A stretch of DNA of 41,948 nt, from IMG/VR virus record IMGVR_UViG_3300005824_000050, one strand, 5' to 3'. The translations under genes were made by a program, and so were the position numbers. The notes below the pieces were generated by a model. The model was given only the letters and a program-made list of their open reading frames with translations. It was not told where the DNA came from and ran no database searches. This stretch comes from a virus. Below are positions 1 to 41,948 of this stretch, one piece after another. Within the stretch, counting starts at the first letter, position 1; every line of letters begins with the position of its first letter.

Positions 1-120
1 CGCTGCTGAAGGACCTCTCGGTGCAGTGCGGCATCACGCTGAAGACGCTGCGGGGTGAGCTTGCCAAGCTGGTGAAGGGCGTGCGTGCCCAGGAGGAGCA
101 GAAGGGGCTCCGCGACGAGC
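1..120. repeat. terminal direct repeat, copy 1 (identical to 41829..41948)
   Basis: nt 1-120 match nt 41829-41948 base for base; the repeat lies inside an open reading frame. Confidence 0.95.
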
Positions 121-1373
121 CAGTGCCAATCTGGGAGCGCTACGCCTACATCAAGGGGGCTGACCGCATCTACGACCTCAGGGCGAGGCAGATGCTCAAG
201 CCTGAGGCATTCAAGAAGGCATACAACATCGGCACCACCGACCTCTACGACGAGGCGTTCATCCAAGGCAAGATGTCGCGTTTCGACAACGTCACCTACT
301 GGCCCGGCGCTGAGAGTGGAGGCCGGGTGTCACTGGAGGGGCGTGAGTGTTTAAACACCTGGACGCCCGGAGAGCTTGTGCCTGTCGAGGGCGACGCCAC
401 ACCCTGGTTGTCCCTGTTCGAGCACGCGAAGTTCCCTGAGGCCGAGGCGCAGCATGTCCTCGACTACCTCGCCTTCATGCTCCAGCACCCAGGCATCAAG
501 ATAAACCACGGTCTCGTGATTGGTGGGGCGCACGGCATAGGTAAGGACTCCATCCTTGAGCCAGTGAAGCGTGCTCTCGGGTACCACAACGTCGGCACGC
601 CCTCTGGGGAGCTATTGCTGTCGGACTTCACCGACTGGGCCGCCGGCAAGAAGCTGGTGGTGTTCCAGGAGGTGGCGGTGGCCAACAGGCGGGAGGCGCG
701 AGACATTGAGCACAAGCTGAAGCCCGTACTCGCGGCCCCACCATCGTCGCTCAGTATCCACCCGAAGGGGCTGCCGGTGTATGAGTCGCCGAACCTCATC
801 CAGTTGGTGGTGGTGACCAACGAGAGGCGCCCGCTGCACGTCTCACAGGGCGACAGGCGCTACTTCATGACCTGGGGTGAGTGGCACCCTGGGGTGGAGG
901 AGAGGAGGCGCTGGACGAGGTTCTGGGAGGACCTGCACCGGTGGCTCGATGGTGGTGGTGCGGCCCAGGTGTATGGCTACCTGCTCGGGCGTGACGTGTC
1001 GGGGTTCAACCCAGGTGCCACACCTCCACTGACAGAGTGGAGGGAGGAGGTGGCCGAGGCGAGCCTCAGTGACATAGCAATGGAACTGCAGGACAGGTTG
1101 CACGAGGGTCATGGGGTGTTCGGGTGGGAGGTGGTAACCGCGGAGGAACTGGTGGGAGCGCTACTCGGGGTGACCGTCAACGGGCGCCCAATCGGGAAGA
1201 GGGCAGTGTCCAACGCACTCGCCGACCTCGGGTACCAGTCACAGACAAAGAGGTTCGGAGACACCTCCAGGGTGAGGTATTACGTGCTCAGGGAGGAGGA
1301 AAAGTGGCTCGGGGAGGACGTGACCGCGGCGCAAATTTTGGGGTACATGAAAGCGGGGAGAATTTTGTGCTAG
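1..1373 (+). CDS. DNA primase/helicase, C-terminal P-loop (SF3/D5-like) helicase part; 3' portion of the gene starting at 40826
   Basis: Frame open from nt 3; Walker A GGAHGIGKDS and Walker B-like KKLVVFQEV; in frame with 40826..41948 once the 120-nt repeat is collapsed. Confidence 0.85.
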   Translation, partial: LLKDLSVQCGITLKTLRGELAKLVKGVRAQEEQKGLRDEPVPIWERYAYIKGADRIYDLRARQMLKPEAFKKAYNIGTTDLYDEAFIQGKMSRFDNVTYWPGAESGGRVSLEGRECLNTWTPGELVPVEGDATPWLSLFEHAKFPEAEAQHVLDYLAFMLQHPGIKINHGLVIGGAHGIGKDSILEPVKRALGYHNVGTPSGELLLSDFTDWAAGKKLVVFQEVAVANRREARDIEHKLKPVLAAPPSSLSIHPKGLPVYESPNLIQLVVVTNERRPLHVSQGDRRYFMTWGEWHPGVEERRRWTRFWEDLHRWLDGGGAAQVYGYLLGRDVSGFNPGATPPLTEWREEVAEASLSDIAMELQDRLHEGHGVFGWEVVTAEELVGALLGVTVNGRPIGKRAVSNALADLGYQSQTKRFGDTSRVRYYVLREEEKWLGEDVTAAQILGYMKAGRILC

Positions 1374-1391
1374 CAATTCTCGGAGAATTGC
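1373..1391. promoter_or_regulatory. 19-bp perfect palindrome GCAATTCTC-G-GAGAATTGC (operator-like site)
   Basis: Read directly; an 18-nt core AATTCTCGGAGAATTGCG is repeated at 1597..1614. Confidence 0.5.
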
Positions 1392-1400
1392 GAGTCGTCC

Positions 1401-1592
1401 GGGCCACAGGCCGTTACCTTTTTTCCGCTATGGCCCGCCCTCTGGTAAACGACGTCCGCCAAAAACAAGGACTTACGCTCTGCGGGCCACAGGGCCACAG
1501 GAAAACGTCAAGTCTCAATAGCTCCAGCGACACACAACATGTTGTGTCGTCAGGGACCATCTACAATAGGCCGGGCCATGGCCCTGTGGCCC
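1401..1592. repeat. GGGCCACAGG iteron-like repeats (1401, 1484, 1492 direct; 1583 inverted)
   Basis: Four copies of a 10-mer in a 285-bp non-coding region; adjacent 12-bp palindrome GGGCCATGGCCC at 1573..1584. Confidence 0.6.
1532..1547. repeat. 16-bp perfect palindrome ACACAACATGTTGTGT
   Basis: Read directly; extends to about 22 bp with a 2-nt bulge. Confidence 0.7.
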
Positions 1593-1596
1593 GGGT

Positions 1597-1614
1597 AATT
1601 CTCGGAGAATTGCG
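1597..1614. promoter_or_regulatory. second copy of AATTCTCGGAGAATTGCG palindromic site
   Basis: 18/18 identical to 1375..1392; followed by a 7-bp stem hairpin at 1619..1639 just before the RBS of the 1658 gene. Confidence 0.5.
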
Positions 1615-1657
1615 TGATGCTCGCACTAAAACTGCGAGCAGCTAAAGGAGACGGTGT

Positions 1658-2098
1658 ATGAGCAGGGAACGGTTACGACGACTGGTGGAGACCGCGGACA
1701 CCCCGGCGGCGGCACGCAGGGAGGTGCGCAAGCTGATGCGTGAGGCCATCAACGGTGAGCATGTGCTGCTGGCCATCGTGGACATCCTCGACTCCCTGGT
1801 GGACGGGCAGGAGGCCCGAGGAGGCGAAGCTGTGCCACTGGACGGTGAGCGCATCAGCGCCTTGGGCAAGGCGCTCGACGGGCACTTCAAGCTGCTGAAC
1901 AAGGTGCTGCCAGACCTGAAATCCGTGGAGTTGACCGGGTCGGACGGTGGGCCGCTACAGGTCATGGGCCGGCAGGTCTCGGACATTGAGCTTGCCGCTC
2001 GGTTGCTGTGGCATCTACGCAAGCAGGGCACCACGGTGGAGGGTGAGGTCGAGGCTGAAGAGCCACCCGGTGAACGGTCACTCGATTTCCTCGATTAG
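1658..2098 (+). CDS. hypothetical protein, possibly terminase small-subunit-like
   Basis: AAAGGAG RBS 7 nt upstream of ATG; the segment ISALGKALDGHFKLLNKVLPDLKSVELTGSDGGPLQV resembles the C-terminal region of Terminase_2-type small terminases (from memory only). Confidence 0.6.
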   Translation: MSRERLRRLVETADTPAAARREVRKLMREAINGEHVLLAIVDILDSLVDGQEARGGEAVPLDGERISALGKALDGHFKLLNKVLPDLKSVELTGSDGGPLQVMGRQVSDIELAARLLWHLRKQGTTVEGEVEAEEPPGERSLDFLD

Positions 2099-2101
2099 GT
2101 G

Positions 2102-2130
2102 TTGACACGTCGGTATCACTCAAGCATAAT
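2102..2130 (+). promoter_or_regulatory. sigma70-type early promoter (TTGACA-17 nt-CATAAT)
   Basis: -35 at 2102..2107 within GTGTTGACACG; exact 17-nt spacer; -10 at 2125..2130; GTTTAACC lies 11 nt downstream. Confidence 0.75.
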
Positions 2131-2175
2131 GCTTCCACACTGTTTAACCGCAACACGAGAACTGAGGAGATGACC

Positions 2176-2331
2176 ATGGACTTCGATGACCTGGACGAGA
2201 CCCTCGACTGCCCCGCTTGTAACTCGGAGGTTGCGTGGGAGGAGGCGCTGCTCGGGCAGTTGGGCCGCCGCATTCACTTCCGCTGCCCATGCTGCGGGGC
2301 ACAGTGGAGTGAGGAGGAGAACGGCGGATGA
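2176..2331 (+). CDS. small zinc-ribbon protein (51 aa; CPAC...CPCC)
   Basis: GAGGAG RBS 6 nt upstream of ATG 2176 (an in-frame ATG also at 2170); ATGA overlap with the next gene; below the 60-aa cutoff of the ORF track. Confidence 0.6.
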   Translation: MDFDDLDETLDCPACNSEVAWEEALLGQLGRRIHFRCPCCGAQWSEEENGG

Positions 2332-2552
2332 GCCGTTTAAACATCACACTGGAGTACCGGGATGGGCGGCCCTCGAAGCAGTCGAGGGACCTCCTTCCGG
2401 AGGATGTTGCCATCCACATTCGAGAGCTTGCGTACAGGGTGGCGGCCGGCGAGCTTGCAGGTGTCTACGTCACCAGGGCGAGGCCGCTTGACATACCGAC
2501 ACGGACGGGTCAGGATGCCGGCCCAACAACCAAGGAGAGACGACATGGGTGA
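2328..2552 (+). CDS. hypothetical protein
   Basis: GAGGAGGAG RBS; ATGA start/stop overlap with the upstream ORF. Confidence 0.6.
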   Translation: MSRLNITLEYRDGRPSKQSRDLLPEDVAIHIRELAYRVAAGELAGVYVTRARPLDIPTRTGQDAGPTTKERRHG

Positions 2553-2856
2553 GAGCATTGAAATCAGGGAGGCACGCATAGTCCTGCCGCGGGTCAATCT
2601 GAACCGCAAGGAGTTCGAGGGGTTCCTCGTCCGGTCTTTCGGCGGGTTCACCCGAACCCGTGGTGATGGAGCCTGGATGAACCCTAAGGGGGGCATCGTG
2701 CTCGACAAGGTCTGGGTTTACGACGTGGCTGCTACGGACACCCCGGACACCACGGCGTCCCTGAGGGCGATATGCCGTAGGATGGCGAAAGCGTACTCCC
2801 AGGATTGCGTCTACCTGCGGCTGCCCGGGGGCACTGTGGAGTTCATCGACCCATGA
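2545..2856 (+). CDS. hypothetical protein
   Basis: AAGGAGA RBS 6 nt before ATG 2545; internal start of track ORF 2362..2856. Confidence 0.65.
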   Translation: MGESIEIREARIVLPRVNLNRKEFEGFLVRSFGGFTRTRGDGAWMNPKGGIVLDKVWVYDVAATDTPDTTASLRAICRRMAKAYSQDCVYLRLPGGTVEFIDP

Positions 2857-3053
2857 GCATTGAAACGGTGGTGAACGGCCAGCGCCTTGTCGGGACGGTG
2901 ACTGATAACGTGACTGGCCAGCGTTACATCATGAAGCACACGCCCGCAGGGGAGCCTATGCTGGTGAACAGGAACACCGGGAAGAGCTTCACCCTGACCT
3001 GGGAGGGTATGCTGAAGTTGGCGAGGAGGGCAGGCATAGATGCGACGTCGTGA
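2853..3053 (+). CDS. hypothetical protein
   Basis: ATGA overlap with the preceding stop; internal start of track ORF 2805..3053. Confidence 0.55.
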   Translation: MSIETVVNGQRLVGTVTDNVTGQRYIMKHTPAGEPMLVNRNTGKSFTLTWEGMLKLARRAGIDATS

Positions 3054-3258
3054 CAGAAAACACACGCCCACACCCGCGGCGACCGCGGTGGTGATGGTGC
3101 CGATACGGGTGCTCTGCGATGAGCCTACAGGGGGAACCCTGGAGAGCATGAGAGATGCCGCAGTGGAACTCGTGATGGCCGCAGGTCTCCGGGTCGTCGC
3201 GGGGTACGCCCCCGTGGTCCTGGAGACCAGAGTTCACACCGGTGAACCACAACTCTGA
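3040..3258 (+). CDS. hypothetical protein
   Basis: GAGGAGGG RBS 9 nt upstream of ATG. Confidence 0.5.
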   Translation: MRRRDRKHTPTPAATAVVMVPIRVLCDEPTGGTLESMRDAAVELVMAAGLRVVAGYAPVVLETRVHTGEPQL

Positions 3259-3270
3259 AGGAGTTTAAAC

Positions 3271-3570
3271 ATGAAACTGTACCTGAACCTGCCCCAGTAC
3301 GTGAGCCAGGAAAAGGTTAGGGCCGCGAAGATTCTTCGCGTCACGCACACCATCGATGGTGCCTTCCTGGTCCTGGAGACCGACATCGGCCCCGCCACGG
3401 TGGAGGTGGGCCTGGACTACGTGGGCCAGCACGGCCCGCAGCCCGACGGGTACTTCGTAGTTTACGAGGACGGGTACCTGTCCTGGGCTCCGGCTCGGGC
3501 GTTCGACAGCGAGTATCGCCGGGTGCCGGATTACGCGTACCCTGTTGACACCGAGGTATCGCCGGAGTAG
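3271..3570 (+). CDS. hypothetical protein (conserved phage small-protein type, GYFVVYEDGYLSW motif)
   Basis: GGAG RBS fused to GTTTAAAC immediately before ATG. Confidence 0.7.
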   Translation: MKLYLNLPQYVSQEKVRAAKILRVTHTIDGAFLVLETDIGPATVEVGLDYVGQHGPQPDGYFVVYEDGYLSWAPARAFDSEYRRVPDYAYPVDTEVSPE

Positions 3571-3603
3571 AATAGGGGCTCCGTCGGAAAAAGGAGAACC
3601 GAG

Positions 3604-3783
3604 ATGGCGAGAACCGACAACCTCTACAAGGAAACCCGGCCCCGGGATTTCCTGGCCGCATGCCGCAAGGCGGGCCGGGACCCAGGGACCATCCGGGACC
3701 CCGAGGCGTACATGCGTGCGTACACCAGGGTGGGCGTCCAGATTCGTTCGCGCAAGAATTCGCGCCTGGAGGACAAGTCGTGA
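3604..3783 (+). CDS. hypothetical protein (59 aa, ends LEDKS)
   Basis: AAAAGGAGAA RBS; ends in the CTGGAGGACAAG junction repeat with a GTGA overlap; below the ORF-track cutoff. Confidence 0.55.
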   Translation: MARTDNLYKETRPRDFLAACRKAGRDPGTIRDPEAYMRAYTRVGVQIRSRKNSRLEDKS

Positions 3784-4343
3784 CCGACCGAGTAATACGA
3801 CGAATCCAGCGTTCAGTGGAAGCGGCCAGGGCGACGCATAGCGCCGCGCATAGCGCCGGAATGTCAGTCGGTTTTCCAAGGGTCACGCTCTACTGTGACG
3901 ACGTAGAGCGGCTGATACTGATGGCCGACAGCAAGACCCAGGACCTCAACGAGAAAGATGAACGCATCCGCGAGCTGGAGGACGAAATAGAAGACGTGCG
4001 CCGGGACGCTGAAAATAGTGAGGAACAACTGGGCTACATGATGGACCTTCAAACACAGGTAAACGCACTTTTCGATGCGGTCGGCATACCTGGGCATGAG
4101 TCGCTAACGGCATCGGACACAATTGAATATGCGGTTGAGCACCTGTCACATGAGAAGGCGCAACGGGAGCGCATCCGCGAACTGGAGGCAGAGAACAAAT
4201 GGCTGCGGGCGGCTTTGGACGAGATTCGCTATTACACGTCATCACAACCGGCAGCGTTGAACGTGCCGGATGAGTCCTGGGAAAAGATGCGGGCTAGAGG
4301 CATGGAAGCGATAGCGTGGAAAGCACTGGAGGACAAGTCATGA
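3780..4343 (+). CDS. hypothetical coiled-coil protein (ends LEDKS)
   Basis: GTG start coupled to the upstream stop and preceded by GGAGGA; internal start of track ORF 3660..4343; start uncertain. Confidence 0.6.
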   Translation: MTDRVIRRIQRSVEAARATHSAAHSAGMSVGFPRVTLYCDDVERLILMADSKTQDLNEKDERIRELEDEIEDVRRDAENSEEQLGYMMDLQTQVNALFDAVGIPGHESLTASDTIEYAVEHLSHEKAQRERIRELEAENKWLRAALDEIRYYTSSQPAALNVPDESWEKMRARGMEAIAWKALEDKS

Positions 4344-4555
4344 AAGCCTTACCGCACATTCGCAATACCAGCTACGAGACCCCGGTTGCCATCGGCGACA
4401 TCGTGGAAGACGTGTCCTGCGCCGGCTGCGCGCCGCGACCGGTCAAAGTCGTCGCCCTGTTCGGGTGGGGATTACGCATCGCTCCACTGCACAGGCTGGA
4501 GGGAGAGGGAGACTACGACTGCACACGGTGGCGCAGACTGGAGGACAAGACATGA
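4340..4555 (+). CDS. hypothetical protein (ends LEDKT)
   Basis: GGAGGACAAGTC-ATGA junction; internal start of track ORF 4316..4555. Confidence 0.6.
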   Translation: MKALPHIRNTSYETPVAIGDIVEDVSCAGCAPRPVKVVALFGWGLRIAPLHRLEGEGDYDCTRWRRLEDKT

Positions 4556-4698
4556 CCACGAGACACCAAGCATTCACGCAGCGTCTGCTCAAACGGCTGC
4601 GCATCGCCGAGGCCAAAGCCTCGGGGCGAGTCGTGAGGCCAACACCACCCGGGCCGCATTGCCCGTGCGCCACCTGTCGACGGGAGTGGAGGCGGTGA
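4552..4698 (+). CDS. hypothetical small basic protein (48 aa)
   Basis: GGAGGACAAGAC-ATGA junction; in frame with track ORF 4465..4698. Confidence 0.5.
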   Translation: MTTRHQAFTQRLLKRLRIAEAKASGRVVRPTPPGPHCPCATCRREWRR

Positions 4699-5015
4699 AC
4701 TGCAAACAGCTACGCCGGGCGTGTGAAATGGCGGAGATGGATGTTACCAGCGGGCCCTCGATGGACGGGCCAGATGCGTGGTGCGTTCGTTACGGCGATT
4801 CGTGGTTATGGGCTATCTACAAGGACCACCGCGAATGGATTGAAAGTCGCTGCGCCTCGCTTCTGGTGGCGAAGGTGCGGGAGCGTAATTTAGGGCAGAA
4901 GCTGTGGTTGCAGCTAATTGATGTAGCGGAATTCGAGTTTCAAAAACCAACTGTAGTCGCCACCGACCAGCAGCGCATCACCGCCGCGATGGCCGTGCTG
5001 GAGGACAAGCCATGA
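4695..5015 (+). CDS. hypothetical protein (ends LEDKP)
   Basis: GTGA overlap preceded by GGAGTGGAGG; alternative ATG at 4729. Confidence 0.55.
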   Translation: MNCKQLRRACEMAEMDVTSGPSMDGPDAWCVRYGDSWLWAIYKDHREWIESRCASLLVAKVRERNLGQKLWLQLIDVAEFEFQKPTVVATDQQRITAAMAVLEDKP

Positions 5016-5332
5016 TGGATGAACCCACGGTGCTGGCTCTCTTCAAGCGATACCGCGCCGGGGAGAAGGGCTATGTGCTCGCAATGGAGGCGGGTGTTCA
5101 CTGGCACACACTGTATCGGCGGTTTAAACGCTACCGCCCCGCAGATGGTCGGCACCGGCGCAGGACACTGTCCGCGGAGCAGGTACTACAGGCCCGGAGG
5201 GATTACGACAACGGCAGGGGCGGCGTCACGGTGATGCAGTTGGCCAAAGCACATGGGGTGGGCTACACGACAATGTGGAGTTGCTTGAGCTATCAGACCT
5301 ACAGGTACATCAGAGGAGAACGACATGGATGA
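5012..5332 (+). CDS. helix-turn-helix DNA-binding protein
   Basis: GGAGGACAAGCC-ATGA junction; two HTH-like segments (YVLAMEAGVHWHTLYRRF; VMQLAKAHGVGYTTMWSCL). Confidence 0.65.
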   Translation: MMDEPTVLALFKRYRAGEKGYVLAMEAGVHWHTLYRRFKRYRPADGRHRRRTLSAEQVLQARRDYDNGRGGVTVMQLAKAHGVGYTTMWSCLSYQTYRYIRGERHG

Positions 5333-5570
5333 CACGACAGAATTCGGGACCATCAGCATGGTGGACCACATAACCCTTGAGCGGTTCGGCCTTGCCAAGG
5401 TGGAACTGTCCAAGAGGGAGACGGGGCAGGGCTACCGGCTGTACATCCACGGCACGCTTCGGAAGTACCCCATTTCCGAGGTGGTCATATCGAACGGCAC
5501 GGTGCAGAGTTCACTGCGCATCCCTGTGAGCCCAATCAGGACGGTCTACTCTGAAGAGCCATCAGACTAG
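5325..5570 (+). CDS. hypothetical protein
   Basis: AGAGGAGAA RBS; 8-nt overlap with the upstream gene. Confidence 0.6.
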   Translation: MDDTTEFGTISMVDHITLERFGLAKVELSKRETGQGYRLYIHGTLRKYPISEVVISNGTVQSSLRIPVSPIRTVYSEEPSD

Positions 5571-5847
5571 GCTTCGGGGGTGGGCGCGAAACTTGGACAG
5601 GCGATACTCCTACGTGCGGCGCTAGCAGTACGTCCACCACCATGTGAGTCCCGCAACGATGGTGATGGGTGCCAGCATCGCGCAAGATGCGGGGACAGGC
5701 TGAACCCGATGGCGTGTCCGGGGTTCGCGGCGTACGTTGTGGACATTCGTCTCAGGAAGTCCCGGACGCCAGAGGAGGAGAAAGCGAGGTGGTCACCGTC
5801 GGTGGCGACCCTCAACCACATTTACAGAAGCGAGAGGAGAGAAGAAG

Positions 5848-6174
5848 ATGGATGCCGAGGCCTATCTGTCGAAAATGGAATTCGTCATGTGCGCTGTCTG
5901 GGCGAGTAGACCCACGTCTGTGGATACCATGGTGTTGCAGCTACCACCGGGGGCGGAGATACTGGAGGTGGACTCTGAAGGCCACGTACTCTACCTTGTC
6001 GAAGAGTCTGCGAGGCTCAGCACGGAACGTGTTGAACGGCGCATCTGTTTCGCGCACGCGGCCAGAGGAGGGGGCCCGCCGAGCCCCGTGCGCCGAGGGG
6101 TCGGGTACCTCGGTTGGCGTGCAAGGGTTGCCGGGCATCCCACGATGTGGGCGTTCGAGGTTCCCGTGAGATGA
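5848..6174 (+). CDS. hypothetical protein
   Basis: GAGAGGAGAGAAG RBS before ATG 5848; internal start of track ORF 5737..6174. Confidence 0.65.
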   Translation: MDAEAYLSKMEFVMCAVWASRPTSVDTMVLQLPPGAEILEVDSEGHVLYLVEESARLSTERVERRICFAHAARGGGPPSPVRRGVGYLGWRARVAGHPTMWAFEVPVR

Positions 6175-6446
6175 ACCGGAGGCAGAGACCTTCGCGGGCG
6201 CCTCGCAGGTGTGAGCCTGTGGGGTACTCAGAAGCTTTCTGGAATGCGTTTAAACGCGGAGACCTGGAGGTACTGGCCACCGAGGAACTCCGGACGGCGC
6301 AGTCCCTGGAGAGGGCTCGGGAGAGACGGGACCCGTTCTACTTTTCACCCCACCTCGATGCTTTGGGGCTAATTCTGGCGCAAAGGCGCACACTACCGAC
6401 CACACTGGACCACAATCTAGCCGCAGTAGAGGAGAGAGGACGATGA
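6171..6446 (+). CDS. hypothetical protein
   Basis: ATGA overlap; internal start of track ORF 6114..6446. Confidence 0.6.
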   Translation: MNRRQRPSRAPRRCEPVGYSEAFWNAFKRGDLEVLATEELRTAQSLERARERRDPFYFSPHLDALGLILAQRRTLPTTLDHNLAAVEERGR

Positions 6447-7000
6447 GACAGAAACTTTTCGCGGAGAACTTCGAGGATGATGGCCGGCCGGCGGGCGGGT
6501 ACGTCAGGGGTACCGGCCTCGGGGTAGACTGGCAAAACGGCCCCCTGGCGCTCCCCAACGGTGAGCGCAGAGAGCCCAACGGTGCGTTCGTGGAGGGAGT
6601 GATAGAGGCGGCCAAGCAGCGCCTGGAATACTACCAGGGCACCGAGTTCCACTGTTCCGAGAACGCAGTTGCGTTGAGCCATCTCGGGCATGCCCTCGAC
6701 GCCCTGGACGGGCGGACGGCCCGCCGAACGGCGCAAGGTATCGAGGGGACGCAAGCGAAGGACCCGCCCACCGACACCAGGGGGACGCAAGCGAAGGACC
6801 CGCCCACCGACACCAGGGGCATGCAGACTGAGGGCGAGACACTCGACGCCTGGGACCTGGAAATCCAGACCCTGGCGGCGGCGCTGAGGGCGGAGCGCGA
6901 AGCTGTGCGGGACCTGCGAGAGTCGCGGGACCGGGTCTCACTCCGATACCTGGATGCGGCGGACCGTCTTGACCAGATAAGGGACATCGTCTCAGGGTGA
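6443..7000 (+). CDS. hypothetical protein with 12-aa tandem repeat; position immediately upstream of terL
   Basis: GGAGAGAGGA RBS, ATGA overlap; contains a perfect 2 x 36-bp repeat; coiled-coil C-terminus. Confidence 0.7.
   Translation: MRQKLFAENFEDDGRPAGGYVRGTGLGVDWQNGPLALPNGERREPNGAFVEGVIEAAKQRLEYYQGTEFHCSENAVALSHLGHALDALDGRTARRTAQGIEGTQAKDPPTDTRGTQAKDPPTDTRGMQTEGETLDAWDLEIQTLAAALRAEREAVRDLRESRDRVSLRYLDAADRLDQIRDIVSG
6745..6816 (+). repeat. perfect 2 x 36-bp tandem repeat (GTQAKDPPTDTR x2)
   Basis: 6745..6780 is identical to 6781..6816. Confidence 0.95.
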
Positions 7001-8646
7001 GCATGACCCTCGAAGCCGCGGAGGCCCAGGTCCGGTCGCTGCCCGCCGAGATACGCGAGCAGTTGATTGCGGCGACCGGAGCCTGGGCCCCTCTGCCAGG
7101 ACCGCAGACTGAGGCGTACCTGTCCCTGGCTGACATCCTGTTCTATGGCGGGGCCGCTGGAGGGGGGAAGACGGACCTCCTTCTCGGGGTGGCACTGAAC
7201 GAGCATCAGCGGGCGTGCATCTGGAGGCGGGAGTCCCCGCAGCTTCAGGGAATCACCGACAGGATGAACGAGATACGCCCCGATGCCCGGGACCACTTCC
7301 ATAGCCAGAAGGGCATTTGGACCTTCCCCGGCGGCCCCCAGATTGAACTAGGCTCGTGCCCCCATGTGGGCAATGAGACCCGGTATCAGGGCCGGCCGCA
7401 TGACCTGAAAGGCTTCGATGAGATATGCCACTTCACTGAGGGGCAGTTCCGTTTTCTCATTGGCTGGCTGAGGTCGACCACGCCGGGCCAGAGGAAGCGG
7501 GTCGTGTGCACCGGCAACCCGCCGACACGGCCGGAGGAGCGGTGGGTTATAGACTTCTGGGGACCCTGGCTGAAGAAAGACCACCCGAACCCCGCGAAGC
7601 CGGGTGAGCTTCGGTACTTCTACACCGACCCCGAGACCGGCCGGGACACGGAACACCCAGATGGTGTCCCCTTCTTTCACGAGGAGAGCGGGGAGGTGGT
7701 GCTGCCACTGTCGCGCACATTCATCTCGTCCGAGATTGACGACAACCCGTTCCTCGCCCGCTCAGGGAACCGCTCAGTGCTCCAGGGGCTGCCTGAACCG
7801 TTGCGTAGTCAGCTACTCAAGGGCAACTTCTACGCAGGGCTCCAGGACCACGAGAGACAGGTCATCCCGACAGCCTGGGTGCAGGCCGCGATGGACCGGT
7901 GGAAGCCCCGAGACGATAAGGGGCAGATGACCGCGGTGGGCGTGGACCCGAACCGGGGAGGCGCGGACAAGCTCGGGTTGTCGCGCCGGCACGGGTCGTG
8001 GTTCGATGAGATTCTCACCTATTCAGGCGCCGAGGTCCCAGACGGGCCTGCGGCGGCGTCTATCGTGGTTCAACATCTTCGGGGTGCGTGCCCTATCAAT
8101 GTCGACGTTATCGGCTACGGGTCGTCGTGTGTTGACTTCCTCACCGGATTAGGTTTAAACGTCAATGCGATGAACGGGTCCGCGGGGTCGTCCCTGGTGG
8201 ATAAGACGGGCCGGCTGAAGTTCTACAATCTCAGGACCAAATGGTACTGGGAGCTTCGGGAGATGCTTGACCCGGCGAACACCGAACCTGTTGCACTGCC
8301 TCCAGACTCGGCGCTCCTGGCTGAACTGTGCGCTCCTCGGTACACCGTGAAGACCTCAGGCTCGGGCTCTGGGCTCACCGCTACGATTCAGGTGGAGAGC
8401 AAGGATGAGCTTCTGAAGCCTTCCCGTCTGGGTCGGAGCCCGGACATGGCGGACGCCCTGGTCTATGCCTCGGCGGGCATGGAGAACTGGGGCACGTACC
8501 CCGCGGGTAGCCGGATGGGCGGCCCACGGGATATTATCAGCCAGAGGACCCGCCCTGAATCGGCCAAACGCGGCCAGAGTAGCCCAGTTGGCGGAGACTG
8601 GAACCGTTCCCTGGACTACAGCAACATCGACCGAGGCATTGTCTGA
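6997..8646 (+). CDS. terL: terminase large subunit
   Basis: Walker A YGGAAGGGKTD near the N-terminus; 549 aa; sits directly upstream of portal; GTGA-coupled start (alternative ATG at 7003). Confidence 0.9.
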   Translation: MSMTLEAAEAQVRSLPAEIREQLIAATGAWAPLPGPQTEAYLSLADILFYGGAAGGGKTDLLLGVALNEHQRACIWRRESPQLQGITDRMNEIRPDARDHFHSQKGIWTFPGGPQIELGSCPHVGNETRYQGRPHDLKGFDEICHFTEGQFRFLIGWLRSTTPGQRKRVVCTGNPPTRPEERWVIDFWGPWLKKDHPNPAKPGELRYFYTDPETGRDTEHPDGVPFFHEESGEVVLPLSRTFISSEIDDNPFLARSGNRSVLQGLPEPLRSQLLKGNFYAGLQDHERQVIPTAWVQAAMDRWKPRDDKGQMTAVGVDPNRGGADKLGLSRRHGSWFDEILTYSGAEVPDGPAAASIVVQHLRGACPINVDVIGYGSSCVDFLTGLGLNVNAMNGSAGSSLVDKTGRLKFYNLRTKWYWELREMLDPANTEPVALPPDSALLAELCAPRYTVKTSGSGSGLTATIQVESKDELLKPSRLGRSPDMADALVYASAGMENWGTYPAGSRMGGPRDIISQRTRPESAKRGQSSPVGGDWNRSLDYSNIDRGIV

Positions 8647-10793
8647 TGGCGACACCCGAAGAGGCTCTCCCACCTGAACTCATCGACGAGGAGATGGCCC
8701 AGGAGATGCGGCGCCTGTTCGAGGAGACCGGGGGCGGAGATGAGGAGGGGGAGGCGGGGGATTTCTCCGGGCTCACCGAGGACCAGATTGTCGCCATCAT
8801 CCAGCACGACATCGAGTCGGCGGATACGGGGGAAACGTCGGACGACCGTGTCGAGGCTCTCGACTACTACATGGGCCGCAAGCGCGGGGACGAGATTGCG
8901 GGCAGGTCTCAGGTCATCAGCACCGATGTGGCCGACGTCGTTGAGTGGGTGCTCCCCGAGGTGCTGAAGGCGTTCAACAGTCCTGAAAGCACCGTCAGGT
9001 TCGACGCCATCGACGAGGAGGATGAGGAGGTCGCGCTCCTCGAAACTGAGGCCACCCATTACGAGTTCTTTGTCCGCAACAGCGGCTTCCTGAACCTCTA
9101 CACCATGGTGAAGGATGCGCTGCTATTGCGTAACGCCGTGATGAAGGTTTACCAGGACACCTCGGTCAAGGTGAGTCGTGAGACCAGAGAGGGTTTAAAC
9201 GACATCGAGTTCGCCGAGTACCTGCAACCCGACGACGGTACCGAGGTCTACCCAATCGCGCACGAGCCCTACGAGGTGATGGCGCCAGCGCCGCCAGAGA
9301 TGCAGCAGGCAGGCATCACCGAGATTCCGCTGACCCTGCATAACGTCACCATCAAGAGGGTGCGCAGTCAGGGGCGGCGACGTATCGAGGCCATCCCTCC
9401 GGAGTGTTTCCTCTATTCACGAGGGCACAACAGTCTGAATCTTGACGAGGTTCCCTTCTGCGCCCATGAACGAGAGGCAACCGAGTCACAGTTGATTTCC
9501 GAGGGGTGGGACTCCGAGATGATTCGGGCGCTACCCACGTACAACTACACCGATGAGGACGGCGTGCGTTCATCACGTCGTCCAGAGGGTATCGACCCGA
9601 CCGACTACGACCTCAGCAATCTTGACACGGCCAACAGGCCCATCAAGGTGTATGAGTGCTATAAGACCCTCGACATCGAGGGCGACGGGATGCCTGAGCT
9701 ATACATGATTCATGTGGCAGGGGACGCTGGCGGGTACCAGATGATGGGGTACGAACCGGTTGAAGAGAACCCCTTTGTCGGCACGACCTGCATCATCATG
9801 ACGCATGCCTTCGAGGGGCGAAGCCTGTTCGACCGCTGCAAACAGATTCAGGACACCAAGACCTCCTTGCAGCGCAATCTTCTGGACAACATCTACTTCC
9901 AGAACAACCAGCGCCACGAGGTGGTCACCGGGATGGTGAACCTCGACGACATGCTCACCAACCGTCCTGGAGGCATGGTCCGGGTGAAGGCTCCAGGCAT
10001 GGTCAACCCCATCCCGGTGAATCCCACTGGTGTGGAGATTTATCGCTACCTGGAGTACCTGGACCACGAGCGCGGGAATAAGACTGGCATTTCGCCCGAC
10101 GACATGCGGCAGAACAACAGGCTGCCCCAGGATTCCGCTCACGGTATCGAGAGAATCATGTCCGCGAAGGAGGAGCTTGTCGGGCTCTTCATCCGTATCC
10201 TGGCCGAGACCGGGGTGGCGCCGGTCATGCTCAAGACCCGGAACCTCCTGGTGCGTCACCAGGACTCCGAGATGCCCATCAAGGTGTCGGGGAAGTGGAA
10301 GAGGGTGGACCCTCGCAACTGGCGGGACACCCGCACAACTACGGTTACCGTTGGGCTCGGGACCGGGGACCGCAGCAGGCAGTTGCAAGTCGTGCGCGAG
10401 GTCATCACCCAGCAGGCGCAGGTCGCGATGGGTGGAGGGTTCGACGTTCTCGTGACGCACAAGCACATGCACCGGGCGTTTACGGACTTTGTCCGGTTCA
10501 GCCAACTGGGCAGCCCCGAGGACTACTGGCAGGACCCCGACAGCGACGAAGCCAAAGAGGCTATCGAGCGCCAGCGTGCAGAGCAGGAAGAGCAGGCGAC
10601 GAAGCAAGAACAGATGGAGACCATGCTGGTCCAGATGCAGGCGCAACTGGAGGACCAGGACCAGAAACTGAAGAACAGCCAGGAGATGGCGAGACTCGCG
10701 TTCGATTACCGAGAGTTGTCCGAGAAGGTGGCGACCGAGATGACCAAGCTCGAAGTGCAAAGCGGGAAGAATGTTCCGGAGAGTCGGGTTTAA
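8646..10793 (+). CDS. portal protein
   Basis: 715 aa directly after terL (TGATG overlap); long acidic, coiled-coil C-terminal barrel-like tail; stop codon is the TAA inside GTTTAAAC. Confidence 0.85.
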   Translation: MATPEEALPPELIDEEMAQEMRRLFEETGGGDEEGEAGDFSGLTEDQIVAIIQHDIESADTGETSDDRVEALDYYMGRKRGDEIAGRSQVISTDVADVVEWVLPEVLKAFNSPESTVRFDAIDEEDEEVALLETEATHYEFFVRNSGFLNLYTMVKDALLLRNAVMKVYQDTSVKVSRETREGLNDIEFAEYLQPDDGTEVYPIAHEPYEVMAPAPPEMQQAGITEIPLTLHNVTIKRVRSQGRRRIEAIPPECFLYSRGHNSLNLDEVPFCAHEREATESQLISEGWDSEMIRALPTYNYTDEDGVRSSRRPEGIDPTDYDLSNLDTANRPIKVYECYKTLDIEGDGMPELYMIHVAGDAGGYQMMGYEPVEENPFVGTTCIIMTHAFEGRSLFDRCKQIQDTKTSLQRNLLDNIYFQNNQRHEVVTGMVNLDDMLTNRPGGMVRVKAPGMVNPIPVNPTGVEIYRYLEYLDHERGNKTGISPDDMRQNNRLPQDSAHGIERIMSAKEELVGLFIRILAETGVAPVMLKTRNLLVRHQDSEMPIKVSGKWKRVDPRNWRDTRTTTVTVGLGTGDRSRQLQVVREVITQQAQVAMGGGFDVLVTHKHMHRAFTDFVRFSQLGSPEDYWQDPDSDEAKEAIERQRAEQEEQATKQEQMETMLVQMQAQLEDQDQKLKNSQEMARLAFDYRELSEKVATEMTKLEVQSGKNVPESRV

Positions 10794-10796
10794 ACG

Positions 10797-12170
10797 ATGG
10801 ACTACTCTTTCCGGTCAACGAATCCCCTGGACGTGTTGCGCAACGCCTATGGCGCCGCGGTCAACGGGCTGAAGGGGGCGCTTCAGCCTGGAGGGCGAGC
10901 CGTGGGCATGGTGGGGGCGTCTCCAGAGGAACGTCTACGCCGAATCTCCACCGCGGTGAAACAGATGGGCTACGAAAGTCGCCACGGTGCTGGAGGGGAC
11001 CCGAGCAAGCCGTACCGGGAGAAGCACTTCACCGAGATGCTCCCGACAGACCCCCAGGAGGTCACCGCCGCAGTGGCGCAGGCCGGCCTCGGTGCAGGGT
11101 TCCTGTCCCGCGGCTTCGGCGCAGGAGCCCGTAGCGGGACCCTGAACACCTTCCTCGGTCCAGAGTCCGCGACCGCGAACCTCGACGCCCTCGCTGCGGC
11201 AAAGCAATTCGAGAAGGCCGGAGTCCCGTCTCGGGATATCTGGAAGACCACCGGGTGGGGCAAGGGCCCGGACGGGAACTGGATTTATGAAATCTCGGAC
11301 GAGGCCTTGAGGGTGAAGCCGGCGATTCAGCAGCACCTGGACGACTTCGAGAGACACGCGTTGCACAAACCGAAGGACCCCAATTCTCCGGAGTGGAAAG
11401 GCTGGGTTAACAGCAATGCTGCCATGCGGGATATACCTCCCGCCGGCACCGGGTGGGGCACAGACCGCGAGCTTCAGGGGTACGCGTTGTCCGGCCGGGT
11501 GGGCGACATGGTGGACCACCCAGAGCTATTCAAGGCGCTCCCTGGCGCCAGGGACATGAACCTTTCAGCAGGGGCCCCTGTGTCCCTGGAAAGACTCCTG
11601 TCGGAGTCCAGCACCCCTAAGGTGTACGGGAGTTTCAACCCCACAGAGGACCGGGTGCGCCTGATGCGCAAGCTCTACGACCACGAGACCGTGCAGTTCT
11701 CCAACCGGGGCCCGCTGGTGCATGAGTTGCAGCACGGTGCTCAGGTGCGTGGAGGACGTTCGGCCGGAGCGTCGGTTGCGAATTTCGGGGATGACTTGTC
11801 AAAAGGCGATGCGCTGCGAGCGCTCAACACCGCGAAGGAGGCTGGTGGACTGAAGAGTCTGCCGTCGGCAGTCCTGGCCGACCCCGACAAGCTGTGGGCA
11901 GCGATTAAGGACCTGCCCCGATGGCAGCTAGGGCACAAGAGCCCTGAGGACATCATGAAGGCTGTGTTCGGGAAGCCCCGCACCGCTTACGAGAAGTATC
12001 GTGCGGTACCTGGGGAACTTGAGTCGTTTGCTACGCAGCAACGTTTAAACTGGACCCCTGAGGCGCGACGCAATCTACCCCCGTGGGAGATGCCTGAGTA
12101 CCAGAAATACAACACGATGGATGAGTTCAATCTGCCTGTCGAGTCATTCCTCCAGCAGGGGAACCGTTGA
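10797..12170 (+). CDS. large virion-module protein with HExxH (zincin-like) motif
   Basis: 457 aa; LVHELQHGAQ preceded by DHPELFKALPGARD; lies between portal and scaffold. Confidence 0.7.
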   Translation: MDYSFRSTNPLDVLRNAYGAAVNGLKGALQPGGRAVGMVGASPEERLRRISTAVKQMGYESRHGAGGDPSKPYREKHFTEMLPTDPQEVTAAVAQAGLGAGFLSRGFGAGARSGTLNTFLGPESATANLDALAAAKQFEKAGVPSRDIWKTTGWGKGPDGNWIYEISDEALRVKPAIQQHLDDFERHALHKPKDPNSPEWKGWVNSNAAMRDIPPAGTGWGTDRELQGYALSGRVGDMVDHPELFKALPGARDMNLSAGAPVSLERLLSESSTPKVYGSFNPTEDRVRLMRKLYDHETVQFSNRGPLVHELQHGAQVRGGRSAGASVANFGDDLSKGDALRALNTAKEAGGLKSLPSAVLADPDKLWAAIKDLPRWQLGHKSPEDIMKAVFGKPRTAYEKYRAVPGELESFATQQRLNWTPEARRNLPPWEMPEYQKYNTMDEFNLPVESFLQQGNR

Positions 12171-13768
12171 TGGATTTCTTCGAGCAGTTCATGCGCATGC
12201 CGACTCTCCGAGAGGTCGAGGAGCACTCTCAAAAACAGAAAGAGGTCGAGCAGGCGCGAGCAACTCAGCGAGGGTACTTCGGCCCCGAGGCCATGAGGTA
12301 CCCGAACAGTGCCTCGCCGATTCGCAACGGGGCCCTGTACGACGCAGGGCGAGCGCTTGAGAACTTCGACGTTCCTATCGCGTCGGGCCTGGGCAGGTAC
12401 ATGCGAGGGGTGGCCACCGGGGAGAAGATGGGCCCGATGGACTACCTCGGCGCGAGCCTCGACCTCCCGGTGCCTCTCGCCATGGCGGGCAAGCCCGCTG
12501 CCGCGGGAGCGCGAGCCCTGGCCAAGAAGCTACCTGAGTGGATGTCAAACAAGGCGGGCCCGCGAGCCATCACCAGGATGACCCGCAAGCAGGGCGGCGC
12601 GAGCGTTCATGCCGCAACAGGTGAGATTCCGGCCGACGGGTTCATGGTCAGCACCTACCCGAAGCGCTCGGTGGTGGTCGACGGCCCCGTCAAAGAAGCC
12701 GACGTTGCGTCGTTCCTGGCGAAGAACAAGGATGTGTTGAAGCGGCCCGACAACTTCCTCGGGACGTGGTATGAGGAGGCCACCGGGAAGACTCACCTCG
12801 ACATCTCGAAACGATTCACCGACAAGCGTAAAGCCTTCAAGACGGCGGAGAGGCACAATCAACTGGCCATCTATGATGTGGCGACCGGAAAGTCTCCCGA
12901 GGCCCCACAGAAGTGGGAGAAGTGGGCGAGAGGTCCGGAGTTCTCTGGTCGGCTCGATGAGATGTTTAAACTCGGCGACGACACGATGACCAAGGCGGGG
13001 CAGCCCGCGGACTGGTGGGAAATCTCAGGTCCGGATAACCCGTGGGAGCGTATCTACGGCGCAGGCACGCATGACCAGCGGGCAGGGTTCCTCGCCTCGA
13101 CAGCACCGAGTTCCCCCCTGAAGCAAAACACCCAGGCGGCGACCGAGTACATGCGTCGCACAGTGAAGGGGGAGCCGACCATCCAGCCCGATTGGCGCTC
13201 CCCGCTTCGCGGCAACAAGATGCCGATGGAGACCAACCGGGCGAGGAACTTAGAGCACGCCCGCGCCGGCAACCTCGGCGCGTTGCGCAGTGACAAGGTA
13301 CGAAATGAGGGGCTCGCCATCGCGGGGGACCCGAACGCTATGGTGTTTGACACCCACTGGTCGAAACTGGGGGAGGTGCCGTCTCAGAATCTCTACATGG
13401 GTCCGGACGCCAACAGGATACCCGACGAAGCCTATGGTGTGCTCGAAGACATCGTCATGACTCAGGCCAAGCAGAGGGGCATCACGCCTTCTGAGTTCGC
13501 GGCCAAGGTGTGGACCGGTATCCGGGAGCAGATGAAGACGGGCACCCTGTTCGGTGAGAAGGTGAGGAAGAGCACAGGGTCTTCGATGGGGTACACCCAC
13601 CAGTTGGAAGTCCTCATCAAAGAGGAGGCCGAACGCCGCGGCGCCACGGTGGCCGACATCGAAGCTCGATTGTCGAAGGGGGACATGAGCCTCTTCCCGG
13701 CAATCTTCGCCCCGTTCGCGGGGCTCACTGGCGTTGATTTCGGAGGAGAGTACAATGCCAACCAATGA
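12170..13768 (+). CDS. large virion-module protein, unknown function
   Basis: 532 aa; ATG overlaps the upstream TGA (TTG at 12167 also possible). Confidence 0.7.
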   Translation: MDFFEQFMRMPTLREVEEHSQKQKEVEQARATQRGYFGPEAMRYPNSASPIRNGALYDAGRALENFDVPIASGLGRYMRGVATGEKMGPMDYLGASLDLPVPLAMAGKPAAAGARALAKKLPEWMSNKAGPRAITRMTRKQGGASVHAATGEIPADGFMVSTYPKRSVVVDGPVKEADVASFLAKNKDVLKRPDNFLGTWYEEATGKTHLDISKRFTDKRKAFKTAERHNQLAIYDVATGKSPEAPQKWEKWARGPEFSGRLDEMFKLGDDTMTKAGQPADWWEISGPDNPWERIYGAGTHDQRAGFLASTAPSSPLKQNTQAATEYMRRTVKGEPTIQPDWRSPLRGNKMPMETNRARNLEHARAGNLGALRSDKVRNEGLAIAGDPNAMVFDTHWSKLGEVPSQNLYMGPDANRIPDEAYGVLEDIVMTQAKQRGITPSEFAAKVWTGIREQMKTGTLFGEKVRKSTGSSMGYTHQLEVLIKEEAERRGATVADIEARLSKGDMSLFPAIFAPFAGLTGVDFGGEYNANQ

Positions 13769-14078
13769 GTTTAAACTCGCGAACCCGCACAGGTTGCCCG
13801 AAGACGAGATACGCTTGAGGACCGAGGAGGTCCGCAAGGGAACAGAGGCGAAGGCCTTGCTCACGTCCTCGGCATTCCAGAGCGCTTTCGCAGGTATGCG
13901 CGAAGAGGTTTTCGAGCGGTTCTGGGATGCGCCGATGAGAGATGACGAGGGCGTGAAGAAGCTGAAGTCGATGGCCTGGGCCGCCCAGAACCTCATCGAC
14001 CGGCTCACCCTGGCCGTCGAGACCGGCCGTATGGCCGAGCAGCAGCTTGAGCAACATGAGACTCTGAGGAGAGACTGA
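13755..14078 (+). CDS. hypothetical head-assembly-region protein
   Basis: GGAGGAG RBS 6 nt before ATG 13755; internal start of track ORF 13734..14078. Confidence 0.65.
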   Translation: MPTNEFKLANPHRLPEDEIRLRTEEVRKGTEAKALLTSSAFQSAFAGMREEVFERFWDAPMRDDEGVKKLKSMAWAAQNLIDRLTLAVETGRMAEQQLEQHETLRRD

Positions 14079-14079
14079 A

Positions 14080-15219
14080 ATGCCGACCGGTAATCAAGAT
14101 ACTGACGCGATGCTTTCGTTCCTCGACAAAGTCGATGGGGACGTGGCCGCGCTCGATGATGCGAATTCTCCGGAAATGAACCCGGAGAATTCGCGCACCA
14201 GTCCCGAACCCGAGGGGAAATTGCCCTCTCGCTCCGATAGCCCGGAGTCTCCTCCCGGGCGGTCGGCGGGGGAAGAAGACCCCTCGGGTGAGGGAACTGA
14301 TGATGATGATGATGAAATTGGAGCCAAAGCCGCGGGGGATGAGGACCCGGCGGCTGGCGCTGATGCTGCTACCGAGGAAATGGATGCGGCCGAATTCGCA
14401 GCGTACTTTGGTGTGGAGGAAAGCGACCTCGTCGTGAACGACGACGGGACCGTGGCCTTCAAATACAAAGTGGGCGATGAGTCCGGCTCAGCTACCCTGA
14501 AAGACTTGGTTCGAGGCTACCAGCTTGAACGAAACCTCAACCAGAAGAGTGAACGTCTCAGTGAAGAAGTGCGGCAGACCCAGGAAGCACGGGCCCGCCT
14601 CATCGACGCCATTGACACCCAGAATGACCTCCTGGAGTCTCTGAAGACCCAGGTAACCAGCAAGTACGACAAGACCAACTGGGCGGAACTCGAAGAGGAC
14701 GACCCCGGCCGTGCGGCGCTCATGCGTCAGCAGATGGCCGAGGAGTTCCAGAACATCGAGTCGCAGTTGAGCCGGAATCGGCAGCACCGTGAGGCTGCGC
14801 TGGAAGAAGCTGCACAAAGGCAGCAGGTCTACCTTGCCGAGTTTTTCAAGGAAGAAGAGCAGAAGTTCATCGGGCATGTGCCCGAGTGGGGTGTCGAGAA
14901 GACTCGTGATGCACTGGCCAAGGAGTTCCGGAGTTACCTCTCCGGCCTCGGCTTCAACGACAGCGAGATGGGGGCTCTTCGGGACCACCGGATGATGCGT
15001 ATTGTGCGCGACGCTGTCGAGTTCAGGAAACTGGCCTCGACCAAGCTACCCGCAGCGCAACACAAGGTGGTCAAGGTGCCAAGGAGATTGCGTGCGGGCT
15101 CACGTCCGGACAAGGCAGCGTCCCAGGCTCAGCGCAAGCAAAGCGCCATGTCCCGGGTGCGCGAGTCAGGTTCCGACCGTGATGCGGTTGCCGCCTTCCT
15201 GGCTATTGAAGCCGTTTAA
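14080..15219 (+). CDS. scaffolding protein (putative)
   Basis: GAGGAG RBS; acidic N-terminus (DDDDDE) and long coiled coils; immediately upstream of the capsid gene. Confidence 0.7.
   Translation: MPTGNQDTDAMLSFLDKVDGDVAALDDANSPEMNPENSRTSPEPEGKLPSRSDSPESPPGRSAGEEDPSGEGTDDDDDEIGAKAAGDEDPAAGADAATEEMDAAEFAAYFGVEESDLVVNDDGTVAFKYKVGDESGSATLKDLVRGYQLERNLNQKSERLSEEVRQTQEARARLIDAIDTQNDLLESLKTQVTSKYDKTNWAELEEDDPGRAALMRQQMAEEFQNIESQLSRNRQHREAALEEAAQRQQVYLAEFFKEEEQKFIGHVPEWGVEKTRDALAKEFRSYLSGLGFNDSEMGALRDHRMMRIVRDAVEFRKLASTKLPAAQHKVVKVPRRLRAGSRPDKAASQAQRKQSAMSRVRESGSDRDAVAAFLAIEAV
14161..14195. repeat. perfect 13-bp inverted repeat GCGAATTCTCCGG-N9-CCGGAGAATTCGC inside the scaffold CDS
   Basis: Read directly; shares the AATTCTC half-site with the 1373 and 1597 palindromes. 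Confidence 0.8.
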
Positions 15220-15242
15220 ACTGACAGAGCATCCAACCCAAA

Positions 15243-16292
15243 ATGAGTACTGCAAATCACGACCGCTATGACCTCCAGACGGACGGGGACTCCGTTCGCG
15301 AAGATTTCCTGGATGTCATCTACAACATCGCGCCGACCAGGACTCCGTTCATGAGCGGAATCGGCGTGGGCTCCGCGAAGTCCGACAAGCACGAGTGGCA
15401 GACGGACGACCTCCACTCGGTGAACCCGAACAACGCGGCCGTCGACGGTGCCGACGCGGGTAATGACCAGTCCGCCACGTCCCAACGGGTGGGCAACTAC
15501 TGCCAGATTTCCACGAAGGTCATCAAGGTCTCGGGCCGCGCCGATGCGGTGACCAAGGCCGGCCGACGGACGGAACTGGCGTACCAGTTGTCCAAGGCAA
15601 CGAAGTCCATCAAGCGGGACATGGAGGCCATCCTCACGGCCAACAATGCCGCGGTGGTTGGTAGCTCCTCCACCCCGTCAGAGACCGCCGGAGCCCTCAC
15701 CTGCATCATCACCAACTGGGGCACCATGGCCGCCTCGGGCTCCACGGCTCCGGCGCTGTCGGGCACCACGTCCGGGTACCCGGACACTGCCGCGGGAGTA
15801 GCCGGGACGAATCTGCCGCTGACCGAGTCCAAGCTCCGGTCGCAGATTCAGGCCCAGTACACCCAGGGCGGGGAAGCGGACACCATCATGGTGGCGCCGG
15901 CACTGAAGCAGGTCATTTCCGAGTACCTGTTCTCCAGCAGCGCCCGTGTGGCGACCCTGTATCGTGACGAGGCGGGGAACTCCGGTCAGGCCACGGCCAC
16001 CGGTGCCGTCGACGTGTTCGTGTCGGACTTCGGCGCGTTCACCATCGTCCCGAACCTGTTCATCAACCACAACGGCACCGTGCCGGATGCCTCGGTCATG
16101 CTCATCCTCCAGATGAACATGTGGGCGGTGGCGTACCTGCGGACGTTCCGCACCATTCAGCTTGCGACCACGGGCGACGCCCAGAATCGGGAACTGCTGG
16201 TGGACTACGCCCTCAGGTTCAACAACGAGGCGGCAAACGCCAGTATCCTGGACATCGACTCGACGACTGCCATGCTGGCTGTCCCGGCGTAA
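15243..16292 (+). CDS. major capsid protein (SU10/DUF5309-like)
   Basis: 349 aa; N-terminal DFLDVIYNIAPTRTPFMSGIG...HEWQTDDL is typical of that capsid family (from memory). Confidence 0.85.
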   Translation: MSTANHDRYDLQTDGDSVREDFLDVIYNIAPTRTPFMSGIGVGSAKSDKHEWQTDDLHSVNPNNAAVDGADAGNDQSATSQRVGNYCQISTKVIKVSGRADAVTKAGRRTELAYQLSKATKSIKRDMEAILTANNAAVVGSSSTPSETAGALTCIITNWGTMAASGSTAPALSGTTSGYPDTAAGVAGTNLPLTESKLRSQIQAQYTQGGEADTIMVAPALKQVISEYLFSSSARVATLYRDEAGNSGQATATGAVDVFVSDFGAFTIVPNLFINHNGTVPDASVMLILQMNMWAVAYLRTFRTIQLATTGDAQNRELLVDYALRFNNEAANASILDIDSTTAMLAVPA

Positions 16293-16306
16293 ATGTGACC
16301 AGGAGC

Positions 16307-16338
16307 GGGGGGCCCCTTCGGGGGCCCCTCGTTTAAAC
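16307..16338 (+). terminator. stem-loop terminator after the capsid gene
   Basis: GGGGCCCC-TTCG-GGGGCCCC followed by TCGTTTAAA; 15 nt after the capsid stop; short T tract. Confidence 0.55.
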
Positions 16339-16354
16339 GACCAGGGGGACGACG

Positions 16355-16696
16355 ATGGGCCGGAGCTTCGTAATAGACGAGCACGCAGGTGGAGCGCTGC
16401 AGGACATCGTCCATGTGGACGAGGATGGTTTCACCTACGAGACCGTGCAGCACAACGAGCAGGACATCCTCTCCGGCAACGATGCAATCCGCAACGCCAG
16501 AGGTACCAGCATCACCAAGGTGGATGGAGGCTTCCACCATGTCGCCCGGATTCCCATAGAGGTGCTCGACCGGTGGAAGCGGGAGTACCCTGTCCTGGTT
16601 CATGGTAGCCGGGCTGAGCGGGACAAGATGCTCGCGGCGCTCATCAACAGCCGTGACTACAACCGGGTCCGGACTTCGGAGGCATCCAGGTTTTGA
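16355..16696 (+). CDS. hypothetical protein
   Basis: GGGGGA RBS; 113 aa. Confidence 0.6.
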   Translation: MGRSFVIDEHAGGALQDIVHVDEDGFTYETVQHNEQDILSGNDAIRNARGTSITKVDGGFHHVARIPIEVLDRWKREYPVLVHGSRAERDKMLAALINSRDYNRVRTSEASRF

Positions 16697-16884
16697 AAAA
16701 GCCCAAGATTCGCAAGCAAGGCCGGTTGATTCAACCGTTCCTGCCCGCAAGCATGACCACCGTCGCGGTTCTCCCGCGGGGTGGTTCGGTCCTACTCACC
16801 ACCGGGGGCAAGCGACGCTTCACCGCAGGGGACGCCCTCCCTGGCGCGACGTGGAAGTGACGTCACGGTCCGGCAGCTAACCTA

Positions 16885-18516
16885 ATGGCGATTCCAACCA
16901 CTACAGCGACTGAAGTCTACGTCATCAACATGGACACGGACGCCGAGTATTACTCGTTGTCCGCGACTACTGTTGGATACAAAGCGAGCACGCTGAAGCT
17001 GCTCACTCTGTATACGATGATGGCGTCCGCAAGCGGGTACTCGACCAAATCGACTATGCAGGCAGCGACCGAGGTCGTCATTTCTGCGGACATTGTTGGT
17101 GGTACTGGGGTTGCACTGGTCGCCGGACACACATGGGATATGTGGTCGCTGGCGTTAAATATGATGTTCGCGTCTTCGAACGACGCATGTCAGGTGATTG
17201 CGCGACACGTCGGCACCCGCATCTATGTGGATGCTGGCAGTACAGGCACGACGGGCGTTGCTCGGTTTGTGGAGGCTATGGTGAGTTATGCCAGCACGAT
17301 TGGCATGACCGACACCACCATCACCCGGCCAGATGGGCTGGGTGGGTCGGGTCAGGAGACGACCGTAAAAGACCTGGGCAAGCTGTGTGCCTATGTCAAT
17401 GAAACAGTTTTCGACTACGCCGAATTTATCCCGGTGTTTAAGCAGTTTTCCACGACAATCGACTACGACGATGGTGCGCCACAGACACGCATCGTGGAGA
17501 AAGAAGGCATCTACGGCGCGGTGCCCGGGTATAAAATGAGCAAGGCCGGTACGACCGGGCATTACTGGCTCGTCGCGGAATTGCCAAACGGCCAGCATGT
17601 ATCCATTTGCACCTCCGGCTCCAGTCAGGCTGCGGCAGTGGCGGACCATCTGGCTCTGTACCGGCAGCTTCTCATCGACTATCCGACCACGCTGGCCGTG
17701 CCCGGCTCACCGGCGACTCTTGCGTGGATGGCGTCAGAGTCCGGAGGCAACTTGGTCGCATGGAGCGATGATAGCCTCATGTACCAGGATGATGGCACCA
17801 GCACGCCGTGCGACGACAATGGAGAATTCGCTCGACGTTGGTATCCCGATACCGAAATTGGAGTGAGCGGGAATTATTTCCGCGCTGACAGTGATGCGTT
17901 GCGACCAGAACGCGATACATCTGTCAGTGGTCGTCTATTCGATTTATCCGGTGGTTCTTACATGATGCACCTGGGCGCGAAGGGCATCGGGGCTGCTACG
18001 CACTTCGCCACTTCTGGTCAGTCGTGGATGACCATGGCGCGTACATTCGGCAGTGCCACGTCTGGCACCGTGTTCTCGCGCCGGGGTGCCAGTTCCACAA
18101 TGCAGTTCTTCTATAACAGCGCGTCATCGCGCACGGGCAACATCCGCAACAGCAACAGCGCGGGCAGCTACGGTCCCACCGGGAACCTGTCCGGGCAAGA
18201 GAGCGTGCATGGAACGGTGTTCGACGGCACATATCATCAATGGGTGGCAGGCACAGTGGGCGGCGACCCCTTCGTCCCAGTGGGCACGCAGGCTGACGGA
18301 ACAGACAACTTCTCCATTTTCGAGCGGTACACCGGCTCGTATCCATGGGAGGGGGGCTGGGGACGCACAATCATGTGCGACGCCTACCATGTGACTGTGC
18401 GCGAAAAAATGCGTGACTGGTGCTTTGGTGTCGTGACTAACCAGTTTCGTGATGCGGCTGGCACGGCCCCCGGTGGTGGGTCTATCGTTGCGCTCATGAT
18501 GCAGTTGCACAGCTAA
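16885..18516 (+). CDS. fibre/virion-module protein with N-terminal DD-carboxypeptidase (peptidase S11, PBP5-like) domain
   Basis: SxxK (ASTLKLLT), SxN (ASSNDACQVIARHVG), KTG-like (SKAGTTG) and RPDGLGG..TTVKDLGKL in canonical order; lower G+C; no SD sequence. Confidence 0.65.
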   Translation: MAIPTTTATEVYVINMDTDAEYYSLSATTVGYKASTLKLLTLYTMMASASGYSTKSTMQAATEVVISADIVGGTGVALVAGHTWDMWSLALNMMFASSNDACQVIARHVGTRIYVDAGSTGTTGVARFVEAMVSYASTIGMTDTTITRPDGLGGSGQETTVKDLGKLCAYVNETVFDYAEFIPVFKQFSTTIDYDDGAPQTRIVEKEGIYGAVPGYKMSKAGTTGHYWLVAELPNGQHVSICTSGSSQAAAVADHLALYRQLLIDYPTTLAVPGSPATLAWMASESGGNLVAWSDDSLMYQDDGTSTPCDDNGEFARRWYPDTEIGVSGNYFRADSDALRPERDTSVSGRLFDLSGGSYMMHLGAKGIGAATHFATSGQSWMTMARTFGSATSGTVFSRRGASSTMQFFYNSASSRTGNIRNSNSAGSYGPTGNLSGQESVHGTVFDGTYHQWVAGTVGGDPFVPVGTQADGTDNFSIFERYTGSYPWEGGWGRTIMCDAYHVTVREKMRDWCFGVVTNQFRDAAGTAPGGGSIVALMMQLHS

Positions 18517-18530
18517 CCGAGGATTTCTAG

Positions 18531-19565
18531 ATGATTATCGACGTAGTGAAAAAAGGCACAGCCGATTACAGCGCGGAGATACGCATCATCGACGCGGCGG
18601 ACGGCACGCCTGAAACGGGAGTTGAGCACAACACGGCAGGCATCGACCTGTATTACCACCGGCAGGGCGCGGCTGTCACGAGCATCACGGAAGCGGCGCT
18701 GGCAGACCTGACCACTGCACACACTGATGGTGGCATCGAGCATGTGGGTGGTGGCAATTACCGGCTGGACCTCCCTGATGCGGCGGTGGCGAGCGGCGTG
18801 GATTACGTCGACATCGGAGGCACCATTACGGACATGATTGTCATCGGTGGTCGCATCCGGCTGACGGACGTCGATTTGCAAGATGCCACGCGCATGGGTG
18901 TGACGGCACTGCCGAATGCGAACGCCGGTGCGGCAAGTGGTCTGCACATTCTCGGAACCAACGCGGCGGCCGTTGCGTACACAGCGGGCATGACCATTTC
19001 CAATGCGAGCGGTGATGCACTCGCGCTCACGAGCAGCGGCGGCAATGGCACGGGGCTGATTGCTACTGGCAACGGCACCGGGGAGGGAATCACCGGGCAA
19101 GGTGGCGCCACGGGTCATGGATTTCTGGCTCAAGGTGGCGCAACGAGCGGCGCAGGATTTCGGGCGAACGCGCAATCAGGTAATTCCATCGGTATCTATG
19201 GGACCGGCGATGGTAGTGGTCCGGGTATTCGCGGACTGGCTGGTGCTACTGGCGCAGGCATCAGCGGGGTGGGTGGTTCTTCGTTTGGTCCAGGGATTGA
19301 CGCTGCTGCCACCGCAAGTGATTCCGATGGAATCAGGGGGACCGCATCCGGGGCAGGGTCGGGCTTGATGGTGGTCGGTGGCGCCACGGGGCACGGCATT
19401 GAGGCCATGGGTGGTACGAACGGCGACGGCATCAAAGCGACGCTGGGAGGCACGGGTGTGGACATTCGCGGGAACATCACCGGCATCGTCGACGCGAACG
19501 TCAAAAAGATTAACGACGCCACCGTCACCGGCGATGGTAACGCGACACCGTGGGACGGCGCGTAA
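18531..19565 (+). CDS. fibre/decoration-like protein with Gly-rich solenoid repeats
   Basis: GAGGA RBS; about 11-aa G-x-G-x-G-hydrophobic repeats over aa ~165-320. Confidence 0.65.
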   Translation: MIIDVVKKGTADYSAEIRIIDAADGTPETGVEHNTAGIDLYYHRQGAAVTSITEAALADLTTAHTDGGIEHVGGGNYRLDLPDAAVASGVDYVDIGGTITDMIVIGGRIRLTDVDLQDATRMGVTALPNANAGAASGLHILGTNAAAVAYTAGMTISNASGDALALTSSGGNGTGLIATGNGTGEGITGQGGATGHGFLAQGGATSGAGFRANAQSGNSIGIYGTGDGSGPGIRGLAGATGAGISGVGGSSFGPGIDAAATASDSDGIRGTASGAGSGLMVVGGATGHGIEAMGGTNGDGIKATLGGTGVDIRGNITGIVDANVKKINDATVTGDGNATPWDGA

Positions 19566-19568
19566 TCC

Positions 19569-20099
19569 ATGGCCGCTATCGGCATCGCATGGGCTGATGG
19601 TGCCTGGGATGAGGCATCCTGGGCTGTCGGTGCATGGCGGCAGGCGGCAGGGGATTTCGACGAGGCTGTAACCCTTGCCGCAACTGCGGCGGTGGCCTCG
19701 GCGGGGGGCGCAGACTTCGACGAGACGGCGGCTGCGGCGGCCGTTGCTGCACTCTCCACGGACAGCTATATCTCCCTCGACGAGGTGGCGGCCCTGGTCG
19801 CGACAGGGGACCTCACCGCTGCGGCGAACCACATATTGGCCGCTGTTCTCGCCCTCGAAGGGGCGGCCGCAGTGGCGGTCTCCCCAGCAGGCTCGGTCTA
19901 TGTAACGTCTACCTCCCTGGCCGCCGCAGCAGCAGCGGCCACCTTCGGCGGGCTAGATTCAGACCCGGCGGACACAGTAACCCTGGCTGCGCTGGCGACT
20001 ATCTTCGCCTCTGCTACACTCATCGAGGCCCCTGCAGAGCCCTGGACTGTCGCGCCCCCACTTACCGATAGATGGATTGTGAGACCACCGCCCGAGTGA
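19569..20099 (+). CDS. Ala-rich hypothetical virion-module protein
   Basis: N-terminal W-repeat GIAWADGAWDEASWAVGAW; 176 aa. Confidence 0.55.
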   Translation: MAAIGIAWADGAWDEASWAVGAWRQAAGDFDEAVTLAATAAVASAGGADFDETAAAAAVAALSTDSYISLDEVAALVATGDLTAAANHILAAVLALEGAAAVAVSPAGSVYVTSTSLAAAAAAATFGGLDSDPADTVTLAALATIFASATLIEAPAEPWTVAPPLTDRWIVRPPPE

Positions 20100-20120
20100 A
20101 CCCGGGAAGAGGAACTTGAA

Positions 20121-20690
20121 ATGAAGACCCTAGCCATGACCACGTTCGCCCGTTTCACCGCGGTGGCCGCACTCATTATCACCCGGTGCCTGGGTATCCA
20201 GGCAGTCGTACGGAACAAGTACACCGTTGAGTGTTTCGACCGGGACGGTCGCCTGAAATGGCGTGAGGTCGTCTTCAACACGATGATGACCGAAGGACTG
20301 AACAACCTCCTCGACACCTGTCTCGGGGGTACCGCTGAGGAGACGGTGTGGTACGTTGGGCTTGTCGACGCTGCCGGGTTCTCCCAGTATGCCGCCGCTG
20401 ACACCCTGGCCACCCACGGTGGTTGGACGGAACTCGTTCCGGGTACGGACTACACAGGTAACCGGCAGACGTGGACCAAGAACGGTGTGGCCTCCGCAGG
20501 GGCGATGAGCAACAGCACCTTGAAAGCGTCCTTCCCGATTCTCACCACCAAATCGGTGAACGGCGCGTTCCTGGCTTCCGCGGCCACGGGCACCTCGGGC
20601 AAGCTTTATGGCGCCGCGAATTTCACGTCTCCCCGTGCCGTTGAGAACGGCGACACCCTGAACGTGCAGATGGACCCGAGTATCACCTGA
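20121..20690 (+). CDS. hypothetical virion-module protein
   Basis: GAGGAA RBS; 189 aa. Confidence 0.6.
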   Translation: MKTLAMTTFARFTAVAALIITRCLGIQAVVRNKYTVECFDRDGRLKWREVVFNTMMTEGLNNLLDTCLGGTAEETVWYVGLVDAAGFSQYAAADTLATHGGWTELVPGTDYTGNRQTWTKNGVASAGAMSNSTLKASFPILTTKSVNGAFLASAATGTSGKLYGAANFTSPRAVENGDTLNVQMDPSIT

Positions 20691-21208
20691 TGCGACCCGC
20701 CATGACTCGCGAAGGTCTGCGGTTCCTCACCGTTCTCGAAGGGGGCATGAAGCTCGCCCCCTACGACGACGGTGCGGGATACCAGACCATCGGGGTCGGG
20801 CACCTCATCATGGACAGCGAGAGGTACCTCCTCTCAGGCATCACCGAAGACCAGGGATGGGCGTTGCTCGCGGACGACTGCACCGAGGCCGAGAACGGTG
20901 TCCGGGACAACCTCACTGAGGAGTGCATGGAGTCCCTCACCCCTCAGCAGGTTGACGCACTCGTGTGTTTCACCTTCAACACCGGGGTCGGGAACTTCAG
21001 ACGGTCAGGGCTTGCCCGGTGTTTAAACGCTGGGGATTTCGAGAAGGTCCCCTACGAAATGTCGAAGTGGCGCCGGGCGAAGGGTCGCATCATGCAAGGC
21101 CTTGTAGAGCGCAGGAAGGCGGAGGGCTATCTCTTTAAGACAGGCATCTACGACATGCACCCATACTCGTCCACCGGGGCGAGTGACATCATGGAGATTT
21201 ACCGATGA
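20690..21208 (+). CDS. endolysin, GH24 (T4-lysozyme-like) muramidase
   Basis: LEGG...YDDGAGYQTIGVGH catalytic E/D/T pattern; TGATG-coupled start. Confidence 0.85.
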   Translation: MRPAMTREGLRFLTVLEGGMKLAPYDDGAGYQTIGVGHLIMDSERYLLSGITEDQGWALLADDCTEAENGVRDNLTEECMESLTPQQVDALVCFTFNTGVGNFRRSGLARCLNAGDFEKVPYEMSKWRRAKGRIMQGLVERRKAEGYLFKTGIYDMHPYSSTGASDIMEIYR

Positions 21209-21315
21209 ATCCGTTGACCAGACTGCACAAAAGCCCGATAGCCATGCTGGTGGTCGGCTTTGTCGTGGGCATGTTGCTGTTCCAGTTCACCGGGGCGTGC
21301 CCGGTAGCGCTGTAA
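21205..21315 (+). CDS. small single-TM membrane protein (36 aa), lysis-cassette member
   Basis: ATGA overlap with the endolysin stop and TAATG overlap with the holin start; hydrophobic core IAMLVVGFVVGMLLF; below the ORF-track cutoff. Confidence 0.5.
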   Translation: MNPLTRLHKSPIAMLVVGFVVGMLLFQFTGACPVAL

Positions 21316-21749
21316 TGGCGCCTCTACTGACTCTGCTCCTGCCTCTCGCCGGCAAGATTTTCGACAAGGTCTTGCCGGACGAGACGGCACGCGAGGCGGC
21401 CAAGCTCGAACTGTTGGCCATGCAGGGCTCGCAGGAAATGGACCTGTTGCAGGTTCAGATGAGCGCCATCGTGGCAGAGGCGAAGAGCCAGGACCCGTGG
21501 ACTTCGCGAGCCCGTCCGGCCTTCCTCTACGTCGTGTATCTGTACATCCTCTTTGGTATCCCCATGGGGGTCCTGTTCACGTTCAACCCCGAGGCGGCTA
21601 CCGCCCTCTCCGGTGGAGCGCGAGCGTGGCTCACCAGTATCCCGGAGGAGATGTGGTGGCTGTTCGGCACCGGGTACCTCGGGTACGTTGGAGCAAGGAC
21701 CGTCGACAAGGGCCGGGAGGCCGCCCGGTCAAGCAAGGCCGGTCTCTAA
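21315..21749 (+). CDS. holin (3-TM, GTA-type holin family-like)
   Basis: Internal start of track ORF 21183..21749; N-terminal amphipathic region, then QVQMSAIVAEAKSQDPWTSRARP and TM segments. Confidence 0.7.
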   Translation: MAPLLTLLLPLAGKIFDKVLPDETAREAAKLELLAMQGSQEMDLLQVQMSAIVAEAKSQDPWTSRARPAFLYVVYLYILFGIPMGVLFTFNPEAATALSGGARAWLTSIPEEMWWLFGTGYLGYVGARTVDKGREAARSSKAGL

Positions 21750-21761
21750 CTCCTGCGGGGG

Positions 21762-22088
21762 GTGCCAGTGCTATCGGACGGGAAGCTGTTGGAATGGGTG
21801 GTGGGAGGCATCATGCTCGTGCTGGGGTGGTGGAATAGGCTGCTGCATTCAAGACTCACTGAACTTGAGAAGGAGAAAGTTGGCGTCTCGACGTTCAATA
21901 GCGCCCTGGCCCGGAGAGATGAAGAGACCGCTAAGGTCGTAACGGAGATACGGGAAATGTCGAACAAGTCTGAGAGGTGGTCCGAGAGGACCCACCAACG
22001 AATCGACGACCTCAGTATCCAGGTCGCCAGGGTGGTGGCGAAGTCCGAAATGGGCTCTTCGCGGTCTGGGCAGGGGCAGGGGAAGTGA
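21762..22088 (+). CDS. membrane-anchored coiled-coil protein (i-spanin-like)
   Basis: N-terminal TM WVVGGIMLVLGWW followed by coiled coil; GTG start. Confidence 0.5.
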   Translation: MPVLSDGKLLEWVVGGIMLVLGWWNRLLHSRLTELEKEKVGVSTFNSALARRDEETAKVVTEIREMSNKSERWSERTHQRIDDLSIQVARVVAKSEMGSSRSGQGQGK

Positions 22089-22708
22089 GCAATCCTGTCA
22101 CTGACCTGAGCACACTACGGACTGCAGTGTCGACATGGCTCGCTCGTGCGGACCTCACCGCGGTGGTGGACTACTTCATCTTTTTCGCGGAAAAGGAACT
22201 CAACCGCACCAAGCGCATCTTCGCCCAGGAGACTGTGCAATACGTTGACACCGTCGCCGGCAGTAAGTGGGTCCCGTACCCATCTGGGTACAAAGGCTTC
22301 CGGTGGCTGAGGCGAAACATCGGGACCGAAGGTGGCCGCCTGACCTTCATGACCGCGGATGGGATTCACGCACAGTCCAAGTACCTGCAAGCGGGCACCC
22401 CAGAGGTGTATTGTCTCCACGGTGACCGCATCCAGTTGGGTCCGATTCCCGAAGGGGTCATTCAGCTTGAGGCCGGGGTCTACGAGGACATCCCCTATCT
22501 GAGCAATACGAATACCTCGAACTGGTGGCTCGCGAATGCGCCGGACGCCCTCATGTACGGGGCGCTTCTGCATGCGGAGCCATACCTGAAGAACGACCAG
22601 CGGGTGGGGGTGTGGCGCGACCTTTACACCCGGGCCACGGAGACTATTGACGAGGCGGACGAGCACTACCGGTACCCGAAGGGGTCCCTGGTGCAGCGTA
22701 CCTCCTGA
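22085..22708 (+). CDS. virion structural protein (adaptor/tail-associated, putative)
   Basis: GTGA-coupled start; the N-terminus VSNPVTDLSTLRTAVSTWLARADLT is a common phage structural N-terminal pattern (from memory). Confidence 0.55.
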   Translation: MSNPVTDLSTLRTAVSTWLARADLTAVVDYFIFFAEKELNRTKRIFAQETVQYVDTVAGSKWVPYPSGYKGFRWLRRNIGTEGGRLTFMTADGIHAQSKYLQAGTPEVYCLHGDRIQLGPIPEGVIQLEAGVYEDIPYLSNTNTSNWWLANAPDALMYGALLHAEPYLKNDQRVGVWRDLYTRATETIDEADEHYRYPKGSLVQRTS

Positions 22709-22719
22709 GGGTTTAAACG

Positions 22720-23724
22720 ATGACCGTCGAATCAGCCACCTACCTCGGAGACCTGGACCCGTCCTACCCAGCGGACAGCGACAACGTCATTGAGGGGGAC
22801 AACCACATCCGTCTCCTGAAAACGGTACTTCAGGCGACCTTCCCGAATCTCGATGCAGCGGTCACGGCTGCGCCGGCTGACCTGAACAGCCTGACTGGCC
22901 GGCAGACGTTCATCAACAACTTCCTGCAAGCGGCGACCCCGATTGCCGCGGACGCAATCTTCGGTCACAACTTCTCCGCTTCCGCCGCGCCCACCGCGGG
23001 GGATGACGACGGCGACGGGTACCGGGCCGGGTCCACCTGGGTGTGGGGCGCCGCGAGCAGGATGTGGGTGTGCTTCGCCGCCACCACGGGGACCGCGGTG
23101 TGGAGGGAAATCTCGTTCGGAGTTCCGAAGAACAACTTCCTTGCTTCGGCCGCCCCGACCATCACCGATGATGACTCGGGCGGCTACGCCGCCGGCTCCA
23201 GGTGGAGACTGACCGCGGGAACCTTGACATGGGTGTGCGTGGATGCCACCACCGGTGCCGCGGTGTGGCGCCTGGAGGTTCCGTTGGTTGCCAAGTACCA
23301 GGAGACGCAGTCCTCGGGGACCCCCGGTGGTACTTTCTCCGCAGGGGCCTGGAGAACCCGCACACTGAATGACGAGGTGTTCGATGACATCGGCGCCAGT
23401 GTCGGTACCAATCAGGTCACCCTGCCGGCGGGGACGTATGAGGTGCGGGCGAGCGCACCCGGGTACCAATGTGGGCGCCACGTTATCCGGCTTCAGAACG
23501 TCTCCGACGCAACAACTGTGGCAGAGGGGGAGTGCGCCTTCAGCGGAGAAGGCTACCTCGTGACGAACCGGTCTGAACTCCTCGACCGGTTCACCATCAC
23601 TGCGTCCAAGGTGTTCGAGCTTCAACATCGCTGCGACGACTCCCAGGCCACCAACGGGTTCGGCGTCAACAACGGGTTCACCACCGAGGTGTACTCGACG
23701 GTCGAGTTTAGCCGGATTGCCTGA
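22720..23724 (+). CDS. tail fibre protein
   Basis: Typical fibre N-terminus (GDNHIRLLKTVLQATFPNL...ADLNSLTG); internal ~47-aa duplication. Confidence 0.75.
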   Translation: MTVESATYLGDLDPSYPADSDNVIEGDNHIRLLKTVLQATFPNLDAAVTAAPADLNSLTGRQTFINNFLQAATPIAADAIFGHNFSASAAPTAGDDDGDGYRAGSTWVWGAASRMWVCFAATTGTAVWREISFGVPKNNFLASAAPTITDDDSGGYAAGSRWRLTAGTLTWVCVDATTGAAVWRLEVPLVAKYQETQSSGTPGGTFSAGAWRTRTLNDEVFDDIGASVGTNQVTLPAGTYEVRASAPGYQCGRHVIRLQNVSDATTVAEGECAFSGEGYLVTNRSELLDRFTITASKVFELQHRCDDSQATNGFGVNNGFTTEVYSTVEFSRIA

Positions 23725-25286
23725 TGCAACCAGGACTACACCCTATCTTGAATCTGGGGGAGCACGGCATTGTTCGTGACATCCTCCCGTTCGAGCTTCC
23801 GGAGAACGCATGGAGCGCGGGGCGCAACGTCCAGTTCGACGCGGAGGGGGTGGAGTCAGGCCCCGGGTACTTTTCGGCAGCGACGCCCTCGGTGCTCCCC
23901 TACGGGCTGTTCCCCGTCACCTATAACTCGACGCACTACTGGGTGTATTTAAGTGACACCGGGGCATACGCCTTCGACGGCACCACCCACTACAACATCA
24001 CCCCGACGGTGCCGTTCACCGGCAGCGCCGGCAGCGTCTGGTCCGCGGCGCTCCTCAACGGGAACCTCGTCGTGACCAACGGTGTCGACGGTCTGCACTC
24101 GTGGGACATGAACACCTCGAACATCATGGTGCCTCTCGCTGGGTGGCCGGCTTCCGCTGTAGCGCAGGACGTGGTGGCGTTTAAACAGTTCCTCTTCGGG
24201 TTCAACGTGGAACTGTCCGGGACGAGTTACCCGTATCGGGCGAAGTGGAGCCATCAAGCCGCGGGAGGTGGACTCCCCACGTCCTGGGACGAGACAGACC
24301 CGACACTGGACGCAGGTGAGCGGGACCTCGGGGACGACTCGGCCCGTCTCATCGGGGCGAAGATTCTCGGGGACACCATGCTCATGTTCTCGAACAAACA
24401 GATGCACGGGGTGCAATACGTCGGAGGGGAGAACGTCTTCCGGTTCTATAACTTCACAGGCACCCCCGGTCTCCTGGCCAAGGGCGGCTGCGCCACGTTC
24501 TCCTCCCCGGTTGGCGCAAGGGCGGCATACGTCAGCAACGGTGATGTGATGATTACCGACGGCAATTCCGCGCAGTCGATGATTGACACAAAGAACCGCG
24601 ACTGGCTGTTCCGCAACCTCGACCAGGACAGCTACAAAAAGCTGCGGATGGTGGATGACCCTTCGCGCAAGCAACTGTGGCTGGCGTTCCCTGAGACCGG
24701 AGAGTCGACTCTCACCAAGGCGTTGATGTTCGATTACCAGAGCCCGAACCTCGCCTGCGGGGTCCGGGACCTCCCAACGAACACGCATGCTCTGGCGTCA
24801 GGGTTGGACCTGAGTGCCGGCGCAGCGCTGAGGTGGTCGGACCTCGCCACTACAGCGTGGTCTGCCATGGGGGACCGGGCCTGGGGTGAGACACCGAACG
24901 ACACCCTCAGTGACTTTCTTCTTCTCGGGACCTCTGGGGCGGTATACAAGGTGAGTGAAGACTCCAACACCAACGCGGGCGTTCCGAAGGAGTCTTATGT
25001 CGAGAGGACCGGCCTGCTGTTCACCGAGAGAAACAATTCTGCCCACGTCTCCGGTGTCCGGGTGTCCGCACAGGGAGGCTCGTTCGAGGTGACCGTTGGC
25101 TCGCAGGACGACCCGCAGGCCCCAGTAAGATGGGGAACCGCGAGAATCTTCTCGCCCGGGAACGGGCACCGGGTTGACGCTCGGTCAGAGGGCAGGTTTA
25201 TCGCGCTGCGGTTGAGAAGCGGGTCCGATGTGGCGTGGAGAGTGAGGTCTCTTGCCCTCGAATACCACGAGACCGGCGACCGATGA
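23724..25286 (+). CDS. tail/virion structural protein
   Basis: 520 aa; TGATG coupling to the fibre gene. Confidence 0.6.
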   Translation: MQPGLHPILNLGEHGIVRDILPFELPENAWSAGRNVQFDAEGVESGPGYFSAATPSVLPYGLFPVTYNSTHYWVYLSDTGAYAFDGTTHYNITPTVPFTGSAGSVWSAALLNGNLVVTNGVDGLHSWDMNTSNIMVPLAGWPASAVAQDVVAFKQFLFGFNVELSGTSYPYRAKWSHQAAGGGLPTSWDETDPTLDAGERDLGDDSARLIGAKILGDTMLMFSNKQMHGVQYVGGENVFRFYNFTGTPGLLAKGGCATFSSPVGARAAYVSNGDVMITDGNSAQSMIDTKNRDWLFRNLDQDSYKKLRMVDDPSRKQLWLAFPETGESTLTKALMFDYQSPNLACGVRDLPTNTHALASGLDLSAGAALRWSDLATTAWSAMGDRAWGETPNDTLSDFLLLGTSGAVYKVSEDSNTNAGVPKESYVERTGLLFTERNNSAHVSGVRVSAQGGSFEVTVGSQDDPQAPVRWGTARIFSPGNGHRVDARSEGRFIALRLRSGSDVAWRVRSLALEYHETGDR

Positions 25287-25513
25287 TTACCACCCCGGAG
25301 ACCGTGCCTCAGGAGTACGACGCTCAGTACCTGACCCAGGCGCTGGAACGGCTCCACCAGTTGGTGGGACTGGCGACAGACCTGGAGAGTGCTACCATCC
25401 CGGACAAGCCACGAGTCGGGATGGTCCGCTACTTCGACGGTAGCCGGGCAGACCCAGGTTCTGGAGAGGGTCTTTACGTTTACCTTTCAACCGGCTGGAC
25501 AAAGGCAACATGA
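25283..25513 (+). CDS. hypothetical virion-module protein
   Basis: ATGA overlap; internal start of track ORF 25235..25513. Confidence 0.55.
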   Translation: MITTPETVPQEYDAQYLTQALERLHQLVGLATDLESATIPDKPRVGMVRYFDGSRADPGSGEGLYVYLSTGWTKAT

Positions 25514-25514
25514 C

Positions 25515-26510
25515 ATGGTCTGGGGAGCAGTAGCATCAATCGGGGCCAGCGTACTGGGTAGTGCGCTGAGCAAGAAGTCCGGTAAGAGCACCACCGCGGG
25601 GAATTCAGGGTCTTCGCAGGCCACCCGGCTCCCCTACGCGCCCACTATCCCGGTGTTGGACCGTCTCGCCGGCAGGGCATACAACCTCTCCGGGAAGCGT
25701 GGAAAGCTGGACTACTACGGCGGGTACACCGGGCTCGATGACCTCCAGCTTCAGGGGCTCCAGCAGCAGAGGGGCTTTGCGGACACCGCGGGCTCCTCTG
25801 TGGTCAATCCCGCGATGGAGTCGTGGCGGGGGGCGTTGAACCCCGCAGAGAATCCGTACATGACCCGGGCCATGTCCGGGCTTGCGGACCAGTTCACCCA
25901 GGACATGAATCTCGGGGTACTCCCAGGGCTGCGCACGAGCGCCACCATGGCCGGGCATGAGGGGGGCTCGACCAGGAAGAACCTCACCGAGGGTGTGGCC
26001 ACAGGGCTGGGACTCCAGGGGCTCGCCCGCGCCCAGGCGGACATGGGCTACCGTGGATACCAGGACGCACTCCAGAGCAGGGACTTCGCACTCGGTATGG
26101 CGCCGGAGATGCTGGCTCTCGGGCAGGCCCCGGGCAACATCATGCAGAACATCGGAGCCCAGTACCGTGCGGACGCTGAGGGCCGGCGACTCGAAGAGCA
26201 GCAGCGCAACGAGTTTATCCAGGACGCCCCCTACGAGCAGACCCGCCGGGTGCTCGGGCTCACCATGCCCATTGCCGGTCTCGGGGGCACCTCTACGTCG
26301 TCCTTCAACGGGACAAACACCCAACCTGGGCAGCCGGGGATGGACCCTCTCCAGGCGGGCCTCGGGTTCGGTTCTCTCGTGGGGAGTTTCTTCGGCAACA
26401 GGCCGGGGAGTACCGCGGTGCCGGGTCAGGTGCCGCTAGCGTCCGCGGCGAATCCTCCGTTCTCGGTGTCACAACAGATGGGGTTCCTGGCCCCGTTCCT
26501 GAGGAATTGA
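25515..26510 (+). CDS. internal virion protein (putative)
   Basis: Starts MVWGAVASIGASVLGSAL; Gly/Gln-rich; internal start of track ORF 25389..26510. Confidence 0.55.
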   Translation: MVWGAVASIGASVLGSALSKKSGKSTTAGNSGSSQATRLPYAPTIPVLDRLAGRAYNLSGKRGKLDYYGGYTGLDDLQLQGLQQQRGFADTAGSSVVNPAMESWRGALNPAENPYMTRAMSGLADQFTQDMNLGVLPGLRTSATMAGHEGGSTRKNLTEGVATGLGLQGLARAQADMGYRGYQDALQSRDFALGMAPEMLALGQAPGNIMQNIGAQYRADAEGRRLEEQQRNEFIQDAPYEQTRRVLGLTMPIAGLGGTSTSSFNGTNTQPGQPGMDPLQAGLGFGSLVGSFFGNRPGSTAVPGQVPLASAANPPFSVSQQMGFLAPFLRN

Positions 26511-26513
26511 CCC

Positions 26514-27704
26514 GTGTCCTTCGACCAACGTTTAAACGGGGCAATGCGGAACCCCCTGTTCCACCTCGGGCTCGGTATCCTCGGTGGGAAGAACCTCGGT
26601 CAAGGCGCCGCCGAAGGCGTCGACAACTACCAGAGATTCCTCAACAACGACGTGAACTACCGCGCCGCGGAAGCATCCTTCGCCGACGCTCAGCAGACTC
26701 GCGAGCGCCTCGCGTTCCTGTCGTCGCCGGAGGGGCGGCAACAGATGGAGGCCGTCGGAGTGCCGGGCTTCCTCGCGCAGTATGCTCCAGGAGCCGCCCT
26801 GGGTGTCGCTGGAGACCTCACCGTCGAGAAGTGGAAGCGCGAACACCCGGAAGCGGAGAGGCGATATGCCGAGACCGACTACGGAGTGCTCGATACCTTC
26901 ACAGGGGAAATGAAGCCCTATGGACCGACGGGGGACGGTGGGTTCATGCAGCACCCGGCGCTCAAACGGCACAACCCGGACAACTACACCCCTGCCTCCT
27001 GGGTGGCGGCGAACCGCACAGGGGACCCGGTCCAGTTGCGTCGTAACCCTCCTCAGCGCACGCCTGAGGGGCCGCCCAGCACGTCCGACAATCTGGCGTT
27101 CAGGAAGTACGCCAGCCAGCAAACCGAGTCCAGTGAAATCGTCCGCACCTCGGGCGCCCAGGTGTACGCACTCCTCCAGAATCGCGCCGCGGGTGGTCCG
27201 GAACAGTTGGCAGGTCTCATCACCTTCGCGAAGCTCCTCGACCCAGGTTCGGTGGTACGAGAAGGGGAGGTCGCGCTGCAGCGTGAGGTCGGTGGCATCC
27301 GGGCCTTCATCCAGGCGCAAGCTGACAAGCTGAAGCAGCAGGGAGGCTTGCTTGGTGTGGGGCAAAGGGAGTCCATCATCCAGGCGACTCAGCGGGTTCT
27401 GGAGATTGTCGAGTCTGAGCAGAAAGCCACCCTTGAGGAACTCGGGGGGATGGCGAAGGCCGGCGGGTATAACCCCAGAGTGGCCGTGCCGAAGGCTCGG
27501 CCGTTCCCCGTGTTCGGGGGATTCACGGGGGGCGATTCCGCTGCGACTCCGGCCGGCGGGGCTCCTGCTGCCGTCGGCCCGTCTCAGGGAAGCCCGGCGC
27601 TCGACAGCGTGATGGGCACCTATGGGGCTGACACCCCGGCCATGGACTCCTTTGGCCGCCCGGTGGCCCCTCAGGGCGACCCGATGTTCGGCGGTCGCCG
27701 CTGA
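26514..27704 (+). CDS. internal virion protein (putative)
   Basis: GAGGA RBS 8 nt before GTG. Confidence 0.6.
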   Translation: MSFDQRLNGAMRNPLFHLGLGILGGKNLGQGAAEGVDNYQRFLNNDVNYRAAEASFADAQQTRERLAFLSSPEGRQQMEAVGVPGFLAQYAPGAALGVAGDLTVEKWKREHPEAERRYAETDYGVLDTFTGEMKPYGPTGDGGFMQHPALKRHNPDNYTPASWVAANRTGDPVQLRRNPPQRTPEGPPSTSDNLAFRKYASQQTESSEIVRTSGAQVYALLQNRAAGGPEQLAGLITFAKLLDPGSVVREGEVALQREVGGIRAFIQAQADKLKQQGGLLGVGQRESIIQATQRVLEIVESEQKATLEELGGMAKAGGYNPRVAVPKARPFPVFGGFTGGDSAATPAGGAPAAVGPSQGSPALDSVMGTYGADTPAMDSFGRPVAPQGDPMFGGRR

Positions 27705-29638
27705 TGCAGTACACCCTGGAACAGCTTCAGGCCGCCCTGGCCCGCGCTCAGCAGGGTGGGGACGCTGCGGCCGCCCAGGTGCTCCAGGAAGCGATTGTCG
27801 CGGCCCAGGCACCCAAGGGTGCCGGGGAGCCTAGCTACGCCCGTGGGCTGGCCCGGGCTGCCGGCCAGGGGCTCACCCTGGGGTGGCTCGACGAGGCAGT
27901 CGGGAAACTCGTGCCGACGGTAGCTCATGCCCTGGACCCTGACCTGCCGATGGTGCCCAATGCCGAGGCCCAGGTGAGGGACCAGGAGCGGGCGGGCCTG
28001 GAGCAATTCCGGCAGGAGAACCCCGTGGCCGCCACCGCCGCCCAGGTAGGAGGCTCCGCGCTCCTGGGTGGGGGCACTGTGGCTGCGGTCAGGGGGGCCG
28101 CTCCTGGGGCCCTGAGCGCAGTCTCCAGCAATGTCCCCGCATGGTTGCAGGCTACCGGAGCCGGAGCCGGTGCAGGGGCCGCAGCGAGCGCAGGGGAGGC
28201 ACTGGAAGGCCAAGGGGCGGGGGCCGCCCTGCAGGGTGCCGGTCTAGGCGCTGTCGGCGGCACGTTGGCTCATGTGCTCCTGAACCGTCTCGGCCCGGCG
28301 ACCTTCGGGTGGCTGAAGCAGAAACTGTCCACCGCCCCGAAGCACTCCGCCCAAAGGGTGTTCAAACGGGCCCTGGAGGATGCTGGAATCTCTCCGGGGG
28401 AAGCAGACGACTTCGTTCGCGCCCTCGGCCCCGGTGGAGTCCTGGCAGACGTGCCCGAACTCCGAGGTACCTCTTTGGGGGTTTCGGCGCTTCCTGGTGC
28501 TCCCCGCAAGCTCATCGAGGCGAAGCTGAACGGGCGAGACGTTCTCCAGCAAAAGCAACTGTGGGGGATGGTTTCGGACCACCTCCAGGTGAAGGGCAAG
28601 GTGCGCCCACACATGGCCGCTCTGGCTAAGGCGCAGAAAACCGCGGCGAAAGGCAACTACGACGCTGCGTACAGTCACACTATCTCGCGGACCCCGATGC
28701 TCCGGGAGTTCATGGACGACCCCCTGGTGGCCGACGCTGTCAAGCATGCTCGCAAGCTCAGCCGCGGCCGAGGCATGAGTACCCTCGCGCTCAAGAATGG
28801 CAAGTTGAAAGAGTTCCCCAACATGGAAGGGTGGGACTGGATTCAACGTGGACTCAGGTCCAGGGCCCAGGCCGCTGCCGCGAGCGGGAAGAAGGACATC
28901 GCTCGCACCTACTGGCTGGCACGCAAGGAACTGGTGGACGAGCTTGACGCCATCAACCCGGACTTCCACACCGCTCGCCAGACCTACGCCCGTTTTGAAG
29001 CGGTGAAGGACGCTGTGGACATGGGCCAGAAAGCGCTCAAGGAGGACTCCGAGCTACTGGTGGAGTTGTTGGAGGATTACACGCACTCCGAGCGCCAGGG
29101 GTTCATGCTCGGTCTCGGCAAGACTCTCCGCGAGCAGATTCTCGGCCCCGGTGACAACAGGGACGTCACCAAGATTGCGCTCTTCCGCTCCCCCCTGGTG
29201 AGGGAGCGGTTGGTGACCGCGCTCGGGCCAGACGTCACCGACAGCATCATGGCCGACGCGTCCAGGTTCGCTGCCATGAGAACGACAAAGAACATGGTGC
29301 TCCACCGGTCGCCGACGGGGGACATCAATGCCGCGAAGGAGGCTCTCGGGATGGCGGAGAATCCACCGTTTCTCCAGAGTCTTCTTGAGGCGTCCCCAGT
29401 AAACGCGATGAAAGGCGCCGTGCGGACCATGGCCAACCAGCATGCGTCCCCCCAGACCATCGAGCAGGTGGGCCGGGCGCTGTATACCCCAGGGGTGAGC
29501 GCCCAGAGGTTTCTTCAGCCTGGGCCGATTGCACAGACAGCGTCGAAGCTCGGAGACGTCGCCAGCTTCTTCAACAACCAGTCTCCATTCCTCACCGGGG
29601 CGAGTACCGGGTTTCTCCCCCCGAAGCTTTTCGAGTAG
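27704..29638 (+). CDS. large internal virion/ejection protein (putative)
   Basis: 644 aa; TGATG coupling; last gene of the + strand block. Confidence 0.6.
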   Translation: MQYTLEQLQAALARAQQGGDAAAAQVLQEAIVAAQAPKGAGEPSYARGLARAAGQGLTLGWLDEAVGKLVPTVAHALDPDLPMVPNAEAQVRDQERAGLEQFRQENPVAATAAQVGGSALLGGGTVAAVRGAAPGALSAVSSNVPAWLQATGAGAGAGAAASAGEALEGQGAGAALQGAGLGAVGGTLAHVLLNRLGPATFGWLKQKLSTAPKHSAQRVFKRALEDAGISPGEADDFVRALGPGGVLADVPELRGTSLGVSALPGAPRKLIEAKLNGRDVLQQKQLWGMVSDHLQVKGKVRPHMAALAKAQKTAAKGNYDAAYSHTISRTPMLREFMDDPLVADAVKHARKLSRGRGMSTLALKNGKLKEFPNMEGWDWIQRGLRSRAQAAAASGKKDIARTYWLARKELVDELDAINPDFHTARQTYARFEAVKDAVDMGQKALKEDSELLVELLEDYTHSERQGFMLGLGKTLREQILGPGDNRDVTKIALFRSPLVRERLVTALGPDVTDSIMADASRFAAMRTTKNMVLHRSPTGDINAAKEALGMAENPPFLQSLLEASPVNAMKGAVRTMANQHASPQTIEQVGRALYTPGVSAQRFLQPGPIAQTASKLGDVASFFNNQSPFLTGASTGFLPPKLFE

Positions 29639-31115
29639 CTTTCCCAAGCCGGTATTCGTTGAGCGCCGCCTTCAGGCTGTCCTGGGTGGTGGCGTTTAAA
29701 CGTAGATTGATTGCCATCAGAGTATCCACGGTGTCGGGGACCATCAAGCGGTGAACTCGTATGTTGTTGCGCTGGCCCTGGCGTTCGAGTCTCGCTATCA
29801 CCTGGAGGTAGTCCTCCAGCGACCACGTCAGGCCGAAGAAGACGAGGTCTTGGCACGGGCCGTACTGGAGATTGAGACCGTGCCCGAGAGACTGAGGGTG
29901 TCCGAGGAGCAGGGGGACCTCCCCCGAGTTCCATCGGTTCTCTAAGTCGATGACCGAGTTGGTGGACAGTCGTGAGTGCATCATTTCGGCCTCAGGGAAC
30001 TTGGCCTGGATGCGTGCGACATCAGCAGGGTTAAACTGATACGCCACGAGCACCGGTTTGCCGTTGGCTTCCTCTACCACTTCTTCGAGCGCATCAAGCT
30101 TCAGGTCGTGAACCTTCTCCCAGGCGGGCTCGCCGGGGTTGAGGTACACCGCGCCGTTGCAGAACTGCCGGCACTTCATCGAACGCGCCCCGGCGTGGAA
30201 CATTTCCACGGTGTTACCGCTGTCGAGTTCGAGAAACAATTCCTCTTCCAGGCGTTCATATTGTGCCCGCAGTTTCGGGTCCAGGTTCACGTCAACATCA
30301 TTGATGACCACCTCGGGGAGTTCGAGGTAGTCGACATTCGACATCTGTATCGTTATGTCCCCCACCAGTTGCTGCACTCGCTCCTCTTGCCCGGCGCGAA
30401 TCTTGTATTTCCCCTGGTGGCCGAAGCCCTCGAAACGCAGGAAGGCGTCGCGGTATGCCGTGATGCTCTGCCCGAGTCTCCGCCCGCTGTCGATGGCGAG
30501 GTACTGCCCGAACAGGTTGTCGTAACCGTTGCTCGCGGGGGTGCCGGTGAGACCGATACGTCTGCGCAGATATGGGAGCAGCGCCTGGAGCGCGGTGTGG
30601 CGCTTGGTCCCCACATGTTTCAAGCGGGAGACCTCGTCGTACACCACAGTGGAAAACGGCAGGTATTTCCCCTTGCGTAGATAGAACGCGTCCAACTGCT
30701 CCGCGAGCCATCGCAGGTTCTCATAATTCACGAGGTACACATCTGCAGGCACCCGGTACGCCCGGTGCCTCTGGGAAGGTGTGCCGTGGATGAGGGAGAA
30801 CCTCAACCCTGAGAGGTGTTCCCACTTCTGAGCCTCTTGACGCCACACCGTTTGGCACACCCGCAGCGGGGCGATGACCAGCATCGGCCCCGTCAACATG
30901 CGGTCCCGCATTTCCACAAAAGCGGACAGCGTGATAACCGTTTTACCGAGGCCCATGTCGAGCCACAGGGCCGCCTCGGGGTGGTCAATGAGGTGCTGAA
31001 TCGCCCGGCGCTGATAGGTATGCAGCGAAGCTGGCGGAAGCTTCTCTCGTTTCACGTAGGACACGTTCGGAGTCTCCGAGGAAGTCGACCAAGGTTTCGC
31101 CCTGGTTGATATCAT
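29592..31115 (-). CDS. SNF2-family DNA helicase/translocase
   Basis: Motif I DMGLGKT, motif II VVYDEVSRLKH, motif III LTGTPASNG; start uncertain (ATG 31115 or GTG 31064). Confidence 0.85.
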   Translation of the reverse strand: MISTRAKPWSTSSETPNVSYVKREKLPPASLHTYQRRAIQHLIDHPEAALWLDMGLGKTVITLSAFVEMRDRMLTGPMLVIAPLRVCQTVWRQEAQKWEHLSGLRFSLIHGTPSQRHRAYRVPADVYLVNYENLRWLAEQLDAFYLRKGKYLPFSTVVYDEVSRLKHVGTKRHTALQALLPYLRRRIGLTGTPASNGYDNLFGQYLAIDSGRRLGQSITAYRDAFLRFEGFGHQGKYKIRAGQEERVQQLVGDITIQMSNVDYLELPEVVINDVDVNLDPKLRAQYERLEEELFLELDSGNTVEMFHAGARSMKCRQFCNGAVYLNPGEPAWEKVHDLKLDALEEVVEEANGKPVLVAYQFNPADVARIQAKFPEAEMMHSRLSTNSVIDLENRWNSGEVPLLLGHPQSLGHGLNLQYGPCQDLVFFGLTWSLEDYLQVIARLERQGQRNNIRVHRLMVPDTVDTLMAINLRLNATTQDSLKAALNEYRLGKATRKASGGETRYSPR

Positions 31116-31380
31116 CACACAGGAATACGTGGCAGCCCTGTTGGGCAAGCCGGTGCATCTCACGCATCTGCTTCGGCGTGGCTTTTTTGCCCGGGGCCTT
31201 GAACTCAATGAAGAAGATGAGCCCGTCGGGGTTGATGAAGATGCGGTCGGGGACCGACATGTGGTTCGGACTGGTGAACTTGTAGGTGAGGAAGCCTGCC
31301 TTGCGGGCGTAGTCGCACACAGCCTTCTCGACGTCGCGCTCCTTCACCCGGGAGAGTCGTTGTTCGAGTGTGTCGCTCAT
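30985..31380 (-). CDS. VRR-NUC domain nuclease
   Basis: EKAVCDYARKAGF...PDRIFI...FIEFKAPGKK...Q; ATGA overlap with the polymerase stop; the 3' ~35 codons overlap the SNF2 frame. Confidence 0.8.
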   Translation of the reverse strand: MSDTLEQRLSRVKERDVEKAVCDYARKAGFLTYKFTSPNHMSVPDRIFINPDGLIFFIEFKAPGKKATPKQMREMHRLAQQGCHVFLCDDINQGETLVDFLGDSERVLRETREASASFAAYLSAPGDSAPH

Positions 31381-33323
31381 TCTTTTCGGTACCTCTTAGA
31401 AGTGAATCCCTCGGCCCCTAGCCACAACCCGGGGGCCCACGAGGGTACAGTTGTCAGGCACTCGATGAGCGCCTGGAGGGTCGATTCTATCGTGTCGGCC
31501 TCGTCCTCAGCAACCCCCTCATCGTGGACGTGCATGCACAGCCCCAAGCCACGGTCTGTTGCGAGCCGCATGCCGTGCATCAACACATCCCGGGCGATAG
31601 CTTGCACAATGTTCTCCACAAGCTTTCCACCGTGGGTGGTCAGACGTTTCCACCTCCCGGTGTACTGGTCTTTCCCCATGTAACTGAACGACAGGCGGCC
31701 CCAGGCGTTAAGGACCACCAGGGGCTCGTAGTAACAAAGGCGCCGACCCGAGGGCAGTTCGATAAAGAGGAATTTCGGGTCACGGTAGATGCGCACCGCA
31801 TAACCCTGGAGCACTCCGCCATTGAGACCGTGTTCGGTGACTGCCATGCACCCGTCAGTGAGCCAGTCCCACAACGTGACTACCTCATGATAAGTGGACC
31901 GGAACAGGTCCACCGCGCGGTTGGCGAAGTCGTGTGTCATCTCCACCCCCATGCTGGCGGCGTACTCCACGAGACCCTTACCGCTCAGCTTGTAACCGCA
32001 ACCGAGGGTGGGTGGCTTTGCGAATTTCCTCTCAGCACCAGTGACCTCATTCTCGGGTTTCTCGAACAACACGCTGGCGAAGTCACGGTAAGCATCGCGG
32101 CCTTCGGCGAAGACTCTGTTTAAACGAGTGCAACCAGACACCCACCCGAGGAGGACGGACTCGATGGACTTGAGGTCGGCCACCGCGAGCATCTTGCCCT
32201 CGCCCGCGGTTATCCCGTTGCGTATGCCTGAGACTAGAGCCTCCATGACATTGTCGTACAGTGCCTCGACGAGGTCGCGGTCACCTCGGGAAAGTACCTC
32301 CGCGAGACCCTCGACTAGGATGCTCGGCCAGGGCAGATTGTGTGGCTGGAACACCCGGCCAGCCCACCTCCCGGTGCGGCTTGCCCCATAAAACTGGAAC
32401 AGCCCGCGCAACCGCTGGTCGTCGTTCACTGCGCGTTGAATGGCCGCCCATTTGGTGGGGGACTTCTTCGCGGTCTGCTGCCTTAGTGTCAGCACCTTGG
32501 CCGCCAGGGACGACGGGTCCAGTGAGCCCAGTGTCTCTACCACAACCTGCTTGGTGAGGTTGGGCATGTGCGCAATGCCGTTCTCCCTGCACCACCCCAG
32601 CAACTGGGGCTGGCTGTCGGGGTTCTCCAGCCCCGTGAGTACGCGCATTTCATCTTTCAGGCGGGCCAGTTCCTCGTCGTAAATCTTGACGCATGCGTCG
32701 ACCAGCGTGGTGTCGATGGGCACTCCCCGGTCATTTATGTTCTGGTCCCAGGCATACTCCCATTGCTGCGTAGCGGTCATCGGGTACGGCCGGAAGCGGG
32801 CCAGTATCTCGCGCTCTGCGACGACGTCTTGGATGTTGTAGAGCTTAAACGTCTCCCAGTCCTCGGGAGCGGTCTCAGCGGTCCAGACGGTGTCCGGATT
32901 CTTCTTGGTAGGCTTGCGGGGGGAGCAGAACTTATTGATGAGCCTCGTGCCTGACGCCAGCTTCTTGCTGTCCTGGTCAAGCCCGACCTGCTCGCCGACC
33001 TCTTTCAACCCTCCGAAAAAACCCAAGCAATACGCATGAACCTGGACGCAATGAAAGCGCTCAGGAGGCAGGTCGACGTCAAGAACATGCTTGAGGACGA
33101 GGCGCTCGAACCTTGCATTGAATGCCGCGACCTGCAGGTCCGGGTGCCTGCGTAGCAGAGTGAGCAACCCGTGAGGTATGGGCCCCACTTCCTGGGTCAC
33201 TGGTTCGAGGTCCACCGCCCATGCAGTGAGTCTCACCCGGCAACTAGGGTGGCGTACGTATATGTCCGCGCCGACCTGCCTGAGGTTGAGGTCGCAGTAG
33301 GTCTCGAAGTCTAGGTGAATCAT
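31377..33323 (-). CDS. family A DNA polymerase with 3'-5' exonuclease domain
   Basis: Exo I HLDFETY; motif A DLKSIESV; motif B FAKPPTLGCGY; motif C HVHDE; start placed at ATG 33323 because the upstream in-frame codons contain a terminator hairpin. Confidence 0.9.
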   Translation of the reverse strand: MIHLDFETYCDLNLRQVGADIYVRHPSCRVRLTAWAVDLEPVTQEVGPIPHGLLTLLRRHPDLQVAAFNARFERLVLKHVLDVDLPPERFHCVQVHAYCLGFFGGLKEVGEQVGLDQDSKKLASGTRLINKFCSPRKPTKKNPDTVWTAETAPEDWETFKLYNIQDVVAEREILARFRPYPMTATQQWEYAWDQNINDRGVPIDTTLVDACVKIYDEELARLKDEMRVLTGLENPDSQPQLLGWCRENGIAHMPNLTKQVVVETLGSLDPSSLAAKVLTLRQQTAKKSPTKWAAIQRAVNDDQRLRGLFQFYGASRTGRWAGRVFQPHNLPWPSILVEGLAEVLSRGDRDLVEALYDNVMEALVSGIRNGITAGEGKMLAVADLKSIESVLLGWVSGCTRLNRVFAEGRDAYRDFASVLFEKPENEVTGAERKFAKPPTLGCGYKLSGKGLVEYAASMGVEMTHDFANRAVDLFRSTYHEVVTLWDWLTDGCMAVTEHGLNGGVLQGYAVRIYRDPKFLFIELPSGRRLCYYEPLVVLNAWGRLSFSYMGKDQYTGRWKRLTTHGGKLVENIVQAIARDVLMHGMRLATDRGLGLCMHVHDEGVAEDEADTIESTLQALIECLTTVPSWAPGLWLGAEGFTSKRYRKE

Positions 33324-33334
33324 CCTGGGCCCCT

Positions 33335-33365
33335 GGAAAAGTGAGGGGGGCACGCAGCCCCCCTC
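33335..33365 (-). terminator. rho-independent terminator/attenuator between the SSB and polymerase genes
   Basis: On the - strand GAGGGGGG-CTGCGTG-CCCCCCTC followed by ACTTTTCC. Confidence 0.6.
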
Positions 33366-33389
33366 GTAAGCCACGCTAGGCTTGTCGCC

Positions 33390-34052
33390 TCAGGAGTTCC
33401 AGCCTCCAGGTCCAGGCACGGGTGCCGAAGGCGCCTGAGGCGGCCCCGGGGGCATTGCGCCGGCAAACGCCGGTGTCGGGGCGTGCGGGGTGGGCGACAC
33501 CGGTGGGGGAGCCCCTGCGGGGGCCGCCATTGGTGAGAACACCTCGGAGGCATCCTTGCGCCCGTCCAGGCGCTTCAGGGTCCTGTCGGCAATCTGCACT
33601 GCGTTCAGGCCGAAGCTCACCCCCTTGTTCCCGCTCGCGTCATAGGCGAACACGTTGAGGTACGCGTTCACCCCCATGCCCGGGTACACGGTGCCCGGCT
33701 CCGCCAGAGTCCTGGCGTCTTCGAGCACCACCTTCGGCGGGCTCTCGGCCTTGGCACTGGAACCCACCATGATGCGCCCGGCGAAGGCGGGGTCCGCAAC
33801 CCCGGCATCCTTCCAGGGGAGCTTGATGTTCGGCGGCTGGTTCGCCCCCCACCGGGCCGCGGTCACCTTGACCACGATTCCGTTGAGGAGGTCCCAGTCG
33901 CCCTGGTCCATGTCCGCGGGAAAGATGAAGTTCGCGGAGAACTTCGGCTCGCCACGACCGTTGACCTGTTTGGCGGCAAAGAGATGCGGGTAGCTGAGGA
34001 TGCACCCGGTGATGCTGACGGCAGTCTCGCCGACGGAGTTGACTCGTTTCAT
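33390..34052 (-). CDS. ssDNA-binding protein (DUF2815 family)
   Basis: The N-terminus ...ITGCILSYPHLFAAKQ...KFSANFIFP is typical of DUF2815; AAGGAA RBS favours ATG 34052 over 34061. Confidence 0.8.
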   Translation of the reverse strand: MKRVNSVGETAVSITGCILSYPHLFAAKQVNGRGEPKFSANFIFPADMDQGDWDLLNGIVVKVTAARWGANQPPNIKLPWKDAGVADPAFAGRIMVGSSAKAESPPKVVLEDARTLAEPGTVYPGMGVNAYLNVFAYDASGNKGVSFGLNAVQIADRTLKRLDGRKDASEVFSPMAAPAGAPPPVSPTPHAPTPAFAGAMPPGPPQAPSAPVPGPGGWNS

Positions 34053-34096
34053 GGCTCTCATTCCTTATCGTTTAAACGGGTTACTGTGGTTTCCGG

Positions 34097-35488
34097 TCAG
34101 GAGAGGAAATCCAGCGTGGGCTTCGCAGCCTCCGGCTGTTCGCCCTTGGTGTCGACCGGCGTGAACACCTCGGACGGATTGGTGATGACCTCGGGACGCG
34201 TGTCGGTGACTGGAGCTATCACCTCGGCACCGGTGCCTTTGGAAATCAGTCCACTCACCTTCTCCCAGGTTTTCTCGGAGAGTATCGGCTTCAACTGCTT
34301 CTCGGCCTGTGCCGGGCTCAGCAAGGATTCGACGAGGTAGTCCGCTTTCTTGAGCTTGCCCCCTCCGGAGGCCTTGGTCCGACTCGCACCCGAGAGTACC
34401 TGGAGCGCACCGTCGGTGCTGGACCAGGAGCGGCGCGTTTGACCCTTCACCAGCTTGAAACCCGGCACCTTGCCACCGGCTTTGATGATGGAGTGAGCGT
34501 GTTTGTGGACGGCGTCAAGCCACCCCCGGATGACGGGCTCCGCCTCCAGGATTCCCGAGAGCACCTCGGGGTCGAGAGAATCCGGGTCCCGGGTGAATGC
34601 GTCCATGTCAGGCAGCGCCAGTCGGCCCAGGTTCTCGGGAGAGGGCTCCAGGGTATCTTTGTGCCAGTTGGTGGCGGCCGGGGGCTCGTGGTTGAGTGTC
34701 TCAGCCATCTGGAATACTCCTGTCGCGGCATCAAGCGCGGTTTTCGCAAGCGCGGGGCACTGACCCTTTGCAGGGCAGAATCGGCACTGGTCCTCTCCCG
34801 GAACCAGAGGGGGGTCGGGATGTTCCAGCGCCCGGGTGGCGGCGAACGAGACACGGTCGCGAAAGTCCGCCATCTGCTCAGGCATCCACACAGCGGACCT
34901 GACCGGGTCCGCACCATGGTAGCGTGGCTGGATAACCGTGGTCTCGATTCTCTGGGCTTCGGGAGGGGTGCATTCCCGCATTCCCCCGAGACCGTACAGC
35001 AGAAGCTGGGGGTCGTCCGCGGGGACGAAAACACCGGCGCCATGTTTGTAGTCACGAACCCGCAGCACACCCCCACCGATGATGATGATGTCCGCGGTGC
35101 CGTTGCACTCGTCTCGCCTGGAAGGCTCAAACGCGGCGCCAGGGTAGACCTTGGTCTCAATCAGGAGCCGGTGTTTGTGGCCGGCTTTGGCCAGACCCTG
35201 GAGGGTCTCCGCCACGTTGTTCCTCGCCACGAGCACTGAGGCAGCGTCTTCGGCGGTGAACGTTACCTCTGTCGCCATGCCTTCAGTCTTGATAGCCCGC
35301 CCGATGAATGTGTGCGGGAGGAGGCTCCAGTCTCGAAGGCACTGGGCCAGGACGTCGTGCGCCGCCGTGCCCTGGTCGGCAGCCGCACTGGAATTGTCCT
35401 TGACGCCCTGCGAGAGGCGGACGCTGCCTGGGCAGGCCATCCACCTCTTTGCAGCGCTCGGGGCGAGGACAGCGTGACCGCCGCTCAT
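34097..35488 (-). CDS. DUF2800 PD-(D/E)xK (Cas4-like) nuclease
   Basis: N-terminal LAPSAAKRWMACPGS plus a C-terminal Cys cluster (CRFCPAKGQC). Confidence 0.8.
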   Translation of the reverse strand: MSGGHAVLAPSAAKRWMACPGSVRLSQGVKDNSSAAADQGTAAHDVLAQCLRDWSLLPHTFIGRAIKTEGMATEVTFTAEDAASVLVARNNVAETLQGLAKAGHKHRLLIETKVYPGAAFEPSRRDECNGTADIIIIGGGVLRVRDYKHGAGVFVPADDPQLLLYGLGGMRECTPPEAQRIETTVIQPRYHGADPVRSAVWMPEQMADFRDRVSFAATRALEHPDPPLVPGEDQCRFCPAKGQCPALAKTALDAATGVFQMAETLNHEPPAATNWHKDTLEPSPENLGRLALPDMDAFTRDPDSLDPEVLSGILEAEPVIRGWLDAVHKHAHSIIKAGGKVPGFKLVKGQTRRSWSSTDGALQVLSGASRTKASGGGKLKKADYLVESLLSPAQAEKQLKPILSEKTWEKVSGLISKGTGAEVIAPVTDTRPEVITNPSEVFTPVDTKGEQPEAAKPTLDFLS

Positions 35489-35883
35489 GACATGGCCACC
35501 ATGTTCTTGACCTGCTCAAGCACCTCGGCGTACTGCTCGGGCTTCAGTTCCGAAACCCGGGACACCCCGCGGGGCTGGAGCACTTCAGCGACAATCCGCT
35601 GGGGGTCCTGCATCTGGCCCGCCATCGTGGTGAGAGCACCGGTGAGCGCCTGGAGGCTCATGCCCTCATCCTGGGCCGGGCCGGGAGCGGGAGCAGCCGG
35701 ACCGGGAGCGGGAGCGGGAGCGGGAGCGGGAGCGGGAGCGGGAGCGGGAGCGGGAGCAGCCGGGCCAGGGGTAACGGTGGCCGTTCCGCCGGCCGCGACA
35801 ACATGCGGCGGGTGGAACAGGTCAATGGCTCGCTGCACGTTGGCGCAGTCTTCGGCTGAGAGCACGTTGAAGGTGATGTTCAT
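35485..35883 (-). CDS. hypothetical protein with (PA)n linker
   Basis: AAGGAA RBS before ATG 35883 (MNITFN...); internal start of track ORF 35485..35961. Confidence 0.6.
   Translation of the reverse strand: MNITFNVLSAEDCANVQRAIDLFHPPHVVAAGGTATVTPGPAAPAPAPAPAPAPAPAPAPGPAAPAPGPAQDEGMSLQALTGALTTMAGQMQDPQRIVAEVLQPRGVSRVSELKPEQYAEVLEQVKNMVAMS
35683..35757. repeat. hexanucleotide microsatellite (GGGAGC)2...(GGGAGC)9
   Basis: 9 perfect tandem units at 35704..35757 and 2 more at 35683..35694; encodes PAPAPA... on the - strand. Confidence 0.95.
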
Positions 35884-35968
35884 CGGAATTCGTTCCTTGT
35901 TGGCGGTTTGTTTCGGTTCAGGCGGGAGGAGTCTGGCACCATCCTTGGTGCCTGTCAACACCCCTGTA

Positions 35969-36745
35969 TCAGCCTATGTTGACGACTCCCCGGCACACCG
36001 GGCAGCACATCCCCTCGTCCTCTGCAAGGGCGTATTCAATCCACTTCTGGGTGATGCGGAACACCGCGCCGCAGGCACCATCCTCGCACTCGACCTTGAT
36101 GAGCCGGGTGGTCTGCTTCTTCTCACCAGTGCCCTTGACCAGGGCAGCGTGAGGGTAGGACCCCATGTCGTCGAGGATGGGCTGGACCTTCTCGATGAAG
36201 CGGGGGCCGCCATTAGTCGAGGTGGGCTTCCCCTCCAGGCCGATGGCCAGCATGAGGCGTTTAAACGGTGCCTTGTGCCCGACCTCGCTGCCCAGGTACA
36301 TGTGAATCATTTCATGCGCCAGGATGTCGGCGACACGCAGGGGCTCGTCGAGGAAGGGCGAGATGAACATCTCCACCGCGCCATCCTTGCTCGAAGTCCC
36401 CGACCAGCACTCGCCGATACGCTTGCGGGCGGAGCCTCCACCAGGGAAGCCGCAGGACACCCGGTAGTGCGGGAGGTCCTGGGGGACGACCAGGAACTGC
36501 TCGTTGAACTCGCGGTCGCTGAACACCTCGGTGTGCAGGCGCACGGTCAGTTCGCGCAGCCACTGCTCGCGGGTCAGTGTGTCGCCGGAGGAGCGGGGCG
36601 CTTCCAGCTTCCACCACATCCAGCGGCCGTCGGAGTCGACCGCCATCTCGAAGTCAGTGCCGCGCACGGCGTCAGTGCCCAGTTCAGCCTTCGCAGCGCG
36701 GCGGCAAGAACCCTGGTTCGCATAGGTCTTGGTCTCGGTGCTCAT
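35969..36745 (-). CDS. SprT-like zinc metalloprotease with C-terminal zinc ribbon
   Basis: ILAHEMIHMYLG (HExxH) plus CxxxxC...CCPVC. Confidence 0.75.
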   Translation of the reverse strand: MSTETKTYANQGSCRRAAKAELGTDAVRGTDFEMAVDSDGRWMWWKLEAPRSSGDTLTREQWLRELTVRLHTEVFSDREFNEQFLVVPQDLPHYRVSCGFPGGGSARKRIGECWSGTSSKDGAVEMFISPFLDEPLRVADILAHEMIHMYLGSEVGHKAPFKRLMLAIGLEGKPTSTNGGPRFIEKVQPILDDMGSYPHAALVKGTGEKKQTTRLIKVECEDGACGAVFRITQKWIEYALAEDEGMCCPVCRGVVNIG

Positions 36746-36783
36746 GGTCTCGTTCCTCGGGTCAGTTGTTCAGGTGAGAGGCT

Positions 36784-36812
36784 AGTTTAAACAGGTGATG
36801 CAGACGTGTCAA
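36784..36812 (-). promoter_or_regulatory. sigma70-type promoter (TTGACA-17-TAAACT)
   Basis: - strand: -35 at 36812..36807, -10 at 36789..36784, which is formed by the GTTTAAAC motif. Confidence 0.6.
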
Positions 36813-36890
36813 CTACTTTCTGAATAGAAGTAACCCAATTATCACGCCCAACGCGAGCAAGGTCACCGTGTCGTGTGATAGAAATTCCAT
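36813..36890 (-). CDS. 25-aa hydrophobic peptide (MEFLSHDTVTLLALGVIIGLLLFRK), putative
   Basis: Preceded by TGAGGAGATGACC, the same 18-nt RBS/start block as at 2163..2180; single predicted TM. Confidence 0.35.
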   Translation of the reverse strand: MEFLSHDTVTLLALGVIIGLLLFRK

Positions 36891-36900
36891 GGTCATCTCC

Positions 36901-37329
36901 TCAAACCTTGGTGGCGCACTCAGGACCGAGGCCGGTCTTGAGGCTCTCAGGGTGGGTCAGGGCGCGACCGCAGCGGCCGCACTTCCCGACGTGGTCAATC
37001 TCAGCCTTGCCCTCGACACTCACTTCGCGGTTCATCGAGGCCACCAGCCAGCGGAAGGCCAGAACCTGGGGCGAGGTCTGGGTGAACCCAGACTTCTTGG
37101 TAACCCCGAAGCTGAGGTCGCCGGTGACCTTGTTCAGGAACATCAGCCCGGCGTAGGTGTAGTCCCGGGTGTTGTCGGGCCCTGTCAGCACCGACACGAA
37201 GTAGCGGGTGTCGTCAGACCCCTTGACGTCGTCGACCTTGAAAGTCATGTGGCTGCCGGACTTCAGGGACTTCACCGTGAAGATGGCGTGGCCGGAGGTG
37301 ATGAAGATGCGCAGACCGGTGATGTTCAT
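36901..37329 (-). CDS. DUF6011-like protein (C-terminal CGRCGR..L.HPES...GLGPEC)
   Basis: C-terminal motif recognised from memory; conserved early leader upstream. Confidence 0.7.
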   Translation of the reverse strand: MNITGLRIFITSGHAIFTVKSLKSGSHMTFKVDDVKGSDDTRYFVSVLTGPDNTRDYTYAGLMFLNKVTGDLSFGVTKKSGFTQTSPQVLAFRWLVASMNREVSVEGKAEIDHVGKCGRCGRALTHPESLKTGLGPECATKV

Positions 37330-37367
37330 GGCTCAGTTCTCGTGTTGCGTTTAAACAGGACAAGCGA

Positions 37368-37396
37368 ATCGTACAGACATGATACCCCCGTGTCAA
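37368..37396 (-). promoter_or_regulatory. sigma70-type early promoter (TTGACA-17-TACGAT)
   Basis: - strand GGTGTTGACACGG; GTTTAAAC lies 11 nt after the -10. Confidence 0.7.
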
Positions 37397-37399
37397 CAC

Positions 37400-37690
37400 C
37401 TATTTCATGTATCGCGTCAGGCCGCCGAGCCAACCCGGCTGGGCGCTCATCGCTTGCTGCAATGCGTCGGCCTGTCGCATGTTGAACAGGCCTGCCGACG
37501 GTGCCTGCAGTACCCCGGACCCCAGGAGGGTGTGGCTGGCCTCGTAGCTGGCGGACTCCAGGCGCGAGGAGATTCTCTCGTCCAGCAGCTTGCGTTCCTC
37601 GGGCTCCAGGTCATCCAGGATGGCCTGCACCTCTTCAAGTGCGCGACACACCCGGGTCTCGTGGTATTCATATTTGCCGTACATCTTCAT
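37400..37690 (-). CDS. hypothetical protein
   Basis: ATGA overlap with the helicase stop. Confidence 0.6.
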   Translation of the reverse strand: MKMYGKYEYHETRVCRALEEVQAILDDLEPEERKLLDERISSRLESASYEASHTLLGSGVLQAPSAGLFNMRQADALQQAMSAQPGWLGGLTRYMK

Positions 37691-39204
37691 TCTCCCTCGG
37701 TGTTGATGACCATGTGGACTGCCCGCTTCGCCCGGGTACTCGCGACGTAGAGCAGCGAGGAGGTCATGTACCCGGCGCTCAGCTTGGCAGGGGCGAAGTA
37801 CACCCGGTCAACGGTCTGCCCCTGGCAGCGGTGGACGGTCATGGCGTAGTTGTAGCCGACTGGCAGGAACAGGTTCTTGAACTCGTGGTACGCGACCCAG
37901 GACCCGGTCAGTTCAGCGTGGTCCGCCAGGGCGCGAAGCTTCGCCGTGTACTCGGGGCCGCCCAGCTTCGAGTGGTCCGCGGTGTACTCGGTCACCATGA
38001 ACATGATTGGGACCATGACACCGTTGTCGAGCTTGACCACGTAGCAGGGTACGTCGTCAATCTCCGCGGCCTGCACCCGCTCCACCATGTAGCTGGTGCC
38101 GGAGTAGAACCGCAAGCGGTCCTCCTTCGACGTGGTGCCGACGGGCTGGATGTCGACAGTCGCCATCACCATGAGGCGCTCGTCCTCGATGACAGGGAAC
38201 TGCTCAGCACGTTCGGCACCATAGAGACCGGCGCGGATGGTGGCGTTCGCCGAGACCACATCAGCGCGGCGGAAGAACAACACCCGGGCGTCTTCCTTCG
38301 GGGCAGCCTTCGAGTCGGCCACGTAGGTCTCCAGGAGCGCCTCGACACTCGGGTGGAGGTGGATGCCGGCGCTCCCGGTCCAGTCGTGCCGGGCGACCTC
38401 CTCAGGGGTGTTGCGGGCCATCTGCTCCAGGGTGTAGAGGTCGCTGTCGGCGCTGTAGCGCATCGGCTCGGTGAGAGTCGTGCTGAGCGTGATGCCCGCG
38501 AGCACACTGTCGCGGTACTGACCGACAGGGGGCAGTTGCTTCAGGTCACCCACGACCAGGAGCTTTCCTCCATGGTGCTCGGCGCCAGCCAGGAGGCGGC
38601 GGCCGATGTCGTCGCCCACCATCGAATACTCGTCGACGATGAGCAGGCGCTTGCGCCCGAGGTGCTCGACGACCATCTCATCGCTGTCCAGGCTCCACAC
38701 ATACTCGGACTTCGAGTCGACCGTGACCTTGTCGAGGCGGAAGGTGGAGGCGATGGTCTTCGCCTCGACCGCAAGGGCCGCCAGTTGCTTCGAGAGCACC
38801 TGGGTGGCGACGTAGGAGGTGGCGCAGGCGTGAACCCTGTAACCCTGCTCGATGGCGTTGCGCACCACGTCCATCACAGTGAAGGACTTGCCGTAGCCGG
38901 CCCCACCTTCGAGCTTGGCCGCAGGCTCAACGCCCTGGAGCCACTCGGACAGGAAGGCCGAGGAGGCCTTCTGGCTTTCGTTCAGGGTGTAGTCCGCGGA
39001 GACCTTCGCCAGGGCCGCCCGCTGCGAGCCGTTGATGGCGGACTCGATGGACTCGCGGTTGCTGTTGACAAAGCTGACCAGCCCATCCCAGGCGTCACTG
39101 TCGCCGGCCTTGCGCACCATCCAGCGCAGGTACCCCGGGTCCATCTCGGACAGGGGAGTACCGCGGTGCTTGCCGAAGGGGACAGTGATTTCGTTGATGT
39201 TCAT
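37687..39204 (-). CDS. RecD/Dda-like SF1 DNA helicase with N-terminal DUF3820-like motif
   Basis: Walker A GGAGYGKSF, Walker B LLIVDEYSMV, TVHRCQGQTVDRV; N-terminal FGKHRGTPLSEMDPGYLRWM. Confidence 0.85.
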   Translation of the reverse strand: MNINEITVPFGKHRGTPLSEMDPGYLRWMVRKAGDSDAWDGLVSFVNSNRESIESAINGSQRAALAKVSADYTLNESQKASSAFLSEWLQGVEPAAKLEGGAGYGKSFTVMDVVRNAIEQGYRVHACATSYVATQVLSKQLAALAVEAKTIASTFRLDKVTVDSKSEYVWSLDSDEMVVEHLGRKRLLIVDEYSMVGDDIGRRLLAGAEHHGGKLLVVGDLKQLPPVGQYRDSVLAGITLSTTLTEPMRYSADSDLYTLEQMARNTPEEVARHDWTGSAGIHLHPSVEALLETYVADSKAAPKEDARVLFFRRADVVSANATIRAGLYGAERAEQFPVIEDERLMVMATVDIQPVGTTSKEDRLRFYSGTSYMVERVQAAEIDDVPCYVVKLDNGVMVPIMFMVTEYTADHSKLGGPEYTAKLRALADHAELTGSWVAYHEFKNLFLPVGYNYAMTVHRCQGQTVDRVYFAPAKLSAGYMTSSLLYVASTRAKRAVHMVINTEGE

Positions 39205-39239
39205 GGCTCGGTTCTCGTGTTGCGCGTTGTGTGGGTGGA

Positions 39240-39268
39240 ACAGTACCAGGGTGATGCTGTCGTGTCAA
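39240..39268 (-). promoter_or_regulatory. sigma70-type early promoter (TTGACA-17-TACTGT)
   Basis: - strand GAGTGTTGACACGA; the stop codon of the upstream gene lies inside the -35 hexamer. Confidence 0.65.
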
Positions 39269-39501
39269 CACTCCTGGGGGGTATTTTTCGGCCGAGGGTA
39301 ACGGCCGATGAACTCCAGGCCCGCGGGGATGGCGTCAACCTCGGTCCAGCGAGAGGAGGAGAAGCTGTCTCCATGCAACTGGTACTGGCTGGCGAAGATG
39401 CGGCCGTCCGGGGACACCGCGAACAGGGTTTCCATGGACTGGTTGCTGACGGGGCAAATGTCGAACTGCAAGAACCCCTTGTAGTAAGTGGCGGTCTTCA
39501 T
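39265..39501 (-). CDS. hypothetical protein
   Basis: ATG 39501 lies downstream of the promoter, GTTTAAAC and GAGGA RBS; internal start of track ORF 39265..39693. Confidence 0.6.
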   Translation of the reverse strand: MKTATYYKGFLQFDICPVSNQSMETLFAVSPDGRIFASQYQLHGDSFSSSRWTEVDAIPAGLEFIGRYPRPKNTPQEC

Positions 39502-39541
39502 GGTGTCGTCCTCAGTGAGTGCGTTTAAACAGTGTGGACGT

Positions 39542-39570
39542 AGTATACGGAACCGATACGGGCGTGTCAA
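39542..39570 (-). promoter_or_regulatory. sigma70-type early promoter (TTGACA-17-TATACT)
   Basis: - strand GAGTGTTGACACGCC; then ACGTCCACACT-GTTTAAAC, the same layout as the + strand promoter at 2102. Confidence 0.75.
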
Positions 39571-39664
39571 CACTCCGAACATTAACTTTCGGTAATGCTG
39601 ACACGCTTGTATCAAGCTGTTTAAACTGATACCCTTGTCACTGGGAAGGGCGGGCGGGGTTCCC

Positions 39665-40027
39665 TCAGAACGGGACGTCGTCTCCTGGCTCACCTGTGTA
39701 CTCGACCGGCGCAGGCGCCGGGGCGGACTCGCACGAGTAGATACCTGGGTGGTGGCGCAGCATGATGGACGACGCGCCGATACGATGGGGCGCCGGCACC
39801 CGGGAGCAACGGCAGATGCCCCTGTCCGCCTGACGCTGGCGCACGAGGTGCTTCCTGGTGGGGTGCAGTGTGCCCCGCTTGCATGCGCCGCACTTCAGGT
39901 CCTCGGTCAGGCCCCTCGGTGTGCGCTTGTAGCTCTCGATGGGCTTCGGGAACGAGTAGCGCTTCCTGCACCCGTTGGTGCCGCATTGGTAGTTGCTATT
40001 CGCCACGAGCCTCGTCCCTTGCGGCAT
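39665..40027 (-). CDS. Cys-rich (zinc-ribbon-like) protein with SSB-like C-terminal tail GDDVPF
   Basis: Best ORF in this interval; several CxxC pairs; no clear RBS (alternative GTG at 40006). Confidence 0.55.
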   Translation of the reverse strand: MPQGTRLVANSNYQCGTNGCRKRYSFPKPIESYKRTPRGLTEDLKCGACKRGTLHPTRKHLVRQRQADRGICRCSRVPAPHRIGASSIMLRHHPGIYSCESAPAPAPVEYTGEPGDDVPF

Positions 40028-40382
40028 TGTCGAGTTGGTACAGCCGGCTTAGCGCTCGACTGAGTCGCTGCTTCGCTTCGTCCCTCTCGCGCTCCGCCTT
40101 CTCAAGCACGTCCTCCAGTTGCTCTGCTCTCACCGCCATCTGTCCGGCTTGCTCCTGCCAGGGGTTGGGAGTGACGCCAGCTTCGGCGAACCACCGGGAG
40201 TAGTTGGCCAGCTTCGCGGCATCACGCTCAGCGCTGCCCTTGAAGTTCAGCCGGGTGGCGTATTTGATGATGTTCCCGAGCAGGTACCCCTCATACTGCT
40301 CGGGCGTGAGCTTGGCCTTGATGACGTCGAGGGTCTCGATGCCCCCAGCGTCGTAGTAGCTGCTCTTCTCGTCTCTACTCAT
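39996..40382 (-). CDS. DUF3310 family protein
   Basis: YYDAGGIETLDVIKAKL...GNIIKYATRLNFKG...DAAKLANY is the classic DUF3310 pattern; GGAG RBS before ATG 40382. Confidence 0.8.
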   Translation of the reverse strand: MSRDEKSSYYDAGGIETLDVIKAKLTPEQYEGYLLGNIIKYATRLNFKGSAERDAAKLANYSRWFAEAGVTPNPWQEQAGQMAVRAEQLEDVLEKAERERDEAKQRLSRALSRLYQLDNAARDEARGE

Positions 40383-40428
40383 CGGAACATCTCCAGAGCG
40401 TGACCTCGTTGCATGTGACTCGTCGTGG

Positions 40429-40458
40429 ATGGTACCCTGGTCGCTCACTCTGTATCAA
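40429..40458 (-). promoter_or_regulatory. candidate promoter of the leftward operon (TTGATA-18-TACCAT)
   Basis: Lies in the divergent region; a face-to-face + strand candidate TTGCAT(40409)-18-TACCCT(40433) overlaps it. Confidence 0.3.
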
Positions 40459-40477
40459 CCCCCCCGAGGACCTGACG

Positions 40478-40723
40478 ATGACCAAGAAGACCCGAACGCC
40501 TACGCTCGCCCAGGTGATGTATCACCTGGAAACCGCCCCGGTGAGATTCATCCGGCAGACGTTGAAAGCCCGCGGGGTCACCGCGCCTGAACTGAGGAAC
40601 AGGAGCGGGCTCCCTGCTTCGACGTGCCGCGCCTTCCTGAACGGTTCGAGGGACAACCCCACGTCGGAGCAGTTTCGGGTATTGCTCACCGTGGCTCTCG
40701 ACGCGGCGGGGGTGCGGAGATAA
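40478..40723 (+). CDS. XRE/Cro-like helix-turn-helix regulator
   Basis: AGGA RBS; TAPELRNRSGLPASTCRAFLNGSR HTH; transcribed divergently from the replication operon. Confidence 0.7.
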   Translation: MTKKTRTPTLAQVMYHLETAPVRFIRQTLKARGVTAPELRNRSGLPASTCRAFLNGSRDNPTSEQFRVLLTVALDAAGVRR

Positions 40724-40825
40724 GCGGAGAAAAAAGAGAACCCCCCGACTTATGCCTAAAGGCTGCGGAGGGTCAAAGCGACTAGAGAGGTCAGGCATAC
40801 CGGCGCTGGAAAGGAGAACCGGAAA

Positions 40826-41948
40826 TTGGAGAGTATCACAGAAAAATCCATGGTGCGATGGGCGCTTCTCTATGCGTCCCTCGGCTTCAAGGTGTTCCCC
40901 CTCATGCCGGGGACCAAGGAGCCTTACGGCGGCTTCGAGTGGAGGGCTGAGGCGACCGGCGACCTCGACCAGATTCTCTTCTGGTGGGGCCGCGTGCCTG
41001 ACGCCAACATCGGAATCGCCTGCGGTGCGCCCTCGGGCATCAACGTGTTCGACCTGGATGTAAAGGGCGAGGGCAACGGCTGGGAGAGTGTCGGCGCCCT
41101 GCTCGACCCAGAGAGCACGCCGTGGGCGCAGACCCCCAGTGGCGGGTATCACTTCTACTACCGGTTCTACCCTGCTCTCGGGAACTACAAGTTCCAGGCC
41201 GAAGGTGTCGACATCCAAGGCACAGGGTCCTATGTGCTCGCCCCGCCGTCGGTGGTGGACGGCAAGCCCTACGTCTGGGGCCTCACCCCCGGAGAGGGCC
41301 GGCAACCGCACTGCCCCCAGGCCGCGCTCGACTGGGTCGTCGCCCGGCGCAAGGCACGAGGTGCAGCGCCAAGCGGTGACATGCCGCCAGTGCCCGACGA
41401 CTGGACCGACCACGAGGACCTCCCGGAGCCGTGGATGCTCGGGCTGGACACAGGGAAGCTGGACGGCGACCGCAGTGCGGGCCTGTTCAGCCTCGCGTGC
41501 TCCCTGGTGCGGCGTGAGAGTGACGACAGCCGCATCCTTGCCATGCTCATGGACTGGGCGCCTGATGCTGCCGAGGACCGTCGTGGGCAGGACGCAGTGA
41601 CCTGGATGTGGCGCTACGTGGTGGTGCCGGCCAGGAGGCAGTGGCAGGGCATGCAGGCGCGAGCCGCGGAGATGGTCACTGACGTCACCGTGGTGGCGTC
41701 AGTAGAACCTCAGGCTTCCAACCAGTTCGATACCCTGCGCGACGAGATGACCATGCTCGGGGGCGACATTGCCAAGGTCCACCTGTTCCTGGCGAAGCTG
41801 GTGGGCTTGAGTGACATCTACGTCGAGGCGCTGCTGAAGGACCTCTCGGTGCAGTGCGGCATCACGCTGAAGACGCTGCGGGGTGAGCTTGCCAAGCTGG
41901 TGAAGGGCGTGCGTGCCCAGGAGGAGCAGAAGGGGCTCCGCGACGAGC
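40826..41948 (+). CDS. DNA primase/helicase, N-terminal PrimPol (bifunctional primase-polymerase) part; continues at nt 1..1373
   Basis: AAGGAGAA RBS 9 nt before TTG 40826 (ATG 40850 is in frame); ...GFKVFPLMPGTKEPY...NIGIACG..SGINVFDLDVK...TPSGGYHFYY...GSYVLAPPS; no stop before the window end. Confidence 0.85.
   Translation, partial: MESITEKSMVRWALLYASLGFKVFPLMPGTKEPYGGFEWRAEATGDLDQILFWWGRVPDANIGIACGAPSGINVFDLDVKGEGNGWESVGALLDPESTPWAQTPSGGYHFYYRFYPALGNYKFQAEGVDIQGTGSYVLAPPSVVDGKPYVWGLTPGEGRQPHCPQAALDWVVARRKARGAAPSGDMPPVPDDWTDHEDLPEPWMLGLDTGKLDGDRSAGLFSLACSLVRRESDDSRILAMLMDWAPDAAEDRRGQDAVTWMWRYVVVPARRQWQGMQARAAEMVTDVTVVASVEPQASNQFDTLRDEMTMLGGDIAKVHLFLAKLVGLSDIYVEALLKDLSVQCGITLKTLRGELAKLVKGVRAQEEQKGLRDE
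41829..41948. repeat. terminal direct repeat, copy 2
   Basis: Identical to nt 1-120. Confidence 0.95.

Follow-up and report, generated by a model that had tools for sequence, protein, structure and literature searches.

The palindromic octamer GTTTAAAC occurs in 25 exact copies, about one per 1.7 kb, in a 42-kb phage genome, and our preferred, though tentative, interpretation by analogy is that it may mark the genome at even intervals for a strict reader, resembling the highly iterated palindrome HIP1. The copies lie both within and between genes of the window (the whole stretch of DNA analysed, 41,948 nt). At its computed G+C content of 62.3% (about 63% had been estimated in the first-pass annotation), dinucleotide-preserving shuffles contained a mean of 0.19 copies and at most 2, which gives an excess over chance of about 130-fold; about 0.2-0.5 copies across the shuffled-genome controls favour the finding. 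All 25 start coordinates in that annotation were exact (Table 1). In the literature, we found no report of GTTTAAAC iterated like this in a phage.

All 25 TTTAAA hexamers in the window are inside GTTTAAAC, with G and C on the flanks each time, and they represent 25 of its 64 all-A/T hexamers. One-mismatch variants number six, close to the chance level of 5-6 estimated from base composition. The four listed earlier do exist, but the one assigned to 17435 starts at 17436, the one written as GTTAAAC at 30030 is correctly GGTTAAAC at 30029, and two more at 11632 (GTTTCAAC) and 28360 (GTTCAAAC) had been missed. A weak preference for CGTTTAAACG flanks was borne out (C at -1 and G at +1, 49% vs 31%), beyond which the flanking bases carry near-zero information. 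The copies at 6248 and 16331 form 12-bp palindromes, as described.

Table 1. Exact copies of GTTTAAAC in the window, their setting and the corresponding sites in relatives
Position	Setting	Relatives
349..356	in primase gene, GT-TTA-AAC, Leu-Asn	JBFGYN010000001.1: motif in same alignment column
2335..2342	intergenic; 3 nt past stop of Zn-ribbon ORF 2170-2331, 19 nt before ATG 2362	
3263..3270	intergenic; Shine-Dalgarno GGA upstream, directly abuts ATG 3271	
5122..5129	in ORF 5012-5332, G-TTT-AAA-C, Phe-Lys	
6248..6255	in ORF 6114-6446, Phe-Lys; within 12-bp palindrome GCGTTTAAACGC	L011: orthologous site
8153..8160	in large terminase gene, GGT TTA AAC	L011: same column; L006: relocated; L013: 5 codons off
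9193..9200	in portal gene, GGT TTA AAC	L006, L012, L013: same column; L011: GGG CTG AAC instead
10788..10795	gives portal TAA stop, 1 nt before ATG 10797	L011, L012: alike; L006: GTATAAAC
12043..12050	in ORF 10797-12170, Leu-Asn	
12964..12971	in ORF 12167-13768, Phe-Lys	
13769..13776	immediately 3' of TGA of ORF 12167-13768, 5' of 13734/13800-14078 gene	
15214..15221	gives scaffold TAA stop, 21 nt before major capsid ATG	L006, L012: alike
16331..16338	immediately 3' of G+C-rich hairpin after capsid gene; 16 nt before ATG 16355	
21021..21028	in lysozyme gene 20690-21208, Leu-Asn; end of 4.7-kb motif-free gap	
22711..22718	intergenic; GAGG on one side, ATG 22720 on other	
24179..24186	in ORF 23724-25286, Phe-Lys	
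26530..26537	gene junction, 6 nt before ATG 26544	L179: kept
29694..29701	in SNF2 helicase gene (minus strand), Leu-Asn	
32118..32125	in family-A DNA polymerase gene (minus strand), Leu-Asn	
34070..34077	intergenic, DUF2800 nuclease/SSB genes	JBFGYN010000001.1: site at equivalent junction (L183:3597)
36259..36266	in SprT-like gene (minus strand), Phe-Lys	
36785..36792	overlaps -10 (TAAACT) of early promoter 36812..36784 (minus strand)	
37349..37356	11 nt past -10 of early promoter 37396..37368 (minus strand)	
39523..39530	11 nt past -10 of early promoter 39570..39542 (minus strand)	L183:6524: same architecture
39619..39626	overlaps -10 (TAAACT) of promoter-like site 39598..39627 (plus strand); 96 bp from preceding copy	

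The spacing is more regular than random (CV 0.56 vs 0.95, P=0.0016), as had been claimed, but the shortest gap measures 96 bp and the longest 4690 bp, in place of the stated 0.8-3.2 kb. Regular spacing was also found in the relatives L012 (P=0.003), L179 (P=0.006) and JBFGYN010000001.1 (P=0.046). The longest gap spans 11% of the genome, and the assembly is circular. With refined gene starts, non-coding and gene-boundary DNA makes up 5.7% of the genome and holds 13 of the 25 sites (P=2e-10); the density of sites is about 18-fold higher in non-coding DNA. The distance to start codons is variable, from 0 to about 32 nt, and the TAA of the motif does provide the stop codons of the portal and scaffold genes.

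These data show that selection acts on GTTTAAAC as a DNA word, and neither as an RNA nor as a peptide signal. Codon-preserving shuffles left 0.50 +/- 0.68 copies in coding sequences (maximum 3), compared to 14 observed. Among the 26 protein positions able to encode the word, 14 are occupied, by means of rare codons (TTA is just 17 of the 1097 Leu codons), and three synonymous one-step precursors stay unconverted. The reported Phe-Lys and Leu-Asn frames of the in-gene copies were confirmed, and the core inference of the first-pass annotation, that the nucleic-acid word rather than the protein is selected, has strong support from the codon shuffle, the rare codons, orthologous conservation and site turnover. 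That the word is palindromic, strict and read in several frames speaks against a signal in RNA or peptide and suggests an exact, probably two-fold symmetric DNA reader. The mRNA-level role proposed earlier, like that of start-associated sequences, is disfavoured by the perfect palindrome, the use of three frames and both gene orientations, the copies deep in ORFs and the variable start-codon distance.

The motif is both conserved and enriched in related phages. It was present in all nine independent relatives recovered with at least 44% identity in the portal or at least 69% in the DNA polymerase, and was enriched in every close relative, namely L006/L183 (L183 coordinates are those of JBFGYN010000001.1), L011, L012, L013, L179 and L019, the last being a second occurrence of the window's phage, in a different sample; L020 had one copy in 3.2 kb. 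Aligned sites were identical in orthologues in 11 of 22 cases (50%), compared to 6.1% of the other 8-mers of the same genes (Fisher P=1.6e-8). Lost sites are compensated close by: the large terminase (TerL) gene has one site per genome at three different positions, and in ORF 10797-12170 every relative places its site elsewhere in the gene. A site is also found upstream of the homologue of the 13734/13800-14078 gene in L012, and an equivalent site 3' of the capsid gene in L006. The pattern is common to independent assemblies from several projects.

GATC is absent from the window, against 144 copies expected, and occurs 210 times in the 30.5 kb read of JBFGYN010000001.1, a genome with a Dam-family gene; signatures that probably mirror the host vary within the clade, while the motif stays. 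The window is otherwise strongly shaped by selection on restriction-type palindromes, and this and the GATC contrast point indirectly to the mark proposed below. Related lineages have other enriched palindromes (CCCGCGGG, CATCGATG and CGAGCTCG) that are irregularly spaced and therefore may not be the same phenomenon.

We suggest that GTTTAAAC may be a phage-borne highly iterated palindrome, a bare and exact 8-bp word that selection would keep at about one copy per 1-2.5 kb across the whole circular genome, with copies probably placed where they are cheapest, in gene junctions, stop codons and Phe-Lys or Leu-Asn dipeptides. Its reader would be strict and all-or-none, most likely two-fold symmetric, and would behave as Type II methyltransferases and endonucleases do, or as a dimeric binder of equal strictness. 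Enzymes of the former kind are often unrecognisable by sequence, and thus the reader may be encoded by the phage; it might also be encoded by the host. The sites would then be evenly spaced cis marks that tell phage DNA from G+C-rich host DNA, where by our estimate the word occurs about once per 200 kb by chance, and the process using them would reach about 1-2 kb along the DNA, for example in recombination or repair, protection or replication restart. Cyanobacterial HIP1 is now proposed to act in like manner. The literature describes it as an exact octamer that is used in all frames, conserved and replaced by alternate octamers in some lineages, and connects it with methyltransferases and with recombination or DNA uptake; the functions of this model are themselves proposals. 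Against such a mark, Pfam, PHROGs and NCBIfam searches of all ORFs of the window revealed neither a methyltransferase nor a restriction-endonuclease domain. A conserved promoter-proximal copy better fits an operator, and the palindromy could be a matter of economy, since a reader of single-stranded DNA could then use one site for both strands.

The main rival, which we consider possible but rather unlikely, is an operator array (stoperator-like or KorA/KorB-like) of a phage-encoded DNA-binding regulator. A dimeric protein would bind GTTTAAAC at +5..+12 or over the -10 and shut early promoters, and the same protein, bound to copies inside transcription units, would form bidirectional roadblocks or silencers, which a genome-wide silencer would need to be evenly spaced. 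The early-promoter family TTGACAC-N4-GYATC has seven copies; in four the exact motif coincides with the -10 or follows it by 11 nt, and a fifth holds a variant. Of three promoters said to have the motif 11 nt after the -10, two (39570- and 37396-) contain it exactly and the third (2102+) contains the variant GTTTAACC, and the motif supplies the -10 in two promoters (36812- and 39598+) where one had been counted. The architecture is repeated in JBFGYN010000001.1, in which each of the five early promoters that point leftward is followed, 8-13 nt past the putative -10, by the motif or by a variant with one mismatch. The density in non-coding DNA is in line with operators as well, and in both genomes a conserved XRE-type HTH gene (40478-40723) adjoins that of the primase. 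The promoter link, though real, largely reflects a paralogous early-promoter cassette, in which a few copies may additionally modulate those promoters. Given the non-coding density, about 1.9 sites are expected in seven promoters against the four seen (about P=0.1 by our own arithmetic), and one-off variants are not enriched beyond the cassettes. In JBFGYN010000001.1, four of the five cassette copies are variants and the non-promoter sites are exact; exactness is thus not kept where an operator matters most. Moreover, a bare 8 bp with uninformative flanks is too short for classical HTH dimers, 12 sites lie deep within ORFs at a cost in codon usage, and no integrase or lysogeny module was found. 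The HTH candidates put forward in the first-pass annotation fared unevenly: that at 40478..40723 has a conserved counterpart in JBFGYN010000001.1, yet its own promoter lacks a site, and that at 5012..5332 has no detectable homologue in the relatives. A late activator is unsupported, as sites of the late region have no promoter-like geometry.

It is improbable, in our estimate, that GTTTAAAC is a single-stranded DNA signal for a tracking enzyme, either as sites at which the unusual Prim-Pol/DUF5906 primase of the phage fixes Okazaki-fragment starts or as a Chi-like sequence taming a helicase-nuclease, the palindrome making one site usable on both strands or in both directions. Spacing of about 1-2.5 kb is on the scale of Okazaki fragments or Chi, and the word is bare, exact and independent of coding. 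For the Prim-Pol of phage NrS-1, the template word recognised is 8 nt long, TTTGGTTA (PMC8718748). The primase family of the window is very rare (6 proteins in a search of 5.8 billion sequences); both members at least 44% identical on readable contigs sit in GTTTAAAC-rich genomes, and the contig of a 25%-identical member has zero copies. In L180, the polymerase, helicase and nuclease module is held in common (about 50% identity), but the primase type and the octamer are different. Relatives also have enriched bare non-palindromic 8-mers, some of them Chi-like and some switching orientation with position rather than with gene strand. However, overall phylogeny confounds the correlation with primase type, and a single-strand reader needs no palindrome, which a word would form by chance in 1/256 of cases. 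Known primase sites are 3-5 nt long, and we know of no genome enriched in them; Chi sequences, as far as known, are asymmetric and rich in G, and the host has them in abundance.

Distributed packaging signals are very improbable. The small terminase would recognise GTTTAAAC and start packaging or make the headful cut every 1-2 kb on phage DNA, and almost never on host DNA. A small-terminase-like gene (1658-2098) is 54% identical in JBFGYN010000001.1, with similarity to L181 (2e-10) and weakly to BPP-1 Bbp26 (E=0.007), the circular assembly is compatible with headful packaging, and the biggest gap covers 11% of the genome. Nevertheless, a palindrome supplies no packaging direction, the pac sites known to us are single clustered loci, and L181 has the small-terminase homologue without GTTTAAAC.

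The least credible view is that the word has no function of its own and owes its excess to biased repair, a model put forward for HIP1 (PMC4390886), or biased mutation, to an RNA or peptide signal, or to an artefact of assembly or engineering, since near-cognate words are neither depleted nor enriched, the synonymous precursors are unconverted, the sites are regularly spaced, positionally conserved and compensated, three frames, both gene orientations and non-coding DNA are all used, and the same pattern recurs in independent assemblies from several projects.

The octamer GTTTAAAC occurs 25 times in the window, whereas dinucleotide-preserving shuffles gave 0.19 copies (maximum 2) and a first-order Markov model gave 0.11. 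It is the top 8-mer of the window and is over-represented about 130-fold. The 25 start coordinates listed in the first-pass annotation were all found to be exact copies, and the excess claimed there survived both the dinucleotide shuffles and a codon-preserving control, in which a synonymous shuffle within 46 genes produced 0.50 +/- 0.68 copies (maximum 3) compared to 14 observed. All 25 TTTAAA hexamers of the window sit between G and C, and TTTAAA accounts for 25 of its 64 all-A/T hexamers. One-mismatch variants number 6, and about 5-6 were estimated from the base composition; this closeness to chance suggests that recognition of GTTTAAAC is all-or-none. Across 51 sites of the clade, the flanks showed a weak preference for C at -1 and G at +1 (49% vs about 31%), and no extended consensus was found past these two positions.

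The proteome of the phage has 26 places able to encode the octamer without a change of the protein (xxG-Phe-Lys-Cxx or xGT-Leu-Asn), and 14 of them are occupied. The codons used at the sites are rare: TTA makes up 17 of 1097 Leu codons, and TTT and AAA are minor codons. The octamer is read as Phe-Lys, Leu-Asn and Val-stop in genes of both orientations. Twelve of the 25 sites lie deep within CDSs, in two frames, 2 serve as stop codons and 11 are at other boundaries or intergenic; 13 sites fall in non-coding DNA or at gene boundaries, which make up 5.7% of the genome (P=2e-10). No fixed translational or promoter geometry was found at the boundary sites, from which the next start codon is 0 to about 32 nt away. 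The suggestion that the motif might be analogous to start-associated sequences failed on this variable distance, on the half of the sites within ORFs and on the palindrome itself. An RNA or peptide signal that takes the form of a perfect palindrome, in all frames and both gene orientations, is very unlikely. Selection on GTTTAAAC is strong, and it is selection on the DNA word.

Relatives were gathered by portal, polymerase and primase searches, and the count in related phages, proposed earlier as a check, showed GTTTAAAC to be enriched throughout the recovered clade. JBFGYN010000001.1 (loci L006 and L183; portal 67% and primase 44% identical) has 13 copies in 30.5 kb. Among the other loci of related phages, L011 (portal 62%) has 5 in 8.3 kb, L012 (portal 61%) 4 in 6.6 kb, L013 (portal 45%) 2 in 4.3 kb, L020 (portal 44%) 1 in 3.2 kb and L179 (polymerase 69%) 6 in 12 kb, and L019, the same phage from another sample (99.75% identical), has 8 in 9.4 kb. 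More distant relatives (AP1, BPP-1, DC33, zth2-2, L014, L181 and L184) have 0-1 copies. In codon alignments of orthologues at 65-74% nucleotide identity, 11 of 22 window sites (50%) were identical in the relative, compared to 6.1% of other 8-mers (Fisher P=1.6e-8). Where sites were lost, a new site appeared nearby, as a compensatory relocation. Exactly one site is found in each large-terminase gene: the window and L011 have it at a shared Gly-Leu-Asn, L013 has it five codons off at a new Gly-Leu-Asn, and in L006 it is in another part of the gene. In the portal gene, GGT-TTA-AAC is kept in four genomes and L011 has GGG-CTG-AAC. Such site loss with gain nearby is stabilizing selection on local density.

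The sites are also evenly spaced. With the window taken as a circle, the CV of the gaps was 0.56 vs 0.95 for random placement (P=0.0016), and there was 1 gap shorter than 500 bp vs 6.2 expected. Spacing was likewise regular in L012 (gaps of 1595, 1404 and 1525 bp, P=0.003), L179 (P=0.006) and JBFGYN010000001.1 (P=0.046, 13 sites in 30.5 kb). A 4.7-kb gap in the window coincides with lower GC3 and with a segment (16.9-20 kb) that has no homologue in JBFGYN010000001.1 and is therefore probably a recent acquisition. Within the gap lie a one-off variant, i.e. an octamer with one mismatch, at 17436, and the ORF 16885-18516 (543 aa, GC3 lower, 0.67), which has an N-terminal Peptidase_S11 (D-Ala-D-Ala carboxypeptidase) domain. 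The edge of the non-homologous segment is ~540 bp from the nearest site. We rejected the idea that the sites are junctions of module exchange: identity in the BLASTN blocks between the window and its relatives was 65-74% throughout, and no tract of recent exchange ended at a site. We conclude that the element is real and acts at the DNA level, and that it is exact, palindromic, evenly spaced and conserved across the phage clade.

The first and last 120 bases of the window are identical (1-120 = 41829-41948, exact), which indicates a closed circular assembly with a unit of ~41.83 kb (about 41,828 bp). A Prim-Pol/DUF5906 primase ORF of 783 aa crosses the window end junction, and because the gene spans this junction, the ORF 21-1373 is only its C-terminal part. 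This primase family is very rare, with 6 proteins at E<=1e-30 in a collection of 5.8 billion sequences and only 3 at least 44% identical. The phage is lytic-looking. Its ~55 genes include those for a large terminase, an SU10-type portal, a scaffold, an SU10-type major capsid protein, an SU10 adaptor, a lysozyme and a holin, and a leftward replication module with an SNF2 helicase, VRR-NUC (30985-31380), a family-A DNA polymerase, an Enc34-type SSB, a DUF2800/PD-(D/E)XK nuclease, an SprT-like protein, DUF6011 and a RecD-like helicase. No integrase, tRNA, CI-type repressor, partition gene, methyltransferase or recognizable restriction enzyme was found in the window. The large terminase shares 46-53% identity with its counterparts in Acidovorax phage AP1, Limnohabitans phage DC33 and Bordetella phage BPP-1; megablast found no near-identical DNA among GenBank phages, and a first portal-based scan of viral contigs found no close DNA relative. 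At 35682-35757, the hexanucleotide CGGGAG is repeated 12 times in tandem and encodes a Pro-Ala repeat in the ORF 35485-35961; this repeat accounts for the second most frequent 8-mers of the window.

An early-promoter family (TTGACAC-N4-GYATC...TAnnnT) has 7 copies in the window vs 0.23 expected, and 6 in JBFGYN010000001.1. The cassette consists of TTGACAC-N4-GYATC, the -10, a leader GCA(A/C)CACGAG/GCACTGAGGAC and GAGCC-ATG, and it is duplicated ahead of the RecD-like, DUF6011, SprT-like and small early genes. The first-pass annotation had placed the motif 11 nt after the -10 in three promoters. This is correct for 39570- and 37396- (named by window start and strand), in which an exact copy covers +5..+12; the third, 2102+, has the variant GTTTAACC. 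The motif was rightly said to supply a -10 as well: TAAACT from the motif does so at 36812- and also at 39598+. The copies 3545+ and 39268- are without the motif. In the relative, the promoter at L183:6524 has an exact motif 11 nt past the -10, and four promoters have one-off variants 8-13 nt after the putative -10 (GTTTACAC twice, GTTTCAAC and GTTTTAAC). Because the motif or its variants are at matching promoter places in both genomes, the element is an old part of the duplicated promoter-leader cassette. Exactness is kept at the dispersed sites and not in the promoter cassette. By our own arithmetic, the non-coding density predicts ~1.9 sites in the seven promoters vs 4 observed, which is not significant. 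We also rejected the sites as sigma-70-type promoters, as the late region has no excess of promoter-like sites and matches in the CCCGCGGG lineage are at chance level.

Early-promoter cassettes and candidate readers common to the window and JBFGYN010000001.1
Feature	Genome	Position	Strand	Identity
Early-promoter cassettes	window	2102, 3545, 39598	+	
Early-promoter cassettes	window	36812, 37396, 39268, 39570	-	
Early-promoter cassettes	L183	6524, 7034, 8610, 9243, 9619	-	
Early-promoter cassette	L183	13617	+	
XRE-like HTH	window	40478-40723		53%
Small-terminase-like protein	window	1658-2098		54% (L006:4754-5182)
72-aa protein	window	3040-3258		
Rare primase	window			
VRR-NUC	window			
RecD-like helicase	window			
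PD-(D/E)XK nuclease	window			

A bare exact 8-bp palindrome is a typical target of Type II methyltransferases and endonucleases, and GTTTAAAC is the PmeI/MssI specificity. Restriction endonucleases and other restriction-type proteins are often undetectable from sequence. Scans of essentially all window ORFs with Pfam, PHROGs and NCBIfam found no methyltransferase, restriction enzyme or ParB, and ~20 small ORFs are without annotation. Solved-structure searches with the HTH and small-terminase-like proteins gave no informative match, and for the HTH protein at 5012-5332 no homologue was detectable in relatives. We compared the enriched-palindrome phages (window, L006, L179, L016/18, DC33, L180 and L117) by all-against-all BLASTP and phmmer, with motif-less relatives as controls, and found no protein family common to all of them: what is shared is limited to the large terminase in DC33, to portal and capsid in L016 and to the replication module in L180. 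Our preferred reading, which we hold tentatively, is that GTTTAAAC may be recognized by a strict, probably symmetric reader and may mark phage DNA, at even spacing, for a process that tracks along DNA. A further reading, which is rather unlikely, is a phage-borne self-marking system, in which a protein of the phage itself would read GTTTAAAC and the genome would have been recoded to carry it every 1-2 kb. Candidates for this role are a restriction-fold enzyme, the rare Prim-Pol primase, and the RecD-like helicase together with the PD-(D/E)XK nuclease. Priming of replication, recombination or protection from nucleases would thereby be directed to phage DNA and pass over that of the host, such that the system would be a virus-encoded counterpart of Chi, DNA-uptake sequences or HIP, and its specificity might have been swapped in sister lineages to CCCGCGGG, CGAGCTCG and CATCGATG.

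The restriction-type signatures of the clade bear on whether the reader is intrinsic to the phage. In the window, GATC is absent (144 expected), as are CACGTG, CAGCTG, CTCGAG, GAGCTC, CGATCG, GGATCC and CCTAGG (about 14 each expected); GCGCGC and CGCGCG number 1 vs 38, and CTAG 21 vs 144. GATC is also absent in L011, L012, L013, L019, L020 and L179. JBFGYN010000001.1 (58.6% G+C) has 210 GATC in the 30.5 kb read and carries a Dam-family methyltransferase gene (PF05869; L006:5966-6517 = L183:14404-14955), the only methyltransferase in the clade, which goes with the GATC-rich DNA of that genome. It looks as if, within one clade, methylase carriage replaces site avoidance. The differing GATC signatures suggest that clade members face different restriction pressures, yet they share GTTTAAAC, and this mildly favors a phage-intrinsic reader. 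The argument is indecisive because restriction systems vary by strain, whereas the conservation of Chi- or HIP-type words reaches higher taxonomic ranks.

Alternatively, the sites could form an operator or roadblock array, which is possible, if doubtful. The stoperators of cluster A mycobacteriophages (L5 gp71), the conserved inverted repeats of phiC31 and the KorA/KorB operators of IncP plasmids are sites of 12-17 bp that are essentially intergenic and tied to a known repressor, and stoperators are asymmetric and co-oriented with transcription. They resemble our sites in that some 20-30 near-identical short sites are spread over a genome of ~40-60 kb, at least one of them over early promoters, and are element-specific and rare in the host. 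The overlap with early promoters is seen in both genomes, and the window has a conserved XRE-like HTH gene. However, GTTTAAAC is a palindrome of 8 bp and thus without orientation, 12 of its 25 sites are deep in ORFs, and a repressor or lysogeny module is not evident in this phage. A classical transcription factor normally has a longer, partly degenerate site that is restricted to intergenic DNA.

A primase or Chi-type single-strand signal is improbable. Chi is likewise a bare word of 5-8 nt that has no consensus around it, is tolerated within coding sequence and acts in DNA metabolism, and some relatives of the window phage are enriched in Chi-like words, e.g. TCTGGTGG in L141. However, Chi is asymmetric, orientation-dependent, G-rich, abundant in the host chromosome and defined by a host enzyme, whereas GTTTAAAC is A+T-rich and, being palindromic, is not an asymmetric word with an orientation bias. 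The Prim-Pol of phage NrS-1 recognizes an 8-nt template word, TTTGGTTA (PMC8718748). On this reading, a phage Prim-Pol with a fused helicase would be the reader here too; in contrast, the TTTGGTTA sites are few, are thought to mark an origin and are not palindromic, iterated or evenly spaced.

T5, phiKMV-like, LUZ24-like or tf phages have sequence-specific nick sites, with a consensus that is asymmetric and strand-specific. The likeness is that about ten to twenty defined short sites lie along a podophage or siphophage genome and a site-specific enzyme acts on them; to our knowledge, an enrichment of such sites by codon choice has never been described. We consider distributed packaging sites very improbable. 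In the window, the small-terminase-like gene is ~5 kb upstream of the large terminase and adjoins the primase gene, and its product resembles BPP-1 Bbp26 weakly in phmmer. Immediately upstream of the large terminase, the ORF 6443-7000 encodes another, unannotated protein and contains an exact 36-bp tandem duplication at 6745-6819. In palindromy, length, ORF placement or orientation, GTTTAAAC is unlike stoperators, KorA/KorB, Chi, nick and start-associated sites. The view that the word has no function is scarcely credible.

The closest described phenomenon is HIP1, the highly iterated palindrome of cyanobacteria. HIP1 (GCGATCGC) is an exact palindromic octamer that is 15- to 300-fold over-represented at about 0.3-2.7 per kb, roughly one per kb; it is found within and between genes, is kept by selection, gives way to other palindromes in some lineages and is associated with methyltransferases (PMC5861425, PMC4390886). 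Recent preprints tie it to a methylation-dependent stimulation of transformation and recombination ('reminiscent of Chi') and to the DNA-uptake machinery. GTTTAAAC resembles HIP1 as an exact palindromic octamer, over-represented ~130-fold at 0.4-0.85 per kb, that is found in coding (several frames) and non-coding DNA, is conserved between genomes above background and has a different palindrome in some related lineages. However, it resides in a lytic-looking 42-kb phage and HIP1 in chromosomes, it is A+T-rich within a G+C-rich genome, and its cognate methyltransferase gene was not found in the phage. In addition, one-off variants are common around HIP1 and are not enriched for GTTTAAAC, which is locally regular at 1-2 kb, whereas HIP1 is periodic at 10-90 kb. 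Since GTTTAAAC shares the hyper-abundance, the occurrence in and between ORFs in several frames and the conservation above background, but lacks a same-genome methyltransferase and a (cyano)bacterial chromosome location, we regard it as HIP-like and not as a member of the class. In the literature searched, we found no phage described as having an enriched palindromic octamer.

HIP1-type palindromes have resisted explanation for ~30 years, in part because they occur in thousands of copies on megabase chromosomes. A 42-kb phage with 25 copies and ~55 genes would be a far more tractable system, with clear selection, site turnover and regular spacing; synonymous changes can clear it of all sites, and each of the candidate readers can be assayed. 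With a phage-encoded reader, the virus would have a new means of distinguishing its genome from host DNA. With a host-encoded one, the finding would point to a word of the HIP, Chi or uptake type in a G+C-rich host not yet cultured, and to mimicry of that word by the phage. GTTTAAAC is also a genomic signature by which this phage clade can be spotted in metagenomes.

Other palindromic octamers are iterated in sister lineages: CCCGCGGG has 16 copies in 22 kb of L016-18 (L016/L017/L018; P=2e-26), CATCGATG has 14 in DC33 (L003) and 7 in its relative zth2-2 (L005), and CGAGCTCG has 7 in 17.5 kb of L180, which shares its replication module with the window at about 50% identity and has another primase type. 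Regular spacing was not found for these three words. Thirty related loci have a strongly enriched dispersed 8-mer; the word is palindromic in 6 of them, which is still above the 0.8% expected. Because 4 of the 6 are in the GTTTAAAC clade, they represent three lineages only, and since the other palindromes are not evenly spaced, we toned down a general rule of alternate palindromes. In L141, L032/L033, L034, L104 and L124, we found bare non-palindromic 8-mers enriched within ORFs. They include TCTGGTGG in L141 (like E. coli Chi), AAGCGGAA in L032/33 and ACGCGGAA in L034; further such words of these relatives are AGCGGAAA (with AAGCGGAA, containing AGCGG) and CGCCGGAA. The orientation of the word in L034 and L032 switches with map position and not with gene strand, and all 6 copies in L104 have one orientation. 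The abundant 8-mers of AP1 belong to an 18-bp tandem repeat and have no bearing here. Iterated bare words that act at the DNA level seem to be common in this phage group; among them, GTTTAAAC is the extreme case and alone is evenly spaced. The record of Limnohabitans phage DC33 (PQ492659.1) is filed under Inoviridae in GenBank; its 39-kb genome encodes a large terminase of the tailed-phage kind, with 49% identity to that of the window, and the label is probably a taxonomy error.
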